In this document: piece after piece, positions 1 through 64,000 of the stretch
How the letters are laid out: every line of letters begins with the position of its first letter
How positions within the stretch are numbered: the stretch's first letter is position 1
Sequence record: PV231353.1
Length of the DNA stretch: 64,000 bases
Reading direction: 5' to 3' (one strand)
Translations under genes and position numbers: made by a program
Notes under the pieces: generated by a model
What the model saw: the letters and a program-made list of their open reading frames with translations, nothing else
Database searches by the model: none
Told to the model about the DNA's origin: nothing

Positions 1-174
1 CACCCAGTCGTTGAAGATTTGGACGTAGGCCGATTCACCCGCCGCGCCGAACAGCAGCGTGCCGCCAGGACCCTTGCGCTTGCCGATCTTCTGGACATTC
101 CCGCAGGGCGTCCAGAGGTCGAGAACCCGAGCATCGGCGGCCAGCACGCCGTCGCGATAGACGATACACGTCAT
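1..174 (-). CDS. HslV/proteasome beta-like (Ntn-hydrolase fold) protein, runs off the window edge
   Basis: Not in ORF track. Hand translation MTCIVYRDGVLAADARV...QKIG...LLFGAAG; Thr after Met, LAAD, KI and G-x-AG match the Ntn-peptidase N-terminus; GAGGAG SD upstream. Confidence 0.5.
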   Translation of the reverse strand, partial: MTCIVYRDGVLAADARVLDLWTPCGNVQKIGKRKGPGGTLLFGAAGESAYVQIFNDWV

Positions 175-204
175 ACGTCCAAACTCCTCAAAAGCAACTT
201 CAGA

Positions 205-897
205 TCAGCGCGGGGCTTGCGGCAGGCGCTTGGCCGCCGGGTTCCGGGCCGAGCCCGTGGTCGGACCCGCCAGACGCCCGACCTTCTCGGCCTTGAAGCC
301 CTCGGGGCGCAGGGGCGTGCGCGACTTGCCCGACGCGGCGGACCGCTCCTTGACGAGGTCATCGCCGCCCTGGGTCTGGGGCGTGGCGCCCTTGATCACG
401 CCGCCCTTGCGGTTGACGTTCGGGGAGTTGACCGACTGGACCTGCCCGTTGGCGCCAGCCGCGATCTGACGCGTCGTCAGATCGACCAGGGCGTCGGCGA
501 AGGCCGACAGCAGGGCCAGGGCGGAGTCCTCGACCGGCTTGGCCGAAACGCCGGTGAAGCCGGTGTCCTCGTGCTTGGCCTTGCCGCTGATCCGCACCGA
601 GATCAGCCGGGTCTTCTTGTTGCGGAGCAGGCCCGAGACCTGCTCGCGGGTCGAGACGTCGACGCGGGCGCCGGGCGCGACCGTTTCCAGCAGGGCCAGG
701 GTGGCGTAGTAGCTGTTGACGAAATTGAGGGCCGAGCCCTTGGGGTGGCCGACGGCGGCGGCGATCTTGGCGAAGCCGTTGTCGATCACGGTGCAGGCGA
801 GGCTGGTCGGATAGGACTCGGTCAGCAGGGTGTTGACCTGGGTCTTCAGGGTCTTCAGTTGGTTGATGTCCAGGGTGAGGGCGCGCTTGGCGACCAT
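205..897 (-). CDS. hypothetical protein with basic low-complexity C-terminus
   Basis: 230 aa ORF, AGGAG SD, co-oriented gene chain. Confidence 0.75.
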   Translation of the reverse strand: MVAKRALTLDINQLKTLKTQVNTLLTESYPTSLACTVIDNGFAKIAAAVGHPKGSALNFVNSYYATLALLETVAPGARVDVSTREQVSGLLRNKKTRLISVRISGKAKHEDTGFTGVSAKPVEDSALALLSAFADALVDLTTRQIAAGANGQVQSVNSPNVNRKGGVIKGATPQTQGGDDLVKERSAASGKSRTPLRPEGFKAEKVGRLAGPTTGSARNPAAKRLPQAPR

Positions 898-907
898 GGT
901 CTTTCTC

Positions 908-1444
908 CTAGTCCTGCTCGTCGATTTGGCGAGCGCGTTGAGTGTTACCGTGGCGATAATCGTTCCAGTGGTCCATCTTGACGAACTTCCCGCCCACCGT
1001 GCGTTGGACGAAAATCCCGTCCGGGGAGACCAGCCCGTATTTCTCGTCCGCCTCGTTGATCATGCGGAAGAACTCCGCCTGCCAGGGGATCGGCATCTCC
1101 TGGAGCGACACGCGTGGCAGGCAGAGCCAGGAGGCGTAGGAGAGCCCGAAGAAGTAGCTCGACGGGGTGTCATGCAGCGGCACGTCGCCGGCGTAGTGCG
1201 TCACGTGTCCGGTCTTGGGATCGCGCGCCGAATGGCTCCAGGCGGCCCAGAGATCGCGGCGGCTGGCCTCGGCGTCGGCCTGACCCCGGATGATCGCCTG
1301 GACGTCCGGAGTATAGCCCGAGAAGGCGGTGGTGTCGTTCTCGTCCAGGCAGTCAGCCAGGGCCGCGCGCAGGGCCGATCGCAGCTTGTCCTCGGTCAAG
1401 GTCGCGTCGGCGGCGATCTGGGCGATACGGTCGCGGAAGGTCAT
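908..1444 (-). CDS. hypothetical protein
   Basis: True start MTFRDRIA at 1444 overlaps upstream stop (ATGA). Confidence 0.7.
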   Translation of the reverse strand: MTFRDRIAQIAADATLTEDKLRSALRAALADCLDENDTTAFSGYTPDVQAIIRGQADAEASRRDLWAAWSHSARDPKTGHVTHYAGDVPLHDTPSSYFFGLSYASWLCLPRVSLQEMPIPWQAEFFRMINEADEKYGLVSPDGIFVQRTVGGKFVKMDHWNDYRHGNTQRARQIDEQD

Positions 1445-1869
1445 TGGCAGACGTCCTTGGCGTCGCGCGCGGTCACGGGCGACATGTAGGTGTCGGGGTT
1501 CCAGGCGCCGGGCGTGCTGCCGCCATAGATATAATCGCCCGGCGCGGGCGGCGTCATCGACCCGCCGTTGCTGGCGACCTTGCCCGGATTGGCGTAGGCC
1601 GAGAGCCACAGGCGCCCGTCGCTTCCGCGCAGGACGAATTGGCCGTTCTGGCGGCAGACGCGGGCGATGGTCATGCGCCATGCGTAGTTGAGCTTGGCCT
1701 TCTTGGCGGCCTCGTCCCGCAACCACTGTTCATGCCCCAGGCGCGCCCAGCGCGCCTTCTTGGCCACGAGGTCCTTGTGCTCCTGCGACCAGAGAGGGTG
1801 GTTGTACTCGTCGCACGCCGAAAGGCTGATCCCGGCGATGACAAGCAGGAGGAGAGCGCCGCGCCGCAT
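1441..1869 (-). CDS. putative lipoprotein
   Basis: MRRGALLLLVIAGISLSA-C: basic N-terminus, hydrophobic core and lipobox; start coupled to the nampt stop (TGATG). Confidence 0.7.
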   Translation of the reverse strand: MRRGALLLLVIAGISLSACDEYNHPLWSQEHKDLVAKKARWARLGHEQWLRDEAAKKAKLNYAWRMTIARVCRQNGQFVLRGSDGRLWLSAYANPGKVASNGGSMTPPAPGDYIYGGSTPGAWNPDTYMSPVTARDAKDVCQ

Positions 1870-3299
1870 CAGGCGATCTCGTAGCCGGCCGCGACCCGTT
1901 CGCGGATTTGGTCCAGGGTCGCCGGCTCCAGCACCTTGCCGGTGTTGAAGACCTCGTCCAGCAGGTCGTGCTCGACCACATCGCCCTCGTGGACCGTGAT
2001 GGTCTCGAAGCGGCCGTCCTCGGTCGTCACCAGGGCCAGCTTGCCCTTCTTGGAGACCTTGCCCGGATCGGTGATCGGGTCCTTGTAGATTTCGACCCAC
2101 TCGCCGTTGATCTCCTGGGCCGAGGACTTCATCGCCCACTTGTTGGTGTCGCGGTCCAGGTCGCCCGTCGCCAGACCGCCGCCGGCGGCCGTGATGATGC
2201 TGTCAGGCGCGACGCCGATGTTACGGGCCAGGATGAACGGGTCCATGTGGGTGTTCTCGTTCATGCCGTCGCCCTGGAGGACCTTGGCGCCCAGGTTCAG
2301 CACGTCCAGGCCGTGGCTGTTCTTCTGGGTCCCGAAGCCGGCGGCCAGGGTCTGGACGACCGGCGGGATGACCTTGAAGAGGTCACCCGAATCCGGGCGG
2401 CAGACCGGGGTCAGGTTCTTATTGGCGATCAGTTCCTTGCGCTCGGTCAGCTTGCCGGCGAAGCGGAAGATGTCCCAGGTGTCGCCGACCAGCGAGACGA
2501 TCGAGCCGGGAGGCGCCTTGTTCAGGCAGTGGTCGATATAGTCGTCGTCGTTGTCGCGCCCGAACGCGCACGAGATCGAGTGCTCCGAGGCCAGGACCGA
2601 ATAGCCCGACATCTCGCTGAAGTAGTTGATATTCGCCGCCCGCACGCCGGGGACGTTGTCCGAGCCCTGGAAGTGGAAGAGGTGGGCGATGCCGGCCAGG
2701 ACCGAGTGGTCATAGCCCATGGTCCCGCGCGAGGAGAAGTCGAGGAAGGCGAACGGCGACATCGGGGTGTCGCTGTTGGCTTCCCAGAAGCTCTTGATCC
2801 GCGTGGCGATGCCGTTGACGCGCGCGGCGATCGTCGAGGCCGTCCAGACGTCGCGCAGGATCATGGTCTCGAAGTAGGAGGTCAGCCAGGGCAGGCGCGG
2901 GTCGAGGTTCTCGACCGAGATCAGCGCGTTGCGGATCGGGATCATCACGCCCTCGGGCGCGGCCTTGATCCGCAGCGGGAGATAGCCGCCGTACTCGTTC
3001 AGGATGATCTCCCAGCCGTCGCGGTTGAACGGCAGGCCGTGGGCCGGCACGAACGCGGCCATCTCCTCGACGTTGGCGCGGGTGACCGGCCTGCCGAGCT
3101 TCTGGAAGAGCAGGCGCTGGAACGCCGCCAGCATCACCTTGGGATAGCGCCCGCCCCGGCTCTCGATGTAGCTGTAGACGGTGGTGCAGCCGTCACGATA
3201 GAGCACCCAGTGCCCCAGCTTGTAGCTGTCGGTGTCGGCGATCAGATTGTAGGTCTCGACGGGCGGCGTGCCGTCCCAGTTGGCGAGGTCAAAGGCCAT
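1869..3299 (-). CDS. nadV: nicotinamide phosphoribosyltransferase (NAMPT)
   Basis: DTDSYK, YSYIESRGG, DFSSRG, SEHS, RPDSGD, QGDG, RDT..WAMK, KDPITD.GK.SKKG motifs. Confidence 0.95.
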   Translation of the reverse strand: MAFDLANWDGTPPVETYNLIADTDSYKLGHWVLYRDGCTTVYSYIESRGGRYPKVMLAAFQRLLFQKLGRPVTRANVEEMAAFVPAHGLPFNRDGWEIILNEYGGYLPLRIKAAPEGVMIPIRNALISVENLDPRLPWLTSYFETMILRDVWTASTIAARVNGIATRIKSFWEANSDTPMSPFAFLDFSSRGTMGYDHSVLAGIAHLFHFQGSDNVPGVRAANINYFSEMSGYSVLASEHSISCAFGRDNDDDYIDHCLNKAPPGSIVSLVGDTWDIFRFAGKLTERKELIANKNLTPVCRPDSGDLFKVIPPVVQTLAAGFGTQKNSHGLDVLNLGAKVLQGDGMNENTHMDPFILARNIGVAPDSIITAAGGGLATGDLDRDTNKWAMKSSAQEINGEWVEIYKDPITDPGKVSKKGKLALVTTEDGRFETITVHEGDVVEHDLLDEVFNTGKVLEPATLDQIRERVAAGYEIA

Positions 3300-3313
3300 G
3301 ATGAGGTCCCCCT

Positions 3314-4555
3314 TTAAGCGTTGAGGCTGAGCATGCGGTCCACGATGAAGGCGTGGTCCTCGAAGGTGTCGCCGGGGTCGATCTCCGAGATCGGGTCCCA
3401 GTCGGCGGCGGCGGCGTCGTCATGGCCCTGCACGTGCGGCAGACCCAGGCCCAGAGGCGGGGGCGGCAGGACGAAGTGATAGGCCGTGGAGATGATGTGG
3501 GCGCGCCGCGAGCGGTGCGGGTCGTCGAACACCTGGGGATCGCCGATCTGATAGCGGCGCAGCAGGTGCATCGCCTTCAGCACGCAGTCGGGCGCCGGCG
3601 GGGCGGCGGACTTGGTCTTCTCGGCCGCCTTGCACGCTTCCAGCCACGCGCGGTACTCCGGCAGATGAGCGGGCGGGATGAACAGCGCCGTCTCCTCGAT
3701 CACCTCGCGCAGGCAGTTGTCCATCAGCGAGCGACCGGCGTTGACGAAACCGCCCGGCAGGGCTTTCATCCCAAAGCCCTCGGGGCCGCCGCGCCGGATG
3801 CGCAGGATGTGACCGGCGCACTCGACGACCGCGTCCACCGCCAGGAAGGGGCCAGCGCCCCAGCGTTCGCGATAGGCGTCCTCGGCCTTCTTCTGCGACA
3901 TCAGATAGGCGTATTCCGGGCGGTCCCGGAACCGCTCCAGGAAATCGATCGTGCTCGGGTAGAGGAGATCGGTCCAGGCGTAGCCGTTGTCGCTCCACGA
4001 GGTGTCGCGGAAGTTGACGGCGCCGGCGAAATAGGCCTTGCGCAGGGCGGTGGCGTTGACCCCGTTGTCCTCGACCGGGGTGTAGGGCCATTGCGGGAAC
4101 CACGTCAGATACTCGCTGGTGGCGTCGCGGATGTTGCCGATCAGGGTGACGCGCGGACGCAGGACCTTGGAGGCGTTCTTGACGTGCTGCTGGACCTGGG
4201 CGATCCACTCGTTCTTCCCGTAGGGGCCGGTGTCATTGAGCGCGATCACCTCGGTGCGGCTCAGGAGATCAAGCACGAGGGCGGCGTGATCGTCCACGCG
4301 GCTCTCGACGGTCTCGGCCTCGCGGCCGGCGTCGGCCTCTTCCTGGGCCAGATCGCTGAGCCCGTTCAGGATCATCTCCTGGCGCTCGCGGAAGGTGAAG
4401 GGGTTGCGGGTGTCGCGGGCGAGATTGGCCGAACCGACGAACCACAGGACCTTGCGGGCCTTGCGGCGCGCGGCCTGGAAGAGGCGGAAGTGACCCATCC
4501 TGGTCACCAACTGCCCCCGCGTGATCAGCACCGCGATGTCATATTCGAAGTCCAC
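3314..4555 (-). CDS. nadM: bifunctional NMN adenylyltransferase / Nudix (ADP-ribose pyrophosphatase)
   Basis: N-terminal nucleotidyltransferase (MGH, GSAN..RDTRNPFTF.ER, NATALR); C-terminal AVDAVV, LPGGFV, REVIEET, FDDPHRS.R, FEDH. Confidence 0.9.
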   Translation of the reverse strand: MDFEYDIAVLITRGQLVTRMGHFRLFQAARRKARKVLWFVGSANLARDTRNPFTFRERQEMILNGLSDLAQEEADAGREAETVESRVDDHAALVLDLLSRTEVIALNDTGPYGKNEWIAQVQQHVKNASKVLRPRVTLIGNIRDATSEYLTWFPQWPYTPVEDNGVNATALRKAYFAGAVNFRDTSWSDNGYAWTDLLYPSTIDFLERFRDRPEYAYLMSQKKAEDAYRERWGAGPFLAVDAVVECAGHILRIRRGGPEGFGMKALPGGFVNAGRSLMDNCLREVIEETALFIPPAHLPEYRAWLEACKAAEKTKSAAPPAPDCVLKAMHLLRRYQIGDPQVFDDPHRSRRAHIISTAYHFVLPPPPLGLGLPHVQGHDDAAAADWDPISEIDPGDTFEDHAFIVDRMLSLNA

Positions 4556-4983
4556 TATCGCTTACCCCTCATTCTGAAGCCGGGCCGGATGCGCCGGATC
4601 GGCTTGTTCTCGTCCAGGGAGCGACCCCCATAGCCGCTCAACTCGCTGAAACCGTTCATGCGCACCGCGAACCGGCGCGTCTTGACGGTCAACTGGTCGC
4701 GCTCGAAACCGCGCTCGACCAGCGTCAGGTCGATGACGTCGCCGAACACCTCCCCGTGGAAGATGCGCCGCCGCGCCCAGGCGATCGCCGCCCCGAGGTG
4801 CGGAAATTCCCGGCGCCGCTCGGCATCCCGGATCGAGACGCCGTCGGCATAGCTGGCGTCGACCCAGTCCAGTGTGACCTCGCGGCGCGGCGCGGTCACC
4901 TTCTTGAACTCGATCGGCGGCGACGGTTGGCCCAGGCCACCCGTCTCGATGTCAAAAACCGCGTAGGTGATTGTCTCCGTCAT
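4555..4983 (-). CDS. hypothetical protein, first gene of the NAD operon
   Basis: ATG at 4983 just after a promoter; stop overlaps the nadM GTG (TAGTG). Confidence 0.65.
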   Translation of the reverse strand: MTETITYAVFDIETGGLGQPSPPIEFKKVTAPRREVTLDWVDASYADGVSIRDAERRREFPHLGAAIAWARRRIFHGEVFGDVIDLTLVERGFERDQLTVKTRRFAVRMNGFSELSGYGGRSLDENKPIRRIRPGFRMRGKR

Positions 4984-4984
4984 G

Positions 4985-5035
4985 CCTCGCGACACTACGC
5001 TTTGGGTTCTTGTATTGTCAACACATCACTTCAGG
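4985..5035 (-). promoter_or_regulatory. sigma70-type promoter (TTGACA-N18-TAGTGT), near-leaderless
   Basis: -35 at 5016-5021; no SD and no ACGACAAC leader before the ATG at 4983. Confidence 0.7.
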
Positions 5036-5499
5036 AGCTTGAGGGCCGGGGCGTGATATTTGAACCCCGCCTCGCTGATCGGCCCCACGCCCACGAAGGT
5101 GATGGTCGGCTTGCCGAACACCGTGCGGCCCGCGTCGAGGACGAGGGTCGCGCCGGCATGGTCGCGGAACCGCTCATAGAGGGCTTCCAACTCGGCGCTG
5201 GTCCCGGCGTGGAGCGCGATCTTCACGGCCGACTGCGAGTAGCGGTATTGCCGCGCGATCCTGGGGAACCGCTCCATGGCGTCCCACCACGCATGGAGGT
5301 AGGCGTGGCCGGCCTGAGCCGCGAGCTTGCCCAGGTTGAGGGATTTCTCGTCCGGCTTGCGGCGGTTCTTGGCCACGGTCATCGCGTCGAGCGCTTCCTG
5401 GCTCACGACGGCGTAGAGGCGCAGTTCGGCCTTAGGCTTGCCGGCGAAGACCGCCATCAGAGAGTCCCAGGCGTTGCGCCAAGCGTCGATCACGTTCAT
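5026..5499 (-). CDS. peptidyl-tRNA hydrolase type 2 (Pth2 family)
   Basis: GKLAAQAGHA, KIAL, DAGRT, TFVGVGP motifs. Confidence 0.8.
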   Translation of the reverse strand: MNVIDAWRNAWDSLMAVFAGKPKAELRLYAVVSQEALDAMTVAKNRRKPDEKSLNLGKLAAQAGHAYLHAWWDAMERFPRIARQYRYSQSAVKIALHAGTSAELEALYERFRDHAGATLVLDAGRTVFGKPTITFVGVGPISEAGFKYHAPALKLLK

Positions 5500-5939
5500 G
5501 AAAAGCGGCTTTCGTAGGAGGCCTCCAGGGCGATCGCCGCGTCGAAGGCGACGTCGATGAGGTCCTCGTGCATGAGAACATCGAAGGAGCGGTCGACCCG
5601 GAGGGCGAACTGGGCTTCCATCGAGCGGTTGAAGGCCAGGAGGTCCTTGTGGAGCCCCGCCATGCGGTCCAGGAGCTTGATCGCGTAGACGTCCGGCCCG
5701 AAGGTCCCCCGCGTCTGATGCAGGCGCTTCTTGACGTCGTTGATCGTCTCCCAGGACTTGACCTTCAAGTCCTCCATGAGGTCGGCCTGCTGCTCGACCC
5801 GGATCAGGTGACGCAGCAGCCGCCGGAGCCGGGCCTGGATTTGATCAGGCGGGGCCGACGGCGGAGGAGCGCGACACTCCTCCGCCTCGGTGGCGATCAT
5901 CTGACGCGCCCGGTTGACGCAGTCGAGGATCGAAGCCAT
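5496..5939 (-). CDS. hypothetical protein
   Basis: 147 aa, overlaps both neighbours. Confidence 0.7.
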   Translation of the reverse strand: MASILDCVNRARQMIATEAEECRAPPPSAPPDQIQARLRRLLRHLIRVEQQADLMEDLKVKSWETINDVKKRLHQTRGTFGPDVYAIKLLDRMAGLHKDLLAFNRSMEAQFALRVDRSFDVLMHEDLIDVAFDAAIALEASYESRFS

Positions 5940-6364
5940 CAGCCCTCGGCGGCCGGCGCTTCCGGCTCAGCGGTGGTCTTGCCCTTGCCCTTGCTCGCCG
6001 GCGCGGCCTGGGCTTCTTCCGCCGCCGGCTCGGCGATGGGCGCGGGGGCTTCCACCACCGGTTCGGCGTCCGCAGCCGCCTCGACCGGCGTGTAGTCGGC
6101 CTCGAACGCGGCCGGCTTCAGGATGGCGATCTCGTAGGTGTCCTCGCCGCGCGGGATGCGGACGATGTAGTCGTCCTGGGTCGCCGAGGCGATCTGGCCG
6201 TTGATCGGGACCAGGAGCTTGCCGACGGCGTCCTTGCCGACGTGCATGGTCCCCATGGCGGTGTAGCCCGAGTGCTGGGTCAGCCACGCCGGCAGGTCTT
6301 CCAGGCGCTGGAAGCTGTACTGGACGGCGTCCACGGTCACCGGTTGGCGGATATACTGGGTCAT
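5939..6364 (-). CDS. conserved phage hypothetical protein with Ala/Glu/Pro tail
   Basis: Y..QPVTVDAVQ ... DYIV ... KP..FEADY pattern common in phages. Confidence 0.75.
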   Translation of the reverse strand: MTQYIRQPVTVDAVQYSFQRLEDLPAWLTQHSGYTAMGTMHVGKDAVGKLLVPINGQIASATQDDYIVRIPRGEDTYEIAILKPAAFEADYTPVEAAADAEPVVEAPAPIAEPAAEEAQAAPASKGKGKTTAEPEAPAAEG

Positions 6365-6963
6365 GCGGTCTCCTGCTGGAGGTTAGCCGGCGCCGGAATG
6401 GCGTCGGAAAGGGCTTGCTCGACCAGGACCAGGATGTCCATGACGAGCTTGGGATTGAGGTCGGGCTCGGTGAGCGCGGCGGCCAGGGCGTTGATCCGGA
6501 ACCACGTCGGGTCGGCGTGCGGGATCAGATTGAGATTGTGCAGGTGCAGCAGCGTCGAGCCGTGGGAGGCGGTCCGCTCCGAAAGCTCGCGCAGCACGCG
6601 GGCGCCGGCGAGTTGGTCGGCCAGGACCTTGATCACGCTGCCCGAGGGAGCCAGGAGCAGGCGCATCCAGTCGCCGTTCGGATCGTCGGCTTGGCGCAGG
6701 TCCGGATGGTCCAGCGTCTTGCCCCAGATCACCTCGTGCGCCTTGGCGGCCAGCGAGCGGCGGCGGCGGGCGAGGTCTTCGGCGTCCTTGGCGGCGCGCA
6801 GGCTGGAAAGCGTCGTGGCGATCAACACCGAGGGAAAGAGCGCGACGACGAAGAACGCGGCGCGCTCAAGTGGCGAGGCGTGCGAAGCCACGATATTCAT
6901 GGCCGTGCCGATCAGCACCGTCGGATAGATCAAGCCGCCGTGGCGCTGGATGAACGAGATCAT
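6361..6963 (-). CDS. membrane protein
   Basis: Two N-terminal hydrophobic segments; directly behind a promoter cassette. Confidence 0.7.
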   Translation of the reverse strand: MISFIQRHGGLIYPTVLIGTAMNIVASHASPLERAAFFVVALFPSVLIATTLSSLRAAKDAEDLARRRRSLAAKAHEVIWGKTLDHPDLRQADDPNGDWMRLLLAPSGSVIKVLADQLAGARVLRELSERTASHGSTLLHLHNLNLIPHADPTWFRINALAAALTEPDLNPKLVMDILVLVEQALSDAIPAPANLQQETA

Positions 6964-7038
6964 GAAAAGGGCCTCCGGCGTTGTCGTCGAAGGCCCTTCT
7001 AGCGAGTCGGTGTCAGGCTGTCAACACATGTCAGCCAA
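6964..7038 (-). promoter_or_regulatory. promoter-leader cassette with dyad and U-tract
   Basis: TTGGC-N6-GTG-TTGACA(7019-7024)-N17-TAGAAG-GGCCTTCG-ACGACAACGC-CGGAGGCCC-TTTTC-ATG. Confidence 0.85.
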
Positions 7039-7040
7039 GA

Positions 7041-7652
7041 TCAGGCGGCGTTCGTCACCAGGGTTTCCAGGCGATCAAAGCCCAGGTCGAGGCGGCCCCA
7101 CATCGACGAGGGCGTATGCGGCTTGACCACCTCGGTGAACCGCGCGCGCTCCTTCAGATACATGCGGGCCATGGGGATGTTCGGCTGGCCGGTTGCCGGG
7201 TCCTTGATCGAGGCCTCGACATTGGCGATCCGGTCGGCGAGCTTGAGGATGCAGGCCTTGGGGTGCTCGCCCAGCTTGCGATAGATGTCCTCGTTGCGGG
7301 CCTTGCGGTTGGGGCCGATGCCCGAGACCGCCCAGACCAGCGCCGCGACGTCCTCGCCGAACTTTTCCTTGATCATCTCCAGCCGCTGCTCGGGCGTCAT
7401 GTCGAGATGGGTGTCCTCGATCACGTCGTGCAGCTTGGCGGCGGCCGTCCAGGTAAAGCCCAGGAAGCCGTAGTCGTCGAGGATGCGCTCGACCTTCTGG
7501 AGATGGTAGAGATAGGGCTGGCCGGCGTACTGCTGGTCCCCGTGGGCGGCGATGGCGAACTCCGTCGGGTCTTCCTGGCGCAGCGGCGCGCCCGGAGCCG
7601 TCGGAAGGCCCGTCAGGATGGAGGCGAGTTGGTCGAGCGAGGCGTCAGACAT
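7041..7652 (-). CDS. HD-domain protein, RelA/SpoT hydrolase (SAH/Mesh1)-like
   Basis: AH.DQ....PY..H...V, AAKLHDVIEDT, FGEDVA.LV, KLADRIAN. Confidence 0.85.
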   Translation of the reverse strand: MSDASLDQLASILTGLPTAPGAPLRQEDPTEFAIAAHGDQQYAGQPYLYHLQKVERILDDYGFLGFTWTAAAKLHDVIEDTHLDMTPEQRLEMIKEKFGEDVAALVWAVSGIGPNRKARNEDIYRKLGEHPKACILKLADRIANVEASIKDPATGQPNIPMARMYLKERARFTEVVKPHTPSSMWGRLDLGFDRLETLVTNAA

Positions 7653-8058
7653 GGGGCTTCTCGGAGATCGGGGTGAAGACTTCCAGGCCGTCGACGATCT
7701 GCATCAGATGCGTCGGCGGGTGGGCGGGATTGTAGCGGATGTAGCCGGCGAGGCCGCCGTCGATCATCGCCCCGCCCCGCTCCTTGTAGTCGTGCCGGAA
7801 GCGCGAGACCAGGAACGAGCCGTCGGGCATCTCGATCGCCGAGAACTGGGCCTGTCGGATCGAGGCCGCCGAGGTGATGTAGAGCCCGCCGCCCAGCGGA
7901 TGGGTGAAGAGCCCGAAGTAGTTGTCGTGCCCCTTCTCGCGGTCCGGCGTCTCGGTGTAGAAGACGTGGAACGGCCCCTCGCGATCGGGGAGGTCGTAAT
8001 AGCCAACGTACTTGGCGTTGTAGTGCTTTTCGGCCCCGGCGATGTTGATGCTGCTCAT
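7645..8058 (-). CDS. hypothetical protein
   Basis: Start MSSINIAG at 8058 overlaps the HNH stop. Confidence 0.7.
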   Translation of the reverse strand: MSSINIAGAEKHYNAKYVGYYDLPDREGPFHVFYTETPDREKGHDNYFGLFTHPLGGGLYITSAASIRQAQFSAIEMPDGSFLVSRFRHDYKERGGAMIDGGLAGYIRYNPAHPPTHLMQIVDGLEVFTPISEKPHV

Positions 8059-8558
8059 GCGACCCTCAGGAATTCTCCCCAGGCGGGGAGGGCGTGCTTC
8101 AGATAGGCGGCGTGCGCCTCGTCCGGCGTCGTGTAGCACCCGAGATAGCGATACACCCCGTTGATCGTGACCTGGGCCTGGAACGGCTTCGTCTTGCTCC
8201 GGCTCTTGGTCACGCCCTTGGGAAGCGCGCCGACGTTCGGGCGGTTCACGAGGTTCTGGGACCGCGTCGCCTTCCGGAGGTTCTTGATCCGATTGTTGCG
8301 CCGGTTCAAGTCCTTGTGGTCGACGTCGTGATCGGGCATCACCCCGTGGTGGATCGCCCAGGCCACCTTGTGGGCGGCGATCTGAATTCGCCGGCCGCCA
8401 TAGGAGACCTTCATCACCCGATAGCCGTCCTTGGTCACCGAACCGCAGCGCTTGCGGGACTTGGAGCCCCGCACGGTGATGGCGCCGGTGGCGGGATCGT
8501 ACTTGTAGCGCGCCCGGAGGAAGTCGACCGGGATCGAAAACTCTGCATCCCCCGACAT
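8055..8558 (-). CDS. HNH endonuclease with AP2-like DNA-binding domain
   Basis: AHKVAWAIHHG...VDHKDLNRRNNRIKNLR then KGV...FQAQVTING..RYLGCY.TPDEAH.AY. Confidence 0.85.
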   Translation of the reverse strand: MSGDAEFSIPVDFLRARYKYDPATGAITVRGSKSRKRCGSVTKDGYRVMKVSYGGRRIQIAAHKVAWAIHHGVMPDHDVDHKDLNRRNNRIKNLRKATRSQNLVNRPNVGALPKGVTKSRSKTKPFQAQVTINGVYRYLGCYTTPDEAHAAYLKHALPAWGEFLRVA

Positions 8559-8562
8559 AGGA

Positions 8563-8801
8563 TTAGTCCTTCTGGGCGTGCCGCTTGAAGATGAGGTAGA
8601 AGCCGTAGGCGACGAGCACCGGATCCAGAGCAGGATCAGGGCCACGGTCTGGCCAAGGGTCATGAAGAAGAACGCGGTCTTCCAATCGCTGTTGTACGGA
8701 TTGTCGCGCGCCTCGTTGATCTTGGGATAGTCGATCGCATAGCGATAGCCCGCCCGCGCGAGGCCCAGCAGCAGCCCGACGATGAAATAGAGGTCGGTCA
8801 T
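8563..8801 (-). CDS. small membrane protein (1-nt frameshift at about 8621)
   Basis: Adding one base at 8621 gives ...LLWIPVLVAYGFYLIFKRHAQKD*; removes the artificial fusion to the HNH. Confidence 0.65.
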
Positions 8802-8804
8802 GGC

Positions 8805-9071
8805 TTACTTCTCCGAGGCCTCGATCATCTTCTGGGCGCCAGCGTTCAGCTTCTTGCGCAGGAGCCAGAAGACCGGAATCCAGAACAGGGCGAACAGGCT
8901 GGCGGGCCAGAGGGCGCCGAGGACCAGACCGGTGATGAAGACGAACCAGCCGTAGATGCCGAATTCGTCGAGGGTCCTGATCCCCATCTCGCGAACGAAG
9001 GTCGGGACGATGGTCGCGCCGGCGACCCACCATCCGATGGCCAGGAAAAGGCCGACGAGCCAGTAGAACAT
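8805..9071 (-). CDS. membrane protein
   Basis: 88 aa, 2-3 hydrophobic helices. Confidence 0.75.
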   Translation of the reverse strand: MFYWLVGLFLAIGWWVAGATIVPTFVREMGIRTLDEFGIYGWFVFITGLVLGALWPASLFALFWIPVFWLLRKKLNAGAQKMIEASEK

Positions 9072-9373
9072 CAGGGTTGTTCCTTCTCAAGACCCACGTC
9101 GGGGTCGTATTTCAGGATGACGCCGTCCTCGTTCCGGTGCTCCATCAGCGGGAACCCCGAGACGAACTGCGGCACGAAGAGGTCGCGGCGCGGCTGCTGG
9201 AGCCAGATCAGGCCGGTCTCGGCGACCACCGCGCGCTCGGCCGGGGTAAGCTCCCAGCAGGAGATCACGCCCTCGGGGCCGGTGTAGGTGTGGAGCGGCG
9301 CGACCGTGTCCTCGTTCCCCGGAGCGGGGTTCCAGACCTTGTTGGCGCCGGCGAAGTTACGAGGAACGGCCAT
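9071..9373 (-). CDS. hypothetical protein
   Basis: 100 aa, coupled to neighbours. Confidence 0.7.
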   Translation of the reverse strand: MAVPRNFAGANKVWNPAPGNEDTVAPLHTYTGPEGVISCWELTPAERAVVAETGLIWLQQPRRDLFVPQFVSGFPLMEHRNEDGVILKYDPDVGLEKEQP

Positions 9374-9608
9374 TGGCGTTCTTGCCCTTGTTGACGAAAT
9401 ACCAGATCGCCAGGGCGATCAGGAAGCCGGGGACGCCCAGCGGCCATGCGATGGTCATGCCCAGCGCGGTGAAGAAGCCCAGCGCCACTGCGCCCGCCGC
9501 GTCGGCGAGCTTCAGGACCCCGTCGCGGCTTTCGTGCTTGATCGTCCAGATGGTCGCGACAAGGCCGCTGACCACGCCCAGAATGATCGAGAAGATGATG
9601 TAATTCAA
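9357..9608 (-). CDS. membrane protein
   Basis: TTG start overlaps upstream stop; hydrophobic helices. Confidence 0.65.
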   Translation of the reverse strand: MNYIIFSIILGVVSGLVATIWTIKHESRDGVLKLADAAGAVALGFFTALGMTIAWPLGVPGFLIALAIWYFVNKGKNANGRSS

Positions 9609-9988
9609 AACAGACCCGCCGCCTGCTTGGCGGCCTCCTTGGCGCGGACCTTGTCGGGAGACAGGCTCTTCACGCGGTTGATCTCGTCGGCCTCGCAGCC
9701 ATCGGCGCTGATGCCGAGATTTTCGCAGAGGGTGTAGAGCGAGAGCAGCAGCCCACCGACCTCCTCCTTGACCTCGCCAACCGGGCGGCTGTAGGTCCAG
9801 TGCGCCTGCCGGATCACGTCCTCCAGGCTCAGGCCCTGGGTCTGGACGAGTTCCATGCACTCCTCCAGGGTGCGGAAGGCCTGGATGCGGCGGTTGAAGA
9901 CGCGGCCCGTCAGGACCTCCTCGACCCACTTCCAGCACCACGTCTGGCGCTTGGCCCGATGCTCATGACAGGCGTCGACCTCGGTCAC
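9605..9988 (-). CDS. MazG-like NTP pyrophosphohydrolase fold protein
   Basis: R..RTLEEC.ELVQ ... EEVGG....L..LC pattern; GTG start with GGAGA SD. Confidence 0.55.
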   Translation of the reverse strand: MTEVDACHEHRAKRQTWCWKWVEEVLTGRVFNRRIQAFRTLEECMELVQTQGLSLEDVIRQAHWTYSRPVGEVKEEVGGLLLSLYTLCENLGISADGCEADEINRVKSLSPDKVRAKEAAKQAAGLF

Positions 9989-10131
9989 GATTTTCTCCAG
10001 TCGAACAGCGCCCAGAAGGCTTGGCGGGTGTCCCTGGTCCAGGACCAGGGACGGATCGCCAGGATGGAAAGGATGAGGGCGGCGGCGAGATAGATCAGCG
10101 CCGCCCGCGCCACGATGTCGAGGAACCCCAT
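9985..10131 (-). CDS. small membrane protein (48 aa)
   Basis: Not in ORF track; MGFLDIVARAALIYLAAALILSILAIRPW...; stop overlaps next GTG. Confidence 0.6.
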   Translation of the reverse strand: MGFLDIVARAALIYLAAALILSILAIRPWSWTRDTRQAFWALFDWRKS

Positions 10132-10134
10132 GGC

Positions 10135-11369
<1,235 letters not shown>

Positions 11370-11371
11370 GG

Positions 11372-11440
11372 CGGGCTCCTTCTGTGGTGTCGTGATTTAC
11401 GACTTTTGACCATGCTCGTCGGGCGGTGTCAACACTTCTT
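11372..11440 (-). promoter_or_regulatory. promoter-leader cassette for rtcB
   Basis: GTG-TTGACA(11427-11432)-N17-TCAAAA ... ACGACACC ... AAGGAG-GTG. Confidence 0.7.
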
Positions 11441-11603
11441 CAACGGCGGTGATCTGAATTTGCAGCAGACTGGCCGCCGGGTGGTTGGGCGGCAGCAGCG
11501 CCTCGGCCTGTTTCATGGCGTCCAGTGTGTCTTCCAGCGCGGCGCGGAAGGTGTTGCGCTGCTCGGTGGCGGCGCGGACGGCGGAGGGAAATTCGAGGAT
11601 CAT
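11397..11603 (-). CDS. hypothetical protein
   Basis: 68 aa; 3' end overlaps the rtcB promoter. Confidence 0.55.
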   Translation of the reverse strand: MILEFPSAVRAATEQRNTFRAALEDTLDAMKQAEALLPPNHPAASLLQIQITAVEEVLTPPDEHGQKS

Positions 11604-11626
11604 GGGAGCACCTTGAGGGGTACGCT

Positions 11627-11666
11627 AAAACGAAAAAACGCCGGCGAGGATGGCTCGCCGGCGTTT
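11627..11666 (-). terminator. intrinsic terminator
   Basis: 13-bp stem AAACGCCGGCGAG/CTCGCCGGCGTTT followed by TTTCGTTTT on the minus strand. Confidence 0.85.
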
Positions 11667-11698
11667 CCTAGTCCAGGGCGGGGCCTAGAGCCGCCGCC

Positions 11699-12532
11699 TT
11701 ACTTCACGTTGATGAACGGAACCGCGCCGGCGCCCATGGTCTGGGGCAGGTGCCCGTCCCACTTGTCGATCGCCCGCAGTTGAGCGACTTCCGGCGACGA
11801 ACGGACCGATTCAGCCAGCAGACGGTTGGCTTCGGCGGTGCCGCGCGCTTCTTCGATCTTGGCGTCGGCCTCGGCCTTGGAAACCTGCACCCGCGCCTGG
11901 GCGGCCACGGTGTCGGCGTCGGCCTTGGTCTTGGCCTGGATCGAGTCGAGGATCACCTGCGGATAGCGGATGGCGCCGATCCAGTCGAGTTGACTGATCG
12001 TCACCCCATCCTTGGCCCACTTCTTCTGCACGGAGGCGAGCGCCTTCTGGATCACCTGCTGGCGTCCGCCCTTGTAGAGGTACTCGACCGAGACCAGTTC
12101 AGTCTCGCGGGCGATCGCCGAACGAACGTCGTTGCGGATCGGGCCTTCGAACAGTTGATCGAAGGTCAGGCGGTACTTCTTGTAGAGCGCCGGCGCCGCG
12201 CCGGGCTCGACGCGCATGACGAGTTGGACGTCGGCGCTCATCGGCAGGGCGTTGTTGTCCGAGAACGTGACTTCCTCGTTCTCGGAGCCGCGCTCGTCGG
12301 CGTCGCGGGTGTAGGTGTAGGTGCGCTGGATCGCCGGGTAGTCGACGATCTTCTCGCCCAGGCCGTTGAAGTGCATGCCCGAGGCCAGCGGCGTCGGGTC
12401 GACGCCAGAGCCGCCCATGGTGCAGATCTTCACGCCGACATTGCCCGGCTCGACGGTATGGAAGCCGCAGGCCGACATGGTCGCCGCCATGCCCATCAGG
12501 GCGACGGCGGTCAGAAGGGACTTAATTTTCAA
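11699..12532 (-). CDS. SPFH/band-7 (prohibitin-like) lipoprotein
   Basis: Lipobox TMSA-C; VEPGNVGV, SPFH core, C-terminal Ala/Glu coiled coil, KWDG.LP. Confidence 0.85.
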   Translation of the reverse strand: MKIKSLLTAVALMGMAATMSACGFHTVEPGNVGVKICTMGGSGVDPTPLASGMHFNGLGEKIVDYPAIQRTYTYTRDADERGSENEEVTFSDNNALPMSADVQLVMRVEPGAAPALYKKYRLTFDQLFEGPIRNDVRSAIARETELVSVEYLYKGGRQQVIQKALASVQKKWAKDGVTISQLDWIGAIRYPQVILDSIQAKTKADADTVAAQARVQVSKAEADAKIEEARGTAEANRLLAESVRSSPEVAQLRAIDKWDGHLPQTMGAGAVPFINVK

Positions 12533-12872
12533 GGGGTTGTTCCTTGTCTTGTTTCGGGGATTTGTGGAACGCTTTTGCGATGTCGCCAGCCAGCTTCATC
12601 GCGAACATCACGACCGTCGGCAGACCCAGGAACAGGACCGTGAAGGCCGCGAACGAGGCGCCGAAGAAGTGGGCTTCGGTGAGGGTCCAGGCAAAGCCCA
12701 TGACGACCAGCGCGCCGGCCATGATCACGAGCATCGGATAGACCGAGAGGCGGTAGAAGAGCCCCGGAAGGCGCTTGTCCTTGAGGGCCGCGCTGGGGCC
12801 GCCCAGGGCGTTTACCAGGAAGAACACCATCAGGATCAGATAGATGGGGAAGAGCGGGAGGAAGACCCTCAT
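12522..12872 (-). CDS. membrane protein
   Basis: Start MRVFLPLF; three hydrophobic segments. Confidence 0.65.
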   Translation of the reverse strand: MRVFLPLFPIYLILMVFFLVNALGGPSAALKDKRLPGLFYRLSVYPMLVIMAGALVVMGFAWTLTEAHFFGASFAAFTVLFLGLPTVVMFAMKLAGDIAKAFHKSPKQDKEQPLEN

Positions 12873-12885
12873 TGAGCACGTCCTT

Positions 12886-13611
12886 TCAGGAGCTTTTGGC
12901 TCGACCCAGCAGGTTGGCCATGAACTCCTCGCCCAGGTCGGGGTTGATCTGCTGGTGGAGACGCTGATCGACCGTCCGCAGGGCGTTGTAGAGTTCGCGC
13001 AGCATGGCCGTCTTCTGCTCGGTCGCGATGGCGGCCTGTTCCTCGATCGCCTCGACGATCGCGGCGACGAGGACTTCCTGGCGCACGCGCCAGCAGCCGT
13101 CGTCGCCGGCGTAGAACCACGTCGAGATGATGTTGTCGGCGCGGCTGTTGTCGGCGATCTTGCGGGCGGCGTGATAGGGGCCGTCATCGCGGCCGATCAC
13201 CGTGCCTTGCGCCAGCGCCGCTTCGATGTCCTTGAAGCGCCCGGCGACCATCGGGAACCACGACTCGCGGTCCTTGAAGTCGTCGCGGGCGTTTTGGATG
13301 ATGCGCAGGATCAGGGCGACGCGGGCGTCCGAGATCGGGCGGGACTCCACGAGCCGGCGCGCCGCCCATTTGACGCGTTCCAGCGGCGTGACCACCACCG
13401 GGGCGCCGGCGTCGACCAGCAGCTTGGCGACCTCGTTCTCGTAGGACTCGTACTCGCGACAGCGGGCTTCGAGGCGGCGGATCGTGGTGCGGTCCTCGAT
13501 CGCCTGCTTGGTCATGTCGTCCAGGGCCTCGTGGGCTTCCCGCAGTTGCTCTTCCAGGGAAGCCACGCGCTGCACGACGCCGAGCGCAAGAGTTTCGGTC
13601 GCGTCAGCCAT
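12886..13611 (-). CDS. hypothetical coiled-coil protein
   Basis: Start MADATET coupled to upstream stop (TGATG). Confidence 0.7.
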   Translation of the reverse strand: MADATETLALGVVQRVASLEEQLREAHEALDDMTKQAIEDRTTIRRLEARCREYESYENEVAKLLVDAGAPVVVTPLERVKWAARRLVESRPISDARVALILRIIQNARDDFKDRESWFPMVAGRFKDIEAALAQGTVIGRDDGPYHAARKIADNSRADNIISTWFYAGDDGCWRVRQEVLVAAIVEAIEEQAAIATEQKTAMLRELYNALRTVDQRLHQQINPDLGEEFMANLLGRAKSS

Positions 13612-13898
13612 CAGGCCGTGAGCCCCCGCTGCTTCAAGGCGACGATCTGCTCGATCTCCTTGAGGATGTGGTCGGACAGGCGGTCGGTCCGCTCCTTGAT
13701 GCCAGCCGGGACGCCGATCTTGCACTGACCGATCTCGTGCAGGCGGTCGGACACCGCCTTCAGATCGATCAGGGTGTCGCTGATCAGCACCTCGGCGAGG
13801 CCCACGGCCTCGGTCTGGATGGCGGCGATCCGCTGGGCGGTGGTCTGCGCCGATTGGCCCGAGACGAGGGCCAGGGCGGCGGTGTTCTTCTGGGTCAT
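13611..13898 (-). CDS. hypothetical protein
   Basis: Follows promoter cassette with AAGGAG SD. Confidence 0.8.
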   Translation of the reverse strand: MTQKNTAALALVSGQSAQTTAQRIAAIQTEAVGLAEVLISDTLIDLKAVSDRLHEIGQCKIGVPAGIKERTDRLSDHILKEIEQIVALKQRGLTA

Positions 13899-13965
13899 GG
13901 GGTCTCCTTCGTTGTCGTCGGGCGTGACTTCTAGTCAGGTTTCGTAGGGCTGTCAACACAATCGG
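13899..13965 (-). promoter_or_regulatory. promoter-leader cassette
   Basis: GTG-TTGACA(13951-13956)-N17-TAGAAG ... ACGACAACG-AAGGAG. Confidence 0.85.
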
Positions 13966-14221
13966 TCACGGGCGTCGCGCCATGGTGTGCGATCAGGACG
14001 AGACGGGCGCCGCAAGCCACCAGCGCGCCACGCGCGTCGTAGATCAGCCGGCCGGCCTCCTCGCCATTCTTGTCCAGGATGATCGCCTCCCTGGCGTAGA
14101 TCGGCTTGCCGCTCTTGCCGCGCTGGATGCGGATCGGAGGATCGTCGGTGCCGCGCTTGGTGTTGCGGTCGATCACCTGCCGGTTGATGTTGAGGACGCA
14201 GGTCTTGCGGGTGATCTTCAT
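13931..14221 (-). CDS. hypothetical protein
   Basis: 96 aa, coupled to upstream stop (TAATG). Confidence 0.7.
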   Translation of the reverse strand: MKITRKTCVLNINRQVIDRNTKRGTDDPPIRIQRGKSGKPIYAREAIILDKNGEEAGRLIYDARGALVACGARLVLIAHHGATPVTDCVDSPTKPD

Positions 14222-15642
14222 TAGATCAGGGCTCCTTGGCTGAGATCGACCGGCGTGTAGACGGCGCGGGTGATCGTGGTCTCCGGCTCGCCCGAACGCT
14301 TGTTGACGCCGTGGCGCTTGATCGTGGCGCGGATGGCGTAGCGCTTGCCGGCCTCGGGACGGTTCTTGCCGGTGTGGAAGTTCACCACCGCCGAGCCGTC
14401 GTCGCAGCGGATGGCCACGATGCAGGTCGTCTCGCCGAAGTCGTTGGTGTAGAGGGAGGTCCGGACGACCTCGCCCACGAAATCCAGGCGCTGGCCCTCG
14501 GCGGCGTCGAGGTGCTTGGCGGCCGGGCGCTGGGGAGCGTCGGCCTTCTTGCGGGCCTCTTCCTCGCGCTCCAGGGTGCGGCCGACCGACAGGCCGACAG
14601 CGGCGACGATCACACCCATGCGCTTGACCAGGACAAAGTCCTCCTGAGCGAGCACCATCTTGATGTTCTCGTGAAACGGATTGCCGGGCTTCAGCGAGCG
14701 AATGTAGGCGGTGAAGCCCTCGCGGTCGAACTCCGGCTCGAAGTCCTTGTAGGAGTCGATGATCTCCTGATTGCGCTTGTGCTCGTAGTCCGACAGGCCG
14801 TAGCCCCGGTTGCCGAACATCAGCAGACCGACGTGCTTGCGCGATTCTTCCTTGCTGTAGCCGCCGAACCGGCGGGCCACGCGGTAGGAGGTGCGCAGGA
14901 GTTCGCCCAGGTCGACGTACTCCTCGCCCTTGCGCCAGCCGCCCGGATCGCCCTTGAAGTTGTTCAGGTCATCCCAGAACGACAGCATCCGGACCGGGTC
15001 GGCGCCCAGGTAGGTCTTCAGGCACGAGGCCCCGATCATCTTGATCCCGTCGGCGGTCTCGCAGACGAAGGTATGCTTGCGCCGCTGGGCGACGCCGCAG
15101 TGGGCGCACTCGCCGGCGTGTACACGCATGGCTTCCACGACGTCGTTGGCGGTCTTGTCGACCAGCTTGAGGTAGTGGCCCGTCTTTTCGGCGGCCTCGT
15201 AGATGCCCAGCACGCGGCCCTTCTCGCCGACCATCGGCGGGACCGACAGGGTGATCTCGACGCGGCGGATCACCATGGCGTCCTCGCTCATATAGGGCGA
15301 GGGGAAGTCGACCACCTTGCGCTCCAGGACCGTCAGGGTCTGGCCAGCGTGGGCGGCGCGCTTTTGCAGCCGGCCCAGCAGGCGCATGAAGCGCTCCTCG
15401 ACGGCGAACCCCATCTTGAAGGTCAGGGTGGCTTGGCCCTCGCGCACGCCTTCCTGGGCGGCCCACATGGCGGCGCGGTGGGCTTCACGCTCCTTGTCGT
15501 CCTCGAAGATCGAGGCGCCCTTGGCGGTCACGACCTCGACGCCGTCGACCATCACGCTGGCCTGATCGGCGACCGTCTGCGGACGCTCGCCGTAGGTTTC
15601 CAGCATGTAGTCCTGGTAGCTGCCTTCGAACTCGCCAAACAT
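14221..15642 (-). CDS. large hypothetical protein with Cys/His cluster and possible C-terminal OB-fold
   Basis: CAHC...RKHTFVC...IGASCL; beta-rich C-terminus; own promoter. Confidence 0.8.
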   Translation of the reverse strand: MFGEFEGSYQDYMLETYGERPQTVADQASVMVDGVEVVTAKGASIFEDDKEREAHRAAMWAAQEGVREGQATLTFKMGFAVEERFMRLLGRLQKRAAHAGQTLTVLERKVVDFPSPYMSEDAMVIRRVEITLSVPPMVGEKGRVLGIYEAAEKTGHYLKLVDKTANDVVEAMRVHAGECAHCGVAQRRKHTFVCETADGIKMIGASCLKTYLGADPVRMLSFWDDLNNFKGDPGGWRKGEEYVDLGELLRTSYRVARRFGGYSKEESRKHVGLLMFGNRGYGLSDYEHKRNQEIIDSYKDFEPEFDREGFTAYIRSLKPGNPFHENIKMVLAQEDFVLVKRMGVIVAAVGLSVGRTLEREEEARKKADAPQRPAAKHLDAAEGQRLDFVGEVVRTSLYTNDFGETTCIVAIRCDDGSAVVNFHTGKNRPEAGKRYAIRATIKRHGVNKRSGEPETTITRAVYTPVDLSQGALI

Positions 15643-15714
15643 GTGCGGCTCCTCTCGCTGTCGTGAGGGAGCTTGTACGGGGCCACGGAGAGGCTGTCAA
15701 CACTCTAACGCCAA
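15643..15714 (-). promoter_or_regulatory. promoter-leader cassette
   Basis: TTGGC-N6-GTG-TTGACA(15695-15700)-N17-TACAAG-CTCCCTC-ACGACAGC-GAGAGGAG. Confidence 0.85.
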
Positions 15715-15724
15715 CAAAGAATCG

Positions 15725-16051
15725 CTAGGCCGCGTCCTCTTCCTCCTCCGCCATTTCGAGCGTCAGGGTGTACATGTCGCTAATGCCGATCGCCGGCTCG
15801 ATCCCAACGATGACGCAGGTCCTGATCTTGCCGCTCTGGGTCTCGTAGATCACTTTGTCGCCGAGACGCGGGCCTTGGCAGTGGACCATCACGCTGGCCC
15901 GGTCGACCAACAGCGGCTTCTTGAACCACCCGCGCTTGACCTTGCGCGGCGGCGCGATCTGGAACGTGCTGGCGTGGAGGGCGTGCCCCCAGCCCTGTTG
16001 TTTGGGGCGGAAGTCGAACGTGCGCGGGCCGTTATCGAGGCGCAGGAGCAT
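15725..16051 (-). CDS. hypothetical protein
   Basis: 108 aa, in chain. Confidence 0.7.
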   Translation of the reverse strand: MLLRLDNGPRTFDFRPKQQGWGHALHASTFQIAPPRKVKRGWFKKPLLVDRASVMVHCQGPRLGDKVIYETQSGKIRTCVIVGIEPAIGISDMYTLTLEMAEEEEDAA

Positions 16052-16259
16052 AGCGGTTCTTTTCCAGAGTGCGGCGCTCCAGGCGCCGGTGACCGATGAA
16101 GGTGATCATGTCCTTGGCTTGCACGCGCGTGGGCATGTAGCCGCCGAACCGGCGATGGAGCGGGATGCGGCGGTAGTGGGCGTCGAACTTCCAGCGCCAG
16201 CGCCACGCATCGGGGTTCTGCCGCGAGAGCAGGGCGAGGGCGAAGGACGGCGGGATCAC
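16032..16259 (-). CDS. hypothetical protein
   Basis: 75 aa, GTGA overlap. Confidence 0.55.
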   Translation of the reverse strand: MIPPSFALALLSRQNPDAWRWRWKFDAHYRRIPLHRRFGGYMPTRVQAKDMITFIGHRRLERRTLEKNRYAPAPR

Positions 16260-16501
16260 GGGTTGTCTCCCGAAAGGACCGAGAAGGTCGCCACCGGCGT
16301 CTTGCCGTCAAGCGGCTGGCCCAGGACCAGTTCGGGGTCCTCGTCGCCTTCGCGATCCTTCCAGACCACCTTGCCGTGATAGGTCATGACCCCGGCGGGG
16401 AGGTTCTCGCTGACCAGCCGCAGGGTCTCGCCGTAGACGTGGGTCCAGTCGAACGGGTTCACCTGGGCCGGATTGTTGGTCACGCTGACGATCAGGGGCA
16501 T
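16256..16501 (-). CDS. hypothetical protein
   Basis: Start MPLIVSV coupled to upstream stop. Confidence 0.65.
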   Translation of the reverse strand: MPLIVSVTNNPAQVNPFDWTHVYGETLRLVSENLPAGVMTYHGKVVWKDREGDEDPELVLGQPLDGKTPVATFSVLSGDNP

Positions 16502-17016
16502 CAGTGGGTCGAGCCTTTCAGATGGGTGTGGCCTTGGTGGAACATCGAGGCGGCCTGCTTCTCGGTCCGGCACGGGCCGAACCACAGACTGTCGCCCTGG
16601 CGGCGGGCGGCGATCCCGTATTCGCGTCGAGGTTCTTCGATGTAGGCGAGCCCCGTCAGGGCGCTCAGGACCTCGTAGGGCGTCTCGTCCGGCTCGATCT
16701 GGTCGTCGGCCACGGCGATGTAGAAATACCGGTCGCGTTCGATCAGGCCGGTCCCGGCGCGGAACGAGCGGTAGCTGGACCAGAACCAGCCGCGCCGCAT
16801 CTCCAGGCCCCTCCGGACGCCGAGCAAGCTTTCCCGCGCCTCGCCCTCGGGCCAGCACCCCAGGACCGAGGCGCCATAGACCGCGCCCTGGGGATTGCCC
16901 AGATCGTCGCGGGCGGTGGTCAAGGCGATCGCCTTGGCCTCTTCCTCGTCCGTCGCCGTCACCTCGATCTCGGTGACCAGGGACTGGGAGACCTTGACCA
17001 GGAACCGCTCAGTCAC
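16501..17016 (-). CDS. hypothetical protein
   Basis: 171 aa; N-terminal EV.A.DEEEA motif. Confidence 0.7.
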   Translation of the reverse strand: MTERFLVKVSQSLVTEIEVTATDEEEAKAIALTTARDDLGNPQGAVYGASVLGCWPEGEARESLLGVRRGLEMRRGWFWSSYRSFRAGTGLIERDRYFYIAVADDQIEPDETPYEVLSALTGLAYIEEPRREYGIAARRQGDSLWFGPCRTEKQAASMFHQGHTHLKGSTH

Positions 17017-17701
17017 GGAGACCTGCGAGTTGGAACGCCGTGGCGCCGACGGCCGCCGACAGTTCTTGCTTCAGGTGCTCGATGTCCTCCTTCAACTCCT
17101 TGAAGTAGGGCGTGTCGGCGAGCAGGTCCTGCATTTTCCAGGCCAGGGTGTAGGCCCGGTGGACATAGCCCGTCGGATCGTCCTCGACCATCTTGACGAC
17201 GTCGATCGCCTTCAGTTCGATCAGGCCCTCGGGACCCTTGATGAACACCACGTCGTGCGGCTCGATGATCCGCACGCCGCCTGAAGCGAGGTTCTTCAGG
17301 ACACGCTCGCGGTGCTCGCAGTGATCGACCACGCCGATCTCGCCGCGCAGGGCGTGCGGCGGGTTGTGGGTCACCATGACAACCCGGTCGCCCGGCTGGA
17401 ACGCCCAGCGCACCTCGGGATCGTTGAGGTGGTCGTCGACCATCTGGCGGATCGTCGCCAGGGAGGCGCGGCCGTAGCAGTCGCCGTGGAGGACATAGTG
17501 GATGATCTTCCACTCCTTCTCGGTCGGCATCGGGACTTCCTTCCCGTCGCCGTCGCGGCCGTGATAGTAGGCGGCCGTGCCCAGGCGATGGATGAGGTCG
17601 AACGGCTCGCCCTCGTCGGTGACCTCCGGATGCTCATCGAGCAGCGCGATCATCTTGGCGAGGCTGTAAGTGAGCGGTCGGGTGGCGGGGCGCTGGGTCA
17701 C
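17009..17701 (-). CDS. hypothetical protein with SH3/KOW-like segment
   Basis: FQPGDRVV ... GEIGVVD. Confidence 0.7.
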   Translation of the reverse strand: MTQRPATRPLTYSLAKMIALLDEHPEVTDEGEPFDLIHRLGTAAYYHGRDGDGKEVPMPTEKEWKIIHYVLHGDCYGRASLATIRQMVDDHLNDPEVRWAFQPGDRVVMVTHNPPHALRGEIGVVDHCEHRERVLKNLASGGVRIIEPHDVVFIKGPEGLIELKAIDVVKMVEDDPTGYVHRAYTLAWKMQDLLADTPYFKELKEDIEHLKQELSAAVGATAFQLAGLRD

Positions 17702-18582
17702 AGGTGCTTCTCCAGGCCAAGGTCGTCGATCACCGCCTGAGCGATCGCTTCCAGATTGAAATGGCCGTCGATGATCGTGTCTTGCGCGTCATCGGCGTCG
17801 ACATAGTTGGACGGCGTCGGCGCCGGGGCCTCCAGGATCGCGCGCCTCAGGGCATCGGCCAGGATGACCGCCGGGGTCCGCTTGACCTTGGCCTTCTTGA
17901 CCTTCCAGTTGAGGTCCTGGAGACGCACGACGCGGCGGTCGCCGTCGACGATCTCCTTGAAGGCGCCGGCCTTGATCAGTCGCTCGACCGTGTCGTCGGT
18001 GAAATGCGGGTTGGCCTCGTTTACCGGGAAGGTCGTCCAGCAGTCCTGGCCCAGTTGGGTCAGGGTGCGCGTGGCGTTCGACGCCGCGACGATGGCGTGG
18101 TACTCGTCGGCGAGCATGAACTGTTCGTAGCCGGGGCCGCAGAGGGTCCCTCGGTCGTTCAAGACCTCGACATAGCAGTTCTCGCCATTCCACGAGTCGG
18201 ACAGGTAGCACTTGACCAGGGTGTAGGTCTTGCCGACGGTGTAGTTCTCGTTGCTACCGACATAGACCGCCTGGGCGTTCTGCGGGAACGGCCAGCGATA
18301 CTGCTCGTGGTCGGGGTCGAACGCCTCCAGGACCTTCAGGATGGAGTCCAGGCTCACCTCGTCGGCGGTGAAGCGCTTGTACTTGCCGTCGGCGTCGCGG
18401 CCGTGGAAGAGGTCCTGGCACTCGCGCACGATGTCGTACTCGAACGGCCAGATCGCGCCGCCGCGATAGTCCGAAAGGACCTTGTCGAACTCAGCGACCG
18501 AGGCGCCCGACGCAGCCATGGAAAGCAGCGTCTGGAGGATTTCGGCCGGCGGACGAGCGTAGGCGTGGGGCTGGCGGATCAT
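17698..18582 (-). CDS. hypothetical protein
   Basis: 294 aa, in chain. Confidence 0.75.
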   Translation of the reverse strand: MIRQPHAYARPPAEILQTLLSMAASGASVAEFDKVLSDYRGGAIWPFEYDIVRECQDLFHGRDADGKYKRFTADEVSLDSILKVLEAFDPDHEQYRWPFPQNAQAVYVGSNENYTVGKTYTLVKCYLSDSWNGENCYVEVLNDRGTLCGPGYEQFMLADEYHAIVAASNATRTLTQLGQDCWTTFPVNEANPHFTDDTVERLIKAGAFKEIVDGDRRVVRLQDLNWKVKKAKVKRTPAVILADALRRAILEAPAPTPSNYVDADDAQDTIIDGHFNLEAIAQAVIDDLGLEKHL

Positions 18583-18941
18583 TGACCCGACACCTTCGCC
18601 AGTTGCTTTTCCAGTTCGGCGCGCAGTTCGGCGTCGCTCAGGCCCAGGCGTTCCTTCATGAAGGCCACCGCCTCGGCGGCGGTCTCGAAAGAGTGGGTCT
18701 CGGCATCGGTGCTGTCGCGCAGGCCGAGGATTTCGACCACGCCCCAGATCGTCGCCCAGGCGACGGCGATCAAGGCCGCCACCGTGATGGCGAAGCTGAA
18801 GTTGAACTGGCGTGCGCCACTCAGTTCCATCGCCTCGGCCGCCGTCCAGGCTACCGCGACCATGCTCACCGAGGCGAGATGGAGCAGGGCGGCCCTGCGG
18901 GTGTAGGTCGGGCGGACGGTCAGGGTCATCTTGTCTTGCAT
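18579..18941 (-). CDS. membrane protein
   Basis: Start MQDKMTL behind promoter cassette; two hydrophobic helices. Confidence 0.7.
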   Translation of the reverse strand: MQDKMTLTVRPTYTRRAALLHLASVSMVAVAWTAAEAMELSGARQFNFSFAITVAALIAVAWATIWGVVEILGLRDSTDAETHSFETAAEAVAFMKERLGLSDAELRAELEKQLAKVSGQ

Positions 18942-19015
18942 GAGGGTCTCCTCTGCGGTTGTCGTCGCCCGCCTCTTAGGACAAGGCCTCGGCCTTGTCA
19001 ACACATTCAAGCCAA
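18942..19015 (-). promoter_or_regulatory. promoter-leader cassette
   Basis: TTGGC-N6-GTG-TTGACA(18996-19001)-N17-TAAGAG ... ACGACAACC ... GAGGAG. Confidence 0.85.
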
Positions 19016-20140
19016 CGTGACGCCGAGCGTCGCGGCCATCTTCTGGAGCGCCGCGCGCTGGGTCTTGATCTGCTCGTCGAACTTATCGAAGGCGGTCAGG
19101 ACGTCGGTCTCCAGCTTGCCGAGCGCGTCCCACTGCTTCTTCAGTTCGGCGCCCGCCAGTTCCGCCGCCTCGTTGCGCTCCGGTCCGTAGACGCGCTCGC
19201 GCATCTCGGCGACCCAGGCCCAGGGAAGACCCAGGTCCTCGGCGACCTTCTTGTCGGTCCAGGCCCCGGTATAGCGCTGCTGGATCGTGTTGTAGTGGAC
19301 GTCGAGGGCCTCGATGATCCGGCGGTTCTCGGCCGGTGTCGCCGTGCGCGGCGGCGTGGCGGTGGTCGGCGGGGTGGCGATGGCGGCTGCGGGCACGGGA
19401 GCGATCTCCGGAATGGGGGAAGGGACAGGAGCGTCGGGGGCAAGCTTGCCCTGACGGATCAGGCGGGTGCGGGCGGCGTTCTTCTGCCGCTGGGAGCGTT
19501 CCTCGGGGGTCATCGTCTCCCAGTAGCGGCGGGAAGCCTCGCCCTGCTTGGCGGCGGTCTCAGCCTTCTTGGCGGCGGCGCGGGCGCGGCGGGTCTCATG
19601 ACCCTTGGCGGTGGCGGCCGAGCGCTGCTCGGGCGTCATGGAGGCCTGGACGCGCCTTAGGCGATCGCCGTCCCCGCGCCCCGGCTTGGTCTTGAGACCG
19701 CTCTTGACCATCGCCGCTTCCACGAGGGCGGAGCCGACGGCGGTGGGGGCGTTGGCGGGGCTGGGCTTGGCTTCCACGATGGCTTCCTCTGGAATGATTT
19801 CGAACTTCGCCAGGGCGTTCGAGACGGTGTAGACGGCCGCGTCGAGCAGGAGACCGTGCTGGTTCTCGGGCGGCTGGGACGCGGCCTTGGCCAGCCCATG
19901 GCAGGCAGGACAGACGTCCTTGTTGCGTGAGCCTCCGACCGACCAGCCCCGTTTGCGGAACATCTTGGCGGCGAATTCCGACGGGATGTGGGGTGAGCGG
20001 GTGGTGATGGGGATGGCGTCCTCGGCCGGGCATTTGCGGCAGGTGATGACGACATGGTTCTGGCGCTTGGACGGATCACCGTTCAGGGATCGCATCTCGA
20101 CCCGGAAGGAGTCGCGCGTCGCGAGTTTGGTGGTGCTCAT
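19007..20140 (-). CDS. hypothetical protein with N-terminal Zn-finger-like motif and C-terminal HTH-like segment
   Basis: CRKC...CPACH; two MTPE(Q/E)RS repeats; WTDKKVAEDLGLPWAWV. Confidence 0.75.
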   Translation of the reverse strand: MSTTKLATRDSFRVEMRSLNGDPSKRQNHVVITCRKCPAEDAIPITTRSPHIPSEFAAKMFRKRGWSVGGSRNKDVCPACHGLAKAASQPPENQHGLLLDAAVYTVSNALAKFEIIPEEAIVEAKPSPANAPTAVGSALVEAAMVKSGLKTKPGRGDGDRLRRVQASMTPEQRSAATAKGHETRRARAAAKKAETAAKQGEASRRYWETMTPEERSQRQKNAARTRLIRQGKLAPDAPVPSPIPEIAPVPAAAIATPPTTATPPRTATPAENRRIIEALDVHYNTIQQRYTGAWTDKKVAEDLGLPWAWVAEMRERVYGPERNEAAELAGAELKKQWDALGKLETDVLTAFDKFDEQIKTQRAALQKMAATLGVTLA

Positions 20141-20149
20141 GCTATGCGC

Positions 20150-20389
20150 TCACCGGCATGACAGGCAGACCTCGTCTTGCAGTTCAGAAGGGTCGCACCA
20201 GTGGTCGCAGACCTCGCACTTCCAGACCTTGCGGTCGAGGAAGGTGAAGAACGCATCCGGCGCGTCGAAATAGCCGAACGGGAAGCCTGCGTTGTCGACG
20301 GCCTCCTGGACGTCGACCGTGGTGCCGAGCATCTTGGGGGCCAGACGCAGCGCCATCGCCATCAGTTCGGGGCCGCCGGGCTCAGCCAT
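20150..20389 (-). CDS. Zn-ribbon hypothetical protein
   Basis: CEVCDHWC...CLSC. Confidence 0.7.
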   Translation of the reverse strand: MAEPGGPELMAMALRLAPKMLGTTVDVQEAVDNAGFPFGYFDAPDAFFTFLDRKVWKCEVCDHWCDPSELQDEVCLSCR

Positions 20390-20726
20390 TGGACTTGTCC
20401 TGGCGAGTCGCGGCGCGGCGCTCGTTGAACCACTGCTGCCATTCGGCCTGGGTCATCCAACGCTGCCGGCGCTGGGCGTTGTAGACCTCCAGGCCCTTTT
20501 CGGAGACCCGGTATTCCTTGGAGCCCCGCGACATCGCCGCCGAGCGCTGCGTTGCCTCGGCGAGCCCGCGCTTGACCAGTTTGGCCAGGGTGGCGGAATG
20601 GTGTGAACCGTTGGAACCGCCGACGTCCATGGGGCGCAGCCAGCGGATCGGCTCATCCCTGAAGCAAGGGATGAGGCAACCCAGGACCTCCCAGTCGCGG
20701 TCGGTGAGCGGCTTTTCACGGCTCAT
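20382..20726 (-). CDS. putative winged-helix protein
   Basis: LAKLVKRGLAE ... YRVSEKG. Confidence 0.65.
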   Translation of the reverse strand: MSREKPLTDRDWEVLGCLIPCFRDEPIRWLRPMDVGGSNGSHHSATLAKLVKRGLAEATQRSAAMSRGSKEYRVSEKGLEVYNAQRRQRWMTQAEWQQWFNERRAATRQDKSNG

Positions 20727-20896
20727 CGCAGTAGCTCCCCGTCGGCGATCCGGATGTCGGTCAGCGGATAGTCCTGGAAGAAGGCGCGCAGCCGCTGACG
20801 CAGCATGCCCTCGACGGCCTCTGCGTTGTTCAGGGCCTCGGCGAGGTCTTCGAACATCTGGCGCTCATGGGCGCGTAATGGGCGGGTCTTTGGCAT
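20723..20896 (-). CDS. small hypothetical protein (57 aa)
   Basis: Not in ORF track; MPKTRPLRAHERQMFEDL...; directly behind cassette with AGGAGG SD. Confidence 0.75.
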   Translation of the reverse strand: MPKTRPLRAHERQMFEDLAEALNNAEAVEGMLRQRLRAFFQDYPLTDIRIADGELLR

Positions 20897-20965
20897 GGGA
20901 CCTCCTGGTTGTCGTCGTGCGGCTTTTAGCCCCGATAGGTCAGGCTGTCAACACAGTGCAGCCAG
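20897..20965 (-). promoter_or_regulatory. promoter-leader cassette
   Basis: TGGC-N6-GTG-TTGACA(20946-20951)-N17-TAAAAG ... ACGACAACC-AGGAGG. Confidence 0.85.
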
Positions 20966-21184
20966 CCGGGCGATATAGTCCCGCATCCGCTCGCTCGACG
21001 CATAGCGCCACGTCCAGGGGACCTGTTCGGGGCGCGCGCCATTGAACTGGCAAAGCCATAGGAAGGCCTCCTCCGAGTGAGGCCAGTTCTCGGCGTCGGC
21101 CGAGAAACCGGTCATGCGGAAGCACGCCGCGACCTCGGCCGGCGTCAGGTTGGGATCACGCACGGCCTTGAGCTTGACCTTCAC
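20948..21184 (-). CDS. hypothetical protein (start uncertain; frame is open to about 21290)
   Basis: ORF track plus open upstream frame. Confidence 0.55.
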   Translation of the reverse strand: MKVKLKAVRDPNLTPAEVAACFRMTGFSADAENWPHSEEAFLWLCQFNGARPEQVPWTWRYASSERMRDYIARLAALC

Positions 21185-21260
21185 CTCCTCGGGCGGCGTG
21201 GGCGGCGGAGGTTCGACCTCGTAGCCGGCCTTGCGCAGGAGCTTGATCGCGGCGGCGATC

Positions 21261-21509
21261 TCAGGACTCGGTTTCAGGTTTCCACTCCCCGCACCAGGAA
21301 TTCATGTGGACCAGCGGGAATTCCGCCCAGCCGATCTGATCGGGCGGATTGTCCCCGTGGAAGCTGCCGCCCTCTCGGGCGTGATGGTAGCGTGACGGCC
21401 CCACCTTGATCGAGGGCGGAAAGCGCCGGCAGTCGCCGTGCCTCTCGACCGCGCGCGTCTCAAGGAAGAACCGGCAGGTCTTGCAGGATTGGCCTTCAGG
21501 CTGTCTCAT
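21261..21509 (-). CDS. Cys-rich small protein
   Basis: CKTCRFF...GDCRRFPP...SWCGEWKP. Confidence 0.7.
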   Translation of the reverse strand: MRQPEGQSCKTCRFFLETRAVERHGDCRRFPPSIKVGPSRYHHAREGGSFHGDNPPDQIGWAEFPLVHMNSWCGEWKPETES

Positions 21510-21772
21510 GCGGTGACCCCTTCGGCGCCGAGGGTCTTGCGCCACGTGGCGACATCGCCCAGGAGTTCGCCGCTCAAGAAGCGGTCCTCATAGATCGGCA
21601 CGTCGCCATCCGCCAGGGCCAGGAGGTCGAGTTGCGCGTCGATCCACTGTCGCTCGCACATATAGGGCTGGTGACGCGCGGTGGCGCGGATGCCGTACTG
21701 GAGGCGCCTGTCGTAGAGCGTCAGGCGCAACCCGGCGTGATCCCGCTCGATCCAGATATCAGGCCGCTTCAT
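21506..21772 (-). CDS. hypothetical protein
   Basis: 88 aa, in chain. Confidence 0.65.
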   Translation of the reverse strand: MKRPDIWIERDHAGLRLTLYDRRLQYGIRATARHQPYMCERQWIDAQLDLLALADGDVPIYEDRFLSGELLGDVATWRKTLGAEGVTA

Positions 21773-22787
21773 GGGCGGCCTCCTCGCCTTCTTCCTCGGC
21801 CGGCGCCAGGGTCGAGCCCGAGTATTCCTGGAGGTGATCGACCGCCTTCTGGGCCAGCGACGCGGCGGTGAAGATGAAGCGCTTGTCGCCCTTCAGGACC
21901 TTCAGCCACGAGGCGACGTAGGAGGCGTGATCCTCGCGGACCTCCGGGGTCAGGCCCAGCACCGCGCAGAGGAAGGCCGAGCCGAGTTCGGCGACCAGTT
22001 CCTCGGCGGCGTAGGCCTCGTCCCCGAAGCGCTTGCCGAACTCGCGGTTCAGGCGGTTCTCGCGACCGGTCCAGTGGACGAACTCGTGACCGAGGGTGGC
22101 GTAGTAGCTCTCCTCGTCGCGGAAGTCGTCGAACTGGGGCATCTGGATGAAGTCCAGGTGCGGCGAGAAGAAGGCCCGGTGCCCGCCGTGGCGCACCTCG
22201 GCGCCCGTGGCGGCGAAGAACTTCTCGACCGCCGCGTTACGCTCCAGGACCCGCTTGGCTTCCTCGGCGGGCGTCGCCGGGGCCGGAGCGGGCTTCTGGT
22301 AGAAGCGCTCGGGCAGGCCGTCGATCTGCTCGACGTTGAACACCAGATAGGACTTCAGGAACGGGATCATCCGCTCGACGTCCTTGCCGTTCGAGTCCTT
22401 CTCGGTCTTCTTGAACTTGGAGGCGTAGACGATCAGTTCGGATTTCTCGCCCTTGCGGACCTGACCGCCCAGGCCCCTGGCTTGGTTGTAGGTCATCCAG
22501 GTCGGGTTGGTGTAGCCGCGCTCCTGGGCGGCGGCCCACAGGAGGACCACGTTGATCCCGGTGTATCGCTGGCCCGTCACGCGGCGCGGATAGATCGCCA
22601 TGCCAGCCGAGGCGCCGCCGGGAGCCGACCACGGCTTCAACCAGGGACGCACGCCGGCGTCGAGCGCGGCGATGATCTTGTCGGTGATCTTGGCATACAA
22701 GTCGACCTTGACGGTCTCCGTCGAAGCTTTGCCGCTCTCCTTGGTGGAGCGCTTGGCCGGCTTCTTCTTGGCGGTGGTCTTGGTCAT
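21759..22787 (-). CDS. ardC: ArdC-family antirestriction / ssDNA-binding protein
   Basis: PW.KPW, YTGIN, WMTY.QA..LGGQVRKGEK, VFNVEQIDG, YYATL.HE..HWTG, Y..EELVAE. Confidence 0.9.
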   Translation of the reverse strand: MTKTTAKKKPAKRSTKESGKASTETVKVDLYAKITDKIIAALDAGVRPWLKPWSAPGGASAGMAIYPRRVTGQRYTGINVVLLWAAAQERGYTNPTWMTYNQARGLGGQVRKGEKSELIVYASKFKKTEKDSNGKDVERMIPFLKSYLVFNVEQIDGLPERFYQKPAPAPATPAEEAKRVLERNAAVEKFFAATGAEVRHGGHRAFFSPHLDFIQMPQFDDFRDEESYYATLGHEFVHWTGRENRLNREFGKRFGDEAYAAEELVAELGSAFLCAVLGLTPEVREDHASYVASWLKVLKGDKRFIFTAASLAQKAVDHLQEYSGSTLAPAEEEGEEAAHEAA

Positions 22788-22857
22788 CAGGGCCTCCTCG
22801 TTGTCGTCGAGGGGGTTCTAGCCGGCGACCGCGACCTTGTCAACACTCTCGCGCCAG
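22788..22857 (-). promoter_or_regulatory. promoter-leader cassette
   Basis: TGGCGCGAGAGTG-TTGACA(22838-22843)-N17-TAGAAC-CCCCTCG-ACGACAA-CGAGGAGG. Confidence 0.9.
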
Positions 22858-23054
22858 TCCTTAATCGCTTGGCGTTCCGCGTAGGTAGGCTGACGCTCCC
22901 AGCAGGCATACTGCTCCGAGCCACGGGTACAGTTCTCACGGATGATCTCGCCATCCGCGTTGTGCAGCGGCGTGTATGGCTTCTTCATGCAGTGCCCAAG
23001 ATACTGCCCCACCCAGGGGTGCCAGAGGCGGCAGTTGCCACAGACCTGCTTCAT
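22818..23054 (-). CDS. Cys-containing small protein
   Basis: CGNCRLW...C; reads into the promoter. Confidence 0.6.
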   Translation of the reverse strand: MKQVCGNCRLWHPWVGQYLGHCMKKPYTPLHNADGEIIRENCTRGSEQYACWERQPTYAERQAIKDWRESVDKVAVAG

Positions 23055-23293
23055 CAGGCGCTCATGATCGCCGCGCAGAGGATCATCACCACCAGCCCGC
23101 CGACGATCGGGCAGACGATCAGCGACATGCAGAACGTCAAGGTCGGGTGGTCGATGAAATAGAACAGGTAGGGAGGCGGTTGGGGCTGGTTGTAGAGAAC
23201 GGCCGCGCCCAGCGCCAGTGCGATGGCGCCGATGATCCAGGCCAGTCCATACCAGAAGGCTCCCTGGAGAAGCGTTTCGACTTTCGGGTTCAT
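23054..23293 (-). CDS. membrane protein
   Basis: Two hydrophobic helices. Confidence 0.7.
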   Translation of the reverse strand: MNPKVETLLQGAFWYGLAWIIGAIALALGAAVLYNQPQPPPYLFYFIDHPTLTFCMSLIVCPIVGGLVVMILCAAIMSA

Positions 23294-23610
23294 CGGCGGT
23301 TGTTCTCCAGGTCCCAGATGCGGTTGCGAAGGTGACGAATGGTCTCTTCCAGGTCGCGGACCTTGCGATAATGCTGGTCCTCGGTCTCCTGGGTGTTGCG
23401 CTTGTAGCGTCGCTCCCGCTCGTCCATCTCCGTCCGGAGCGGATTGGGGATCACGTCATGACCGTGGGCCATGCCGTAGTTCTCGAACGAGCCCTCGATC
23501 CCCTCGGCGATCCCCTGGCGCTTTTCCAGCGGGATGCCGTTCCAGAGGTCGAAGAGGCCTTCGCCGTCGAACGAGGCGTCCAGGCTTTCGAGCCAATAGT
23601 CAGTCGCCAT
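23290..23610 (-). CDS. hypothetical protein
   Basis: 106 aa, coiled-coil end. Confidence 0.7.
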   Translation of the reverse strand: MATDYWLESLDASFDGEGLFDLWNGIPLEKRQGIAEGIEGSFENYGMAHGHDVIPNPLRTEMDERERRYKRNTQETEDQHYRKVRDLEETIRHLRNRIWDLENNRR

Positions 23611-23983
23611 GAGATGAACCCTCCCCGGCCCGGACGCAATGGATCAGGCCGCCGTCGCCCTCTTCGGTGTAGCGGATGAGACTGCCGGCCTGGATCAACA
23701 TCTGGACCGTCTCGTCGCTCACCATGACGTCGCGCCCCGGCGGGCTCCAGGAGCGGCCGTCATCCATCAGGATCAACCCCTCGCGCCGGATCGCCAACGA
23801 CATCGCCTGGGCCGCGCGCTGGGCGGCGCTGGTCGCGCCCTCGACCAGGACCTTGAGGTCCTCGATCGGGAAGCACTCCAGGAACCGGGCGCGGACTTCC
23901 AGACGCTCGGCCGGCGGCAGGCGCATGATGTCGCCCACCAGGATGTCGGCGTATTCCTCGGCGGTCTTGGGGGCGTCGGTCAT
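23600..23983 (-). CDS. hypothetical protein
   Basis: 127 aa, in chain. Confidence 0.7.
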   Translation of the reverse strand: MTDAPKTAEEYADILVGDIMRLPPAERLEVRARFLECFPIEDLKVLVEGATSAAQRAAQAMSLAIRREGLILMDDGRSWSPPGRDVMVSDETVQMLIQAGSLIRYTEEGDGGLIHCVRAGEGSSHGD

Positions 23984-24237
23984 GACTTGAGGCTCTGGCA
24001 GGCGAACGTGATCACGTCGCCCAAGGTGTTGAAATCCTCAGGGAACTGAACCGGCTCGGGGACGGCGAAGTCCTCCTCCAGGCACATCATCAACTCGATG
24101 ATGTCCAGGCTGTCGAGGCCCAGATCATCTTCCAGCCGCAGGCCCTCGTCCATGTCGTCGAGGGTGTAGTGCCGATCGGTGATCGCGTGGGCGTAGTCGA
24201 AGGTCGCCGCCTTGATCTCGTCGCGCGTGAAGGTCAC
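23980..24237 (-). CDS. acyl carrier protein-like
   Basis: Acidic 85 aa; L.DDLGLDSLDIIELMM.LEEDF contains the phosphopantetheine Ser motif; T.GDVI helix IV. Confidence 0.85.
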   Translation of the reverse strand: MTFTRDEIKAATFDYAHAITDRHYTLDDMDEGLRLEDDLGLDSLDIIELMMCLEEDFAVPEPVQFPEDFNTLGDVITFACQSLKS

Positions 24238-24968
24238 GGCTCTCCCCCTGGTGTCGTTTCGGCGCTTCTAGCCCTGCCAAGCAGGGCCGTCAACACATCA
24301 GCGCCATGCCAGACCCAGGACAGGCTCAGGATGAGGTCGCGGTCCTCATAGGCGGCGCTGCGCCCGGTGATCACCTTGATCGCCGAGAGTGGCCCAAACC
24401 GCCAGAAGACGACCGTGCGCGAATCGTTGCGACCCGGCAAGTGCTCCAGCAACACGCGACGCTTGATCGCCAAATGCCGCTGCTCTCTGTGGAGGACGAG
24501 CGCGATCTTGCGCGTTGGATCAGACCCGAACCACCGACGCCAGTAGCCCGGATTGTCGATGTTCTCGAACAGCCGGCCGATCCGCTTGCTGACTGGGCGA
24601 AGCCCAGGCTCGCGGCGACGCACGCTCAGCGGCGGGAAGGTGCAGGGCGGCCATTCCGGAAGCAGGCGCAGACGCAGCCTCCGGAATTCCCACGCTGGCA
24701 TGGCGTTGTCCTTGGTGTTGTTGCACGCCACGCAGGCCGCCGCCAGATTGCTCTCGTGGTTCGATCCGCCTTCGGCCTTGGCCTCCAGGTGCTCGATCGT
24801 CACCTCGTCGGGCTCCAGCTTGCCGCCGCCTCGGCCGATCCGCCGACGATAGGCCATCTGCCCCGTGCAATAGGTGCAGAGGCCGCCCGATTCCAGGAAG
24901 AGGCGGTGACGGCGGTTGGGCGCGGCGGGCGGTAGCGGGTCTTGGACCACCACCTCAGATGAGGACAT
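24234..24968 (-). CDS. HNH endonuclease (McrA-like) with C-terminal extension
   Basis: CTYC ... TIEH......GGSN..SNL..AC..CNN.K. Confidence 0.8.
   Translation of the reverse strand: MSSSEVVVQDPLPPAAPNRRHRLFLESGGLCTYCTGQMAYRRRIGRGGGKLEPDEVTIEHLEAKAEGGSNHESNLAAACVACNNTKDNAMPAWEFRRLRLRLLPEWPPCTFPPLSVRRREPGLRPVSKRIGRLFENIDNPGYWRRWFGSDPTRKIALVLHREQRHLAIKRRVLLEHLPGRNDSRTVVFWRFGPLSAIKVITGRSAAYEDRDLILSLSWVWHGADVLTALLGRARSAETTPGGEP
24238..24308 (-). promoter_or_regulatory. promoter-leader cassette for the ACP gene
   Basis: TGGC-N6-GTG-TTGACG(24288-24293)-GCCCTGCTTGGCAGGGC-TAGAAG ... ACGACACC-AGGGGGAG. Confidence 0.8.
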
Positions 24969-25401
24969 AGCCGTCCTTGCCGTTGTCGAAGACCAGATCG
25001 GAGAAGCGCAGCGTCTCCAGGGCGGTATTGAAGGCCGCCTCGGGGCCGCCCACCCGCGCCCAGATCGTGCGTCCGCCCATGACGACATGGAAGAGGTCCG
25101 GCGCCGTCTGGGAGCGCACCACGGAGGCGGCGTTGTCGACCAGCACCCGATAGGCCGCGCCGGCGACCGTCAGGCGATCGCGCGCGTCGATCAGGCCCAG
25201 GCCCCGCAGGTCGGCGAGATAGTCGCCCAGGCCCTGCACCGCGACGCCAGCCGCCAGGGCAAGCGTGGTCGGGTTGTTGTTGGCGCCCAGGGCCTTGAGG
25301 ACCTCGACCCGGCGCAGGATCGTCTCCTCGCGGGCCTCGACCTCGATCTGGTCGTCGGTCTTCTGGGCGCCCAGAATGGTCTTGCGCAGCGGTTGCAACA
25401 T
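24955..25401 (-). CDS. putative winged-helix protein
   Basis: LALAAGV....LGDYLADLRGLGLI...LTVAG. Confidence 0.6.
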   Translation of the reverse strand: MLQPLRKTILGAQKTDDQIEVEAREETILRRVEVLKALGANNNPTTLALAAGVAVQGLGDYLADLRGLGLIDARDRLTVAGAAYRVLVDNAASVVRSQTAPDLFHVVMGGRTIWARVGGPEAAFNTALETLRFSDLVFDNGKDGYVLI

Positions 25402-25410
25402 GGTCGATCC

Positions 25411-25794
25411 TTAACGAATGAGGCTCCAGGCCTCTTGGGTTTTGCCGTAGGGTTCGGGGAAGATATAGCCCCGTTGGTGGAGGTCGGCCAAGATCGCCTC
25501 GGTGTGCGGAAGGTAGGCCTCCTCGCTCCCCGTATAGGGCGTCTCCTGGCTCCTGGCCCGCCAGTAGAGGCGGTGGTTCAGCCGCAGGGCCGTGCGTTCG
25601 AACGCCCGGCGCGGATTGATCTCGCAGGCCAGGATATGGCAAATCCAGCCCGCCTCGGTATGGCGCACCCGCCCGCCCTGCAAGGCGAAGAAGCCCTCGT
25701 CCTTGAGCGCCATGAACTCCGCCTGGAGTTCCGGCAGGAAGCGCACGAGGCGCCCGAACGCGTCATGGAAGACGACGACGCGACGATCATACAT
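25411..25794 (-). CDS. hypothetical protein
   Basis: 127 aa, in chain. Confidence 0.65.
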   Translation of the reverse strand: MYDRRVVVFHDAFGRLVRFLPELQAEFMALKDEGFFALQGGRVRHTEAGWICHILACEINPRRAFERTALRLNHRLYWRARSQETPYTGSEEAYLPHTEAILADLHQRGYIFPEPYGKTQEAWSLIR

Positions 25795-26152
25795 CGGCTT
25801 CGTAGCCCAGGAACGGCCTCAGGTCGTTGATCACCCCTTGCTCGATCCGGATCGCCTTGAGTTCCGAGCAGCGGGCGTTCTCGGCGATGGCGCGCAGGGC
25901 GCGCGCGCGGTCGCGGTAGGTGCTGGAGTGATCCCACCAGCGGTAGGAGTTCTGGCGGATGTTCTTGGCCTCTTCCAAGGTCACCGGCCGGCGCTGGAAG
26001 AGCCACCAGGGGCTGGCGCTCGCGGTCTCCTGCGCCATGATCTTGGCGAGCGTTTCGGCGCGGATGGCGTCGGCCTGGGCGTCCATGTCCTCGGCCGCCT
26101 TAAGAGCGGCTTCGAGCAGGGCGAGGCGATCGACTTCGGCGGACATGCTCAC
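25787..26152 (-). CDS. hypothetical protein
   Basis: In chain; start may be ATG 26146. Confidence 0.7.
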   Translation of the reverse strand: MSMSAEVDRLALLEAALKAAEDMDAQADAIRAETLAKIMAQETASASPWWLFQRRPVTLEEAKNIRQNSYRWWDHSSTYRDRARALRAIAENARCSELKAIRIEQGVINDLRPFLGYEADV

Positions 26153-26418
26153 TTCAGCTTCTCCCCGATATAGACGTCCAGGAACCGCGCCTGAGCATCC
26201 TGGTCCTGGAACATCCAGATCGCGTACTTGGTGCGCGGGAACGGCTGGCGGAAAAACTCCACCGGGCCGAGGATGTCCTTGGCGCCGTGCGGCGTCGGCG
26301 CGACCAGCGGCGTCTTGACCACGAACGGGTAGCGTTCGAGGCGCTTGATCACCGCCATCGAGCAGTCGCGCTCACGCGTCGTCTTTTCGGGCAGGTCACG
26401 GGTCCAGGTCGTGGTCAT
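26149..26418 (-). CDS. hypothetical protein
   Basis: 89 aa, coupled. Confidence 0.7.
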   Translation of the reverse strand: MTTTWTRDLPEKTTRERDCSMAVIKRLERYPFVVKTPLVAPTPHGAKDILGPVEFFRQPFPRTKYAIWMFQDQDAQARFLDVYIGEKLK

Positions 26419-26714
26419 CAGGCTTGCACCTCGAAGGCGTTGATCTTATGGGCGTCATACCACCAGCGCCGGCCCAGGCAGGCCTTGCAGGTGACGTCGT
26501 CCCACCCCTCGACGAAGGTCAGGGGCTTGAGCTTGTGAGCCGGCACGGTCTTGATGGTCGAGCGAACCCCGCCGCTCTTCAGATAGGCGGTGCGACCATG
26601 GACCGTCTCGGGCACGTCGATTGCCTTGTCGGGAGACCAGCGATTGCAGGCCGTGTAGCGCCCTTCGCCGCCGTTACGGAACGGGCGCGGGGCGTGAGTG
26701 GCAACTTTAGACAC
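26418..26714 (-). CDS. hypothetical protein
   Basis: YTAC ... VTCKAC; coupled. Confidence 0.65.
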   Translation of the reverse strand: MSKVATHAPRPFRNGGEGRYTACNRWSPDKAIDVPETVHGRTAYLKSGGVRSTIKTVPAHKLKPLTFVEGWDDVTCKACLGRRWWYDAHKINAFEVQA

Positions 26715-26865
26715 GAGCCTTCTCCGAGGTCCGGATGATCAGGGCGACCAACAGGATCGCGATGATCACCGCCGTCGTCATCGGGGGCTGACGGTTGTAG
26801 CCGTCGATGAAGCCGAGGATGGTCCCCGCCAGCATCGCCGCTCCATAGGCGCTCCAGAACTTCAA
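26707..26865 (-). CDS. small membrane protein
   Basis: TTG start overlapping upstream stop; two hydrophobic segments. Confidence 0.6.
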   Translation of the reverse strand: MKFWSAYGAAMLAGTILGFIDGYNRQPPMTTAVIIAILLVALIIRTSEKARV

Positions 26866-27434
26866 GCCTCGATCTCCTCGAACCGTCCATCCATGAACTC
26901 GGCCTCGCGGCGGCCCCACATCTGGCCCTGGGCGTCGATGTAGGCCAGCAGGGTTTCGTCATCGAGCACGGGGGTCTCGCATTGGATGCGGACCGTCCCG
27001 ACCAGGGCGTAGTCGCCGCCGCGCTTCTTGTGCCGGAAGCGACGCATGCCGCGCGGAAGCTCCGCCAGGAAGGCCTTGAGGGCGTCCGCCACCTTGGCGA
27101 CGCCGTGCGGGAAGTGGGAGCCCGGTCCGCGCACCCACTGGTAGATCGTGGCCAGAGCAAAGCGGCCGGCGGCGATCTCGCCAGTCGGGTCCTTGCGGAG
27201 CAGGTCCGGGGCGTGGGCTTCGAGATAGTTGGTCCCGACCAGCGCCATGCAGCGGGCTTCCTCGACATCGGCCGGAACCCTCAGATATCCCGCCGGCATC
27301 GGCTCGCCCACGGCCTTGATCACCTCGACGAGATGGTCGGCCATGCGGGCGTGCCACGCGCGCATATCACGCTCATGGGCGTGCTCGCCATGATAGCGGT
27401 GGTAGTCCAGGATTTCGTGCAGGGCTTGGCTCAT
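26862..27434 (-). CDS. hypothetical protein with C-terminal DUF1653-like domain
   Basis: RFRHKK.G.Y...G ... AY......W.R...EF.DGRFE. Confidence 0.7.
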   Translation of the reverse strand: MSQALHEILDYHRYHGEHAHERDMRAWHARMADHLVEVIKAVGEPMPAGYLRVPADVEEARCMALVGTNYLEAHAPDLLRKDPTGEIAAGRFALATIYQWVRGPGSHFPHGVAKVADALKAFLAELPRGMRRFRHKKRGGDYALVGTVRIQCETPVLDDETLLAYIDAQGQMWGRREAEFMDGRFEEIEA

Positions 27435-27500
27435 CGGGTCCTTCCGTTGTCGTCACCCGCGACACTAGATGGTCGCGGGTGCGCGTGTCAACACTTCACG
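27435..27500 (-). promoter_or_regulatory. promoter-leader cassette (N18/TAGTGT subclass)
   Basis: GTG-TTGACA(27486-27491)-N18-TAGTGT; dyad ACCCGCGAC/GTCGCGGGT around the -10; ACGACAACG-GAAGGA. Confidence 0.8.
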
Positions 27501-28011
27501 TCAGAGCTAGACGGTGACGATAGAACAGGCGCCGGCCGTTGAAGAACAGACGGATGCGGAATTCCTCGTCGAGGGTCCCGATGTCGAGGCTAAAGCCCAG
27601 GAGGCCCAGGCTGACATAGGCGTGGCGTCCGAAGCTCCCCGGAAGGGCGTCCATGCCGCCGGCGACGAACCGGATGAGCCAGAGCCAGCCCAGGTCGAAT
27701 CGCTTGAAGCCCTGCCATTCCACCGAGCGCCAGGAGAAGCCGCCGCCCAGCAGGGTGATGTCGATGTCCAGGTTCCAGCCCTCGGCCAGCGGATCGAGGC
27801 GGCGGTGATAACGCAGGCGGCAGAAGTCGCCGTCGAGGTCGAAGTTCGGGATCGCGGCCAGGACCCGGCGGCGCAGCCGTTCCAGAACGTAGCCGACCGG
27901 GAAGATCACCAGGGCGTAGAGCGTCAGGAGGAAGACCAGGACCACGGCGCACCACAGGCCATGCCAGAAGAATCCGAGCATCATCCCAAGCTTTGGCGAA
28001 TGGTCGGTCAT
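27496..28011 (-). CDS. membrane protein
   Basis: N-terminal hydrophobic helix. Confidence 0.65.
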   Translation of the reverse strand: MTDHSPKLGMMLGFFWHGLWCAVVLVFLLTLYALVIFPVGYVLERLRRRVLAAIPNFDLDGDFCRLRYHRRLDPLAEGWNLDIDITLLGGGFSWRSVEWQGFKRFDLGWLWLIRFVAGGMDALPGSFGRHAYVSLGLLGFSLDIGTLDEEFRIRLFFNGRRLFYRHRLALT

Positions 28012-28013
28012 GG

Positions 28014-28652
28014 TCAGGTCCCCTTGGCGAAGTCACCGGCCCGGCCGATGACATGGAAATAGGCGTAGGCCTCGCCGGGCGTATGCCGGTCGCGATTATC
28101 GACGACCGGGAGGTCCTCGGCGTAGCGAGCAAACCACGCGGCCTTGCGCGCCGCCCAGGCGGCGGGGTCCTCGTCGTGATCCCAGCCGAACAGTCCGCGC
28201 CCATTTTCCCGACCCTTACGCAGGTGGGCCACCGGCTGGTTGGTCCCGATATAGCGGGTGTAGGCCTCGGGCGCTTCGCCGTGCTGGGTCGGTCGGCCGT
28301 CGCCATAGTGGTCGACGAAGGCCAGATCGTTCTTCGAGAGGTCCTGGGCGATCCAGCCGCGCCGGTCCTTGACGAAGGGATCGACCAGCGTGGTGATCTC
28401 GCGGTAGATGTTCATGCCGACGATCATCGCCCAGGCCCCGCCGTCGTCGCGGTCCTTGCCCCCGTCACGCAGGGAGATCAGGTAGGCGCAGCCTTCCTGG
28501 ATGGTCTTGCCTTCCAGGAGCGCCGCCCAGTTCATGCAGATGTCGCCCCACTTCTTGGCGGCCAGGACATCCCAGGCCGTGCGCTGCTTGGCGTCGCGGT
28601 CATAGTAGACCTGGGCGGCAGCGCGCAGGTGGTCGGAGAAAGTCTGGGTCAC
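28014..28652 (-). CDS. hypothetical protein
   Basis: 212 aa, GTGA overlap. Confidence 0.75.
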   Translation of the reverse strand: MTQTFSDHLRAAAQVYYDRDAKQRTAWDVLAAKKWGDICMNWAALLEGKTIQEGCAYLISLRDGGKDRDDGGAWAMIVGMNIYREITTLVDPFVKDRRGWIAQDLSKNDLAFVDHYGDGRPTQHGEAPEAYTRYIGTNQPVAHLRKGRENGRGLFGWDHDEDPAAWAARKAAWFARYAEDLPVVDNRDRHTPGEAYAYFHVIGRAGDFAKGT

Positions 28653-28939
28653 GTGCGCGGCTCGCGCTTGAAGCGGCCGTTCTCGTCGTAGCGGTCCGGG
28701 TTGGCGCCGGGGGCGTGGAAGCCCGCCATCGAGCCGATCTCCATGGCCGCGCGCTGCGCCGGCGTGACGCCCATGCGCTGGTTCATGGCGGTGACGGCGG
28801 CCTCGCCCTGGACCCCGTAGTCGGTCGCGTAGTAGCCGGTCTCATCCTTCTTCAGGATGACCGTCTCGCCCGTCTCGATGTTGATCGAGTAGCAGAGGTC
28901 GGGCAGGGCCGCGAGATTGATCTGGCGTTGGGTCAGCAT
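28649..28939 (-). CDS. conserved hypothetical protein
   Basis: GVT.AQ.AAM..GSM.GF..PGA.P..Y motif; behind cassette. Confidence 0.8.
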   Translation of the reverse strand: MLTQRQINLAALPDLCYSINIETGETVILKKDETGYYATDYGVQGEAAVTAMNQRMGVTPAQRAAMEIGSMAGFHAPGANPDRYDENGRFKREPRT

Positions 28940-29012
28940 GGAGGCCTCCTTGTTGTCGTCGAGGATGGCTTCTAGCCGGCCCAGGTCAGGTTGTCAACAC
29001 TCGACAGCCAAG
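28940..29012 (-). promoter_or_regulatory. promoter-leader cassette
   Basis: TTGGC-N6-GTG-TTGACA(28992-28997)-N17-TAGAAG ... ACGACAAC-AAGGAGG. Confidence 0.9.
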
Positions 29013-29314
29013 TAGACGTTTCGGCGCGGCTCGTAGGGGAGATCGTTGGCGATCGCCATCAGCCAGCCAGCGTGGCAGCGCTTGGGAGCGCAGTGGCAGA
29101 CGAGATGGAAGCCCTTGAAGTTGGCCTTGACCCAGGCGACGAACGCCTCGTCCTTGGACTTCAGGGCGATGTACTTGTCGATCACCGTGTCGCGATCGCC
29201 ATCCTGACCGATGCGGAACTCGTTGCCCGCCGGGGTCCCCCGGCCGACGTACTTGGACATCGGCGGGAGATGGCCTGGGAACTCGCTTCGGCTGAGAACG
29301 CGCAGTTCGATCAT
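28994..29314 (-). CDS. DUF4326 family protein
   Basis: YVGRGT..GN.F ... I.KY ... G..LVCHCAPKRCHA. Confidence 0.8.
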   Translation of the reverse strand: MIELRVLSRSEFPGHLPPMSKYVGRGTPAGNEFRIGQDGDRDTVIDKYIALKSKDEAFVAWVKANFKGFHLVCHCAPKRCHAGWLMAIANDLPYEPRRNVYLAVEC

Positions 29315-29955
29315 GCCGCCCGGCTCTCCACGTAGTCGGCGAGGATCGCCAGGGTGTCCTCGGCCGAGGTGTGGAGAATCGAGAAGCCCCCAGCCCGGTC
29401 CCAGGCCACGCAGTTGGCGACGCGGTCGTCGATCAGGATTTGGTGGTCGGAGTGCTTGCGGTGCATGAATTCCTGCTTCTTGGCCGAGGTCGTGCAGATG
29501 AAGCGGTGGTCCTCGATCCGGATGCGATCGGGCGCCATGCCGGCCACGGCCTCGTCCCCGGAGAACATCTTGGCGAACGCCTCGGGCAGAAGCGTCTCCT
29601 CGATCCAGCGCCGCTTGCCATAGGCCGCGCCCAGCCAGTAGGGGTGGATCAGGAAGTCCTCGTCGGTCGCCCCGAACTTGGGCGAGGCGGTCAGGATGAT
29701 CGGGTCGGCCTCGAACACCGCCGTGTAGAGGTCGACGGCGCCGGGCATGAACGGCAGGGTCTCGAAGAAGTTCGTGCCCTCGATCTTGCGATACATCCCC
29801 TGCTTCCAGAGGTTGGCTTCGTCGTCCATCGCGTGGCTCGACTTGTTGTACTCGGGATCGGGCTCGAACCCGAGCCGGCGGATGCCCGCGTCGAAATCGG
29901 CCAGGACGCCGTCCATGTCGAGATAGATGGCGAAGTTCTTCAGGTTCATGGTCAC
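29311..29955 (-). CDS. HAD-superfamily 5'(3')-deoxyribonucleotidase (NT5C-like)
   Basis: IYLDMDGVLADF, ILTA, K..W, LIDDR..N...W..AGG..ILH; ATG 29949 is an alternative start. Confidence 0.85.
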   Translation of the reverse strand: MTMNLKNFAIYLDMDGVLADFDAGIRRLGFEPDPEYNKSSHAMDDEANLWKQGMYRKIEGTNFFETLPFMPGAVDLYTAVFEADPIILTASPKFGATDEDFLIHPYWLGAAYGKRRWIEETLLPEAFAKMFSGDEAVAGMAPDRIRIEDHRFICTTSAKKQEFMHRKHSDHQILIDDRVANCVAWDRAGGFSILHTSAEDTLAILADYVESRAA

Positions 29956-30152
29956 TCCGGAAATTGCGCGTGCAGCCCCATGGCGATGCGCGCCAGTTCG
30001 TAGGCGGTCTTGGTCTCCAACTCGCGGGTCGGCGTGCGCTCGATCTTGAGTTGGTCGCTCATCATGTGGATGGCGTGGATGATGTCGCTCTTGCGCCTCT
30101 TCTCGTAGTAGCGGTGCGACGCGGTGGCGCGGATTTCGACGATCGCCATCAC
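29952..30152 (-). CDS. hypothetical protein
   Basis: 66 aa, in chain. Confidence 0.6.
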   Translation of the reverse strand: MMAIVEIRATASHRYYEKRRKSDIIHAIHMMSDQLKIERTPTRELETKTAYELARIAMGLHAQFPE

Positions 30153-30511
30153 AGGGCTCCCGCGCAGGCCAGAGCCATCGCCCAGCCGCGCTCGGTCGGC
30201 TCGAAGCGGGCGATCGGCCCCTTGACGTTCGGATCGTCGGAGAAATGCGGGTCGAGCCAGCCCTTGTTGGCGTGGATCACCTCGTCGAGCGAGCGCGCCT
30301 CATAGACCAGGATTTTGCGGCCCTCGTAGTTGAGGGCGTCGGGGTACATGATCTCGACCACCGTGCAGCGGCCGACCTCCTGGCCCCGGATGAGCCTCCA
30401 GCGCGCCGGGTCGGGATCGCCCGGCGTCAGCGTCACGGGAGACTGCCCGCCGGAGAAAAGCCGCATCTTGCTGGGCTCACGCGCCGAGCGTCCGGTCGAG
30501 AACAATCGCAT
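30149..30511 (-). CDS. hypothetical protein
   Basis: Start MRLFSTG; ILVYE ... LDPHF ... PIARFEPT..GW. Confidence 0.7.
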   Translation of the reverse strand: MRLFSTGRSAREPSKMRLFSGGQSPVTLTPGDPDPARWRLIRGQEVGRCTVVEIMYPDALNYEGRKILVYEARSLDEVIHANKGWLDPHFSDDPNVKGPIARFEPTERGWAMALACAGAL

Positions 30512-30518
30512 CCCCACC

Positions 30519-30905
30519 CTAGTCTCCCAGGCCCTGCATGGCGTTGTCGCGACTGTCCTCGGCGTCGGGCCGAGACGCCAGGGCCGCCAGAAGGTCAACC
30601 GAGAGGTGGCGGTTGTAGATCGCCACGCCCTTATACTTGAAAAGCTCGCTGGCCTCGTGGATCAGCGCCCGCTCAACCGCCGCCCAGGCCGTCTGGACGA
30701 TCTCGGTGTCGGTGGCGTAGTAGGAGAGCTTCCACTTGCGCCCCTTCCACATCTCCGACTCGCCGGTGACGGTGTTGACCCCGTCCTTGCAGACGATCTG
30801 GAGCCAGACCTCGGTGCGGCTGGTCCCGAGTCGGAACTCGAAGCCAGGATAGCTCAGGCGGTCGACGATGGTGCGGATCGATTGGGCGCTGCGACGATCT
30901 GCCAT
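30519..30905 (-). CDS. conserved phage hypothetical protein
   Basis: WKGRKW.LS...TEIVQTAW.A.....HEA.E.FKY. Confidence 0.75.
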   Translation of the reverse strand: MADRRSAQSIRTIVDRLSYPGFEFRLGTSRTEVWLQIVCKDGVNTVTGESEMWKGRKWKLSYYATDTEIVQTAWAAVERALIHEASELFKYKGVAIYNRHLSVDLLAALASRPDAEDSRDNAMQGLGD

Positions 30906-30907
30906 GC

Positions 30908-31369
30908 TCAGGGCCTCGACTTGATCAGCTTCTTCTTGCGTCGGGGCGGGCGCGGCGCGAGCGGGAAGCCGTGATCCGCGTACACGGGTTCGGGCGGCGG
31001 GGCGGGGAGGTCCGCCGGGCGTTCCAGGCTAAAGGCGTCCGCGTCGAGGTCGTAGATCGACACCCGATCGCTGTAGCCGTAGCGGTTGTCATGGTAGGTG
31101 ATCCCGACGTCTCCCAGGCTGGAGACCATGATCACCCGGCAGGCCTTGCCCTTGTAGCGGCCGTAGAGCTTCGGCATGAAGCCGGCCTCCTCGATCGCCA
31201 GGGTCTCGGTGGCGTTGCCGGCGTTCAGCGCCAGAAAGCCCCGCACGATGGCCGGCAGCTTGTAGTCGCAGATCGCGCGGCTGTTGCTGACCTCGTAGGG
31301 CATGCCGATCTTGCCCTCCATCAGGGCGCCCAGGACCTCGGCGTCGCTCAGGGTTTCAGTCTCGGCCAT
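30908..31369 (-). CDS. hypothetical protein
   Basis: Start MAETETL; S.LGDVGIT motif. Confidence 0.7.
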   Translation of the reverse strand: MAETETLSDAEVLGALMEGKIGMPYEVSNSRAICDYKLPAIVRGFLALNAGNATETLAIEEAGFMPKLYGRYKGKACRVIMVSSLGDVGITYHDNRYGYSDRVSIYDLDADAFSLERPADLPAPPPEPVYADHGFPLAPRPPRRKKKLIKSRP

Positions 31370-31624
31370 AGGTGATCCTGTACGGGAGCCCGCCGACGCA
31401 GATTTTCCCGCGTCGGCCGTCGGCGGTGGTGAAGCGGAAGCCCTGGCGGCTCTTGGTGCCGGCGCAGGACCACCATGCGCGGTGGAAGCTGACGACCTCG
31501 ACGCCGGTGTCGCGCTCGACCAGATGTCGAGCATGACGCCCCTCCCAGGTGTAGGCCCAGACCCCGATGGCGAAGAAGACCAGAGTCAGGGAGCCATAGA
31601 CGGCCCCTTGACATAGTCCTCCAT
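31356..31624 (-). CDS. membrane-anchored small protein (frameshift at about 31605)
   Basis: One extra G restores MEDYVKGAVYGSLTLVFFAIGVWAY...GRD*. Confidence 0.6.
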
Positions 31625-32001
31625 CAGGCCGCCACGAGCCCGGTGATCACGTCGGTGACGATGCGGCGCTTCTCGGCCGGCATGCCCGCCAGCGCCAGGA
31701 TCGTCTTGGCGCCGATCTCGGCGACGGCGGTCTCGACGTCGGCCCGGCCGTCGGTCAGGAACGCCGGATCGTCGACCGGCGGATAGAAGTGCCCGATGTC
31801 CTTCTTCAGGAACTGGGCCGCCTCATAGAGCTTCGAGGACGAGATGCGGTTGTGCCCGCGCTCGTATTTCTGGACCTGCTGGAAGGTCACGCCGATCGCC
31901 TCGGCGAGTTGGCCTTGCGAGAAGCCGGCCGTCTTGCGGGTGTCGCGCAGCTTGCGTCCCACATAGACGTCGACGGGGTGCGGGGTCTTGTCGTCAGCCA
32001 T
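31624..32001 (-). CDS. XRE-family HTH regulator (PhrR/PraR type; candidate homolog of phiCbK Tgrl)
   Basis: HPVDVYVG.KLR..R...G.SQ.QLAEAIGVTFQQVQKYERG.NRIS. Confidence 0.9.
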   Translation of the reverse strand: MADDKTPHPVDVYVGRKLRDTRKTAGFSQGQLAEAIGVTFQQVQKYERGHNRISSSKLYEAAQFLKKDIGHFYPPVDDPAFLTDGRADVETAVAEIGAKTILALAGMPAEKRRIVTDVITGLVAA

Positions 32002-32979
32002 GAGCGGCTTCCTCCTTCTGCTTCTTGGACCGCAGGTCGCGGCGGTGCTTAAAGGCCGCGCGCAGGGCCTGGGTGGTGTCGTCGTGCATGCCCAGGTCCG
32101 CCCCATCGGGCGCGACCACGCTGTTCTGGAGACCGAACCGATAGCCCTCGGCCGTCAGTTCATAGACCGCCTGCTCCTCGTGCATCTGGGCGAGATGGCG
32201 ATAATATTCGGCCAGCGCCAGTTCGTGGTCGCCCAGGAAGAGGCGAGCGTTGCGCTCGACCCGGCGACCTCGGCGCGGAAGGTCAGCAGGAACCGCCCAG
32301 GCCCGACATGCGTCAGCTTGTAGCCGTGTTCGGCCAGCACCTCGTCGACGGTCTTGGTGACCGTGTAGATGTGGAAGGTGTAGACGGCCTCGATATGGGT
32401 GTCGTCGTAGAGGTATTCGGACCGGTTTTTATGCTCGCCGATGTAGGGACCCCACTTGTGGTAGCGCCAGCCGCCGGACGCGGGCTGGTGCTCACGCCGG
32501 ACTTCCACCATCGAGATGAAGTAGGGCGTGTCCGGATCGGCGATCAGGTCGGGGATGCAGGCGAGAAGCTGCTCGGGGCTGTCGCAGACGCCGTAGCTTT
32601 CGACCAGATAGGGGATGCGCCTATAGCCCTCGGGGACCGGCGGGACCTCGTCCAGGTACTCGGTGTCGAGCACCTCGATCTTGTACTTGTCGTGGAGCAG
32701 CTTGATCCGCGCCTCGCGGCGGTCTCCGTCGGCCTTGATCCAGGCCCGGACCGCAGCGCTGCGTTCCTCCTCGGTCTGCCCGCGTTCGTAGGGCGGACCC
32801 CACTTGCTGTCGAGGTCCTCGATCTTTTCGACGATCTCGTACTCGGGATTCCAGGAGCCCATCGAGTAGACGCCCTGGTGGAGGCGAATGGGCTTGCGGG
32901 CGCGGTTGTTCATTTCCGCGATCATCTTGGCGATCGGGTCGACTTCCGAGGTGGGGCGCAGGGTGATGTCGTAGAGCAT
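31994..32979 (-). CDS. hypothetical protein (frameshift at about 32261)
   Basis: One extra base joins ORFs 32155..33078 and 31994..32185 into 328 aa. Confidence 0.65.
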
Positions 32980-33260
32980 CAGGCGGCGCCCTGGGCGATT
33001 TCGTAGGTGATCTTCGAGACGCCGATATCGACCACGAACCGGTCGGGCGAGCCGTCGAACACGTAGTTGGCCTGACACCCGATAGGCATCATCTTGCCGT
33101 TGTCCATCCAGATCGCGTCCGGCGTGGCCTCGACCACGCCGCGCACCTGCGCCTGGGCCGGAGAAGGTTGCATCTCCACGCCGCCCACGGTGATCGCCAC
33201 GGCCGCGAGACGCGCGCCCGGCTGGTTCAACTTGGCGATCAGGTCCTGGATCGAGTTCAC
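32979..33260 (-). CDS. hypothetical protein
   Basis: GTG start behind cassette with AAGGAGG SD. Confidence 0.75.
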   Translation of the reverse strand: MNSIQDLIAKLNQPGARLAAVAITVGGVEMQPSPAQAQVRGVVEATPDAIWMDNGKMMPIGCQANYVFDGSPDRFVVDIGVSKITYEIAQGAA

Positions 33261-33334
33261 GCGGCCTCCTTCTGTCGTTGTGTCGACATAAGCTCTAGCC
33301 GTGGTTTTCCGGCCTGTCAACACACAACCGCCAA
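33261..33334 (-). promoter_or_regulatory. promoter-leader cassette
   Basis: TTGGC-N6-GTG-TTGACA(33315-33320)-N17-TAGAGC ... ACACAACGACAG-AAGGAGG. Confidence 0.85.
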
Positions 33335-33338
33335 GGGT

Positions 33339-33370
33339 CAAAGAAAACCGCCGCCCCGAAGGACGGCGGT
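33339..33370 (-). terminator. intrinsic terminator
   Basis: ACCGCCGTCC-TTCG-GGGCGGCGGT then TTTCTTT. Confidence 0.9.
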
Positions 33371-33396
33371 CATGACAGAGCATGTCAGGAGGGACG

Positions 33397-35520
33397 TCAG
33401 ACGTCCAGAGCGAAGGCCGGCGGGGAGACGTCCGGCTTCTGAATGATGAATCCCCGATCCAAGAGGGGCGGGAAGACCTGCTTGAGCACGCCGGCCGCGA
33501 CCCCGGCTTCCTCGGCGATTTCGGCGAACGTGAAGGCCTCGCGCTGACCGGCGCTGGCGACAAACAGATCGTTGAGCGCCAGGATCACCGCGCCCGCCGG
33601 ACTGATCTCGTAGGCCATGTCGAAATTCGGGTCTTCCGACAGCCGCAGCAGGCCTTCCGCCTCCAGGTTCGCGATGAGCGCCTTGAGTTGGTCGACCTTG
33701 ACCGCGCCAAGATGGGTTTGGATTTCCCAGGCCGCCGCCGGCTCCTCGGCGCGCACGGCTTGCAGCGTCGCGATCAAGGCGATCGCCGGCATGGCCCGCA
33801 CGATCATCTCGTCGCCAACCGTCAGGTCCGGGGCGTTGACCAGCAGGTCATTGATCACCGCGTCGCCGTGGGTCTCGACATAGGTCCGCAGCCGCTTGAG
33901 GGCGACCAGGAAATCGTCCTTGGTGATCGGCTCGATGCGGAAGGTCAGGAGCGGGTCGGTCGGAATCTCCGAGAAGTAGGCCCGACCCCGGTGGCTCCAG
34001 CCCTCGACCACATGCAGGAAGAGATCGATCGGCATGGCGACGGCGCCAAAGCCCAGTCGCGCATCGTCCGTCGCCTCCTCGACCTGCGCCAAGGCGTTGT
34101 CGATCGCTTCGAGCGTGAAGCCCCCGACAAGGCCGTTTTCCGCCGCGTCCAGCACGTTGGCCGCTTCTTCGGTGCCGAGCCCTTCGACGACCATTTCCGA
34201 GGCCTCCTGAGCCGTTTCCTGCGGCAGGGCGTCGGCGAGCTTGCTCATCGCCTCGGCGACGCCGCTCGTGTCGAGTTCCAGCTTCAGGGCCAGCTTCTCG
34301 GGACGCGCCGAGTAGGGCACGCCCTGGATCACCACGGCGCCCAGGTCGCCGACGACGCGCTTGGTCACTTCCAGATAGGCGTAGCGCGAGGCGGCGTTGA
34401 GCAGCGACAGCCGTTCGAAGACGATCTGCTGCTCCTGCTCGCGCGACAGGATGCCCGTCTCCAGGATGAACAGCGGCTCGGAGCCATCCAGCGGGGGCTT
34501 GGCCTCGCCGTCGTCTTCCGGAAGGTCCTCGTCGAAATCGGCGCCGTTGATCGGCTCGCTCTCCGGCGGGGTGAAGCGGATGCCCGGCTCGCGGGGCGGT
34601 TCGGCGGGAGTGGCGTCGTCGAGAGGCATGTCGGTCCTTTGAGGCTTGGAGGTGATGAAGAGCGTGGTGAGATCGACGTCCCAGACCCCGCGCCCGTCGG
34701 TGAAGAGCGCCATGAAGGTCCCCAGGCGCGCATCCCAGCGGATGGTCTGGATCACGCCGTTGACGTCGCCATAGACGCCGGTCGCCCCCACGAGTTCATC
34801 GCGCAGGACCTCCGCATGGTCGTGGCACTCACCAAGCGTCGCCGGACGCACGGCGTGGAACGGGTATTGCTGATAGGCGCCCGGCGGCGAGACGAGGCGG
34901 ACATTGACGTAGAGCGGCCCCAGATAGGTGTGGGCGTCGCGCAGGAAGCCGACCACGGTCTCCCCGTCGTTCTGGGTCGCCACCACGGGCATGCCGGCGC
35001 AGTTAGCCGTCAGGACCGCCGGATAGTCCTGGGGATAGGCCACGGCGTACAGGTGGAGATGATCACCCCGGCGCTGGGCCTTCCAGTCGGCGACACACCA
35101 AGCCGCCACCCGCGTGGCCCCGAACTCCGGCGTCTCCTCGATCAAGACGCCGCCGTCCGGAAGGTCCGCCTGCCCGACGTAAGGAACGACCTCGCTATGG
35201 CTGACGCTCCAGGCGGGCTTGGGAAATTGCGGGGTGATCATGAGCTTCTCGGTGAAGGTGAGATTGATGGCGTCGGCGTAGTGAACATACGGGCCGACCG
35301 GGGTAGTCCAGGGCGGATCACCCTTGCGGATGTCCGACAGCGGCACCGCGACGTGCCTGCCGTTGGGCTGGACGATGTCAGCCAGGATGCGCGGCGGCTG
35401 GTGCATCAGGGTCACGACGTGCCCCTCGCCCGCCTCGAAGGTGCGGCTCTTGGGCCACCAGACCTTGGACCCGGTCCAGTGGATCGACTGGATGACAAGG
35501 TCCTGTTCGGTCCCGATCAT
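33397..35520 (-). CDS. large hypothetical protein with C-terminal winged-helix-like segments
   Basis: 707 aa; L..LEAEGLL...YEISPAG and FTFAEIAEEAGV...LLDRGFI. Confidence 0.8.
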   Translation of the reverse strand: MIGTEQDLVIQSIHWTGSKVWWPKSRTFEAGEGHVVTLMHQPPRILADIVQPNGRHVAVPLSDIRKGDPPWTTPVGPYVHYADAINLTFTEKLMITPQFPKPAWSVSHSEVVPYVGQADLPDGGVLIEETPEFGATRVAAWCVADWKAQRRGDHLHLYAVAYPQDYPAVLTANCAGMPVVATQNDGETVVGFLRDAHTYLGPLYVNVRLVSPPGAYQQYPFHAVRPATLGECHDHAEVLRDELVGATGVYGDVNGVIQTIRWDARLGTFMALFTDGRGVWDVDLTTLFITSKPQRTDMPLDDATPAEPPREPGIRFTPPESEPINGADFDEDLPEDDGEAKPPLDGSEPLFILETGILSREQEQQIVFERLSLLNAASRYAYLEVTKRVVGDLGAVVIQGVPYSARPEKLALKLELDTSGVAEAMSKLADALPQETAQEASEMVVEGLGTEEAANVLDAAENGLVGGFTLEAIDNALAQVEEATDDARLGFGAVAMPIDLFLHVVEGWSHRGRAYFSEIPTDPLLTFRIEPITKDDFLVALKRLRTYVETHGDAVINDLLVNAPDLTVGDEMIVRAMPAIALIATLQAVRAEEPAAAWEIQTHLGAVKVDQLKALIANLEAEGLLRLSEDPNFDMAYEISPAGAVILALNDLFVASAGQREAFTFAEIAEEAGVAAGVLKQVFPPLLDRGFIIQKPDVSPPAFALDV

Positions 35521-35941
35521 GCGGACGCCGCCGCGCCAGCCGGCGTCAAACCGTAGATGGTGGGCCTCGCGGCGACTTGCCGATCGCGACCACTTCCAGA
35601 TAGCCCATATTGTTCAAAGCCTTTGCCGTTTCATGATCGGGATGGTCGGTGAAGACGTTGAGCCGCCCGCCCTCGCCCATCGCCTGGGCGGCGCGCAGAA
35701 GGCTCGCCTCGGCTTCGGTCAAGGTGACCAAGGCGACGTCCTCCAGCGCCACGTCGATCACGCAGGTCTGACCCTGGTGAACGAACTCGATAATCGCCAG
35801 CCGGCGATAGGTCCCCGGCAGGACCGCGAGGCAGACGCCTCGGACCTCGACCTTCTGGCGGGCGGTGATCGGGAGATAGAGGCTCGTCTTGACGGCCTTG
35901 CCCTTGAGGGACAGATGCTCGTGCGTCGCCAGCGGGATCAT
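35517..35941 (-). CDS. hypothetical protein, wHTH-like end (frameshift at about 35565)
   Basis: One extra G gives ...LNNMGYLEV...TIYGLTPAGAAASA*, with the stop overlapping the next ATG. Confidence 0.65.
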
Positions 35942-36183
35942 GGCTCGACCTTCCGGACAGTGTAGGAGAATTCGTCGTGGACGCGACCGTCGAAACTAGC
36001 CTCGTAGCCGGGGCCGAGTTCGGCCAGGATGCGCGCCTCGATCTCGGCGAAGTCGATTTTCGCCATCGCCTGTTCGGCCGCCCGCATCTGCTGGAGGAAG
36101 CCGTCCTTGATCTGGCGCCCCGCCTCGGTGCGGATCGGGATGTTCTGGATCGGCGGCTCGGATTTCGACAGACGCTCGCCCAT
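35938..36183 (-). CDS. hypothetical protein
   Basis: Start MGERLSK coupled to the gcrA stop. Confidence 0.65.
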   Translation of the reverse strand: MGERLSKSEPPIQNIPIRTEAGRQIKDGFLQQMRAAEQAMAKIDFAEIEARILAELGPGYEASFDGRVHDEFSYTVRKVEP

Positions 36184-36731
36184 CAGGCCCTCCGGCGATA
36201 GACCCGCACCGGGCGGGTGGGGAGGCGTTTCTCGGGCGGCTTGTAGGCGACCAGGGCATGGCTGATGCAGTAGACGCCCGCCTCGGCGCGGCACCCGCAA
36301 TGGCCAAAGTCCGGCGAGTTCGGGTCGCCATAGGGCCAGCGGCACATTCCGCGCTTGAGTTCGGCCGTCGCGAACAGCCGCGCCGGGCGCGGCGGGATGA
36401 CCGCCGTTCCTTCGGGGACCAGGGCGAGCTTGGGCTTGGCCGGCGGAGCGGGCTTTTCGACCTTCTTGGGCTTGCGCGCCGTGGCCTTCTTGACCTTGCG
36501 GACCTGGATGCCCAGGCCGCGCGTCTTCTTGTGGCGGGCGGTCGGAGGCGGAACCTTCTCGCCCAGTTCGCCGGCGGCCTTCAGTCGGTCGGCCTTGCCG
36601 CAGACGGCGCTCTTGGTGCGCGGCACGCTCAGGCGCTGACCGATCTCCTTGGTCCCGACCGGCTCCGCCCAGAGCTTCTTGAGCAGGGCGATGTCCTCGT
36701 CCGGCCAGTCGGAATTCCGCTTCTTCACCAC
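36183..36731 (-). CDS. gcrA: GcrA cell-cycle regulator homolog
   Basis: N-terminal W..E.I..LKKLW.E....EIG..L...TKSAV.GK..RL; C-terminal CRWPYGDP..PDF..CG....YC..H...AY.P. Confidence 0.9.
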   Translation of the reverse strand: MVKKRNSDWPDEDIALLKKLWAEPVGTKEIGQRLSVPRTKSAVCGKADRLKAAGELGEKVPPPTARHKKTRGLGIQVRKVKKATARKPKKVEKPAPPAKPKLALVPEGTAVIPPRPARLFATAELKRGMCRWPYGDPNSPDFGHCGCRAEAGVYCISHALVAYKPPEKRLPTRPVRVYRRRA

Positions 36732-36738
36732 GCTTGCA

Positions 36739-36918
36739 CTACTCCTTGATCTCGACGCTCTTGGGCGGATTGGGATGAGGAACGAAGACCAGGGCCACGT
36801 CCTGACCGCCGGTATAGCGCGTGCGCCGGCTGTAGAGCCAGCCGCCTTCCACCGCCAACCGCTCGGTCACCTGACCATCGGCTTCGTCGATCTTTTCCCA
36901 CTTGGACTTCTTAGCCAT
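36739..36918 (-). CDS. small hypothetical protein (59 aa)
   Basis: Not in ORF track; MAKKSKWEKIDEADGQVTERLAVEGGWLY...VFVPHP; GAGGGG SD. Confidence 0.7.
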   Translation of the reverse strand: MAKKSKWEKIDEADGQVTERLAVEGGWLYSRRTRYTGGQDVALVFVPHPNPPKSVEIKE

Positions 36919-37053
36919 CTTCCCCTCGAATTTGGCGGCACCCTAGAGGAGCGTTCGAGTGTTGACAAGCACCAATGTCGCTGGCTTTCGAGTGTTGACA
37001 AGTCCGGTGCTCGTCTATAGGGGAGACCGGGACGACAACGAAAGGAGCCTGCC
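36919..37053. promoter_or_regulatory. divergent promoter region
   Basis: Leftward TTGTCA(36963-36968)-N17-TAGGGT; rightward TGGC-N6-GTG-TTGACA(36995-37000) ... TATAGG ... ACGACAACG-AAAGGAG. Confidence 0.75.
36954..37002 (+). repeat. 16-bp direct repeat x2
   Basis: TTCGAGTGTTGACAAG at 36954-36969 and 36987-37002. Confidence 0.9.
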
Positions 37054-37362
37054 ATGCGCTATGTGCTCGACTATGCCGACGACCGGGACAAGCCGGTCTA
37101 CACCGATTTCCAGGCCGGCGACCGCAAGGCGGCCATCGCCAAGGCCAAGCGCCTGCTCGCCAAGGCGATCAAGACCGTCGATTTCTCGCTCCACGGGGCC
37201 TACATCTTCGTCGATCCGACGGGCGTCGCCCGCGACGTCGACGACATGATCCCGTTCGGCATGCTGAGCACGATGGCCTACGCCAGCATCGTCACCCCGT
37301 CGATGATCTCGTTCGACGACCGCGACGCCAAGGCCGCGATCGCCGCGAGGCTCGCCCAATGA
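37054..37362 (+). CDS. hypothetical protein
   Basis: First rightward gene, AAGGAG SD. Confidence 0.8.
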   Translation: MRYVLDYADDRDKPVYTDFQAGDRKAAIAKAKRLLAKAIKTVDFSLHGAYIFVDPTGVARDVDDMIPFGMLSTMAYASIVTPSMISFDDRDAKAAIAARLAQ

Positions 37363-37571
37363 TGGATCGTCAGGACATCCAGCCCGGCTTCATCTATCGC
37401 GGCGGCAAGAACGGAACCCTGCGTCAGATCGTGAGCTATGGGGCGACCGAGGATTTCGTCTGCTGGGCTAATCCCCACGACCGCCTGCCCTACGGCGGCT
37501 TCATCTCCACCATCTGCACGTCCAGGACGTCGTTCGCCCGCTGGGCCGACAAGATCGAGGAAGAGGTCTGA
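37359..37571 (+). CDS. hypothetical protein
   Basis: ATGA overlap. Confidence 0.7.
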   Translation: MMDRQDIQPGFIYRGGKNGTLRQIVSYGATEDFVCWANPHDRLPYGGFISTICTSRTSFARWADKIEEEV

Positions 37572-37843
37572 TGAACACCTTCTTCCTCCGGCAGACCAAA
37601 CGGGACGAACAGGGTCGACGCTACTTTGAGTTCGTCGATCCTGACCTGACCCAGCGCCTCTATGTCCGCAAGCCGCCGGACGACTGGTCCGAGGGCTTCC
37701 CGATCGTCCTGGAGGACTTCGTCGATGGCAAGCCCGCCGGCTCCATCATCTGCCCGGCCGGGAAGAAGCGGGGGCACGGCTTCGCGGCCTTCTTCAAGGC
37801 CAACCCCAAGGATTTCCGCAAGCTCAAGAAAGGTCTCCTATGA
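37571..37843 (+). CDS. hypothetical protein
   Basis: TGATG overlap. Confidence 0.7.
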   Translation: MNTFFLRQTKRDEQGRRYFEFVDPDLTQRLYVRKPPDDWSEGFPIVLEDFVDGKPAGSIICPAGKKRGHGFAAFFKANPKDFRKLKKGLL

Positions 37844-38104
37844 GGATTCCCAGCCCGTCGAGTTCACCGTGGCCGACCTCATCGCCCACCTTGCGACCCT
37901 GCCCCAGGACGCCAAGGTCGGCGTGCGCGGCGGGTTCGGGGCTTCCGGCCGCTCGACGAGATCGCCCCGATCGAACTCGTCACCCTCTATGGCGAGGACG
38001 AGACTGACCGGCTGACCCTGGCGACCGCCGATCCCATCGCCCAGAAGTGGATGGCCCAGGAGTCCCGCGCCGGCGAGCCTTTCACCGCCATCATTCTCGA
38101 CTAG
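37840..38104 (+). CDS. hypothetical protein (frameshifts at about 37844 and 37940)
   Basis: Adding 2 nt gives 88 aa with TVADLIAHL..LPQDAKV ... FTAIILD*. Confidence 0.55.
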
Positions 38105-38112
38105 GAGGACCC

Positions 38113-38741
38113 ATGACGAACCGTGTCTGGATTGAACTCGAACCGTCCGCGACCGAGGGGCACGCCCGCGCCGCCGCCGCGTCGGCCATGCTGAAGCGCC
38201 TGGGTGTCGACGTCGGCGTCCACAAGCCGGTGTTCTGGCACGAGCGCAATGAGCGCTACTGCTTCACGCTCGACGCCTCGGGCGTCTATGTCGAGGCCGA
38301 GGACCACGGCCACTGGTACAACCTCGATTTCCTGGCGGGCGCCGATGTCTCGAGGTCTTCCCGCCGATCCGCCCCCGCGACGCCAAGGACGAGGAAATCC
38401 ATGGCTTCGTCGTCCGCTACGGCTGGTTCTGGAACGTCGAGATGCTGAACGGCACGATCCTGGCCTTCGATCCGGATGATGTCGATCCGTGCCGCTACGG
38501 CGTGACGAGCAAGGACGACTTCCGCAACCTCGCCGGCCCGCCCGAGACGATCGTCTCCTATCAGTGCGTCCAGGGCTGGCACGCCAAGGCCAAGCACCTG
38601 TCGGGCTGGACCGAACGCCACGACGACCGGCTAGAAGCCCTGCGGACGGCCTATCGCCGCCTGGAGGAGCAGCGCGAGCGCAACAGCCGCGCTCTGGAGG
38701 AGCACGGCGGCATCTTCAAGTTCCTGGAGGGCCAGGACTGA
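38113..38741 (+). CDS. hypothetical protein (frameshift at about 38348)
   Basis: One extra base joins two track ORFs into 209 aa; AGGAGG SD. Confidence 0.65.
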
Positions 38742-38983
38742 TGGAGAGGACCATCCATTCGACTGGCCAGGAACTCTCGATCAAGTTCAAGTTCCCCGGC
38801 GAAAACCTGACCTTGACCGTGCATGCCGAGCAGGACAGCCCGATGGCGTTCCTCTGGGTCGAGGGTCGCTCGGTCGACTATTTCGAGAAGCTCCTGAGCT
38901 TCGGGCCGACCGATCTCGACCTCCTGATCGCCACCCTGACCGAGGCGCGCAAGATGATCCGCGAGCACGAGCCGCAGGTCTGA
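38741..38983 (+). CDS. hypothetical protein
   Basis: Start MERTIHS coupled (TGATG). Confidence 0.7.
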   Translation: MERTIHSTGQELSIKFKFPGENLTLTVHAEQDSPMAFLWVEGRSVDYFEKLLSFGPTDLDLLIATLTEARKMIREHEPQV

Positions 38984-38984
38984 C

Positions 38985-39239
38985 ATGCTGAGCAAGGACG
39001 AGATCACCTTCGCGGGCCTGATCAAGGCCATGGAGGACGCCCGGCGCATCGCCAAGGCGGCGGGCGATCTCGTCAGCACGGCCGAGATCGACGGCTGGTT
39101 CAAGACGCACGCGCCGATCATTCGCGAGGTGCGAGACAAGGTCGAGGCCGACGAGTTCGACGCTGGCGCGAGAGTGTTGACAGCCACTGAGGAAGCGGCT
39201 AAAGACACTCTCGACGACAGCGAAAGGAGCCTGCCTTGA
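38985..39239 (+). CDS. hypothetical protein
   Basis: 84 aa; reads through the next promoter. Confidence 0.65.
   Translation: MLSKDEITFAGLIKAMEDARRIAKAAGDLVSTAEIDGWFKTHAPIIREVRDKVEADEFDAGARVLTATEEAAKDTLDDSERSLP
39163..39235 (+). promoter_or_regulatory. promoter-leader cassette
   Basis: TGGCGCGAGAGTG-TTGACA(39177-39182)-N17-TAAAGA ... ACGACAGCG-AAAGGAG. Confidence 0.85.
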
Positions 39240-40253
39240 CCGACTTCCCGATCATCCGCGCCGCCATCTCGCCCCGCCGCGCCGCCCAGTTCGACGCGGC
39301 CCTGGCGAACGTGAAGGCCTTCACCGAGGAAGGCGTTCTGATCAAGGCCGAGTGGAACGACATCAAGGACACGTTCAGCCGGGCGATCGCCGAGACCTGG
39401 GACGCCTTCAAGGACAAGGAATACTACCCCGCGCCCGCGAGGGTGAGCACGAGAACGTCGGCAAGCTCTACTGGGAGCTTCTGAGCCCCTATCCGCACGT
39501 GCTGGCCGGCTATCTGAAGAAGGCCCAGAACGCCAAGAACATCGAGCCGGCGATCCTGCGCGACTTCCCGATCGCCTTCTTCACCGAGGCCCTGCCGCTC
39601 AACGACATGCTGGTCGCGCTCAAGCCGCTGATCGGCAAGCGCGCGCCGAAGAAGACCAAGGTCCAGATCGAGCGCGAGGGCAAGGAGCGGACCTGTCAGG
39701 TCTGCGGGCGCGGCATCCTGGCCGAGAACGGCCGGATCGCCCACCACGGCTATCAGCGTCCCGGCATGGGCTACCAGACCCCTCGTGCAGCGGCGCCCTG
39801 GAACTGCCCTTCGAGATCAGCCGTGACGCCCTGGGCGCCGACATCGAGAACCTGAAGGCCTACCGCGCTCGCCGGCAGACCTATCGCTCCGACGTCAACC
39901 TGGAACTGGTCAGCCTGCCGGTCAAGTATCAGGTCTCCGAACAGGACCCGCGCCGCGCGCCGGGCTTCAAGCACGTGGTCGACAAGATGATCCACGTCAC
40001 CCGCGCCGACTGGGACGCCCAAAAGGCCGCGACGCCGGAAGCCTTCGCCGGCAAGTACGGGCCGCGCAAGCCCAACTACACCTACGAGCCCTTCACCTTC
40101 GACGCCCTGAAGACCCAGGTCCTGGGCATGGTCGACGGCGAGATCGAGTTCATCACCGGTACGATCCGGGCGCAGCAGAAGCGCTATGACGACTGGAAGC
40201 AGACGATGGAGTTCGTCGACGGCCAGTACCGGACGCTGGAGGTCGCGGCTTGA
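39236..40253 (+). CDS. hypothetical protein with Cys/His metal-binding motif (frameshifts at about 39428 and 39780)
   Basis: Adding 2 C gives 339 aa containing TCQVCGR...AHHGYQRPG.GYQT.SC.GA..PFE. Confidence 0.7.
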
Positions 40254-40438
40254 CTATCACCGCCCACGCAGAATCCGTCCTGGCGCTCCAGGCGCAGGCC
40301 GCCGACACCCTCAATCGGGTGATCGGAGAGCGCAACGCCGCCACGGGCGCGAAGAAAACGCGCCTGCGCCGCCTGACCCTGATCCTTGAAGACGTGATGG
40401 GTGCCTGCAACGACGCCGTGGAGGAGATGCGCCGGTGA
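40250..40438 (+). CDS. hypothetical protein
   Basis: 62 aa, TTGA overlap. Confidence 0.6.
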   Translation: MTITAHAESVLALQAQAADTLNRVIGERNAATGAKKTRLRRLTLILEDVMGACNDAVEEMRR

Positions 40439-40830
40439 TCTTCAGTTCCAAAACCCAGCCCCACTGCCGCTGCTGCGCCAAGCCGATCAAGAAGCACACT
40501 CGCCGCCACTATTTCGGCGCCAGGGAAGCCAAGGACAACGGCTGGTCGCTCGACCGGATCGAGACCCCGATGTCGGAGGACGAACTGCGTCGGATGGTGA
40601 ACGGCCAGATCATCTCGTTCGCCTGGAGCCACGACATCTCCTACGACGCCAATTACAAGGCCGTGCGCAAGAAGACCCACATCGCCTGGGCCAACGTCTG
40701 GGACGGCGAGACCTACGAGGACGGCTATTTCTGCACCCTGCGCTGCGCCGCCGCGTTCGGGAGCATGGTGGCCGAGCACTATCCCGACATTCACACCCAG
40801 GCCTACGCCGACTTCAAGGGCAAGCGATGA
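40435..40830 (+). CDS. Cys-containing hypothetical protein
   Basis: CRCC ... YFCTLRCA. Confidence 0.7.
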   Translation: MIFSSKTQPHCRCCAKPIKKHTRRHYFGAREAKDNGWSLDRIETPMSEDELRRMVNGQIISFAWSHDISYDANYKAVRKKTHIAWANVWDGETYEDGYFCTLRCAAAFGSMVAEHYPDIHTQAYADFKGKR

Positions 40831-41549
40831 CCGACGAGATTAAACGGACCCATGAAGCCTATGGGATGATCGGCTACAGCCACACCCAGGGCGACACCGA
40901 TCTGGTCGGCGTCGACTACGCCCAGGGGCATTATGTGACCCTGACGATCAAGACGGCCTATGCCTATGAGGGCGAGACCCACGACCGCTTCCACGGCGAC
41001 AAGTTCATCTGCAAGGTGGCGATGAGCGAGGTCCAGTGGGCCTCCTTCATCGCCAATCCGAACCGGGGCGACGGCGTGCCCTGCACCCTGCAATTCTATC
41101 GCGATCCCCGGACTGGCGAGCCCGTGCAGGCGAAATATCTGCGCGAGAACCTGACCCGCGTGGAGCGCAGCCGCGAGGCCGTCACCGCCCGCGCCCAGGC
41201 CCTGTCGACCAAGGTCAAGGAGGCCCAGGCCGAACTCCAGCGCCTGATGGAGGGCGGACCGATCAAGAAGGGCGACCTGAAGACGCTCAAGGACCTGCTC
41301 TACTTCGCCAACCAGGACATGGAGTCGAACCTCGGCTACTTCGTCGAGCGGGTTGAGGAGACCATCGACAAGGCGGTGGTCGACGCCAAGGCTCAGGTCG
41401 ACGCCCACGTCGACTTCGTGGTCCGCGAACTGGGCGTGCGGGCGCTGGGCTCGCGGCTCCAAGCCGCGATCGACGCCGGCCACGAGCCGCGTGATCTGGG
41501 GCAGGCGCTCATCGGCCTCGTGGCGCCGCCGGAGGACCCAGCGACGTGA
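40827..41549 (+). CDS. conserved hypothetical protein
   Basis: Start MTDEIKR; V.MSE.QWASFI...N.G.GVPCTL. Confidence 0.75.
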   Translation: MTDEIKRTHEAYGMIGYSHTQGDTDLVGVDYAQGHYVTLTIKTAYAYEGETHDRFHGDKFICKVAMSEVQWASFIANPNRGDGVPCTLQFYRDPRTGEPVQAKYLRENLTRVERSREAVTARAQALSTKVKEAQAELQRLMEGGPIKKGDLKTLKDLLYFANQDMESNLGYFVERVEETIDKAVVDAKAQVDAHVDFVVRELGVRALGSRLQAAIDAGHEPRDLGQALIGLVAPPEDPAT

Positions 41550-41787
41550 GGACCCTCGCTTTCTGAACCGCTGGCGCAACGGCGACGTCGCCGAGGAAAA
41601 GGCCTTCCAAACCAAGGGGCTGGCCTTCGCCCACGCCGCGCGGACCGCCGGCCGGCTTGGCGAGATCGTCCGCGTCGAGCACCAGGAACCGATTAGCCCC
41701 GCTTCCCCCAACTGGGCGGTGGTCGAGAAGTGGACCTTCCATCCGGATGGTCGTGTCACCCGCATCCTCAAGAAAGAAGTCCTATGA
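41546..41787 (+). CDS. hypothetical protein (frameshift at about 41554)
   Basis: GTG start overlapping upstream stop; one extra C restores the frame. Confidence 0.55.
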
Positions 41788-42279
41788 CCCGCAGCACCGC
41801 CGACATCATCGCCCGCATCAAGGCCCTGGAGGAAGACCCCAGCGACTTCTTCGGCTTCCAGACCAATGATCTGGTCTGCTACCTCCCGTTCGAGGACGCC
41901 AAGCCCTGGTTGAATGAAAACGCCACGCCCGAAGGTCTGGACGCCCAACGTCAATACCCCCGAGGCGATCAAGCAGGTCATCCTCGACTACATGGAGTTC
42001 GCCTGGGACAAGGCCAACAACCGGCGCGGTCTGTCCGCCGGCCGCTCGCTCGACCACATGAAGGCGTGGCTCTGGATGCTGGAGGAGGACGCGGCCTGGG
42101 TCGCGGCCCTGAAGCTCTCCGAATACACCCACTATGGAAAGCCGCAGCTTCGCGCGATCTGCAAGCGCTTCGGCTGGGACTGGACGCAGTGGGACGACGG
42201 GCGGTGGTCCAGCCGCGAGTTCGGCGATGATCACGCGCCCGAGGACGTCGAGGAAGTCGGGATCATCGAGCCCGCCTGA
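41784..42279 (+). CDS. hypothetical protein (+1 frameshift at about 41933)
   Basis: Removing one base gives 164 aa with RGLSA.RS..H..AW.W. Confidence 0.65.
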
Positions 42280-42286
42280 GTCTTTC

Positions 42287-42358
42287 CTGGCGCGAAAGTG
42301 TTGACAGCCTGAAGGGACTCCTCTACACCCACGCTCGATGACAACGAGAGGAGTTCCC
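42287..42358 (+). promoter_or_regulatory. promoter-leader cassette
   Basis: TGGC-N6-GTG-TTGACA(42301-42306)-N17-TACACC ... CTCG-ATGACAA-CGAG-AGGAG. Confidence 0.8.
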
Positions 42359-44116
42359 ATGGCCGAGACCATGACCCTGAGTTTCCGGATCGAAGGCGCC
42401 GCCCTGGTGGAGCGGGCGCGCGATCGCGTCATCGAAGGTAACTGGGAGCACGGCCTGCGCATCCTGGTCGAGGGCCTGCACGGCATGTCCTACGAACTCG
42501 CGATCGACATCCTGCTCGGCAAGCACACCCTGGGCGGCTGGTCCTCGGACCCCGAAGGCGTCTATCTCACCGACCAGGACCCGGAGGACGAGACTTTCAA
42601 GCGTTACAAGGAAACCCTCGACTACCAGTTCGCCGGCGTCTTCAAGCTGGAGGATGGCCGGATCATGCGTCCCTACGCCGTGGTCGACAGCTTCTCCAAG
42701 ATCGACTTCGACTCCAGGGTCCGCTTCCTGCGGCTGGCCCAGGGCTCTGACCCGGTGTTCTCGCGCCCCAAGCGCTATCACGACACCCGCGCCGAGATCA
42801 ACGGCGAGGAGATCGACTGGGCCTATCGCGCCCTGCACTACGCCGACGAGCCGACCCAGGACATCGTCCGTCTGGTCCGTATGGAGGGCTTCCATCCCAC
42901 GATCCGGGCGGCGGTCCTGTTCAAGGAAGTCCGCGACTATCCCAAGCTCCTGCTTCCGAAGGTCGAGACCGACGCCCAGAAGGCCGTCGATGTGGCGATC
43001 AAGGCCCAGCGCGGCCTCTCCAAGCGCGGGCACGTCTACGAGTATGGCGCTGGTCAGGACTTCGACAAGGAGCACTACAAGACCACCATGGGGATCGATC
43101 AGGTCCCCACCGCCTGGACCGTGCGCAATCCGAAGTACGTCGATCCCGACGCCAAGCTCGTCAAGGACACCCTGGCCGAGATCGACGCCCGCAAGGTCGC
43201 GCCGGCCTCCGATTACGCCGGCGCCATGAACCGTCTGATCAAGGACGAGGTGGACGGCGGCATGGACATCAGCACGGCCGTCGCCATGACCCAGGCCAAG
43301 ATGGCGCTGCTGGGCGGCATGGCCGAGGACCCCGAACAGCGCCTGCGGGCGATCAACGACGCCTACGCCGCCAAGTTCGAGAAGGCCGAGGGCCGCAGCG
43401 TCGAGGAGTACCGCAAGGCCATCATCACCCAGGCTGGCGATGACTTCTTCGATCTCGCGTACACGGATGTGGACGGCAAGGAGGTCGTCCTGAAGGTCCC
43501 GACCGCGCCGTTCGAGCAATGGGCTCTGTGGCGCACCGCCGGCGCCCATCTGGCCAAGCCCTGGAAGCGGGTGACCTACACCGGCTTCAAGACCTTCGGC
43601 GATGATCCCTACCACACCGACTGGGTGCTGGGCGCGGGGCTCAACCCCGAGGACTGGCCGGTCATCGAGGCCGACAATCCGCCGCTCCACAAGGCCGCCT
43701 GGGACAAGCGCTTCCGGGTCGCCGAGGAGAAGCTGGGCGGCAACATGCGCGTCCTGCTCGGCAAGGGCTTCGTGACCGGCAAGATCGTGATGCTCAAGCC
43801 GGGCGAGGCCCTGTCACCGGGCGAGATCGGTGTGATCCGCAACGCCGGCCCCGACTACGTCCAGGCCGCCCAGAGCGCGATCGAGCACAACACCGCCTTG
43901 ATCTGCGAGAACGGCGGCAGCGTCGCCCACCTCGTGGTCGAGTACCTGGACAAGCCCCTGCGCCTGACCCGGATCGAGAACGCGCGCAAGATTTTCAAGG
44001 ACGGCATGACCGTCTACCTCGACTTTGACAAGTCGACGCGAGAGATCGCCAAGGGCGGCCTGGGGCCGAGCCCTGCCGATCTTGGCCTCGACACGGAATG
44101 GGAGATTTTCGAATGA
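42359..44116 (+). CDS. large protein with C-terminal PEP-utilising enzyme mobile (phospho-His) domain
   Basis: G.VTGKIV ... GEIGVI....PDY ... ALICENGGSVAH ... FKDGMTVYLD. Confidence 0.75.
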   Translation: MAETMTLSFRIEGAALVERARDRVIEGNWEHGLRILVEGLHGMSYELAIDILLGKHTLGGWSSDPEGVYLTDQDPEDETFKRYKETLDYQFAGVFKLEDGRIMRPYAVVDSFSKIDFDSRVRFLRLAQGSDPVFSRPKRYHDTRAEINGEEIDWAYRALHYADEPTQDIVRLVRMEGFHPTIRAAVLFKEVRDYPKLLLPKVETDAQKAVDVAIKAQRGLSKRGHVYEYGAGQDFDKEHYKTTMGIDQVPTAWTVRNPKYVDPDAKLVKDTLAEIDARKVAPASDYAGAMNRLIKDEVDGGMDISTAVAMTQAKMALLGGMAEDPEQRLRAINDAYAAKFEKAEGRSVEEYRKAIITQAGDDFFDLAYTDVDGKEVVLKVPTAPFEQWALWRTAGAHLAKPWKRVTYTGFKTFGDDPYHTDWVLGAGLNPEDWPVIEADNPPLHKAAWDKRFRVAEEKLGGNMRVLLGKGFVTGKIVMLKPGEALSPGEIGVIRNAGPDYVQAAQSAIEHNTALICENGGSVAHLVVEYLDKPLRLTRIENARKIFKDGMTVYLDFDKSTREIAKGGLGPSPADLGLDTEWEIFE

Positions 44117-44409
44117 GCGAGAAGTGGCAACCGGTGGAGGAAGCCGCCAATAACCTCTCCGGCTGGAACGTGCGCTCGGCCCAGATGGCGGTCGCCGGCG
44201 GGACCCTCTACCGCACGATCGTCTCGCGCGACAGCCAGGGCGCCGCGCCGGCGGTGAGCACCACCTTCATCCCGGACGCCCCGCCGCAGTTCACCGTCCA
44301 GGTCACCGACGAGGACCTCCGGAGCCTTGCCGAGTGCAAGGACGTCGCCAGGGCGCGCAGCCTGTTCCGGGGCATCCTGAAGGCTCACGGCCTGGAGATC
44401 ATGGCCTGA
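44113..44409 (+). CDS. hypothetical protein
   Basis: Start MSEKWQP; ATGA overlap. Confidence 0.7.
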   Translation: MSEKWQPVEEAANNLSGWNVRSAQMAVAGGTLYRTIVSRDSQGAAPAVSTTFIPDAPPQFTVQVTDEDLRSLAECKDVARARSLFRGILKAHGLEIMA

Positions 44410-44620
44410 TGCCGGTCTTCCATTTCACCGCCACGGTCGTTCACGAGTACGACCTGACCCTGGAGGCGGACGACGAGGCCGAGGCCCGCGAACGCTTGGA
44501 GGACTTTGGCGTCGACTACGACCCGGGCATCTTCTGACCCTGGATGAGCCGACGTCCGAAATGACGTTCAACCTCTTCGCGGTCGACGACAAGATGGTCA
44601 ACGAAGAGGAGACCGCCTAG
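44409..44620 (+). CDS. small acidic protein (frameshift at about 44526)
   Basis: One extra base gives 70 aa ending next to the following ATG. Confidence 0.55.
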
Positions 44621-45127
44621 ATGGCCGACTTCAGCCGCGCCCGCCGGTCCATGGAGACCGCCGACCTGATCGAACGCCTCAAGGCCCTCTACGACCTGGA
44701 GGACGCCCGCGATATCCCAGACGAGGAGACCAAGGCCGCCTTGAAGGAGGCGGTGGTCCAACTCGGCTATCTTCACGAGCAGGTCGAGCTTGGAGAGAGC
44801 CTCCAAAAGTCCTATCAGAACCTGATCAACTACTACAAGACCGACGCCCTGGCCTCGTCCCAGGAGCCGGACTTCAAGCGCGCCGCCCGTGAGCTTCATC
44901 TGATCGAGTCCTACCCGCCCAGACTGCGGCTGGCGGTCGGTGGTTTCCGTAAGGCCATGGACGAGCAGGGCTTCTTGAGTGGTGAGAATGGCCGCGCGAT
45001 CAGCCGACTGATCAGCAAGCATCTCGATCATGATCTGGCGGGCGTGCTGGGCTCGGAGATTAACTACTATACCCGCAAAGCCATCGGGGCGCTGCGGGGT
45101 CTGGCCCCCGAGGAACCCAAAGCATGA
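44621..45127 (+). CDS. hypothetical protein
   Basis: 168 aa, GAGGAG SD. Confidence 0.75.
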   Translation: MADFSRARRSMETADLIERLKALYDLEDARDIPDEETKAALKEAVVQLGYLHEQVELGESLQKSYQNLINYYKTDALASSQEPDFKRAARELHLIESYPPRLRLAVGGFRKAMDEQGFLSGENGRAISRLISKHLDHDLAGVLGSEINYYTRKAIGALRGLAPEEPKA

Positions 45128-45696
45128 TCGATCCGAAAGCCAAACTCGCCGACCAAGTCGCCGGCCTCGGCCGTGACGGCGCCCGGCTCTGCGCCGAGGT
45201 ACAGGAGCGATGCACCAGCAACATCGCCGACGCCGTGCTGGAATTCGTCGCCGACGCCGAGACGATCATCGAGCGCCAACAAAAACGCGTCGATGAACTC
45301 CAGGTCTCGACGGCGCGGCGGATGCACGTCGAGCGGGCCTATCTGCGGGTGATCCAGGAGTTCATCGCCGCCAAGCGCCTGCCGAGCCTGTCGGCGTTCC
45401 ATGACGCGGTCGGCATGCTCCAGGCCCAGACCGAGCAGATGAACGGCGACATCGAGCGGCTCGCGACCTATCTGCGCGGACTGGACCGGCGCGACATGGA
45501 CCCCAAGCTGAAGGACCTCGTGGAGCACCTGGACTTCTACATCTTCCACGAGTTGATGCGGAAGATCCACTACATCGAGCATTTCGTCCTGCGGGACGCC
45601 CGCCTCGCCTTGGTCAGCCTGACCGAGGCCGATTTCGGGCGGATGGGCTTGGGCGAGCGCCCCGAGCCCCCGGTCAGCCAGGACATGCCGACATGA
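45124..45696 (+). CDS. hypothetical coiled-coil protein
   Basis: 190 aa, ATGA overlap. Confidence 0.7.
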   Translation: MIDPKAKLADQVAGLGRDGARLCAEVQERCTSNIADAVLEFVADAETIIERQQKRVDELQVSTARRMHVERAYLRVIQEFIAAKRLPSLSAFHDAVGMLQAQTEQMNGDIERLATYLRGLDRRDMDPKLKDLVEHLDFYIFHELMRKIHYIEHFVLRDARLALVSLTEADFGRMGLGERPEPPVSQDMPT

Positions 45697-45929
45697 TCGA
45701 GCACGTCTGGCGCCGTGACCCGCGCGGTCCCGCCTATGGCTTCCAGCGCCTGGACCTGGACGAGGCGCTGAAGATCGTCGCGGTCGAGAAGCAGGACTTC
45801 CTCCTCCATCTGGTCGCGGTCCTGCACGAGAACAACCTCCTGCGCGACGATGACGTCATGGAACTGCTCGGCAAGGGCTGGGCGCTCGACCCTACGATCT
45901 CCACCACATCGACGAAGATTAGGCGTTGA
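45693..45929 (+). CDS. hypothetical protein
   Basis: 78 aa; stop lies inside the next -35 box. Confidence 0.65.
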   Translation: MIEHVWRRDPRGPAYGFQRLDLDEALKIVAVEKQDFLLHLVAVLHENNLLRDDDVMELLGKGWALDPTISTTSTKIRR

Positions 45930-45982
45930 CAACACTCTCGCGCCAACATAGAACCGCCCTCGACGACAACGAGGAGGCTTCC
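45926..45982 (+). promoter_or_regulatory. promoter-leader cassette, flipped-element type
   Basis: TTGACA-ACACTCTCGCGCCAACA-TAGAAC ... CCTCG-ACGACAA-CGAGGAGG. Confidence 0.9.
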
Positions 45983-46366
45983 ATGAAGCTCGCGACCCAA
46001 GACCGCTCCGACCCGCGCTTGAACGCGCCCTACCGCCTCGCCAAGGCGGTGTTCTACTACGGCGGCCCGCACGAGTACCCGATCCACCTGAACGACTGGT
46101 GGAACGAGGTGACGCCGGCCGACGTGGAGGATCGCATCTCCGATCTCTGCCGCGAGCTTTCCAAGCTGTCGGGCCAGACCCTGGCGCCGGCGACCTTCTA
46201 CGAGCGGATGAAGCTGGGCTTCGTCGACCTCCCGGAGGTCAAGGACGAGGACTTCGCCGCCCTGTCGGAAGCGACCCGCAACAACCTGCTGGCCATGCAG
46301 GACCGCTTCTCGGTCCACGGCAGCGGCTTCATGCTCTACTGGAACATCGTGAAAGAGGAGGCCTGA
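45983..46366 (+). CDS. hypothetical protein
   Basis: Start MKLATQDR behind SD. Confidence 0.8.
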   Translation: MKLATQDRSDPRLNAPYRLAKAVFYYGGPHEYPIHLNDWWNEVTPADVEDRISDLCRELSKLSGQTLAPATFYERMKLGFVDLPEVKDEDFAALSEATRNNLLAMQDRFSVHGSGFMLYWNIVKEEA

Positions 46367-46369
46367 GTC

Positions 46370-46729
46370 TTGGACCACAACGACCCCGCCAAGCCCCTGT
46401 GCAAGATCGCCGTCCTGGCCGGCCCCCTATGGGAGGTCGACACCGACAACTGCGAGACCCTGCTGGTCCCAGTCAAGGACGTCCCGCACCCCTGCGCCGA
46501 GAATTTCCAGGACGAGATCGACATGGCCTTGAACATGAGAGGCGAGGCCATGGACTGGCGCCGCGTCGAGGGCTACGCCGCCGTCCTGCGCGACCCGCGC
46601 GGCTCGGACATGTCGCCCGTCGAGGGTCCGTTCGCCAGCGCCCAGGAGGCCTTCGACTACGTCAAGGACCAGTGGAGCGACCGCATCCCCGGATCGATGG
46701 GGCTGGCGCCCTACGAGGCCCCGCAGTGA
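46370..46729 (+). CDS. hypothetical protein
   Basis: TTG start, GAGGAGG SD. Confidence 0.65.
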   Translation: MDHNDPAKPLCKIAVLAGPLWEVDTDNCETLLVPVKDVPHPCAENFQDEIDMALNMRGEAMDWRRVEGYAAVLRDPRGSDMSPVEGPFASAQEAFDYVKDQWSDRIPGSMGLAPYEAPQ

Positions 46730-46995
46730 TCAAGATCACGCGCCGCATGACCTGGGCTGACGCCGGTCGCTGCTCCAAGACCGACTGGACCGCGTGGCTC
46801 ATCCCCGCCGGCCCGCTGATCGCGGCGCTGCCGTTCGCCGCCCTGACCGGCGCGTGCCTGTCGATCAAGGACCCGACCCACACCAATCTGGCCATCGCCT
46901 TGCTGCCCGGCGCGGCGATGCTCTTCAACGGCTGGATGGCGACGTTCGCCTTCGACCAGTTCCTGCGTGGACGGGCCGGCGAGGAGGTCCGCTGA
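46726..46995 (+). CDS. membrane protein
   Basis: GTG start; two hydrophobic segments. Confidence 0.65.
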   Translation: MIKITRRMTWADAGRCSKTDWTAWLIPAGPLIAALPFAALTGACLSIKDPTHTNLAIALLPGAAMLFNGWMATFAFDQFLRGRAGEEVR

Positions 46996-46996
46996 C

Positions 46997-47425
46997 ATGA
47001 AGCTCTTCATCATCATCCTGGCGGCGATCCTGTGGCTGGGCGACACCGCCCGCGCCCAGTCCCTGCCGTTCCGCCTGACCCAGCCGCTGAACTACGGCAG
47101 TGATCTCCACTACACCGAGACGCGCGACGCGTCCGCCTCGCGCGAGCCGCTCAAGCGGGTGATCGTCGACCTGTCGCGCTCGCCCACGGTGGTCATCGAG
47201 CGGGCCTGGACCTATGCCGAACTCGCCGGCGCCCAGACGACCTGCGGCGAGATCGTCCTCAACGGACGCCGTCAGAGGTTCGTCCTCCAGGAAGGCCCCA
47301 AGACCGCCGTGATCGGCCCGGCGGTGCCCGCCTACTTCTGGTCGCTCGACGTGCCGGACTACCAGTTCCGCAACGCCGGGTGCCTGCGCGACCGCGCCGC
47401 CCTGATCATCCCGCCGAGGTTCTGA
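46997..47425 (+). CDS. secreted protein (Sec signal)
   Basis: MKLFIIILAAILWLGDTARA-Q. Confidence 0.7.
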   Translation: MKLFIIILAAILWLGDTARAQSLPFRLTQPLNYGSDLHYTETRDASASREPLKRVIVDLSRSPTVVIERAWTYAELAGAQTTCGEIVLNGRRQRFVLQEGPKTAVIGPAVPAYFWSLDVPDYQFRNAGCLRDRAALIIPPRF

Positions 47426-47427
47426 TC

Positions 47428-47496
47428 CTGGCGTTCTTGTGTTGACAAGGCCGGAGCCGCTGGCCTAGAACGTCGTGGACGACAACAGGAGGGACC
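47428..47496 (+). promoter_or_regulatory. promoter-leader cassette
   Basis: TGGC-N6-GTG-TTGACA(47442-47447)-N17-TAGAAC ... ACGACAAC-AGGAGG. Confidence 0.9.
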
Positions 47497-47853
47497 ATGC
47501 CGCTCTACGACTTTCCGACCGGACCGACCACGATGGAGGACATCGAGGCGTTCGTCGCCGGCGCCCAGGCGGTGGTGACCGCCCAACTGGCCAAGGCCTT
47601 TCCCGGCGTGTCCGCGCCGGTCCTGGAGATCGCGCCGGTTCACCCGAGCAGCCAGTTCGCCAAGATCGTCGCGGTCGACGCCAGCCAGCGCTCGGCCTGG
47701 GCGTTCGTCCGACTGGAGAACGGCCTGATCTATAAGCCCTCGTCGTGGAAGGTGCCAGCCAAGCATGCGCGCGGCACGATCCATACCGCCGCGCACGGCG
47801 CCGAGTACGTCGACTGGACCGGCCCCCGCTATGTGAAGGACCTGCGTCGATGA
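47497..47853 (+). CDS. conserved phage hypothetical protein
   Basis: AKIV.....SAWAFV....G.IYKP.SWK.PAK..RG.I. Confidence 0.8.
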   Translation: MPLYDFPTGPTTMEDIEAFVAGAQAVVTAQLAKAFPGVSAPVLEIAPVHPSSQFAKIVAVDASQRSAWAFVRLENGLIYKPSSWKVPAKHARGTIHTAAHGAEYVDWTGPRYVKDLRR

Positions 47854-48110
47854 GGAACTTCTCCGTTCTCCTGTCGCTTCATGACGAGCGCCGGCTCTAC
47901 GTGGTCGAGGCGTCGGACCCCGGCAAGGCGGTGGCCTTCGCCAAGCGCGTGGCGGCGGCGCACGACACCGTCGGCTCCAACTGGGAGATGGAAGTCGTCT
48001 TCCACGGCGCTTCCTACCTCGCCATGAAGGGCGCTTCCGTCAAGGTCATCGATCTGCGCTCCAGCGCGCAGGAACCGGTGCCGCACGCTCAGCGTGGGAG
48101 TGGCTGCTGA
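47850..48110 (+). CDS. hypothetical protein
   Basis: ATGA overlap. Confidence 0.6.
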   Translation: MRNFSVLLSLHDERRLYVVEASDPGKAVAFAKRVAAAHDTVGSNWEMEVVFHGASYLAMKGASVKVIDLRSSAQEPVPHAQRGSGC

Positions 48111-48522
48111 TGCGCGTCGAGGACGGAAAGGCCGTCGTCGATGACGTCTGGGCGGTGGTCAAGGGCCACCTGCCCGGAGCCATCCATTTCGTGCGCCTCA
48201 ATTGGGCCGGTCGCCTGCTGCACGGCGGCGACATGCTCCACTACTGGGGCATCCAACAGCCGACCCAGATCCCGGCGTCGCCTATGTCTGGGACGACGAG
48301 ACCAATGACGGCCCGCTCGGTGGCTGGATGGGTCCGGAGACCAAGATCATCGCCCGCTTCGCCGACCAGCGCCAGGGCCTGGACGTCCTGCGCGCGGCGA
48401 TGGAGACCAAGGCGCGCTTCGACGCCCTGGTCCGCCAGGGCGAGGACCTGCTGCTCGCCCTCAAGGTCCAGCGTGACCAAGCCCTGTTCGCGGCCCTGAC
48501 CCAGGGGGTTTCCGAGGCATGA
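48110..48522 (+). CDS. hypothetical protein (frameshift at about 48260)
   Basis: One extra C joins two track ORFs. Confidence 0.6.
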
Positions 48523-48929
48523 GCTTCGCGATCCGCTACTTCCCCGGCCCGCGCCTGGGCTATGGCAAGGTCGTCTCCCGTCACGGGATGCACGTCCTCT
48601 TCCAGGCCTATGGCGGGAACGATCCCCAGCCTGGGACCCTGCCCGAGGTCGTTCACTGGGACGACATCATCGAAGGTCGCTTTGCCTCGGTCGCCAAGGT
48701 CATCCTGGCGATCGACGAATCCATGCGCTGGTTCAAGGCCCTGGAAGCCGAACGCGGCGCCGAGCAGTCCGCCGAGGCGCTCATGACGTATCTGCGGCGC
48801 TACGAGCGCGACGACTGCGAGGTCTGTCACGGCGCGCGCGGCGGGGTGCGAGGCAACGAGAACATCGTCGATGGCAAGGTGGTCTGTGACTACTGCACCA
48901 TGGACATCCTCAACGCGAGGAAAACCTGA
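48519..48929 (+). CDS. hypothetical protein with Zn-finger end
   Basis: CEVC.G.RGGVRGNEN...CDYC. Confidence 0.75.
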   Translation: MSFAIRYFPGPRLGYGKVVSRHGMHVLFQAYGGNDPQPGTLPEVVHWDDIIEGRFASVAKVILAIDESMRWFKALEAERGAEQSAEALMTYLRRYERDDCEVCHGARGGVRGNENIVDGKVVCDYCTMDILNARKT

Positions 48930-49144
48930 TGGGGGCTCACTCCTACTGTCAGAACCGCGACTGTGGCGCGCCGCAGGATCGCCCGACAATCCGCGAGGTC
49001 GTGGAGCGTGAGCGGCGGTGCTACGCCTGCGGGAAGGCCGTTCCGGTCTATGACGACTTGGCCGACGTCCTGGAACGGATGGAGAGCCGGATCGACGACC
49101 TGGAGGCCGAGGTCAAGGCGCTGAAAGGCGCCGAAGCCGAATGA
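48929..49144 (+). CDS. Zn-ribbon small protein
   Basis: CQNRDCG ... CYACG. Confidence 0.7.
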   Translation: MGAHSYCQNRDCGAPQDRPTIREVVERERRCYACGKAVPVYDDLADVLERMESRIDDLEAEVKALKGAEAE

Positions 49145-49539
49145 CCGCGACCCGCCAGGAAATCAAGGCCGTTCTTGACCGCTTGGAGACGCTGCGCGAG
49201 CCCGACCGCGAGGTCGAGCTTGCCGTCTGGAACATCGTCAGCACCCAGGGACGCTGGGAGTGGCATGCCCGCCACGAGTCGATCCGCCAGATCGCCGCCG
49301 ACGGCCTGAGCAGCTATGGCATCTGCTCGCTGGAGCACCTGACCTCGTCGATCAACGACGTGCTGTCGTTCGCCATCTACGCCAATCTCCATCCGCTCGA
49401 ACTCCTGGAGAAGGGTGTGGCCAGGGTCAAGCTGCTTCCGCGCCACCTCTACGATCAGGACTACGAGGTCCAATTCTTCCTCTGCCGCGACATGCTCAGG
49501 GTGATCCTGGAGCATTATCTTGAGAAGGCCCGCGCATGA
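49141..49539 (+). CDS. hypothetical protein
   Basis: 132 aa, overlap. Confidence 0.7.
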   Translation: MTATRQEIKAVLDRLETLREPDREVELAVWNIVSTQGRWEWHARHESIRQIAADGLSSYGICSLEHLTSSINDVLSFAIYANLHPLELLEKGVARVKLLPRHLYDQDYEVQFFLCRDMLRVILEHYLEKARA

Positions 49540-49925
49540 GCTTCGTCTATCTTGCGATCCCCTACACCTCCCAACTGGAGGACGAGGCCGAAGCCAGGGC
49601 CGAGCGCGACGCCCGGATGGTCGAATTCTGGAAGGCCGCCGCCTTTCTGATCGACCGGGGCGATCACGTCGTCTCGCCCATGACCCTGGAGCCGGCCCTG
49701 GTCGCCGTGCCCGACATGCCCTACCGCTGGGAGCACTGGAAGGAATACTCGATCAAGATGATCGGGATTTCATCGAAGCTGGTGGTCCTGCAACTGCCCG
49801 GCTGGTCGACCAGCCGGGGTGTCATCGGCGAGATGCACGCGGCGGGCGAAGCCGGCATCGAGATCGAGTTCCTGACCCTTCAGACGGTCGCGACGTGGCT
49901 GAGCACCAGGGAGATTGAAGCGTGA
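49536..49925 (+). CDS. DUF1937 / nucleoside deoxyribosyltransferase-like fold protein
   Basis: YLAIPY ... VVSP ... LVVL.LPGW..S.GV..E. Confidence 0.7.
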   Translation: MSFVYLAIPYTSQLEDEAEARAERDARMVEFWKAAAFLIDRGDHVVSPMTLEPALVAVPDMPYRWEHWKEYSIKMIGISSKLVVLQLPGWSTSRGVIGEMHAAGEAGIEIEFLTLQTVATWLSTREIEA

Positions 49926-50376
49926 TCCAGTTCCTCAAGGACATCACGGGCGTCACCGCGCGCGAGGACGCCCAGGAACGCGCCAGGGCCAAGGCCCTAC
50001 ATGCCCATCAGTTGGCCCAGGCGCGTAAGGTCGGGGAATTTCAGGTGGTGCAGGAAGACCGCCATATCTTCCATTATCAAATGTTCCTGACCCCTCCACG
50101 CTGGACGGGGATTGGTTCTTCCTGGGGTGCTACGGCCACATCTGTAGCCGGGTCAACGCCCAATCCTTCTCGTCCCTGGAAGAGGCCAAGGTGGCGGGCG
50201 CGGCGGCGGGTGCTCAATGCCGCGAGCGCATCGCCGGCGAGATGGAGCGCCAGCAGCAGTTCCGCAACATCTATGCCCCGCCGGAGTTCCTGGCCAAATC
50301 CGTCAACGCCTTCAGAACGAGCGAGGACCTGCTGATCGAGGTCGCGCGGACGGTGTCCCAGAGGTACCAGCGATGA
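49922..50376 (+). CDS. hypothetical protein (frameshift at about 50108)
   Basis: One extra G joins two track ORFs. Confidence 0.6.
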
Positions 50377-50639
50377 GCGCGGTCGCCCTGAAGTTCGACA
50401 CGCTCGCCGACGCCGAGATGGCGGTCGCCCAGGCGCTCTATGAGCACTGGGTGCGGAGCGAGCGCGCGCGTCATGTCACCTGGAACCTCCCCGGCTGGGT
50501 CGAGCCGCCCGCCTGGGCGGACATGAACTGGACCGAGCGCACCCACTGGCTGGTCGAGGCCGGCCTCGTCGTCGACTGCCTGCTCGAATTCGTCAAGAAC
50601 AACCCCGGCGCCTATGGAGAGAGCCATGAACCGTCGTGA
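50373..50639 (+). CDS. hypothetical protein
   Basis: Start MSAVALKF, ATGA overlap. Confidence 0.7.
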   Translation: MSAVALKFDTLADAEMAVAQALYEHWVRSERARHVTWNLPGWVEPPAWADMNWTERTHWLVEAGLVVDCLLEFVKNNPGAYGESHEPS

Positions 50640-51245
50640 ACTGATCCTGGGCGCCGGCGCGGTCGTCGCGGCCTCGGCCCTGCCGACCGTGGTCGAGGCC
50701 GCGCGCGTCAAGCCCATTCGACGTCTGCTCCTGGAGAGCGGCTTCGTCCAACACGAGACCTTCGCCACCTCCTGGATGGCGACCTGGACGGAAGACCCCA
50801 CGCCTCGCGGCATGCCGAGGTCGTGCGCGCCTGGATCGACGAAACGGTCCAGAGCGGCTATCTCAAGTGCGGCGGCGAGACCTACATCCTCGATAAGCAT
50901 GTGCGGCTTCCGCAGGTGGACTTCACGATCTCGCCGGCCGACAAGGTCTGGTCGCACTGGTCGGGCTGGGTCGAGGAGGAGGGGCTGAAGGTAGTCGTGC
51001 GCGTGCTCGCGTCCGATCCCCAGGTCGATGCGACCTTCGATCCGGTCTATCTGATGAAGACCCGTTGGCAGGCCGACGGGACCCAGGCTCCGGAGGAGAC
51101 TCGCTACCTCGTCCGCCGGCCGCTCCTGCGCTACCACGAGGAGCGCGAGCTTCGCTACGCCCTCGGAGACACCGCCGGCTACTCGCCGAACTCGTTGGTC
51201 GAGTTCGACAATAGCTGGCTTCTCGATATGGCGAAAAGCGCATGA
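50626..51245 (+). CDS. protein with Tat-like signal peptide (frameshift at about 50797)
   Basis: MNRRELILGAGAVVAASALPTVVEAA; one extra C joins to 50823..51245. Confidence 0.6.
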
Positions 51246-51741
51246 TCCGCTCGCGTAACGAGCCGCCCGAGGTCACCGCCAGCAAGATGGCCGAGCGGTG
51301 GTCGGCCCAAAAGAACCTCATCAGCGGTTTCCTGGCGGGGCCGGCGGAGGCGCTGAACGCCAATTGGCAGTATGTGAGCGCGCTCCTCTGGGCGCACTGT
51401 GATCTGCGGGTCGTGGGGATTGGCAGGACCGCCCGGTGCGAGGCTGGACGGCCGAGTCCATCAACGCGCCGTTCGACATCTGCATGATCGAGGACCGTGC
51501 CTCGGCGACGATCCAGAACGGCGATCTCGCCGTGACCATGCTCACCACGCTCCTGCCGCATGCGGAGATCACGATCACCAAGGCGTCCGGACGCAACTGG
51601 GATTGGGAAGTCCTGGTCGACACCCGTTTCGCCGCCCACGCCAAGTTCGAGGGCATGGTCTGGGGCTTTGGCCCCAGCATCGCCCTGGCGGCTTGGCGCG
51701 CCTATTTCAGCTACGTCAACAAGGAGCCCACCGATGGCTGA
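51242..51741 (+). CDS. hypothetical protein (frameshift at about 51409)
   Basis: One extra G joins two track ORFs. Confidence 0.6.
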
Positions 51742-51952
51742 CGTCTTCGATGAGGTCGAGCGCCGCCTGAACCGCCGGCGTCCTGGCTTCTGGATTCACA
51801 AGGTCGCCATCGCGATCATCGTGGTGATCGGCCTGTTGGTCGTCGCCGGCGCCGCCGTCCAGGTCTTCAACCCGACCCTGGCGGTCCAGTGGCAGGCCAA
51901 GCAGGATGCGGCCTATGACCGCGCCTACGAAGAAGCCCGGCGGGCCGAGTGA
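51734..51952 (+). CDS. single-pass membrane protein
   Basis: Start MADVFDEV; one hydrophobic helix. Confidence 0.7.
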   Translation: MADVFDEVERRLNRRRPGFWIHKVAIAIIVVIGLLVVAGAAVQVFNPTLAVQWQAKQDAAYDRAYEEARRAE

Positions 51953-52443
51953 TGGCGATCTTCGCGCCTGAATACACCTGGGAGGCGATCGGCACCGATG
52001 TCGCCGTTGGCCTGACCGAGGCGGTGATCCGGGGCGAGGCCGCGCCGGTCTGTGTCGGCTCCTCGCTGCACGCCATGGAATTCCATGTCATCTGGCGCGG
52101 CGATCTCTACCGGGCCTTCACCGGCATGGGGAGCGATCCCGACTGGACCTGCGCCGAGAAGGGCGTGCGGGTTCCGCATCCGCTGGACGGCAAGAAGATC
52201 GATGAGATCGAGAAGGTCCAGTATCGCGACGAGGAACGCTATCGCCGCGAGATCGAGACCATGCCCGGCCGGCACCTCTACATCTGCCGTAAGACCGATG
52301 ACCTCCAGGACATCCTCGCCCGCATCCCGATGGACCTGCGGATGCGCCACGAGATGTCGAACATGATCACCCTCCTGGCCCGGATGATGCTGGTCCAGAA
52401 CTCCACCCGCACGCTTTCCCGCTCCAAACTCGACCGGTTCTGA
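51952..52443 (+). CDS. hypothetical protein
   Basis: TGATG coupling. Confidence 0.7.
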   Translation: MAIFAPEYTWEAIGTDVAVGLTEAVIRGEAAPVCVGSSLHAMEFHVIWRGDLYRAFTGMGSDPDWTCAEKGVRVPHPLDGKKIDEIEKVQYRDEERYRREIETMPGRHLYICRKTDDLQDILARIPMDLRMRHEMSNMITLLARMMLVQNSTRTLSRSKLDRF

Positions 52444-52444
52444 C

Positions 52445-52966
52445 ATGACCACCCAACGCCTCGATTTCTCCAGCGACGTCAACTGGCCCCCGAAGGTCGA
52501 CTTCGATCTCAAGAAGCTGCGCTACGACGTGGCGGTCGAAATCCTGGAGACCCTGTGGCCCAAGCACCGCCACGACAAGCGCCACGACCTGTCGCTGCTG
52601 GGCTCGCTCTGCAAGGTCAAGTTCGGCGCGGCGGGCTTCAAGGCCGACGACATCAAGGAGCAGACCCTGGCGGTCATGCGCACGCTCGAAGCGGCCAACT
52701 TCGTGCGCAACGACGGCGGCGACTGGCACCTGACGGCGACCGGGGCGATCTGGGTCCTGGTGGCCCGGACCGCGCCCTCGGGCTGGGCGACCGAGAGCGC
52801 CCTGCTCCACCACATCGAACTGGCGACCTTCCCCGCCGCCGAGATCATCTGGGCGGTCGAGTCCTGCCCCTATTTCCACATCCGCAAGGGAAGCCTGTTC
52901 GACGACAAGGTCTTCGATCTCCAGGCCTACCAGCAGCCGCTCGATGGGTGGAACGGATGGCGCTGA
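52445..52966 (+). CDS. hypothetical protein, wHTH-like
   Basis: MRTLEAANFV...WHLTATG. Confidence 0.7.
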   Translation: MTTQRLDFSSDVNWPPKVDFDLKKLRYDVAVEILETLWPKHRHDKRHDLSLLGSLCKVKFGAAGFKADDIKEQTLAVMRTLEAANFVRNDGGDWHLTATGAIWVLVARTAPSGWATESALLHHIELATFPAAEIIWAVESCPYFHIRKGSLFDDKVFDLQAYQQPLDGWNGWR

Positions 52967-53492
52967 CCCCCGAGGCCTGGGACAGCCTGATCCTCGACCT
53001 GCGGACCGCCGCCGAGGACAAGGACCGCGAGGCCTGGGACGACGCGATCCAGGCCCTGGAAAGCGCCTTCGACGAGCATGTCGAGGGACCGCTGGAGAGC
53101 CATCCCAACACCCTGGCCTGGAAGAAGAGCCTCGAAGAGAAGACGCGGTTCCTGGCTGGCTGGCGCCACTGGGGCGGCGGGGCGCGCGACGTCCCCGACG
53201 CCTACCGGGGCGACCCGCACTTCAACCGGGGCCGGTCCGGCGCGGCGATCGCCCAGGACATGAGCGCGGTGAAGGACCTTGACGCGTGTCGCCATCCGGT
53301 CAAGCATCGGATCGCCGGCGGGGATAATCAGGTCCTGCCGCGCCACCCGGCCGTCTACGGCTCCTACGCGGTCGAAATCTGCCGCCTTTGCCGGGGTGGA
53401 CCCTGGTTCAGCACGGGACGCCCCGGTGGCGTCCTGGTCCGTACTATGACGCCTACGAGAAGGCGACGCGCGAGGAAGAGGAGCGCTGCTGA
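52957..53492 (+). CDS. hypothetical protein (frameshift at about 53395)
   Basis: One extra G gives ...CRLCRGWTLVQHG...EEERC*, with the stop coupled to the HNH ATG. Confidence 0.6.
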
Positions 53493-53953
53493 TGCTGCTT
53501 GACCCTTTTTGGTCCAAGGTCCTCAAGGGTCATCCAGACGAATGTTGGCCTTTCATGGCCTATACAAATAAACGCGGGTACGGATGGTTCCATGTACCCG
53601 GTACAATATCCAGCAGTGTTCTAGCCCATAGGTGGGCCTGGGAAAAAGTGTATGGGAAAATTCCGGCCGGACTGAGCGTCCTGCATAAATGTGATAATCC
53701 GCCTTGCTGTAACCCAAGCCATCTATTTTTAGGAACTAGGGTCGATAATAATCAGGATATGACTGATAAAGGGCGGCGTAAGCCTCCACCAGTCAGAAAA
53801 GGAGAAAAGCATCACAAAGCAAAACTCACGCGAGAGCAAGTCCTGGCGATAAGGGCCGATCCGAGGAGGCAGGTAGATATAGCCTTGAGCTATGGTGTAG
53901 GCCAACCGACGATTTCGGCAATCAAGCTGCATAAGATATGGGCTGAAGTATGA
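53492..53953 (+). mobile_element. free-standing HNH homing endonuclease gene
   Basis: CW.F...GYG ... AHRWAW ... VLHKCDNPPCCNPSHLFLGT..DN..D; C-terminal HTH; visibly AT-richer codons than the flanks. Confidence 0.85.
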
Positions 53954-54645
53954 TTTTTGTTTTTGGAGACATACACGGCCGCCTCGACCTCCTGGAGAAG
54001 GCGCGACACGAAATCCGTGTACGCGGCGACTGCACGCAGATGATCTTCCTCGGGGACTATGTCGATCGCGGACCCGATAGCAAGGGCGTCGTCGAGGCCG
54101 TGATGGCGCTCCAGGCCCAGGGCGAGATCGCCCTGATGGGCAACCACGAGGAAATGATGCTGACCGCCTGTCAGATCAAGTCCTACAACGCCATGTCCAA
54201 GCTCTGGGTGTCGAACGGCGGCAAGCAGACCCTGAAGTCCTACGGGGCCGGCGACAATGCCTGGAACGCCAAATGGGACCTGATCCCCCAGGAGCACGTC
54301 GACTGGCTGGCGCGGCTCAAACCGATCCACGAGACGCCGGGGCGGGTGTTCGTCCACGCGGGCCTCGCGCCGGGGGTGGCGATCAAGATGCAGGAGGAGG
54401 AACACCTTCTCTGGATCAGGGACAAGTTCCTCAACGCCTCGGCCGACCAGTTCGAAAAGCACGTCGTCCACGGCCACACCCACACCCATGCGCGCAAGAA
54501 GATCGAAGAGCCCGAGCTTCTCGCGCATCGGACCAACCTCGACACCGGGGCCTTCTATACCGGCGTCCTGGCCGTCGGGGTGTTCGATCCGGACGGCTAT
54601 GGCGGACCCGAGGAGGTGCTGTTGATCCGCGAGGACGACGCATGA
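53950..54645 (+). CDS. Ser/Thr protein phosphatase (metallophosphoesterase, PPP family)
   Basis: GDIHG, GDYVDRG, GNHE, FVHAG, HGHT, LDTG. Confidence 0.9.
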   Translation: MIFVFGDIHGRLDLLEKARHEIRVRGDCTQMIFLGDYVDRGPDSKGVVEAVMALQAQGEIALMGNHEEMMLTACQIKSYNAMSKLWVSNGGKQTLKSYGAGDNAWNAKWDLIPQEHVDWLARLKPIHETPGRVFVHAGLAPGVAIKMQEEEHLLWIRDKFLNASADQFEKHVVHGHTHTHARKKIEEPELLAHRTNLDTGAFYTGVLAVGVFDPDGYGGPEEVLLIREDDA

Positions 54646-55226
54646 TCCCAGACTTCGTCCAGAAGGCGCGCAAGCTCCTGGGCCTCTACGGCGACAAGCC
54701 GAAGGTCAAGCCGGTCGATCCCGCCGCGCCGCTGGGCGGGACGATCGTCGGCCAGGGCTTCGGCTTCCCAGTCCCGCAGGTCCCTTCCGGGAGCAGCCAC
54801 GGCGCCTTGGGCGGCCCTGGCGGCGGATCGATCCACACCGGCTCGGGACATGGCGTCATCATGATGGGGGCGGGCGGTGGCGGCTCAGCCCAAATCCTGG
54901 TCTATAACGGCGCGACGACGACGTGGGCGCCAATGCCCGAGGCGGTGGTCAAGACGGTCGAGAAGCCCAAGACGCGGCCCGGCCTGACGGCGGGAGAGGA
55001 CGAGGTCATCACGACCATGGTTCGCTATGGCGATGTCGAACTGGTTCTGGAGCGCGATCGCAAGTTCGCTTTCGTGCGGCACAAGATGGAGCTTGCCTAT
55101 CCCCGCGTCTCGGGCCGTATGCTCAAGTCCTTGATCAAGAAGGGCTATCTGAAAGCTATCGAGCATGACGAGATGGGCGGCCCGCAGGTGGCGGTAGTCG
55201 TGGCGGGGAAGGTCGCGGTCTGCTGA
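54642..55226 (+). CDS. hypothetical protein with Gly-rich N-terminal half
   Basis: 194 aa, ATGA overlap. Confidence 0.7.
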   Translation: MIPDFVQKARKLLGLYGDKPKVKPVDPAAPLGGTIVGQGFGFPVPQVPSGSSHGALGGPGGGSIHTGSGHGVIMMGAGGGGSAQILVYNGATTTWAPMPEAVVKTVEKPKTRPGLTAGEDEVITTMVRYGDVELVLERDRKFAFVRHKMELAYPRVSGRMLKSLIKKGYLKAIEHDEMGGPQVAVVVAGKVAVC

Positions 55227-55232
55227 ATTTTG

Positions 55233-55303
55233 TTGGCGCGAGAACGTTGACAGCCTCGGCGTGGTGTCATAAAAGCCTCCTCGACGACAACGAGGAGGCC
55301 CCC
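55233..55303 (+). promoter_or_regulatory. promoter-leader cassette with perfect dyad
   Basis: TTGGC-N6-ACG-TTGACA(55247-55252)-N17-TAAAAG; GCCTCCTCG-ACGACAA-CGAGGAGGC (55275-55299). Confidence 0.9.
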
Positions 55304-55723
55304 ATGGCTTACGCAATTCCGGACCTGAGCACGTTCACGTTCCACGACCCCAAGGTCGAACGGTTCGCCAAGGCGATGATCTCGACGATCGAGACCGCCC
55401 AGACCATGCTCACGGCCTTCGCCAACGATCTCGCCGACAATCCTCTTCAGGCGTTCGAGCATAGCTACGGCGCCAAGATGGCCGCCGCCCACAGGGACGT
55501 CGCCAAGGGGCTGCTCAACGAAGTCCTCGACGCGCTGCTGCACGGTCAGGACAAGACCTGGGCCTACATCGGCCAGGACCTGCGCGAGCGGCTGATGTAC
55601 CGCGTGATCTACGCGGCCTCGAACCCGCCGCGCTCGACCAACGCCGAGAGCAACGACATGGCCCGCTTCGTCCTGCGCGCCGAGGCCGACATGCTCGACC
55701 GCATGACCAAGAGCCGCTTCTGA
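55304..55723 (+). CDS. hypothetical protein
   Basis: Start MAYAIPD behind SD. Confidence 0.8.
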   Translation: MAYAIPDLSTFTFHDPKVERFAKAMISTIETAQTMLTAFANDLADNPLQAFEHSYGAKMAAAHRDVAKGLLNEVLDALLHGQDKTWAYIGQDLRERLMYRVIYAASNPPRSTNAESNDMARFVLRAEADMLDRMTKSRF

Positions 55724-56037
55724 TGCGGATCGTCGACTTCGCGACGTTCGTGACGCTTCCGGCTGGGACCCTCTACCAGGAGATCGACCAGTACGGGAGC
55801 CCCATCAGCGCCCTGGCGATCCGCCACGACGTGCTGTTTGACGGCGATCGCCCGTTCGACTTCATCTACGAGGAAATCCTCTACCAGACGGCCGACGGCT
55901 TCCTGGGCGACCCGCCGAAGCTGGCCGAGTTGGGAACCAAGCGCTGGGGGCTCTTCGATGACGAGACCCTGTTCATCGTCTACGAGACGCAGGACCGCGC
56001 CCGGCTGGCCAAGATCATTCTGGGAGGCGCCGCATGA
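55723..56037 (+). CDS. hypothetical protein
   Basis: TGATG coupling. Confidence 0.7.
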   Translation: MRIVDFATFVTLPAGTLYQEIDQYGSPISALAIRHDVLFDGDRPFDFIYEEILYQTADGFLGDPPKLAELGTKRWGLFDDETLFIVYETQDRARLAKIILGGAA

Positions 56038-56255
56038 AGCCGCAGACCCAGAGGACCTTCATCCTGTCCGGCGTGGGCTTCTTCCTCGGCTTCCTGCTGG
56101 TGTTTGGCTTCATGAGCGCCACGCAGGCCTCCTACAACCGAGGCTATCGAGACGCCAAGGCCGACACGCGCCGGGACGAGCCCGCATGCTTCGTCACCGA
56201 GCGCTGCTACCTCGGCCAGGACGCCGACGGGCGGTGGTTCATCGAGCCAAAATAG
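56034..56255 (+). CDS. single-pass membrane protein
   Basis: Hydrophobic N-terminal helix. Confidence 0.7.
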   Translation: MKPQTQRTFILSGVGFFLGFLLVFGFMSATQASYNRGYRDAKADTRRDEPACFVTERCYLGQDADGRWFIEPK

Positions 56256-56333
56256 TTGGCGTTCAAGTGTTGCCAAAGCTGATCTGATCAGCTAGAACCC
56301 TCGCCGACGACAACGCAAGAGGAGCCCCGAGCC
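56256..56333 (+). promoter_or_regulatory. promoter-leader cassette with palindromic spacer
   Basis: TTGGC-N6-GTG-TTGCCA(56270-56275); AGCTGATC-T-GATCAGCT; TAGAAC ... ACGACAACG ... GAGGAG. Confidence 0.8.
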
Positions 56334-56714
56334 GTGGAACACCTGACCCGCGCCATCGACCCCCGCATCGGCTACCTGAACTCGGGCGTCTACTACGCCT
56401 TCGTCGACGGCTACGACAAGCCCGAGACGCGCGGCACGCTCGAAGAGGTCGAGATCGCCCTGGGCCTGCGCGCCGCGAAGCCGGCTCCGACCAAGCGCAT
56501 CGTCGCCGCCCAGCCGGCCGTCAGGACCTACTCGGTCCACATGCGGTTCGAATATCCGGGCTGGAGCTACGTCGACGGCATCACCTACGACGGTATGCTC
56601 GGCCGCACGAAGGCCGAAGCGATCCGCAACGCCCGCGCCGAGGCCTTTGCCGACGGTCACCTCGGCGTCGGCCAGGGTCGCGTGTGGTTCAAGGCCACGG
56701 AAGAGGACGCCTAG
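56334..56714 (+). CDS. hypothetical protein
   Basis: GTG start behind cassette. Confidence 0.75.
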   Translation: MEHLTRAIDPRIGYLNSGVYYAFVDGYDKPETRGTLEEVEIALGLRAAKPAPTKRIVAAQPAVRTYSVHMRFEYPGWSYVDGITYDGMLGRTKAEAIRNARAEAFADGHLGVGQGRVWFKATEEDA

Positions 56715-56948
56715 ATGAGCCGCATCCGCGTCATTGACCGCGATGGGTTCATGCAGGGCTGGGTCGACGCCCGCGTCGGCCTTCCCACCTATTCCGGTCC
56801 CGTCACCCGCTGGACCGAGAAAGGCTCGTTCTGGACCACCGACTCGGACGGCGAGGAGCGCCTGTGGAAGGCCGGCAACCACCAGCCCTGCGTCTACAGG
56901 AGCAAGCTCCGCAAGAGCGACATCATCCACGAGCGACGGGAGGGCTGA
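56715..56948 (+). CDS. hypothetical protein
   Basis: 77 aa, adjacent. Confidence 0.7.
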   Translation: MSRIRVIDRDGFMQGWVDARVGLPTYSGPVTRWTEKGSFWTTDSDGEERLWKAGNHQPCVYRSKLRKSDIIHERREG

Positions 56949-56949
56949 C

Positions 56950-57267
56950 ATGGGCCTGCTGAGCATCTATCTGACGGGCGCGGCGCTCACCGGCGTGGCG
57001 ACGAGCGTCTACCTTTTCAAGTTCCGGGCGCCCGCGACGCATGAGACCTACACCACCACCTGGGGCTATGTCGAAACCGACAACGTCGCCGAGACCGGCA
57101 ACCACCTGGGGGCGATCCTCCTGATGGCGCTCTTCTGGTTCGTCATGGTCCCGATGGCGATCGTCATGTTGCTCTGGCATCTCCTGGTCCGTACCGTCGA
57201 CAAGGCTTGGCGACGGCGCACGGCGCGCCGCGAGAAGACGCACGTCGGCACCCATCGCTATCTGTGA
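56950..57267 (+). CDS. membrane protein
   Basis: Start MGLLSIYL; two hydrophobic segments. Confidence 0.7.
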   Translation: MGLLSIYLTGAALTGVATSVYLFKFRAPATHETYTTTWGYVETDNVAETGNHLGAILLMALFWFVMVPMAIVMLLWHLLVRTVDKAWRRRTARREKTHVGTHRYL

Positions 57268-57283
57268 CCGCCGCCAGCCCCGC

Positions 57284-57330
57284 TGGCTTCAGTGTGTTGA
57301 CGGCGCGTCGATCGCCCGCTAAGAAGGGCT
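57284..57330 (+). promoter_or_regulatory. promoter (no ACGACAAC leader)
   Basis: TGGC-N6-GTG-TTGACG(57297-57302)-N17-TAAGAA. Confidence 0.8.
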
Positions 57331-57350
57331 GACGGTCACGCTCTGGCTGC

Positions 57351-59414
57351 ATGAATTTTCAATCCGAAAGGGGCCTTAAGTCCATGGATTTCCACGTCTT
57401 TAAGACGGCTGTCGCCAAGCAGTGGGCCGCGATGACCAAGGGTGACGCGACCTTGTTCCGCGTCGACGTCGACAAGGACCTCCTGTGGTCGACCTACCTG
57501 AAGGCGTTCCCGGCTGGGACCGATCCGATCTTCCGCGAGCGCTCCGAGCACGACTGCTCGTGCTGCCGCAACTTCATCCGAAACGCCGGCGACGCCGTGG
57601 CGGTGGTCAACGGCCAGATCGTCACGATCTGGGACTGGCCGATCGAGGGCGAGCCGGCCTATCAGCAGGTCTCCCAGACCCTGGCGGCGCTGGTCCGTTC
57701 GCGTCCGGTGCGCGACATCTTCCTGCATGACCAGAACAGAATCGGGACCGACAAGAACGTCGAGACCATGCTGGGCGGCGACGTCACCTGGAACCACTTC
57801 TTCGTCAATGTCCCCTCGCGCTTCGTCAAGAAGGGCAAGGACATCCCGACCGCGCTCCACCTCCCGCGCACGGCGCAGGAGACGCTCCTGCGCGCCGTCA
57901 ACGAGATCACCGACGAGGCGATCGACACGGTGCTGGACCTGATCGCCCAGAACGCGCTCTATCGCGGGGCCGAACACAAGTCGGCGGTGGTGGCGTTCCA
58001 GAAGGCCAAGAAGACCTTCGAGGGCCTGTCGGCCGCCGACAAGGCGCTGAAGGCCTGGGTCAACGTCGCCAGCGGCGAACTCTGGGGCTCGGTCTCGGGC
58101 ATCCGGAGCACGGTGATCGGCTCGCTGCTGGTCGACCTGTCGGCCGATGTCGACCTGGAGGAGGCGGTCAAGAAGTTCGAGGCCAAGGTCGCGCCGTACA
58201 ACTACAAGCGCACGACCGCCCTGGTGACCAAGAAGCAGATCGAGAACGCCAAGAAGACGATCTCCGACCTGGGCCTGACCTCGGCTCTGGAGCGGCGCTA
58301 CGCCGTCCTCAAGGACGTGTCGATCAACGACGTGCTGTTCGCCGACCGCGACGCCAAGTCGGTGATGAACGACGTCTTCGACGATCTGGCGGCCGACGTC
58401 GCCGAGAAGGCCAAGGCCTATGACAAGGTCGAGGAGGTGTCGATCGACAAGTTCCTGGCCGACATCCTCCCGAGGGTGACGAGCGTCGAGGCCCTGGTCG
58501 AGAACCGCCTGACGAGCAACTTCGTCAGCCTGATCGCGCCGGTCGACCCGACCGCTGGCTCCCTCTTCAAGTGGGGGAACAACTTCTCCTGGTCCTACGC
58601 CGGCGAGGTGGCGGACTCGATCAAGGCCCGCGTCAAGGCGGCCGGCGGCAACGTCACCGGCGATCTCTGCTGCCGTCTGGCGTGGTTCAACTACGACGAC
58701 CTGGACTTCCACATGCGGGAGCCGGGTGGCAGCACGATCTACTTCCGCCAGAAGTCCTCGCCCGTCACGGGCGGGCGGCTCGACGTCGACATGAACGCCG
58801 GCGGTGGTCAGACGCGCGAGCCGGTCGAGAACATCTTCTACGGCGACCGCCGGACGATGAAGGAGGGCGTTTACGAACTGATCGTCCATCAGTACAGCAA
58901 GCGCGAGACCCGCGACGTCGGCTTCGAGGTGGAAATCGACTACCTGGGCTCGGTCACCCGCTACGCCTACACGACGGCCGTCCGCCAGGATCAGTCCGTC
59001 ACGGTCGCCAAGTTCAAGTACAGCCACGCCGGCGGCATCGAGTTCATCTCCTCGCTCCCGGCCTCGTCGGCGAGCAAGGACGTCTGGGGCGTGAAGACCG
59101 AGACCTTCCGCAAGGTCAACGTCATCATGCTCTCGCCCAACCACTGGGAAGGCGAGCCGGGCGTGGGGAACAAGCACTGGTTCTTCATGCTGGACGGGGG
59201 CGTCAACGAAGACGGCGCTCGCGGCTTCTACAACGAGTTCCTGAAGGACAGCCTCACGCCCCACCGTCGCGTCTTCGAGATGCTGGGGTCCAAGCTGAAG
59301 CCCGCGCCGGCCGCCGACCAACTCAGCGGCCTGGGCTTCTCCTCGACCAAGCGCGACGAACTCGTCGTGCGCGTCAAGGGGGCCTTCACCCGTACCCTCA
59401 AGATCAAATTCTAA
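57351..59414 (+). CDS. large conserved phage protein with possible YfaP/DUF2135-like domain
   Basis: HDCSCCR.FI; W.N.DDLD.H..EP.G..IYF ... LDVDMNAG ... VENI.Y ... G.Y...V; start may be ATG 57384. Confidence 0.8.
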   Translation: MNFQSERGLKSMDFHVFKTAVAKQWAAMTKGDATLFRVDVDKDLLWSTYLKAFPAGTDPIFRERSEHDCSCCRNFIRNAGDAVAVVNGQIVTIWDWPIEGEPAYQQVSQTLAALVRSRPVRDIFLHDQNRIGTDKNVETMLGGDVTWNHFFVNVPSRFVKKGKDIPTALHLPRTAQETLLRAVNEITDEAIDTVLDLIAQNALYRGAEHKSAVVAFQKAKKTFEGLSAADKALKAWVNVASGELWGSVSGIRSTVIGSLLVDLSADVDLEEAVKKFEAKVAPYNYKRTTALVTKKQIENAKKTISDLGLTSALERRYAVLKDVSINDVLFADRDAKSVMNDVFDDLAADVAEKAKAYDKVEEVSIDKFLADILPRVTSVEALVENRLTSNFVSLIAPVDPTAGSLFKWGNNFSWSYAGEVADSIKARVKAAGGNVTGDLCCRLAWFNYDDLDFHMREPGGSTIYFRQKSSPVTGGRLDVDMNAGGGQTREPVENIFYGDRRTMKEGVYELIVHQYSKRETRDVGFEVEIDYLGSVTRYAYTTAVRQDQSVTVAKFKYSHAGGIEFISSLPASSASKDVWGVKTETFRKVNVIMLSPNHWEGEPGVGNKHWFFMLDGGVNEDGARGFYNEFLKDSLTPHRRVFEMLGSKLKPAPAADQLSGLGFSSTKRDELVVRVKGAFTRTLKIKF

Positions 59415-59433
59415 CGGAAGGACCTGAAAGACC

Positions 59434-59850
59434 ATGAGCGATCTCTTCGAAATCGCCGCGCGCGAGAAGTTCCGCTTCGACACCCCGAAGGGCCTGCTGC
59501 CCGTCGAGGACCTGTTCGATCTGCCGCTGACCAGCACGACCGGCAAGGCCAACCTGAACGATCTGGCCGTCGATCTGTTCAAGCAGATCAAGGACCTGGA
59601 CGACATCTCGTTCGTCACGCCCAAGAAGATCGACCCGACCGTTGGTCAGCGTCTGGACATCGTCAAGCGGGTGATCGAGATCAAGCAGGCCGAGAACGCC
59701 GCCAAGGTGAAGTCGGCCCAGGACAAGGAAACCCTGCGCATCCTGGACGAGGCGATCGCCGCCAAGAAGTCCGAGAAGATCGCCGGCACCTCGCTGGAAG
59801 ACCTGGAAGCCCAGCGCGCGGCCCTGCTGGCGGGCGGCGCCTCGGCCTAG
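59434..59850 (+). CDS. conserved helical partner protein
   Basis: LFEIAAREKFRF....G....EDLFDLPLT ... SFV; coiled-coil C-terminus. Confidence 0.8.
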   Translation: MSDLFEIAAREKFRFDTPKGLLPVEDLFDLPLTSTTGKANLNDLAVDLFKQIKDLDDISFVTPKKIDPTVGQRLDIVKRVIEIKQAENAAKVKSAQDKETLRILDEAIAAKKSEKIAGTSLEDLEAQRAALLAGGASA

Positions 59851-59876
59851 CCTTCGGGCGGCCGTGTCATAGGCGC

Positions 59877-59938
59877 TTGACAACACTCTCGCGCCAACAT
59901 AGAAGGGCCTCCGACGACAACGCCGGAGGCCCTTTTTC
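59877..59938 (+). promoter_or_regulatory. promoter-leader cassette, flipped-element type, dyad plus U-tract
   Basis: TTGACA-ACACTCTCGCGCCAACA-TAGAAG; GGGCCTCCG-ACGACAACGC-CGGAGGCCC-TTTTT. Confidence 0.9.
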
Positions 59939-60169
59939 GTGAAACAGACCGTCATCGAAAAGCTGGAGAAGACCCGCAACAGCATCATCGCGCAGCAGCA
60001 GCGCGGCATGAACTGGGGCACCAAGGCCTGCCTCGAACTGGTTTATCGATACAACGATCTGAAAGCGAAAGCGACCGAGGTCGGTGGTTACAGCAATCCC
60101 GAGTGGAAAGCCTATTGCGAGCGGCATGGATCGTGCGTCACGCATGATGGCTATGACCTGTGGGCCTGA
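59939..60169 (+). CDS. hypothetical protein
   Basis: GTG start behind cassette. Confidence 0.75.
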   Translation: MKQTVIEKLEKTRNSIIAQQQRGMNWGTKACLELVYRYNDLKAKATEVGGYSNPEWKAYCERHGSCVTHDGYDLWA

Positions 60170-60174
60170 CCATC

Positions 60175-60642
60175 ATGACCTACCCCACTCCGATCGATCC
60201 CGAGATCATCGCCCTCTACGACGCCTGGAAGGCCGCCGACACCCTGGAGAAGAAGCTCCGCAAGGTCTGGACCGGTTCCCACTGGGGCAACGCGGGCGAC
60301 GACCAGCAGGACTACTCTGCCTGGAAGCGCGCCGATATGGCGCGCAAGGCCGCCTTCAAGGCTATGACCTACGCTATGCCCGATCCGGGCAAGCCGGTGT
60401 TCATCAGCCCGAGCGACTGGCTGGCGGACAAGGACAACTGGCGCACCGAGTTCGCGCCCGTCAAGGTCATGAACCGGGCCGATCACTACAACGACTGGTA
60501 CCCCTGCCTGGGGAATTTCGAGGTCAACGTCCGCACCGGCGAGCGCTTCTTCCGTGCGGCCGAGATGTCGGACGACTGCGTTGGTGAGGCCCAGCGTCGC
60601 AATGCCGAGTACGCGGCATACTACGCCAAGAAGGCCGCCTGA
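60175..60642 (+). CDS. hypothetical protein
   Basis: Start MTYPTPID. Confidence 0.75.
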   Translation: MTYPTPIDPEIIALYDAWKAADTLEKKLRKVWTGSHWGNAGDDQQDYSAWKRADMARKAAFKAMTYAMPDPGKPVFISPSDWLADKDNWRTEFAPVKVMNRADHYNDWYPCLGNFEVNVRTGERFFRAAEMSDDCVGEAQRRNAEYAAYYAKKAA

Positions 60643-60643
60643 C

Positions 60644-60886
60644 ATGACCAAGTCCATCCAGGTCCAGCGTGGCAAGACCACCTATCTCGTCACCTTCGAC
60701 GAGCATGGCGAGGTCAATTTCATCTGCGGGAGCGCGGTGGTGGGGAAAGAACCCCGTCACAAAGGCGGGACCCGTCGAACCGTCTGGTCCGGTCCGCTCT
60801 GGCACAAGGCCGACAAGAAACCCATCCCGATGAAACTTCGCCCGATCGTGCAAGACGCGGTCCAGATCAAGGAGGCCCAGACTTGA
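60644..60886 (+). CDS. hypothetical protein
   Basis: Start MTKSIQV. Confidence 0.65.
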   Translation: MTKSIQVQRGKTTYLVTFDEHGEVNFICGSAVVGKEPRHKGGTRRTVWSGPLWHKADKKPIPMKLRPIVQDAVQIKEAQT

Positions 60887-61686
60887 GCGATTTTCAGCTT
60901 TCCGCCCAGCACCAGCGGATCGTCAACAACACGATCGACGCGCTGGACTATCTCTTTCGGCGCAATGGCGAGCCGTCCTCGGGCGGTGAGATGCCGTTCA
61001 ACCGCCTCGATCTCGGGAGCATCGCCGACAACATCTCGGCCGTCCTGGCGGTGCTCCCCAGCCACGCCGACATCCTGACGAAGTACCTCTTCATCGCCCA
61101 GGGGCTGCTTCGCGAGATCGCCAACCATCACGCGGCCAAGCCCGACGAACTGCGCCGGATGGCGCAGGCCCTGCGCCCCTTCTACAAAACCCGCGCCGCC
61201 GCCGGCCTGTCGCCGGCCGCCCAGCAGACCCTTGACTTCATGGTCGAAGGCCTGCGCTTCCTGGCCGAGAACGACTGCGAGCCTCCGTCGGGTGGCGAGC
61301 AGATGTACAACCGCATCTCGCTTCTGAGCCGCACCGGCTCGGACGCCAAGCGCCTGCGCCAGGAGGCCCCCAACCTCGACGTGGTGATCACCCAGGTCGA
61401 GGCCCTGTTCATCGACCTCTGGCATTATCGCGCCATCGCCCTGAAGGACGTCCAGGACGCCTTGGAGGCCCTGGAGCCCTACTATGTTCCGCCCGCCTGG
61501 ACGGTCGCGCCGGCCCCTGCGCCGGCTAAGCCCGCCGCCCGCATCGTCTCGAAGGCCGAGGCCCTGGAACTCCTCGACCACATCGCCACGACGGCCTCCG
61601 TCCTGCGGATGCAGATGGGGCCGGCCAATGCCGACATCACACTGGAGCGGGTCAAGACGCTCGAAGCCTTCGTCAATCAGCAATAG
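60883..61686 (+). CDS. hypothetical protein with internal tandem domain duplication
   Basis: EPSSGGEMPFNR and EPPSGGEQMYNR repeats. Confidence 0.75.
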   Translation: MSDFQLSAQHQRIVNNTIDALDYLFRRNGEPSSGGEMPFNRLDLGSIADNISAVLAVLPSHADILTKYLFIAQGLLREIANHHAAKPDELRRMAQALRPFYKTRAAAGLSPAAQQTLDFMVEGLRFLAENDCEPPSGGEQMYNRISLLSRTGSDAKRLRQEAPNLDVVITQVEALFIDLWHYRAIALKDVQDALEALEPYYVPPAWTVAPAPAPAKPAARIVSKAEALELLDHIATTASVLRMQMGPANADITLERVKTLEAFVNQQ

Positions 61687-61694
61687 GGGCCAGC

Positions 61695-62144
61695 ATGACC
61701 ACTCCGCTCTGCCTGAATCCGGACGGCGCCGACTTCCAGGCCCAGGCCGTCCTCGCCCTGGTCCGCTTCATCATCGGCGACGATTTCGAGCCGTCCTGGA
61801 ACGCCCAGAAGCAGGTCTTCGAGGGCGAGCCCCAGGTCGCCCGCTTCGATAGCCCGCGCTGCCACGGCTACGTGATCTGGCTGGTCGATCACCGCGCGGC
61901 GGTGTTCGGCGGCGAGGCCCGGCAGATCAACATCACCCTCTACCAACACGGGGTCAGCGACGAGATCGTCATCAACGCATGGCTGGGCGAGACCAACCGC
62001 TGGATGGTCCCGACCTATCACGACATGCCCAGCCTCGACCTGATGCTCAGGCACGTCACCTTCCGCTGCCTGGACGTCAAGTCGGCCGCCTACTACGTCG
62101 CCGACCTGATGAAGGAGTTCTGGGCCGAGGGCTCGCCGCGATGA
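61695..62144 (+). CDS. hypothetical protein
   Basis: 149 aa. Confidence 0.75.
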   Translation: MTTPLCLNPDGADFQAQAVLALVRFIIGDDFEPSWNAQKQVFEGEPQVARFDSPRCHGYVIWLVDHRAAVFGGEARQINITLYQHGVSDEIVINAWLGETNRWMVPTYHDMPSLDLMLRHVTFRCLDVKSAAYYVADLMKEFWAEGSPR

Positions 62145-62443
62145 GCGACCACGACGCCTGCCTGACCAACTGGGTCCTCTGCGACGCGCCCGGCGGCGGG
62201 CTGGTGGTGATCGGCGAAATCATGGCCGACAAGCGCGGGCGCTGGCCGGACGGGCGGCTCATCCACACCTCGCTCCTCCAGGTCAAGGCCGAGGCGGTGG
62301 CGCCGGGCGCGGTGGTCGCCACGCTCAACTCCCGCTACATCCTGGGGCGCAAGGCCGAGGAGATCACCGTCCGGCACTTCGTCGGGGCGATGCTCGCCCG
62401 CGTCGCGATCAGACCGCTTGACAACACTCTCGCGCCAACATAG
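62141..62443 (+). CDS. hypothetical protein
   Basis: G....DKRGRWPDG..IHTS ... TLNSRY.L; reads through the next promoter. Confidence 0.7.
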   Translation: MSDHDACLTNWVLCDAPGGGLVVIGEIMADKRGRWPDGRLIHTSLLQVKAEAVAPGAVVATLNSRYILGRKAEEITVRHFVGAMLARVAIRPLDNTLAPT

Positions 62444-62510
62444 AAGGGTCCTCGACGACAACGGCTGTCCGAAATTTGTAGACAGATTTCGGACATAGAG
62501 GAGCACCCCG
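62418..62510 (+). promoter_or_regulatory. promoter-leader cassette, flipped-element type, with inserted 30-bp palindrome
   Basis: TTGACA-ACACTCTCGCGCCAACA-TAGAAG ... ACGACAACG-GC-TGTCCGAAATTTGT-AG-ACAGATTTCGGACA-TAGAGGAG. Confidence 0.85.
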
Positions 62511-62894
62511 ATGGCCCAGCGCCTGAAGATCAAGGAAGTCGTGGTGGCGCAGCAGGACGCTGTCTACCACTGGCGTGGCGAGGAAGGCGACGAGTATCAG
62601 GTCATGAGCCTCGTCCACGTCCAGACCCTGGACGGCCGCTGGTTCCTGATGCCGGCCATGCGCCCCTACACCCGCGCCGAGGAGGCCGCGTTCGACGAGG
62701 CCTGCGGCGAAATCCTGTTCGGGATGAAGACCCGCTACTCGGACCCGCAGGCCTTCGCCGCCATCGTCCGCGCCGCCGGCTCGATCGATCCTGATCTGTG
62801 GGTCGAATATCAGCCCGACACCCGCACCCTGGAAGAGAAGTTCCACGACGACTGGGTCGAGGAACAGTTCGACCGCCAACGCTTCGCCGCCTGA
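62511..62894 (+). CDS. hypothetical protein
   Basis: GAGGAG SD. Confidence 0.8.
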   Translation: MAQRLKIKEVVVAQQDAVYHWRGEEGDEYQVMSLVHVQTLDGRWFLMPAMRPYTRAEEAAFDEACGEILFGMKTRYSDPQAFAAIVRAAGSIDPDLWVEYQPDTRTLEEKFHDDWVEEQFDRQRFAA

Positions 62895-62904
62895 GGAGGA
62901 CCCG

Positions 62905-63372
62905 ATGAGCTACCAACAAGCCCTGATGGACGCCCAGGCCGCGTTCCACGCCCACGAGATGGACGTCAACGACCGCGCCTGGGAGCGCTTCGTCAAGAAG
63001 CTGGAGGACGTCCTGGGCTTCGACATCGACGCCGACAACTCCGAGGAGGCCAAGGCCTTCTACTGCGACATGGGCTACTCGCTCGACGAGACCTTCGAGA
63101 TGTTCGACAAGGGCATGAGCGTCGAGCAGGCCCGCGTCGCCATCCTGCGCAGCGCCTATGAGGCCGCCGCCCGCGCCGCCGGCGTGGGCCTGGACGCCCT
63201 GGTCGAGGCCGAGAAGCGCGCGATCGCCTGCCGTGACGCCCTGCCCGAAAAGCGCAAGGTGGACCGCGAGCAATACGCCCACTACGCCAACCTGCTGGGC
63301 AAGATGATCGCCCGCATCCGCGAGGTCGGCGACGACTCGGGCGCGGCGCTTGAGAAGGCGTTCGGCCAATGA
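62905..63372 (+). CDS. hypothetical protein
   Basis: GAGGAGG SD. Confidence 0.8.
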   Translation: MSYQQALMDAQAAFHAHEMDVNDRAWERFVKKLEDVLGFDIDADNSEEAKAFYCDMGYSLDETFEMFDKGMSVEQARVAILRSAYEAAARAAGVGLDALVEAEKRAIACRDALPEKRKVDREQYAHYANLLGKMIARIREVGDDSGAALEKAFGQ

Positions 63373-63596
63373 GCGGCGGTCTCCACATGCGCCGGATCGA
63401 TCACCCGCCGGGCCACGAGCTTCACGGCGTCACCGAGCGCGAGTTCGAGTGGTTCGGCAAGTCCTATCACGTGCGCAAGGAGTCCGGCGCCGTGCGGGTC
63501 TGGGTCCGCAAGAAGCGCGGGAGCCACTACCGCTTCCTGTCGCGCGACAGCGTGATCGCCGCCTGCGTCCGCCAAGCCTCGGGGCTCTTCCAATGA
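63369..63596 (+). CDS. hypothetical protein
   Basis: ATGA overlap. Confidence 0.65.
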   Translation: MSGGLHMRRIDHPPGHELHGVTEREFEWFGKSYHVRKESGAVRVWVRKKRGSHYRFLSRDSVIAACVRQASGLFQ

Positions 63597-63991
63597 GCCG
63601 CCCGTCGATCGCGGTGGTCGCCGCCACGCCGGCCCTGGCGCCCATGCAGTGGGACATCGTCGACCTCAAGGTCGTCGACGACAGCCTGGGCGTTCGCGGC
63701 GGCGGCGTGCGGATGTGCGCTCGTGACGCCGATCCGGTGATGCCGGTCCCGCCCTGGGTCGAGTTCAAGGTCGTGCTCGGATGCTTCGACACCTATGAGG
63801 ACGCCTCGGCGGCCCGCCAGAAGGCCCGCGATCTCTGGGACGAAGCCACCAAGGCCGTTGACGCGGCGGATGCCGCCTGCGCTGCCGCGCACAAGGCCTG
63901 GAACCAAGCCATCGCCGTCGTTGACGTCGTCTTCACTGAGCGCACCCGCGCCTGTCGCGCGCCGTTCCTCGGCACGCCCACCGACTACTAG
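63593..63991 (+). CDS. hypothetical protein
   Basis: Start MSRPSIA, ATGA overlap. Confidence 0.65.
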   Translation: MSRPSIAVVAATPALAPMQWDIVDLKVVDDSLGVRGGGVRMCARDADPVMPVPPWVEFKVVLGCFDTYEDASAARQKARDLWDEATKAVDAADAACAAAHKAWNQAIAVVDVVFTERTRACRAPFLGTPTDY

Positions 63992-64000
63992 GAGGTCCCA

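Follow-up and report, generated by a model that had tools for sequence, protein, structure and literature searches.

A probable composite early-gene expression cassette repeated in the genome of Caulobacter phage RBC57

In the phiCbK-related Caulobacter phage RBC57, one compact cassette found at gene starts recurs about 20 times within bases 1-64000 and about 25 times genome-wide. This whole stretch of 64,000 nucleotides is referred to as the window. The cassette combines a promoter of the host type with a fixed start sequence, a ribosome site and a conserved 13-nt word adjoining the promoter. All copies are likely to be instances of a single composite cassette with which phiCbK-like phages express early genes. 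By analogy, the closest known kind would be the promoter-early stem-loop (PeSL) cassettes of T4-type phages (Arbiol, Comeau & Krisch 2010, PMC2839356; Comeau et al. 2014, PMC4122927). No published description of this cassette family was found in the literature; apparently it is an undescribed variant of the known promoter/stem-loop type.

Motif counts exceeded expectation for TTGACR-N16-18-TARAAS (11 matches, 0.01 expected), for ACGACAAC (15 and 1.4) and for TGGC-N6-GTGTTGAC with at most one mismatch (17 and 0.22). A TTGACA-like hexamer is present at all 22 coordinates listed in a preliminary description of this DNA, in which minus-strand sites are given as the low coordinate of the -35 hexamer (hence 7019 equals 7024, and 33315 equals 33320). 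All 22 are co-oriented with an annotated CDS and lie immediately 5' of its start codon, which bears out the claim that the cassettes point in the local gene direction; neighbouring sites are 1.0-7.8 kb apart and not 1.5-6 kb as claimed. The whole-genome motif scan proposed there was done with a hidden Markov model (HMM) built from 21 aligned cassette copies. At a membership cut-off of E<1e-4 it found 24 sites in the 208-kb genome, 20 of them inside the window (Table 1). Neither the HMM nor inspection of the window revealed an additional strong member beyond the listed sites, and an independent repeat search also recovered the family (repeat families D3, D6, D7, D9, D11). The earlier estimate of about 23 cassettes thus shrinks to about 20 full ones: 57297 is partial, and 5016 and 11427 are marginal, having only GTGTTGACA in common with the family.

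Table 1. Cassettes and neighbouring features in the window (E, HMM E-value; energies in kcal/mol)
Feature	Position	Strand	Details
Marginal member	4981..5035	-	GTGTTGACA-N18-TAGTGT; ATG 8 nt after -10; E 3.1
Full A-type cassette	6961..7038	-	TTGGC-N6-GTG, TTGACA, N17, TAGAAG, ACGACAAC, GGAGG, ATG at 6963; E 1e-12; terminator-like hairpin + T-run, -19.7, z -4.6
Marginal member	11367..11446	-	GTGTTGACA, poor -10, core ACGACACC; E 1.4
Full cassette	13896..13970	-	GTG present, TGGC degenerate, no hairpin; upstream gene ends at TAG of -10
Full A-type cassette	15640..15714	-	core ACGACAGC; -13.3
Full A-type cassette	18939..19015	-	motif, core spacing, HMM
Full A-type cassette	20894..20965	-	upstream gene ends at TGA within TTGACA
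Full A-type cassette	22785..22857	-	exact 13-mer TGGCGCGAGAGTG; upstream stop is TAG of -10 box
A-type cassette	24235..24307	-	TTGACG, core ACGACACC; entirely within upstream CDS
Cassette subclass	27432..27505	-	N18 spacer, -10 TAGTGT, ACGACAAC present, no TGGC; E 3e-6
Full A-type cassette	28937..29011	-	top HMM match, E 5e-13; upstream stop is TGA of -35
A-type cassette, variant core CGACACAACGACAG	33258..33334	-	core ACGACAG 13 nt after -10; lowest-scoring of the 20 HMM members in the window, E 2e-5
Strong terminator hairpin	33346-33371		just upstream of the 33258..33334 cassette
Partial B-like leftward promoter	36916..36970 (promoter 36970-36942)	-	TTGTCA-N17-TAGGGT, no ACGACAAC, read by eye; precedes first minus-arm gene and GcrA-like gene
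Duplicate of 3' part of word + TTGACA	36951-36972		beside the 36981..37056 cassette
A-type cassette, first of plus arm	36981..37056	+	HMM, RBC57/CcrRogue comparison
A-type cassette	39163..39238	+	exact 13-mer, core ACGACAGC; entirely within upstream CDS
A-type cassette	42287..42361	+	core ATGACAAC
B-type cassette	45912..45985	+	13-mer TGGCGCGAGAGTG on opposite strand 45933-45945, in spacer; upstream stop is TGA of -35
A-type cassette	47428..47499	+	N18 spacer
A-type cassette	55233..55306	+	perfect 9-bp anti-SD:SD hairpin, -17.5, z -6.3; CcrRogue orthologue is B-type
A-type cassette	56256..56336	+	-35 is TTGCCA
Partial member	57283..57386	+	TGGC-N6-GTG, TTGACG, N17, TAAGAA; no ACGACAAC; long leader; E 0.012
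B-type cassette	59863..59941	+	inverted 13-mer 59884-59896; terminator-like hairpin + T5, -23.5, z -5.0
B-type cassette	62404..62513	+	inverted 13-mer 62425-62437; extra 13-bp-stem hairpin in leader between core and SD

Each copy is a predicted near-consensus promoter for the host RpoD (sigma-73) holoenzyme, laid out as TTGACA, 17-18 bp and (GC)TAGAAG. Agreement with GCtANAWC, a consensus in use for Caulobacter RpoD (PMC8144410), extends to 5-8 of 8 positions in 19 of 21 copies, and the -35 box is invariant; the resemblance of the hexamers to the Caulobacter housekeeping promoter had been recognised correctly. In the form in which PMC8144410 cites it from Malakooti et al. 1995, the RpoD promoter reads TTGaCgS / GCtANAWC. 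The cassettes share its hexamers and spacing, with a -10 box that has -7T in just one of 21 copies, a lack that is usual among alpha-proteobacteria; alpha-proteobacterial promoters without -7T are CarD-activated (PMC7703639). Like alpha-proteobacterial rRNA promoters, they have a G+C-rich discriminator and a start 8-9 nt from the -10 box (PMC7703639). They differ from typical host promoters in being far nearer to TTGACA and in adding the 13-nt word and ACGACAAC. The mRNA from 4981..5035 is probably leaderless, since the ATG lies just 8 nt beyond the -10 box.

Of 43 copies from RBC57 and CcrRogue, 36 have the core 7-8 nt after the -10 box. This fixed distance places (G)ACGACAAC in the start region, where it is predicted to comprise the start site and the first transcribed bases and to act as a start-site or initial-transcript element. 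The position of ACGACAAC is tied to the -10 box and not to the ribosome site, a strong GGAGG between core and start codon; the start codon follows the core after 10-19 nt, or after 48 nt in a single pair of orthologues. We regard it as possible, though doubtful, that ACGACAAC is not a promoter or start-site element but acts in RNA, as a 5' end shared by all early mRNAs and recognised there by a phage or host factor for mRNA stability, translation or timed decay. With a transcription start at or beside the first A, ACGACAAC would make up the initial 8 nt of each early mRNA. It stays by the -10 box even where a 35-nt hairpin is placed between core and SD, and CcrColossus has a related core, GACGA(T/C)(C/A)A, while its other words are different. 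However, a start-site or escape element acting in DNA would show the same fixed spacing of 7-8 nt from the -10 box, and a search of the window against Rfam gave no match.

In a subset of copies, the bases from the -10 box to the start may act as an anti-SD that pairs with the SD. An anti-SD:SD hairpin across the start site reaches -11 kcal/mol or stronger in about 10 of 43 copies and -7.5 kcal/mol or stronger in 21 of 43, and is weak or absent in about half. Five copies tested had fold energies of -9 to -23.5 kcal/mol (z -3 to -6.3). Pairing with the own arm exceeded cross-pairing (-8.47 versus -7.84 kcal/mol, 57 of 2000 permutations), a modest difference that is inflated by orthologues. CcrColossus uses different words in the same layout of anti-SD, loop and SD. 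Transcripts of the cassette itself would begin inside the hairpin and leave the ribosome site free, while read-through transcripts from upstream would contain the entire hairpin. Two strong hairpins, those of the cassettes at 7019 and 59877, are terminator-like (hairpin and T-run), and the one at 59863..59941 was annotated as a terminator in phiCbK by the depositors; in these two copies with a U-run the hairpin should terminate read-through transcripts.

The 13-nt word TGGCGYGAGAGTG adjoins the near-palindromic TTGACAA and is arranged in either of two ways: 5' of the -35 box (-49 to -36) in type A, or inverted within the spacer between -35 and -10 (-28 to -16) in type B. TGGC-N6-GTG belongs to the module, as described earlier, in most copies, but 45926, 59877 and 62418, the type B cassettes of the window, lack the upstream word and have the inverted spacer word instead. 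Identity between RBC57 and CcrRogue is 80% for YTGGC, 83% for GTG and 99% for the -35 box, compared with 58% for N6, 54% for the spacer and 39% upstream. The exact 13-mer occurs five times in RBC57, always touching TTGWCA and in three of the five inverted in the spacer. Orthologous genes may have type A in one of the two phages and type B in the other, and in at least 10 copies the word is retained within upstream coding sequence. Judging from these comparisons, TGGC-N6-GTG is a real footprint under selection, and its two arrangements are best explained by a putative sequence-specific protein. The earlier statement that the word and ACGACAAC are unexplained by the sigma70 consensus is upheld, as both are kept between RBC57 and CcrRogue while flanks and spacer diverge.

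It seems unlikely that the word is a direct contact of host polymerase, UP-like or an extended -35, which strengthens the promoter without a separate factor. The type A position coincides with that of the alpha C-terminal domains and sigma region 4, the register with the -35 box is fixed, and a T-run is present at about -57 to -50 in several copies. UP-binding residues of the alpha subunit are conserved in alpha-proteobacteria, but UP elements there are A+T-rich (PMC7703639) whereas the word is G+C-rich. Moreover, it is missing from CcrColossus cassettes, and the type B spacer position, which offers no place for a UP element, is kept between paralogues and between genera. The inverted word in three copies argues for a bound factor rather than a UP-type contact with polymerase. 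A search for the exact 19-mer in 185,579 genomes gave no match in a Caulobacter chromosome, which makes a host factor with numerous sites of this kind less likely, though one may exist.

Cassettes may also be exchange points for gene shuffling, like the PeSLs of T4-type phages. About 10 of about 45 synteny breaks with CcrRogue and 1 of 6 with phiCbK fall at cassettes, an enrichment no greater than if breaks favour gene boundaries, since a cassette stands at 25 of about 130 junctions. On one reading the cassettes are recombination linkers, spread through the genome by copying, whose shared words outside the hexamers persist chiefly through common descent and concerted evolution, without a binding function of the 13-nt word. 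The three type B copies of the window share 49 nt at 86-100% identity, and type B conservation could in part stem from recent copying or gene conversion. The cassette pair 7024/136269 is identical in RBC57 and CcrRogue over about 90 nt in genomes that are about 78% alike, types are swapped at orthologous genes, genes move between cassettes, and PeSLs behave likewise (PMC2839356). Yet in type A the spacer and N6 have freely diverged, with TGGC and GTG still present in 20-25 of 27 copies, which indicates position-specific selection and not uniform copying, and overlap with upstream coding sequence has not led to loss of the word. We therefore give this reading a low probability.

The likeness to PeSLs extends to many copies of an early promoter with the host sigma-70 consensus, to their location in regions dense with small genes of unknown function, and to a stem-loop overlapping the promoter. 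In one PeSL subclass it lies just after the -10 box, as in the RBC57 cassettes, and is a terminator or attenuator for upstream transcription (PMC2839356; PMC4122927). Insertion, deletion and replacement junctions between related phages lie at the cassettes in both systems, recombination being only suggested in RBC57. The two have no sequence relationship, and the host of RBC57 is a high-G+C alpha-proteobacterium. Further differences are the G+C-rich, spacer-invertible 13-nt word in place of an A+T-rich upstream region, the conserved initial transcribed sequence, and a stem-loop that consists of anti-SD and SD and is strong in a minority of copies.

The cassettes are limited to 1-73 kb, 134.8 kb and 195-196 kb, and the rest of the genome has a different promoter family. 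The cassette at 33315/33320 heads an operon with tgrL (XRE, 31624-32001) as the third gene behind it. By RNA-seq, tgrL is early and highly expressed, and early genes account for about 41% of those in phiCbK (PMC10688885). Host polymerase would thus fire the cassette promoters at once upon infection, probably assisted by CdnL, the host CarD homologue, and drive two divergent arms of small early genes. A factor bound to the word could block or modulate polymerase from either position, as would suit an early shut-off or tuning factor. As near-consensus host promoters can fire without a phage factor, any reader of the word is more likely such a modulator or shut-off factor than the agent by which the promoters are read.

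Conserved short sequences close upstream of many start codons are also found in cluster K mycobacteriophages, where the SAS lies just 5' of the start codon and includes or adjoins the ribosome site. In contrast to the SAS, ACGACAAC is locked to the -10 box and not to the start codon. Short intergenic words repeated across a phage genome, as in RBC57, are known from the stoperators of cluster A mycobacteriophages (L5 gp71) and the early-promoter inverted repeats of phiC31, with 13-17 bp and 20-30 occurrences per genome. In these temperate phages one phage repressor binds the words and controls many transcription units. There the repressors are known, whereas the RBC57 word always abuts the -35 box and its binding factor is putative. 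The phage is described as lytic (PMC10688885), unlike the temperate phages with stoperators or phiC31-type repeats.

The preliminary description had proposed a phage-specific regulon in which the extra elements are read by a GcrA-like, XRE (TgrL) or wHTH protein encoded in the window. The extra conserved elements stand as real footprints; GcrA, XRE and wHTH as their readers found no support, and we consider this regulon improbable. Early promoters must fire ahead of any phage protein. With the published ChIP-seq matrix of TgrL, cassette scores range from 2.6 to 10.3 (maximum 18.1), which is background level, at no fixed position, and the best genomic matches of the matrix lie outside the cassettes. 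The element that defines GcrA recognition, methylated GANTC (YGAKTCK), occurs 6 times in 2800 nt of cassette, with 3.7 expected, and is unpositioned, while the other phage promoter family, which has GANTC abutting the -35 box, lies entirely outside the window. The set of Caulobacter phage records with a GcrA-like gene coincides with the 26 that have a full cassette, and the gene is absent from CcrColossus and CcrPW, both without the word and ACGACAAC; this match speaks for GcrA but is confounded by phylogeny. GcrA is also known to accompany sigma-70 to nearly all housekeeping promoters (PMC4647560). The TrmB-like wHTH protein gp268 of phiCbK is absent from RBC57, though RBC57 keeps all cassettes. 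The remaining wHTH protein of RBC57 is encoded at 20382-20726.

A recurrent family of promoter-leader cassettes, each consisting of host-type -35 and -10 boxes, a start-region core, an SD sequence and a start codon, had been proposed in the preliminary description. Motif counts, a check of the sites, a profile search and a repeat finder that recovered the family without prior input all bear out this observation. In the window the pattern TTGACR-N16-18-TARAAS was counted 11 times (0.01 expected) and ACGACAAC 15 times (1.4 expected); TGGC-N6-GTGTTGAC with at most one mismatch was observed 17 times versus 0.22 expected. All 22 sites originally listed, named here by the position of their -35 box, are present, are oriented as the local genes and lie directly before an annotated start codon. 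For membership, a profile was built from 21 aligned copies and the entire 208-kb genome of Caulobacter phage RBC57 was searched with a cut-off of E<1e-4. This gave 24 sites, 20 of them inside the window, the weakest being 33315 (E 2e-5; cassette 33320 below). Site 57297 is partial by the profile, and sites 11427 and 5016 have little in common with the other members except GTGTTGACA. Cassettes beyond the window lie at 64.9, 66.2, 134.8, 195.2 and 196.2 kb. The preceding CDS contains the upstream word, a 13-nt TGGC-N6-GTG element, in at least 10 copies. The stop codon of the preceding gene is the TGA within TTGACA in three copies and the TAG of the -10 box in three, and two cassettes lie entirely inside an upstream gene. 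This is a real family, apparently without an earlier description, and a variant of the PeSL (promoter/stem-loop) type known from T4-type phages, in which early promoter cassettes are read by the host. No description of the cassettes was found in the literature searched, and papers outside that literature are possible; in the phiCbK genome paper the word 'promoter' appears once, in another context.

Bases 1-64000 of RBC57 (PV231353.1) are identical (100%) to the window, and phiCbK is about 98% identical to it, window 30000-40000 corresponding to JX100813 153235-163511. Two divergent arms with about 130 small genes, their function mostly unassigned, meet near 36.95 kb. Individual features are collected in the table. 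The RtcB-like gene of RBC57 may be split, frameshifted or interrupted.

Individual features of the window, in window coordinates
Feature	Position	Strand	Remarks
Site 5016	4981-5035	-	ATG of DEDD-exonuclease-like gene (MTETITYAVFDIETGGLG...) 8 nt past -10 box TAGTGT
RtcB-like RNA ligase	10135-11369	-	Two CDSs (10135-10599, 10722-11369) with 122 nt between; single 1233-nt gene in CcrRogue
Terminator-like hairpin	33346-33371	-	Strong, 11 pairs and T-run, just upstream of cassette 33320; follows 707-aa gene 33397-35520; sole clear terminator preceding a cassette
Duplicated 3' part of the word with TTGACA	36951-36972	+	TTCGAGTGTTGACAAG; 30 nt upstream of cassette 36995; on the opposite strand, -35 box of the minus arm's leftward promoter
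Unannotated gap	41550-41913	+	364 nt, cassette-free
Unannotated gap	53503-54039	+	537 nt, cassette-free; missing in phiCbK
Locus lacking gp268 (TrmB-like wHTH)	56023-56043		Gene at JX100813 179251-179634 in phiCbK; also present in CcrRogue; missing in RBC57
Leader hairpin	62465-62492	+	Perfect 13-bp stem (GTCCGAAATTTGT...ACAGATTTCGGAC) inserted between ACGACAAC and SD; retained in Karma, CcrRogue and CcrBL10, loop altered

The consensus of Caulobacter RpoD (sigma-73) is TTGaCgS and GCtANAWC, with a gap of 10-19 bp between 7-mer and 8-mer (PMC8144410). The -35 box of the cassettes has TTG-C in 21/21 copies and TTGACA or TTGACG in 20/21, with 4-7 of 7 positions matching TTGACGS. The -10 box reads (GC)TAGAAG with TA in all copies, and GCtANAWC is matched at 5-8 of 8 positions in 19/21. 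With a hexamer spacer of 17 or 18 bp, 7-mer and 8-mer are 14-15 bp apart. Judged by sequence, hexamers and spacing fit the sigma-73 consensus with respect to -35, -10 and gap. Transcripts made by the sigma-73 holoenzyme would be expected to begin 5-9 nt past the -10 box. The final -10 base is G or C in 19/21 copies, and such a -10 box without -7T fits the alpha-proteobacterial habit; Rhodobacter promoters without -7T depend on CarD, the Caulobacter homologue of which is CdnL (PMC7703639). An E. coli-type promoter scan recovered no cassette, since it demands a -10 box ending in T. ACGACAAC follows the -10 box at 7-8 nt in 36 of the 43 copies of RBC57 and the related phage CcrRogue, while the distance from this core to the start codon ranges from 10 to 19 nt and reaches 48 nt in one orthologous pair with an inserted leader hairpin. 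Fixed relative to the -10 box and variable relative to the start codon, the core is thus part of the start site, not of the ribosome site. Every early mRNA would, by inference, begin with (G)ACGACAAC. The promoter of site 5016 probably gives rise to a leaderless mRNA.

CcrRogue, which belongs to another genus (approximately 78% DNA identity), shows the same words in at least 23 cassettes, and 18 of these pair with RBC57 copies via the downstream gene. Identity between RBC57 and CcrRogue is 39% upstream, 80% in YTGGC, 58% in N6, 83% in GTG, 99% in the -35 box and 54% in the spacer. As YTGGC and GTG exceed their flanks, TGGC and GTG are selected positions. In the 50 kb of CcrColossus examined, the same cassette layout is found with other words, CTTGAC...TTTCTTTACAAG or AGAGTTGACAG and the core GACGATCA, the latter often flanked by CCTCC...GGAGG; the TGGC word and ACGACAAC are both absent from these 50 kb. 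Cassettes coincide with about 10 of some 45 synteny breaks versus CcrRogue and with 1 of 6 versus phiCbK, and one gene has switched cassettes. This enrichment of breakpoints is real when compared with sequence length, with none beyond gene boundaries in general.

Relative to the -35 box, YTGGC occupies -49 to -45 and WGTG -39 to -36, followed by invariant TTGACA; G is found at -46 in 25/27 copies. RBC57 contains five exact copies of the 13-mer TGGCGCGAGAGTG, all adjoining TTGWCA. Two copies lie upstream of the -35 box (22843, 39177; A-type) and three on the opposite strand within the spacer between -35 and -10 (45926, 59877, 62418; B-type), the last three being matched by the profile in reverse as well. 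TTGACAA is near-palindromic and the word flips around it, so that a top-strand TTGACA is retained in both arrangements. B-type spacers are nearly unchanged among paralogues and across RBC57, Karma, CcrRogue and CcrBL10; A-type spacers are divergent. Orthologous genes can be preceded by an A-type cassette in one phage and by a B-type one in another (55247 versus CcrRogue 183465; 62418 versus CcrRogue 189203). The word in both positions is most simply read, we infer, as the site of a sequence-specific protein; a repressor or tuning factor would act from either of them. An UP-type contact of the polymerase would leave the conserved word copy inside the spacer unexplained, and UP elements of alpha-proteobacteria are A+T-rich (PMC7703639). 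Two other sites were tried and rejected. The CtrA box TTAA-N7-TTAA is found zero times in all cassettes. The sigma-54 pattern TGGC-N7-TTGC (GG-N10-GC) has three matches in the window versus 2.05 expected and none at cassettes, and a sigma-54 reading of TGGC fails on spacing, the TTG of the cassette being 2 nt too distant from TGGC.

Regarding the interpretation first given to the cassettes, the elements in addition to a sigma-70-type promoter do exist, but the proposed readers, namely a GcrA-like protein, the XRE protein TgrL and wHTH proteins, are not supported. Scored with the published ChIP-seq matrix of TgrL (PMC10688885 S2 Table), for which 140 genome sites score >9, the cassettes are at background level, with best scores of 2.6-10.3 of 18.1 and no common position. 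The TrmB-like wHTH protein gp268 of phiCbK is absent from RBC57, though RBC57 retains the cassettes. GcrA-activated promoters contain a promoter-proximal methylatable GANTC, best YGAKTCK (PMC4647560). Within 28 cassettes of 100 nt each (2800 nt) there are six GANTC at scattered positions versus 3.7 expected. The GcrA-like gene co-occurs with the full cassette across phage records, an association confounded by shared ancestry. A better candidate target of the phage GcrA-like protein than the cassettes is a second promoter-like family, TGTCGTGAATCTTGAC(A), in which GANTC, the CcrM site (GAATC or GATTC), touches the -35 box. Its 19 copies, spread over 76.7-197.6 kb of RBC57 (76716-197626), precede structural, tRNA and replication genes, with TTAACCA next in six. 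None is in the window, so that cassettes and second family divide the genome between them. With respect to timing, early genes make up about 41% of those of phiCbK, and tgrL is one of them, with high expression at 15 min (PMC10688885). This gene is the third after cassette 33320, with no other promoter-like site between; the early assignment draws on the text of that paper and on tgrL.

In many copies, the bases between -10 box and transcription start (e.g. CCTCCTCG) pair with the SD region (CGAGGAGG), leaving ACGACAA as loop. Five tested copies fold with -9.4 to -23.5 kcal/mol (z -3.1 to -6.3), and one copy was unfolded. A hairpin of -11 kcal/mol or lower is found in 10/43 copies and of -7.5 kcal/mol or lower in 21/43; it is weak in others and absent in many. 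Pairing with the own arm is slightly better than with swapped arms, 57 of 2000 permutations being as good. Given this weak signal of covariation among paralogues, the hairpin is treated as a feature of a subset and not as a defining one. In the hairpins of 7024 (-19.7 kcal/mol, U4) and 59877 (-23.5 kcal/mol, U5), a U-run follows a G+C-rich stem, and of the window's start-site hairpins only these two qualify as predicted intrinsic terminators. For the hairpin of 59877, the orthologue in phiCbK carries a terminator annotation, with a perfect -10 box before it and the start codon behind. As the inferred start comes after the 5' arm, transcripts of the cassette itself would be without this arm; read-through RNA would contain the complete start-site hairpin. 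A search for regular terminator partners upstream of cassettes found one (33346-33371), with counts equal to those of shuffled controls. Rfam gave zero matches at gathering score across the whole window.

The nearest known kind of element is the PeSL. PeSLs are repeated early promoters of sigma-70 consensus with a stable overlapping stem-loop that serves as terminator or attenuator, extend from stop codon to SD and start, are concentrated among small unknown genes and serve as recombination joints, lying where indels and replacements distinguish related phages (PMC2839356, PMC4122927). Like them, the cassettes are repeated early promoters of host sigma-70 consensus ending in SD and start codon, and one PeSL subclass has its stem-loop directly after the -10 box. 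Unlike PeSLs, which have an A+T-rich upstream region, the cassettes have the G+C-rich word at -49 to -36; an excess of T upstream of them is weak and confined to -55 to -52. Further differences are that the word is invertible into the spacer, that the initial transcribed sequence is fixed and that the stem is built of anti-SD:SD.

With more doubt than confidence, we propose a joint reading of these features. A single putative factor, made early by the phage, carried in the virion or supplied by the host, would control the entire phiCbK-like early regulon through the word as its operator. The flip of the word about the -35 box, upstream in A and in the spacer in B, would sort early promoters into two control classes. 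Start-site hairpins would be promoter-embedded insulators which stop or silence read-through RNA, transcripts starting inside them escaping, and early mRNAs would be tagged for joint control by their shared 5' end ACGACAAC. Inverted word and promoter-embedded hairpins are the features of the cassette that deserve experiment. The inverted variants are a natural experiment on a -35-adjoining site acting from either side, and if the hairpins insulate as proposed, they show how a phage limits read-through across two long arms with their approximately 130 small genes. The parallel to the PeSLs of T4-type phages suggests that large lytic phages generally resort to promoter-terminator cassettes as joints for shuffling. 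Research on the Caulobacter cell cycle uses phiCbK as its standard phage, and descriptions of phiCbK promoters were not found in the literature searched. Cassettes and the GANTC-bearing family outside the window together provide a first map of transcription units with a testable division into early and later. The cassettes would also serve as promoter-leader parts, strong, compact and host-read, in an alpha-proteobacterium of high G+C.

The exact 19-mer TGGCGCGAGAGTGTTGACA has four matches in 185,579 genomes and is found in no Caulobacter chromosome among them; in IMG/VR it is confined to phiCbK-like genomes and four stray contigs. As these counts are near chance, a wider family is not claimed. 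Six contigs outside the phiCbK group, including IMG/VR fragments, a Shimia contig and a 210-kb contig of a Brevundimonas MAG, contain the exact 19-mer and a seventh contains a one-base variant (TGGCGTG...), often with further TTGAC sites nearby. Though the counts are near chance, the same variant in six of these seven contigs is not well explained by chance. In tblastx comparisons, similarity of the stray contigs to the phage is mostly compositional noise, and the 210-kb Brevundimonas contig alone looks distantly related to the phage.

Follow-up and report, generated by a model that had tools for sequence, protein, structure and literature searches.

Stand-alone acyl carrier protein (ACP) genes recur in many large phages as orphans and are routinely labelled auxiliary metabolic genes; annotated examples are found in phages of Prochlorococcus, Ralstonia, Cronobacter, Yersinia, Vibrio and Erythrobacter. 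The function of phage ACP genes has been stated as unclear (PMC5463345), and our search of the literature found no experimental work on any phage ACP. The closest described relatives of the gene considered here are those of the Caulobacter phages phiCbK (gp221), Magneto, Swift, Karma and Rogue, which carry the label "putative acyl carrier protein", and the phiCbK protein is listed in UniProt as "Carrier domain-containing protein". The ACP of Caulobacter phage RBC57, which its own record calls a "hypothetical protein", is thus already known, as orthologues have been annotated in close relatives since 2012; as a finding in this stretch of DNA it is ordinary, a correctly recognised and previously annotated gene. 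In the AcpS-ACP and FAS-ACP structures of cellular ACPs, it is through the acidic residues of helix II that AcpS and the Fab enzymes are contacted.

The DNA analysed here, which we call the window, is the first 64 kb of the 208-kb genome of RBC57 (PV231353.1), a phiCbK-type siphophage. The 2.4-kb stretch around the ACP gene matches the RBC57 record with 100% identity at the same coordinates and is 94-95% identical to the corresponding DNA of phiCbK, Magneto, Swift, Karma and the Ccr phages. The gene is located as follows.

23980-24237, minus strand: ACP gene, 85 aa, GTG start (open reading frame, profile, PDB and model evidence)

The preliminary description of this DNA had reported an acidic 85-aa ACP with the motif GLDSLD, to which we add the correction that the gene lies on the minus strand. 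Indeed, the protein contains 21 Asp and Glu against 5 Lys and Arg residues, with a pI of 4.05 and a net charge of about -16, and the motif reads G40-L-D-S43-L-D45, in which Ser43 (codon 24111-24109, minus strand) is the predicted phosphopantetheine attachment site. The protein matched PF00550 (PP-binding) with 26.2 bits, above the Pfam cut-off of 20.8, and a six-frame search gave 25.7 bits for the same family. Among the PHROG families, full matches were obtained to its own (14581) and to two others that bear the name acyl carrier protein. In the PDB, 119 sequences were matched at E<=1, and the best 60 of the 119 were nearly all named acyl carrier protein; the lowest E-value was 5e-9, and the top match was 4dxe, the ACP chain of the Staphylococcus AcpS-ACP complex. 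The top NCBIfam match, the FAS-type acyl_carrier model TIGR00517, scored 40.0 bits against an equivalog cut-off of 70.45, indicating that the protein is AcpP-like and no orthologue of AcpP.

The fold was modelled with AlphaFold (AF2) on a 7-sequence alignment (pLDDT 87.4, pTM 0.79), which replaced a poor single-sequence model (pLDDT 59.8). The model contains helices at residues 5-19, 43-57 and 72-84, and helix II starts at Ser43, while the segment of helix III is proline-rich (PEPVQFPED) and non-helical in the model. In a Foldseek search of the PDB, all of the top matches were ACPs, with TM 0.65-0.81 and a probability of 1.00, and the search of the viral database BFVD returned the model of the phiCbK protein (TM 0.97) together with about 30 other phage ACP-fold clusters. 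The alignment further revealed that D42-S43-L44 is invariant across all of the phage orthologues and the reference ACPs. Composition, PF00550 match, PDB matches and fold model agree with the initial identification, and the open reading frame at 23980-24237 is a real gene encoding a genuine member of the ACP family.

The ACP gene had also been placed behind a cassette promoter, and this assignment stands, since two phage genera share the -35 and -10 boxes while the spacer between them has diverged. The two elements ahead of the gene are as follows.

24265-24293, minus strand: RpoD (sigma-73)-type promoter-like element, a copy of the repeated promoter-leader cassette (consensus match, cross-genus conservation)
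24238-24264, minus strand: short ACP leader with ACGACAC and Shine-Dalgarno (sequence)

The promoter consists of a -35 box TTGACGG (24293-24287), a 14-nt spacer and a -10 box GCTAGAAG (24272-24265), on the minus strand and 27 nt upstream of the ACP start. The Caulobacter RpoD consensus is a -35 TTGaCgS and a -10 GCtANAWC, 10-14 nt apart (PMC8144410), and the boxes before the ACP gene match it, including the spacing. In both genera the distance from the boxes to the start codon is constant, and conserved boxes with a diverged spacer are the pattern expected from a working promoter. The leader contains ACGACAC (24257-24251), a degenerate copy of the cassette box CGACGACAAC, followed by the Shine-Dalgarno sequence GGGGGAGAG (24248-24240) and then GTG. 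The cassette as a whole has the layout GTGTTGACA, N15, GGCTAGAA, about 8 nt, CGACGACAAC, Shine-Dalgarno and start codon; TTGAC-N16-GCTANA occurs in 7 copies in the 64-kb window against 0.02 expected, and a looser scan of the window yielded about 10 cassette copies. At 22790-22813, a 22-24-nt piece of the leader behind the ardC promoter matches several other sites in the RNA-library contigs of a related phage, which fits a promoter-leader cassette recurring around the genome. The inverted repeat GGCCCTGC-TTG-GCAGGGCT in the RBC57 spacer was considered as a regulatory hairpin and rejected, because the repeat is not conserved in phiCbK. Leader RNA folded no better than shuffled sequences (z -0.35 to -0.84), and we claim no regulatory hairpin.

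The genes around the ACP gene, with the promoter that closes its unit, are arranged as follows.

24234-24968, minus strand: HNH endonuclease gene, upstream of the ACP gene; its TGA overlaps the ACP GTG (GTGA) (profile, alignment)
23600-23983, minus strand: 127-aa orphan gene (phrog_12903), ATGA overlap with the ACP stop (PHROG match)
22818-23610, minus strand: rest of the cassette, genes of 106, 79 and 78 aa, each overlapping its neighbours (open reading frames)
22817-22843, minus strand: next promoter of the cassette type, positioned ahead of the ArdC anti-restriction gene (21759-22787) and marking the end of the ACP unit (motif scans)

The preliminary description had called the ACP gene the first gene of its own transcription unit, which is right only in part. 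It is the first gene behind the promoter, but no terminator-like site was found nearby on the minus strand ahead of that promoter, so that transcription of the upstream 13-gene block is likely to read through into the ACP gene. Moreover, the ACP gene is translationally coupled to the four downstream genes, and the unit is therefore a five-gene cassette ending at the next promoter (22843). The ACP promoter is an internal promoter that heads this block of five overlapping genes. In RBC57 and phiCbK, this promoter is embedded in the final 23 codons of the HNH reading frame ahead of it rather than placed in an intergenic gap. The HNH gene of Rogue, RBC11 and BL10 instead terminates with a TAG immediately ahead of the -35 box, so that the GTGA overlap results from a secondary extension of the HNH frame. 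As a separate observation, the HNH reading frame in the phiCbK/RBC57 group has 23 codons more than its counterparts in Rogue, RBC11 and BL10 (24234-24302, minus strand).

As for the other members of the cassette, the 127-aa gene has the same distribution among the phages as the ACP gene, yet it is retained where the ACP gene has been lost. An Atlas look-up with the 127-aa protein gave matches at chance level only, and the UniRef label "Terminase small subunit", attached to the 122-aa copy in BL57, was set aside since it has no family or profile support. None of the 127-, 106-, 79- and 78-aa proteins matched an enzyme family or any other family in the profile searches. The 79-aa protein (within 22818-23293) is very hydrophobic and looks like a two-span membrane protein, and the 78-aa protein (within the same interval) is Cys-rich, with a CxxC motif and further Cys residues; both are orphans restricted to this phage group.

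Four RNA-library runs from one 2023 study contained 13-44 kb contigs of an about 94% identical relative that span the whole ACP region, and they are consistent with transcription of the ACP gene, although the contigs show no starts and may derive from DNA carry-over. About 7.5 kb upstream of the ACP gene (in CcrBL10), an XRE regulator, probably the TgrL orthologue, has hundreds of relatives of 45-67% identity in Caulobacterales genomes. The presence of these relatives agrees with the published work on TgrL (PMC10688885). In the time course of phiCbK infection, 41% of the phage genes peak by 15 min (PMC10688885).

The distribution of the gene was examined with several searches. While a word search for homologues returned 2 relatives only, the full HMMER search gave 960 matches at E<=0.001, among which the sole cluster above 50% identity was the ACP's own. 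The top HMMER scores are inflated by tandem-ACP synthases, and the nearest stand-alone relative, at 42% identity, is the syntenic gene of CcrBL10. With the CcrBL10 ACP as the query, tblastn detected orthologues in Rogue, RBC8, RBC11, RBC63 and BL64; the sequence searches found no ACP match in the more distant Colossus-type phages. The gene order HNH, ACP, 121-127 aa and about 106-107 aa is common to the orthologue-bearing phages of both clades. phiCbK gp221 (YP_006988093.1; JX100813.1, 147190-147447) and the Magneto, Swift and Karma orthologues are 96-98% identical to the RBC57 ACP, from which they differ by two to three substitutions only, and they share its position behind the HNH gene and its promoter. 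CcrRogue gp229 and the 90-aa ACP of CcrBL10, in the Poindextervirus group, likewise have RBC57-like synteny and promoter boxes, the DSLD motif and an acidic helix II, whereas they are only about 40% identical to the RBC57 protein (about 36-40% for Rogue), start with TTG and contain LRFDSLD in place of LGLDSLD. In Rogue and BL10, unlike in RBC57, the promoter is truly intergenic, as the HNH gene stops earlier.

At the about 40% identity that separates the two clades, the residues kept are D42, S43, L44, D45, an acidic residue at 48, M51, E54, E55, F57, P62, T71 and G73, and conserved features outside the generic ACP core include F/Y-A-H in helix I, LDD, LRL and F-P-D/E. The dN/dS of the gene is 0.11 between RBC57 and phiCbK and 0.30 between BL10 and Rogue, and the gene is under purifying selection in both clades. 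Nevertheless, two relatives no longer encode the protein. In Ccr5, residues 32-76 have been deleted in frame, and the 41 aa that remain do not include the Ser (L008, 2386-2511); BL57 has no ACP reading frame, with about 45 nt of unrelated sequence in its place and an altered -10 box (L007, 3395-3487). Both phages are viable isolates and both retain the 127-aa gene. The ACP gene has thus been lost at least twice, and it is accessory, not essential.

We compared the phage protein with the ACPs of the host. Caulobacter vibrioides DSM 9893 has two PP-binding genes, encoding AcpP and a second ACP. Against the host AcpP, the RBC57 ACP shows 43% identity over 46 aa (helices II-IV; E 1e-11), compared with 34% over 38 aa against the second ACP, and the BL10 ACP is likewise closer to AcpP than to the second ACP. 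These levels of similarity indicate that the phage protein is AcpP-like and that there was no recent capture from the host. The second, sphingolipid-type ACP was dismissed as a source of the phage gene, being less similar than AcpP. In the DSM 9893 genome, the second ACP gene lies directly upstream of a gene for a 404-aa PLP-dependent aminotransferase (L095, 1441-2919), a pair that resembles the serine-palmitoyltransferase cluster of sphingolipid synthesis in Caulobacter. In the alignment, helix II of the phage ACP reproduces the acidic pattern of AcpP, which the second host ACP does not have. The position aligned with Ile53 of the host AcpP, equivalent to the pocket residue Ile54 of E. coli ACP, is Glu in the phage ACP; together with the non-helical segment III of the model, this Glu could impair docking or the sequestration of an acyl chain.

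To find possible partners, six-frame profile searches were performed on the phage genomes, with control genomes positive in each search. No PPTase and no second PP-binding domain was detected in RBC57 and phiCbK, the two genomes covered for these families, while the PPTase of the host control genome was found. Similarly, the profiles of adenylation enzymes, ketosynthase/KASIII, FabD, SDR, hotdog thioesterase, PlsC-type acyltransferase and GNAT gave no match in RBC57, phiCbK and Rogue; PF01648, PF00501, PF01553 and PF00583 remained without a match at E<=1 in the genomes searched. A carrier dedicated to a PKS, NRPS or acyl-transfer pathway would be expected to share its genome with a PPTase, adenylation enzyme or acyltransferase of that pathway, and none was found. 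The initial remark that the window contains no PPTase or FAS/PKS genes can thus be extended to the whole 208-kb RBC57 genome and to phiCbK, and for the FAS/PKS genes to Rogue as well. MukB, mentioned there as a partner of E. coli ACP, is irrelevant for Caulobacter, which uses SMC instead.

We tentatively favour the explanation, to which we give slightly less than an even chance, that the protein is an early carrier, brought into the holo form by the host AcpS and engaging the clients of the host AcpP through helix II, with either a productive or an inhibitory outcome. The host-RpoD-type promoter suggests that the ACP would be expressed in the early programme. Since the phage has no PPTase, the conversion to the holo form on Ser43 would most likely be performed by the host AcpS. 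The AcpP-like acidic helix II could then dock on the host enzymes of fatty-acid and lipid synthesis that normally take AcpP, and the phage ACP would thereby supplement or redirect the acyl-ACP metabolism of the host during infection. The early timing, the modification by AcpS, the docking on AcpP partners and an outcome that is productive rather than inhibitory are what we infer for this scheme, and the conservation of the Ser and of all of the acidic helix-II residues of the host AcpP favours a protein that truly docks on AcpS and the AcpP partners. Against it stand the score below the AcpP equivalog cut-off, the remodelled helices I and III, the Glu at the pocket position and the viability of Ccr5 and BL57. 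Furthermore, the host ACP is abundant and stable, so that a simple "top-up" role is not obviously useful.

Several of these observations have been weighed for other explanations as well, among them the decoy and acyl-donor ideas of the preliminary description. One is that the protein acts as a decoy or inhibitor, a mimic of the AcpP recognition helix that is strongly expressed early and titrates AcpP-binding proteins instead of carrying acyl chains; AcpS, the glycerol-phosphate acyltransferase or PlsX, and SpoT are the candidate targets, and either host membrane growth or the stringent response would then be blocked. This we regard as rather unlikely, although the acidic residues are retained in helix II whereas helix III and the pocket position have moved away from AcpP, no partner enzyme was found in the phage genomes searched, and the gene belongs to the early host-takeover region, with ArdC one cassette further downstream. 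In E. coli, ACP binds SpoT, and an excess of apo-ACP is toxic because it inhibits glycerol-3-phosphate acyltransferase, while for Caulobacter a SpoT-ACP link is a candidate only. The decoy gains from the remodelled helix III and the Glu at the pocket position; however, the strictly conserved Ser speaks against it, since DSLD is invariant at about 40% identity, though a pure apo decoy would not need this residue, and the natural losses in Ccr5 and BL57 indicate that the ACP is not required. A related proposal, unlikely in our judgement, is that the protein is an evolved mimic of AcpP in which the prosthetic site and the recognition helix are kept and helices I and III are remodelled, and that it may capture one host client early in infection (SpoT, AcpS or an acyltransferase), thus uncoupling lipid synthesis or starvation signalling. 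If that proposal were true, the orphan ACPs that recur in large phages would for the first time have a function assigned to them.

Alternatively, the ACP might serve a pathway of the phage itself and hand an acyl or aminoacyl group to the 127-, 106-, 79- or 78-aa cassette protein or to another orphan phage enzyme. The ATGA coupling to the 127-aa gene, with which the ACP gene shares an identical distribution and a similar divergence across two genera, and the clade-specific residues outside the ACP core (F/Y-A-H, LDD, LRL and F-P-D/E) would fit such a carrier. The idea is weakened by Ccr5 and BL57, which retain the 127-aa gene after loss of the ACP, as well as by the cassette proteins, none of which matches an enzyme family, and by the three phage genomes, in which no adenylation, KS, acyltransferase, GNAT, thioesterase, SDR or FabD domain was found. 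In Ralstonia phage RP13, moreover, the ACP gene is followed by an unrelated gene, and the idea of a partner common to phage ACPs was set aside. We consider a pathway of this kind quite improbable. Very improbable, finally, is that the gene is a neutral passenger, a cellular ACP captured long ago that no longer plays a part in infection. Two losses in viable phages, and the searches in which no partner genes were found, would be in line with such a relic, but it is contradicted by the dN/dS values of 0.11-0.30 in the two clades and by the conserved promoter; the exact position, the gene's own promoter and its Shine-Dalgarno sequence have been kept, and the catalytic motif persists at about 40% identity.

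As compared with the known systems, the phage ACP is like AcpP of bacterial type II FAS (TIGR00517; C. vibrioides AcpP) in its size, its acidity, its fold and the Ser at the N-terminus of helix II, and the AcpP residues D35, D38, E41, E47, E48 and M44 (E. coli numbering) each find a counterpart in the phage protein. To judge from this alignment, the ACP of the phiCbK group appears to keep exactly the residues for docking on AcpS and the AcpP partners. It differs from AcpP in that its N-terminal third is unalignable, helix I is about 7 residues longer, a proline-rich segment replaces helix III and the gene lies outside any fab operon. The phiCbK group is well suited to the question of function, as it combines a tractable host, the natural knock-outs Ccr5 and BL57 and a published infection RNA-seq series. 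The ACPs of the other large phages, namely PHROGs 5934/4154, Prochlorococcus P-HM1 and P-HM2, Ralstonia RP13, Cronobacter GAP32, Yersinia fHe-Yen9 and Erythrobacter R6L, are also orphans amid hypothetical genes without a FAS or PKS partner, and are annotated as auxiliary metabolic genes. However, they are only 30-35% identical to the RBC57 ACP, belong to separate PHROG families and have unrelated neighbours, and they and the ACP of the phiCbK group were probably acquired independently.

Follow-up and report, generated by a model that had tools for sequence, protein, structure and literature searches.

Enzymes that carry a phosphoryl group on the histidine of a swivelling domain are known from several settings: central metabolism (PEPS and PPDK), sugar uptake (enzyme I), antibiotic resistance (rifampin phosphotransferase, RPH) and aromatic catabolism (HpeHI, CreHI and PpsAB). 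The systems of aromatic catabolism consist of two components, the H or A protein joining a substrate-binding domain to a C-terminal swivel histidine, and the I or B protein providing the ATP-grasp (PMC12167813). ATP pyrophosphorylates the histidine, the gamma-phosphate is lost and the beta-phosphate is then passed on to the substrate (PMC12167813). In the searchable literature, no swivelling phosphohistidine enzyme with an assigned role was found in a phage.

The protein described here, XTP78618.1, is encoded by Caulobacter phage RBC57, a phiCbK-like siphophage of C. vibrioides CB15. The window, that is, the whole stretch of DNA that was analysed, comprises the first 64 kb of record PV231353.1 (208,414 bp), and its coordinates are those of the record. 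XTP78618.1 is a full-length member of PHROG 11532, a PHROG without assigned function. On sequence evidence, we give somewhat better than even chances to the view that it is the carrier-plus-acceptor half ('H-type') of a dikinase-like phosphotransferase, belonging to a family borne mostly by phages. The features of the locus are as follows.

42301-42329, plus strand: promoter-like element TTGACAGC-N13-TCTACACC, read from the sequence, inside the 79-nt upstream gap
42346-42353, plus strand: Shine-Dalgarno sequence GAGAGGAG, read from the sequence, 5 nt upstream of the ATG at 42359
42359-44116, plus strand: CDS of XTP78618.1, 'hypothetical protein' in GenBank, 585 aa plus stop
42359-43054, plus strand: family-specific N-terminal alpha+beta domain, aa 1-232, pLDDT mostly 84-98
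43055-43399, plus strand: variable linker, aa 233-347, disordered at 235-282 and followed by a helical hairpin region
43400-43738, plus strand: central conserved domain, aa 348-460, pLDDT mostly 79-98, with columns invariant in 147 sequences
43739-44053, plus strand: PEP-utiliser 'mobile' swivelling phosphohistidine domain, aa 461-565, placed by homologue and profile matches
44113-44409, plus strand: downstream 98-aa gene, its ATG overlapping the XTP78618.1 stop (ATGA)

The 585-aa reading frame described in the first-pass annotation is a real and conserved gene, as is borne out by the annotated CDS, the ribosome-binding site, the start shared with homologues and the selection acting on it. The listing of open reading frames gives a longer frame, 42338-44116, from an ATG at 42338; the ATG at 42359 is favoured as the start because the Shine-Dalgarno sequence lies 5 nt upstream of it and all homologues begin there. 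A dN/dS of 0.15, obtained against phage Karma, indicates purifying selection. The protein shows 93-97% identity to the closest phiCbK-like phages and 66-80% to CcrBL10 and the CcrRogue group, and its ortholog in phiCbK is CbK_gp239 (gp239). In RBC57 the gene sits inside a long same-strand array of small genes without assigned function. The 98-aa gene that follows is probably translationally coupled to it; this small gene is kept only in phiCbK-like phages and has no ATP-grasp.

The motif ENGGSVAH, noticed earlier in a C-terminal histidine-carrier domain with the histidine codon at about 43928, corresponds to residues 517-524 (GGSVAH, 519-524), and the codon of His524 occupies 43928-43930. Across 147 sequences sharing just 25-40% identity with the query, G519 and H524 are invariant and G520 nearly so, which confirms the expected conservation of the carrier histidine. 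When the XTP78618.1 sequence itself was searched against Pfam, PF00391 was not matched at E<=1 and the gathering score was not reached; 10 of 15 homologues did match it, with a best E of 5e-8. Pfam misses the domain in the phiCbK clade because the residues after the histidine have diverged, AHLVVEYLDK taking the place of the usual AHLxxVxRE with loss of the Arg, a divergence that could reflect an altered function. The family profile, searched against the PDB, found the C-terminal histidine domain of the Listeria rifampin phosphotransferase (5FBS, E 5e-10), with the family histidine aligned on the catalytic histidine of RPH, and it also matched PEP synthases and the C-terminal domain of Geobacillus pyruvate kinase. 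The predicted model has the swivelling beta/beta/alpha fold of about 100 residues that defines PF00391. The C-terminus of XTP78618.1, predicted in this way from profiles and model, is thus solidly assigned as a PF00391-type swivel domain, as had been anticipated from the letters of the sequence. The bare observation of the domain is not new, because databases already flag it automatically: UniRef names several homologues 'PEP-utilising enzyme mobile domain-containing protein', and two members from Vibrio phages are annotated 'PEP-utilizing enzyme'.

The type of swivel domain and its surroundings set XTP78618.1 apart from each of the described enzymes. The model of the domain is closest to the RPH/PEP-synthase/pyruvate-kinase type, with 25-28% identity, and PEP synthase and PPDK share with it both the phosphohistidine swivel domain and the GGxxxH motif; in contrast, XTP78618.1 has neither the PPDK_N ATP-grasp nor the PEP/pyruvate TIM barrel, and its swivel domain is terminal rather than central. 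RPH of Listeria (5HV1/5FBS) differs in having ATP-grasp and rifampin-binding domains, both absent here, and the NCBIfam RPH models gave only 13-19 bits in three homologues, against cut-offs of 999-1700, and left XTP78618.1 unmatched. In G. stearothermophilus pyruvate kinase (2E28) a swivel domain is an extra at the C-terminus, whereas the rest of XTP78618.1 is not a pyruvate kinase. With PTS enzyme I and EI-Ntr identity is only 6-11%, and these, unlike XTP78618.1, have a PEP-binding C-domain. The swivel domain of XTP78618.1 is one contiguous block of 105 residues, the model of 461-565 mapping on EI chain residues 5-234; because this uninterrupted stretch spans those residues, the HPr-binding helical insert of enzyme I is missing.

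The closest resemblance in build is to the two-component dikinases. In HpeH, CreH and PpsA, as in XTP78618.1, an upstream region precedes a C-terminal swivel domain whose catalytic histidine lies about 50-60 residues before the end; in XTP78618.1 it is residue 524 of 585, and the protein ends 20 residues past the swivel domain. Over the upstream 460 residues, in contrast, no similarity to the RPH-like substrate-binding domain of the HpeH type could be detected. When the family was compared by hhalign with a bacterial H component (locus L035), only the swivel domain was aligned, and blastp agreed. The phage family therefore lies outside that subfamily, yet is alike in build and in gene linkage.

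The upstream part is made up of two conserved domains joined by a linker whose length varies, many homologues having a shorter one. Conserved positions in the N-terminal domain include F9, G13, R21, G42, G54, P105, D116, R157, Y161 and P195, and this domain stands alone in three loci (L067-L069). Three motifs, QAGDDFFDL, VPTAPFEQW and GFKTFGDDPYHTDW, mark the central domain, where H419 (43613-43615) and D421 (43619-43621) are the same in all 147 sequences and K411 and D415 in nearly all. These four residues likely constitute a catalytic or metal site, and the central domain is proposed to be the acceptor or active site. Residues 1-462 were modelled separately with a pLDDT of 84; the full-length model has a pTM of 0.51, and its inter-domain geometry is unreliable.

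None of the searches related this upstream part to a known fold or family. Foldseek (PDB, AFDB, BFVD) and a VIA-wide search, run with the 462-residue model as a whole so that matches to single domains may be missed, gave no fold from outside the family; the AFDB clusters and BFVD returned family members only. The shape search of the ESM Atlas with the N-terminal model stayed below a TM of 0.3. A Pfam scan of 116 N-terminal pieces identified no family, the N-terminal profile had no match among PDB sequences, and hhalign of this profile with that of PPDK_N gave a probability of 0.4%. For XTP78618.1 itself, PF01326 (PPDK_N) was not matched and an ATP-grasp fold was not found either, neither PF02896, the model of the PEP/pyruvate-binding TIM barrel, nor PF05524 gave a Pfam match, and a rifampin-binding helical domain was not found ahead of the swivel domain. 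Searches of Pfam, PDB, NCBIfam and PADLOC with the whole protein returned just a sub-threshold match to DUF7097 (E 0.03), chance matches to apolipoproteins and sub-threshold C-terminal matches. The first-pass description, which noted neither a PEP barrel nor an ATP-grasp and left the N-terminal part unrecognised, thus agrees with the Pfam, PDB, fold and hhalign tests. An assignment of aa 1-460 as an ATP-grasp or RIF-binding domain was rejected on the results of these fold, Pfam, profile and hhalign searches. A language-model lead that placed aa 1-232 near Rph_4th/PPDK_N clusters (score 0.88) had no backing from alignment or structure and was dropped. The proposed acceptor domains resemble none of the known substrate-binding folds and so point to no particular substrate.

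An exhaustive profile search gave 6,225 cluster representatives at E<=0.001, of which 569 had E<1e-30. The best 150 representatives are nearly all of 400-630 aa, with an architecture like that of XTP78618.1. Named carriers are phiCbK-like phages, Caulobacter phage Seuss, Brevundimonas phage Bajun, several Vibrio phages and virus Rctr197k; the family comes mostly from phages of 57-578 kb, viral contigs that carry it measure 85-578 kb, and the other contexts look like jumbo phages. The carrier phages infect unrelated hosts and differ in GC content. Among 185,579 species genomes, searched with two peptide patterns only, one match was found, on a 25-kb MAG contig. Given the narrow scope of this pattern search and two possibly cellular loci, strict restriction to phages is not upheld. 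No neighbour gene was common to all loci, the apparently 'shared' ORFs being antisense shadows of the family gene. The 'pyruvate phosphate dikinase' of Vibrio phage VP-RY-9 was considered as a relative and rejected; it consists of PPDK_N, a central swivel domain and an unrecognised C-terminus, and only the swivel domain is shared.

A recurrent neighbour was nevertheless found in part of the family. In a Pfam scan of the larger neighbours, the single PPDK_N match (E 7e-48) came from viral contig L021, in the ORF that directly follows the family gene. The family protein of L021 aligns with the query in its N-terminal domain, in the central motif, which reads DDRYHTDW, and in its swivel domain. 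An HMM of PPDK_N, built from 110 stand-alone PPDK_N proteins, was then run on all collected loci, 35 metagenome loci included, and a PPDK_N ATP-grasp ORF accompanied the family gene in 8 of 58 loci, or 8 of the approximately 44 having at least 1 kb of downstream sequence. In seven of them (L021, L058, L070, L066, L061, L064 and L065) the ATP-grasp is encoded directly downstream on the same strand, and in L071 it forms a C-terminal extension of the family protein itself. Pairing thus concerns a minority of loci; every family protein with a partner is full length, and the pairs are spread over three distinct branches of the family tree and over loci with 22-66% GC. The L021 ATP-grasp has its nearest cellular relatives in bacterial operons with the order TetR, a 562-aa protein with a C-terminal PEP-utiliser domain, a 266-aa PPDK_N protein and a methyltransferase. 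This order, H before I, is the one seen in the seven paired loci, to which the fusion may be added. Two low-GC paired loci have lipid-metabolism neighbours; these two loci may be cellular.

RBC57, in contrast to the two-component dikinases, has no adjacent I component, and its context is that of a phage and not of aromatic catabolism. Pfam, applied to 46 RBC57 proteins of at least 227 aa (those annotated as replication or tail proteins set aside), found no PPDK_N, PEP-utilizers_C or ATP-grasp. With the L021 ATP-grasp as query, tblastn against the whole 208-kb RBC57 genome gave a best E of 2.9, and hmmsearch --max with the PPDK_N HMM against all RBC57 ORFs of at least 50 aa gave a best E of 0.67. 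Among 50,697 phage records searched by tblastn, PPDK_N-like genes occurred in 15, none of which is a carrier of the family; a cultured family-carrying phage with PPDK_N was thus not encountered. On the family tree, the clade of RBC57 includes no paired member. As the phiCbK-like phages encode no PPDK_N partner, the phosphate in them must come either from the host or from a donor of a kind different from PPDK_N.

XTP78618.1 is probably half of a phage phosphotransferase, since in some related viruses the gene for an ATP-binding partner adjoins that of the family. Under this model, His524 on the swivel domain would accept a phosphoryl or pyrophosphoryl group from a nucleotide-binding partner, and the domain would then swing onto the family-specific N-terminal and central domains, where the K411/D415/H419/D421 cluster could help to hand the phosphate to the substrate. 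In some relatives the partner would be the PPDK_N ATP-grasp encoded immediately downstream or fused. The fold, the conserved carrier histidine, the lack of donor and acceptor domains of known type and the recurring ATP-grasp linkage among relatives are established. For RBC57 we infer phosphotransfer itself, together with the part given to H419 and D421 and the existence of a donor and a substrate. A bolder version, which we consider possible though rather unlikely, sees in the family a dikinase specific to phages whose phosphorylation of some metabolite or macromolecule, belonging to the host or to its immunity, is a step in takeover or counter-defence, with an acceptor fold not seen elsewhere and, in the phiCbK-like phages, a donor that is either host-supplied or wholly new. 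A signalling nucleotide or an anti-phage small molecule would be candidate substrates.

Another explanation, also unlikely in our judgement, is that of a self-contained enzyme, in which aa 1-232 or 348-460 would form a new donor site (for ATP, PEP or another phospho-donor), so that a phiCbK-type protein could do without a partner, and the ATP-grasp of the relatives would be an accessory or an alternative donor. Most members, and all cultured carriers, are indeed without detectable ATP-grasp, the two separately conserved domains ahead of the swivel domain are what donor and acceptor sites would lead one to expect, and the K/D/H/D cluster could bind a Mg-nucleotide. Against this stand the results with XTP78618.1, in which no P-loop, ATP-grasp or kinase-like motif was found and no nucleotide-binding fold was matched. 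In addition, the relatives that have an ATP-grasp retain both the N-terminal and the central domain, so that neither is obviously redundant with the ATP-grasp; as far as the sequences indicate, the domain of aa 1-232 is no stand-in for it.

The first-pass annotation also credited the gene with its own promoter. A standard sigma-70 scan upstream of the gene found no promoter, whereas the element at 42301-42329 resembles TTGACgS-N10-14-GCtANAWC, which we take to be the consensus of Caulobacter sigma-73. The window contains four copies of this pattern, whereas 0.48 +/- 0.64 would be expected from mononucleotide shuffles. It is plausible, from this element, that the gene has its own promoter and that it is read by the host RNA polymerase. 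Contigs from RNA-seq runs of 2023 span the gene region of phiCbK; they carry neither timing nor strand and possibly include DNA, and the runs with long phiCbK contigs are probably an infection study of this phage. According to an infection time-course report, 41% of phiCbK genes were classed as early (PMC10688885). When the gene is expressed is a point that we infer; its position in the array and the host-type promoter-like element fit a role in host takeover or counter-defence.

The same position among genes of unassigned function, behind an element of host type, could also suit a decoy, sink or hijacker, in which a host enzyme I or EI-Ntr, PPDK or PEP synthase would phosphorylate the swivel domain in trans, the N-terminal part would target a host partner, and host flux would be drained or redirected. 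In Caulobacter, PTS-Ntr controls (p)ppGpp, and the lack of a phage-encoded donor in RBC57 and of a phage ATP-grasp throughout the phiCbK clade would leave room for such a source. The first-pass annotation had offered this reading, a phospho-acceptor or decoy tapping relays such as PTS-Ntr, beside that of a novel kinase or phosphotransferase. It is the latter that gains from the invariant histidine and GG pair, from the K/D/H/D cluster and from the linkage to ATP-grasp, the invariance of H419/D421 and this linkage pointing to catalysis on a substrate. The decoy, by contrast, found no support and appears quite improbable: the swivel domain is of the RPH, PEPS and pyruvate kinase type and not that of EI, it is devoid of the insert that binds HPr, and a Caulobacter-specific relay is an unlikely target because the family spans unrelated hosts and GC contents. 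In PPDK, PEPS and EI, moreover, the swivel domain is to our knowledge phosphorylated in cis, by the polypeptide or dimer to which it belongs.

The last alternative, a non-catalytic regulator or inhibitor whose swivel fold would be a binding module that, with no net phosphotransfer, binds and modulates an enzyme of the host or some process of the phage, may draw on the divergence of the post-histidine residues in the phiCbK clade and on the precedents of the extra domain of Geobacillus pyruvate kinase and of PPS-like regulators (a PPS-like transcription regulator has reportedly been described in haloarchaea), but it has little likelihood in view of the ATP-grasp gene linkage and because, in the 147 divergent sequences, His524 and G519 never vary and G520 hardly ever does.

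The preferred reading, that of a carrier-plus-acceptor half, brings together several things that appear to be undescribed in the searchable literature: a mostly phage-borne family in which a swivel histidine is joined to acceptor domains whose fold is unlike any known, its repeated pairing with, or fusion to, ATP-grasp proteins, and its orphan state in the phiCbK-like phages. This orphan state raises the question of where the phosphate comes from, and phiCbK together with Caulobacter constitutes a tractable genetic system. If the protein is an enzyme, it would represent a new chemistry in phages, an ATP-driven phosphorylation by way of a mobile phosphohistidine domain, and would add a new acceptor domain to the dikinase superfamily. 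Should the takeover or counter-defence dikinase prove true, it would be the first enzyme of the phosphohistidine-swivel kind to act in phage infection.

Relatives of phiCbK gp239, the family to which the 585-aa RBC57 protein belongs, adjoin or are fused to PPDK_N ATP-grasp proteins at eight of the fetched viral and metagenome loci (L021, L058, L070, L066, L061, L064, L065 and L071). Where the partner stands alone beside the family member it is a protein of about 225-290 aa. One example of each arrangement is as follows:

L021:6706-7536, PPDK_N ATP-grasp ORF adjoining a family member
L071:5657-7651, fusion of the family domains and an ATP-grasp in a single protein of 665 aa

The domain order of the L071 fusion is family N-terminal, central, swivelling phosphohistidine (swivel) and then ATP-grasp; none of PEPS, PPDK and RPH shows this order, in which the ATP-grasp comes last. 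Three of the loci with paired or fused members (L061, L065 and L071) have a GC content of 22-24%. A pooled Pfam scan of these three together with the high-GC loci L021, L058 and L070, whose matches apply to the pool and not to single ORFs, returned acyltransferases, a CDP-diglyceride synthase, an AMP-binding enzyme and an MFS transporter. Some of the low-GC contigs may be of cellular rather than viral origin.

The family N-terminal domain also occurs alone, since the ORFs of about 371 aa on the metagenome contigs L067, L068 and L069 align solely to it (profile positions 4-218) and lack the central and swivel domains.

Other dikinase-like and ATP-grasp genes were found in phages:

L032:4464-6557, 697-aa dikinase-like protein annotated "pyruvate phosphate dikinase", Vibrio phage vB_VpaS_VP-RY-9 (MW411580.1)
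L004:1058-1999, PRPP-synthase-like gene, jumbo-phage contig JAWVHG010000191.1
L004:3031-3846, R2K-clade ATP-grasp gene, same contig

The VP-RY-9 protein, a type also present in sm030, 13VO501A and VA-RY-4, consists of PPDK_N, a central swivel domain and a C-terminus of about 190 aa of no recognised type. It shares solely the swivel domain with the gp239 family but is otherwise unrelated. A dual-specificity phosphatase gene lies two genes 3' of it, and a "pyruvate decarboxylase" gene is nearby. The two L004 genes are located 6-9 kb upstream of a family member, and R2K ATP-grasp matches occurred in two loci.

The RBC57 gene itself is overlapped by an antisense ORF:

42323-43690, - strand, 455-aa ORF

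Antisense ORFs over family genes are seemingly "conserved" at other loci, but were rejected as genes, being mere shadows cast by a GC-rich coding strand.

The promoter-like element TTGAC-N13-19-CTAnAnC, exemplified by TTGACAAGGTCGCGGTCGCCGGCTAGAAC, occurs three more times in the window:

22815-22843, - strand
33292-33320, - strand
47442-47471, + strand

These copies, which are near the Caulobacter sigma-73 consensus, are probably host-polymerase promoters of early transcription units. Short repeats of the element, at 42287-42310 and 45926-45985, also attracted RNA-seq contigs as secondary placements.

Additional RBC57 genes were considered alongside a Pfam scan of 46 large proteins (at least 227 aa, leaving aside those annotated as replication or tail), with matches taken at pool level:

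21759-22787, - strand, annotated "antirestriction protein"
10135-10599 and 10722-11369, both - strand, RtcB-type RNA ligase annotated as two separate CDSs
1869-3299, - strand, nicotinamide phosphoribosyltransferase
3314-4555, - strand, neighbouring 413-aa protein of no assigned role

The scan gave ArdC N-terminal (E 5e-42) and zincin-like MPTase-PolyVal (E 2e-54) matches, probably carried by the antirestriction protein, as well as PhoH, C5 DNA methylase, ThyX and Band-7 protein. Intein, Hom_end_hint and LAGLIDADG matches were also obtained, and the genome may contain a split or intein-interrupted gene. With the NUDIX match likewise found in this pool, the nicotinamide phosphoribosyltransferase locus may constitute an NAD salvage or reconstitution module, such as phages use against NAD-depleting defences.

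Follow-up and report, generated by a model that had tools for sequence, protein, structure and literature searches.

In the genome of Caulobacter phage RBC57, an element that normally stands directly upstream of the promoter -35 is also found, flipped, between the -35 and the -10. This raises the question of how such a mirrored promoter arose, and what may read the element in its two positions. The window analysed, a stretch of 64,000 nucleotides, is bases 1-64000 of RBC57 (PV231353.1, 208,414 bp; 100% identity by megablast). Megablast also gave 94-97% identity with phiCbK, CcrSwift, Karma and Magneto, and about 77-88% with CcrRogue, CcrBL10 and BL57. A preliminary description reported a 28-mer repeated identically at 45926, 59877 and 62418, and exact matches do lie there, all on the plus strand (45926-45953, 59877-59904 and 62418-62445). 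None of 100 dinucleotide-preserving shuffles contained a match, and the whole 208-kb record holds only these three flipped copies. Identity among them has sharp limits, the first T of the -35 on one side and the last base of the -10 on the other, and beyond these the flanking sequences are unrelated.

The window is annotated as two divergent arms of small genes, mostly hypothetical; the genes to the left of about 36.9 kb lie on the minus strand and those to the right on the plus strand. In phiCbK, 41% of the genes are early, with transcripts that have reached their peak at the first time point (15 min) and fall afterwards (PMC10688885), so some mechanism of shut-off is needed. Infection RNA-seq from one 2023 study, in the form of assembled contigs from which starts, ends and levels are not readable, covers the region without a break; the contig ends at the 28-mer repeats are due to assembly and have no bearing on transcription. 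The phiCbK contigs of the infection study also replace a 213-bp stretch of the window (44408-44620) by 360 other bases, an indel or replacement between RBC57 and phiCbK. No published description of these promoters was found, and the phiCbK genome paper mentions promoters once, with no such motif.

The window, the full genomes of RBC57, phiCbK and Rogue and the early halves of BL57 and BL10 were scanned for related units, and 19-26 early promoter cassettes were obtained per genome. Each cassette consists of a T-rich tract (sometimes), a box YTGGCK-N4-WGTG, TTGACA, a spacer of 16-18 nt and TAGAAG/C, followed after 5-8 nt by the tag GACGACAAC, a Shine-Dalgarno sequence and the start codon. Besides the three flipped promoters, about 16 early promoters in the window have the normal layout with the box directly upstream of the -35, typically as YTGGCK-N4-WGTG, TTGACA, N17, TAGAAG/C and the GACGACAAC leader (Table 1). 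The 15-mer TTGGCGCGAGAGTGT was matched 8 times in the window with at most 2 mismatches, against 0.20 expected. It lies on the gene strand before a -35 at 22843-22857 (-), 39163-39177 (+), 42287 (+), 55233 (+) and 15700-15714 (-), and on the opposite strand inside all three 28-mers. CTGGCGCGAGAGTG is immediately 5' of TTGACA at 39163-39182 (+) and 22838-22857 (-). Reading of the sequence confirmed that the spacer of the 28-mer is, as had been described, the reverse complement of the element before the -35 at these two sites, and that TGGC-N6-GTG is missing upstream of the three 28-mer promoters. The broader proposal of an asymmetric site of ~20 bp, present in both orientations and pivoting on the near-palindromic TTG(A/T)CAA, is supported.

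Table 1. Flipped and normal promoters and the leaders of the flipped promoters in the window, with their predicted genes.
Feature	Position	Strand	Elements	Gene and context
Flipped promoter 1	45926..45954	+	-35 TTGACA 45926-45931; mirrored box CAC-N6-GCCA 45933-45945; -10 TAGAAC 45949-45954	predicted driver of CDS 45983-46366 (MKLATQDR...); upstream CDS 45693-45929 has its stop codon within the -35
Flipped promoter 2	59877..59905	+	-35 59877-59882; mirrored box 59884-59896; -10 TAGAAG 59900-59905	predicted driver of CDS 59939-60169; wholly intergenic
Flipped promoter 3	62418..62446	+	-35 62418-62423; mirrored box 62425-62437; -10 TAGAAG 62441-62446	predicted driver of CDS 62511-62894 (MAQRLKIKE...); upstream CDS 62141-62443 extends through the promoter
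Normal box and -35	39164..39182	+	box TGGCGCGAGAGTG, then -35 TTGACA	predicted driver of CDS 39236-39484
Normal box and -35	22838..22856	-	box sequence same as in flipped copies	predicted driver of CDS 21759-22787 (annotated antirestriction protein)
Normal variant box and -35	55234..55252	+	box TGGCGCGAGAACG	predicted driver of CDS 55304-55723 (MAYAIPDL...)
Normal box and -35	42288..42306	+		predicted driver of CDS 42359-44116
Normal box and -35	47429..47447	+		predicted driver of CDS 47497-47853
Normal box and -35 variant	56257..56275	+	-35 TTGCCA; palindromic spacer	predicted driver of CDS 56334-56714
Normal box and -35 variant	57284..57302	+	-35 TTGACG; without leader tag	upstream of CDS 57384-59414
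Tandem pair of box and -35 units	36949..37000	+	36949-36967 (degenerate), 36982-37000	
Normal box and -35	7019..7037	-	box, spacer and leader (nearly) identical across all five phages	
Normal box and -35	15695..15713	-	TGGCGTTAGAGTG, with ATTCTTTGT 5' of box; among the closest mirrors of the flipped 29-mer (23/29)	
Normal box and -35	18996..19014	-		
Normal box and -35	20946..20964	-		
Normal box and -35 variant	24288..24306	-	-35 TTGACG; hairpin-forming spacer	
Normal box and -35	28992..29010	-		
Normal box and -35	33315..33333	-		
Leader tag, promoter 1	45962..45970	+	GACGACAAC as loop of CCUCG/CGAGG hairpin; 3' arm runs into Shine-Dalgarno	
Leader, promoter 2	59905..59937	+	9-bp G+C-rich hairpin around tag (59913-59921), then five T; Shine-Dalgarno in 3' arm	
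Leader, promoter 3	62454..62497	+	tag 62454-62462, then perfect 13-bp hairpin at about 62466-62495	

The tag GACGACAAC stands a few bases 3' of the -10 in nearly every early cassette (14 matches against 0.7 expected; examples at 45960-45971, 55281-55292, 22799-22810 (-) and 6979-6990 (-)), and in roughly one third of the leaders it forms the loop of a hairpin with a stem of 4 bp or more and the Shine-Dalgarno sequence in the 3' arm. The hairpin of flipped promoter 1 has a folding energy of -12.1 kcal/mol (z -2.3). That of promoter 2 reaches -22.1 kcal/mol (z -4.3), none of 200 shuffles folds as well, and the leader looks like an intrinsic terminator. Another terminator-like leader, with a 9-bp G+C-rich hairpin, a T run and a ribosome-binding site, lies at 6965-6998 (-). 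Such leaders might stop read-through from upstream and let pass locally started RNAs that lack the 5' arm. The leader of promoter 3 is also found after a flipped promoter in phiCbK, Rogue and BL10.

Two further features of the normal promoters were observed. The spacers of several are perfect palindromes or hairpins (24270-24287 (-), 56276-56292 (+) and 18978-18995 (-)), for example GCCCTGC-TTG-GCAGGGC and GCTGATC-T-GATCAGC, and could serve as further operators or as RNA-processing signals. The two units of the tandem pair are 33 bp apart, at the place where the early arms diverge.

The consensus of the Caulobacter RpoD (sigma-73) promoter is TTGaCgS / GCtANAWC (PMC8144410). The three flipped copies fit it with the -35 TTGACAA, a 17-nt spacer and the -10 CATAGAAC/G, which agrees at 6-7 of 8 positions and keeps the TA.A core; the -10 of the normal promoters reads GCTAGAAG/C. 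By these signals the three 28-mers are predicted to be host-RpoD-type early promoters of a phiCbK-like phage. A scan with the E. coli consensus did not detect the cassette promoters, because their -10 lacks the final T. Three other assignments were rejected. For a sigma-54 promoter (TGGC-N7-TTGC, with GG and GC 10 nt apart), TT stands at the required distance and the nearest TTGA is 2 nt too far. For a CtrA box (TTAA-N7-TTAA), no TTAA occurs in the 28-mer or the box. For a class II activator-dependent promoter, with a site near -41.5 and a weak -35, the normal box is suitably centred, at about -42, but it stands beside a -35 that matches TTGACA perfectly. The centre of the flipped box is at about -22.

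The 29 nt from -35 to -10 of the flipped promoter were reverse complemented and compared with the stretch from T-rich tract to -35 of normal promoters, and 23-24 of 29 positions match. This mirror takes in the TGT before TGGC and the T-rich tract and is longer than the element first described. Many normal boxes are preceded by a T-rich tract (TTCTTTGT / TTTTGT), and the -10 sequence TAGAA is therefore this tract in mirror image. The flipped promoter as a whole mirrors the front half of a normal one and continues into an ordinary leader. The pivot is the heptamer TTGACAA, its own near-mirror. Inversion had been offered as one origin of the flipped type, and it is supported because the mirror spans 29 nt and takes in the -10. 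To create the flipped type, one inversion and then two or three point changes would be enough, and a single small inversion may have given rise to it. The identity of the three copies could be due in part to gene conversion between repeats and not to selection.

A normal promoter on the minus strand (28997) reads on its reverse side as a flipped-type promoter at 28991-29018 (+), with TTGTCA, N16 and TAGACG, and this reading is kept in phiCbK. It could be an antisense promoter, and it illustrates in a present-day genome a way in which the flipped type could come about.

A search for the flip in related genomes, which the preliminary description had recommended, was carried out and found it in phiCbK, CcrRogue, BL57 and CcrBL10. 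RBC57, phiCbK and BL57 have three flipped copies each, and Rogue and BL10 have four and one variant each. In phiCbK the genes behind flipped promoters start at 169656, about 183540 and 186060, and those behind normal promoters include the genes at 165878 and 171170. Copies occur on the minus-strand arm too (BL57 153211, Rogue 151759 and BL10 150764). The flipped variant is thus old, being common to Shapirovirus, Poindextervirus and BL57. In IMG/VR the flipped pattern was found in the same isolates only, apart from one chance match in an unrelated A+T-rich provirus. The inner sequence of the flipped copies varies (GCGAGA, GTGAGA, GTTAGA and GCGAGT), and TGGC and GTG are invariant. On the opposite strand, the profile of the normal box is matched by all 17 full flipped copies from the five genomes. 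They vary only where normal boxes vary, which is suggestive at three variable positions, with a chance estimate of roughly 7%.

That profile, built from 76 distinct normal boxes, has strong information at TGGC, GTG and the flanking Y, K and W, and weaker information at the four inner positions. There is a modest A/T preference at -22 to -16, where many normal promoters have a T-rich tract. Divergence was measured over 59 inter-genus pairs of orthologous normal promoters, which are mutually non-independent. Identity was 0.905 in the 13-nt box, 0.83 in its inner N6, 0.825 in the -10 hexamer, 0.64 in the ordinary spacer and 0.50 in the 9 nt upstream of the box. Among paralogues within RBC57, identity of the N6 is 0.37, so every promoter has a box version of its own that it retains. 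One flipped promoter is orthologous in five phages, and its spacer has an identity of 0.88-0.94 between genera. It behaves as a box, close to 0.905, and not as a spacer at 0.64. Coding constraint does not explain this, since of the three copies the first overlaps no more than a stop codon, the second is intergenic and the third lies in a gene end. By its rate of change the flipped copy acts like a functional site.

A host origin of the box was tried and rejected in four Caulobacter genomes, about 16.5 Mb, with none of four patterns above control. The composite TGGC-N6-GTGTTGACA with at most 1 mismatch gave 1 match against 3 in the control, GTGTTGACA gave 14 against 8, YTGGC-N9-TTGACA gave 5 against 8, and the box alone gave 2 against 2. 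The early promoters of CcrColossus, a phage of the same host, are also of RpoD type but lack the box. The box belongs to the phiCbK-like genera and not to the host. Colossus early promoters have GTTTCTT directly before a TACAAG-type -10 and leader tags of their own, TGACGATCA / TGACGAACAAC (record positions 214960, 231280, 234389, 246344 (-) and 250204 (-)). Each phage lineage seems, from these sequences, to carry its own promoter signature on the same host.

Candidates for a protein that binds the box were sought among phage proteins. TgrL, the product of a phiCbK early gene, is the only phiCbK-encoded transcription factor with a measured motif, the TgrL/XRE motif CAAC(C/T)-N3-(G/A)(C/G)(G/T)-N-G (PMC10688885). 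A TgrL matrix (maximum score 18.5 bits) was rebuilt from the ChIP-seq data of S2 Table in that report (PMC10688885) and scanned over the genome. A TgrL/XRE operator was rejected, with 2.8-5.8 bits at the cassette promoters against 14.7 at the best genome site. The box thus differs from TgrL/RtrA-type XRE operators of Caulobacter and phiCbK, and a TgrL homologue, found in the window at 31624-32001 (-) as HTH_3 (Pfam), is also present in Colossus, although Colossus lacks the box. The window has 132 annotated proteins, of which 73 are conserved in both Rogue and BL57 but were undetected in Colossus. A Pfam scan of 70 window proteins (68 of these 73 and two others, including the TgrL homologue) gave no convincing new DNA-binding protein and no match tied to the box. 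Two winged-helix matches below threshold (20382-20726 (-) and 24955-25401 (-)) and a GcrA-like protein (36183-36731 (-)) were obtained. The gene of the latter is the second annotated gene of the minus arm, after a 59-residue ORF (36739-36918). Apart from one match at 54040-54645 (+), the plus-arm proteins have no Pfam family.

Other Pfam matches assign enzyme families to early genes annotated as hypothetical: a PTH2 peptidyl-tRNA hydrolase, two HNH endonucleases and a metallophosphoesterase (5026-5499 (-), 8055-8801 (-), 24234-24968 (-) and 54040-54645 (+)). At 33397-36183 (-), the match of an 81-residue ORF (35938-36183) to the family A DNA polymerase profile is limited to positions 120-170. 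Separate ORFs of 131 and 707 residues come after it, and the arrangement suggests that the polymerase gene is either split or wrongly annotated.

A phage-specific trans-acting factor that reads the box on double-stranded DNA is favoured because the flipped copy changes at the rate of the box, versions of individual promoters are kept among orthologues, the box is absent from host and Colossus, and its register to the -35 is strict. In the reading that we adopt tentatively, as possible rather than probable, an ancient inversion of 29 bp made the mirror promoter, and the box is the operator of such a factor, overlapping the footprint of RNA polymerase from either side of the -35. The putative factor, specific to phiCbK-like phages, would sit against the -35 in either layout, centred at about -42 or about -22 and in both cases within the footprint. 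Both promoter types would then be switched together, most simply by turning early transcription off once the first minutes have passed. The response of flipped copies may differ in strength, so that layout would modulate the response and not reverse it. The promoters appear intrinsically strong and early and should fire in a cell that has no phage proteins yet. Given strong promoters, both layouts within the footprint and their exchangeability, the simplest function would be a common switch, and repression would be the simplest sign consistent with the geometry.

Known operators offer a partial parallel. The lambda cI/Cro operators and MerR-type spacer sites belong to strong promoters, where they overlap the -35 or occupy the spacer. 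The box resembles them in lying within the polymerase footprint of an apparently strong promoter, with the flipped site between -35 and -10. Those operators are usually dyad-symmetric and have a known protein, whereas the phiCbK-like box is asymmetric and is mirrored on either side of the -35.

The box might instead be read by host polymerase itself, as an extended -35 or UP-like strength element, with the flipped copies being a by-product of an inversion that by chance restored a functional -35 and -10, and made uniform by gene conversion. Its fixed register to the -35 in every copy, the T-rich tract in many normal promoters, its presence at nearly all early promoters and a mirror that reaches over the -10, as simple inversion predicts, are all consistent with this. 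We nevertheless consider it unlikely. Neither the box nor its halves are enriched beside TTGACA in the four host-genus genomes, and Colossus uses the same host without it. A flipped spacer that is not read should diverge like other spacers, yet it is kept nearly as a box is, and the inner N6 is kept per promoter while differing among paralogues.

Comparison of orthologous promoters bears further on how the two layouts are used. Promoters were grouped by the first residues of the downstream protein, with synteny assessed by tblastn. The gene at 45983 has a flipped promoter in all five phages (RBC57, phiCbK, BL57, Rogue and BL10). The antirestriction-annotated gene (21759-22787) has a normal promoter in RBC57 and phiCbK and a flipped one in BL57. 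The gene at 55304 has a normal promoter in RBC57, phiCbK and BL57 and a flipped one, with the same leader, in Rogue and BL10. The gene at 62511 (MAQRLKIKE) has a flipped promoter in RBC57 and phiCbK and a normal one in BL57, Rogue and BL10. In this last case the gene itself moved between cassettes, and the flipped cassette stays 3' of the 62141-62443 homologue in four phages. Promoter type has thus been interchanged at three orthologous genes and is constant at a fourth, so the two layouts are exchangeable before a given gene.

Class II activator sites (CRP at -41.5) and the T4 MotA box abut or overlap the -35, and in activator-dependent promoters the -35 is weak or absent. Protein p4 of phage phi29 activates one promoter and represses others, according to the location of its site. 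One factor could, as the preliminary description had suggested, activate from the upstream box, at about -42, and repress from the spacer, at about -22; the two layouts would then define two kinetic classes. The geometry fits: TGGC and GTG are one helical turn apart, the normal box overlaps the -35 at a class II activator position, and the flipped box lies where spacer repressors bind. The box is also like the CRP class II site and the MotA box in abutting the -35 and marking a temporal class, and phi29 p4 is a precedent for position-dependent opposite outcomes of one factor. This reading is quite unlikely in our judgement. With a perfect TTGACA and a near-consensus -10, an activator is not needed, and -22 is no activator position. 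Early genes as a class already peak by the first time point. Three orthologous genes have the normal or the flipped type depending on the phage, with an otherwise unchanged leader. The p4 sites, for their part, are not mirror images on a shared -35.

The conserved flipped variant points to a possible regulator of the whole early gene set. A more general version, which we hold to be distinctly doubtful, is that a global early-gene regulator encoded by the phages reads an asymmetric box of 13-20 bp and that layout sets how strongly, with which sign or when a promoter responds, so that one factor would produce kinetic sub-classes of early genes. There, the box could be installed on either side of the -35 because TTGACAA is its own mirror.

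To the left of the cassette at 59877, all five phages have a syntenic gene, and to its right each has a different one, so that this stretch (59850-60170) is a boundary of gene replacement. In Rogue and BL10 the homologue of 59939-60169 occupies another place, and phiCbK and BL57 have none. At the few junctions examined, the cassettes appear to mark points of shuffling. The PeSL (promoter-early stem-loop) cassettes of T4-type phages are many near-identical copies of a host-type early promoter and a stem-loop between small early genes (PMC2839356, PMC4122927). PeSLs share with the phiCbK-like cassettes the repeated host-type early promoter with stem-loop, the place between small early genes of unassigned function, and sites where related phages differ in gene content. 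The phiCbK-like cassettes likewise combine a repeated promoter and stem-loop (a hairpin in part of the leaders) and lie at breakpoints of gene content, again at few junctions examined. They differ from PeSLs in that the stem-loop is a downstream leader with a ribosome-binding site, and in having an extra conserved 13-bp box at the -35 in two mirror layouts; similarity in sequence would not be expected.

The cassettes could accordingly be supposed to be mainly PeSL-like recombination modules, with box and palindromic -35 as microhomology and flipped copies as scars or mediators of inversion between the arms. The 59877 cassette, the movement of the MAQRLKIKE gene between normal and flipped cassettes and the presence of flipped copies on both arms agree with this. 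We regard it as very unlikely to be the main function, since shuffling can be a consequence and not the purpose of repeated promoters, and since neither the exact -35 register nor the invariance of TGGC and GTG beside an N6 that is variable among paralogues and conserved among orthologues is explained. Hardly credible is a leftward (antisense or divergent) promoter sharing the -35 region, with the flipped box and TTGTCA as its front half: each copy does read on the bottom strand as a full normal box followed by TTGTCA, and the normal promoter at 28991/28997 has a correctly placed opposite-strand TAGACG, but no -10-like hexamer lies 16-18 nt left of the three copies or of the flipped copies of other phages, the left flanks are unrelated, and all genes of the arm are on the plus strand.

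phiCbK is the standard phage of the Caulobacter cell-cycle model, and what is at stake here is the control of its roughly 40% early genes. A conserved, phage-specific box on about twenty early promoters would provide a handle for finding the regulator, and the natural mirror copies are a ready-made experiment in position and orientation. The cassettes appear to mark where these jumbo phages swap early genes, and as compact promoters predicted to be strong with host polymerase they could be useful parts for Caulobacter.
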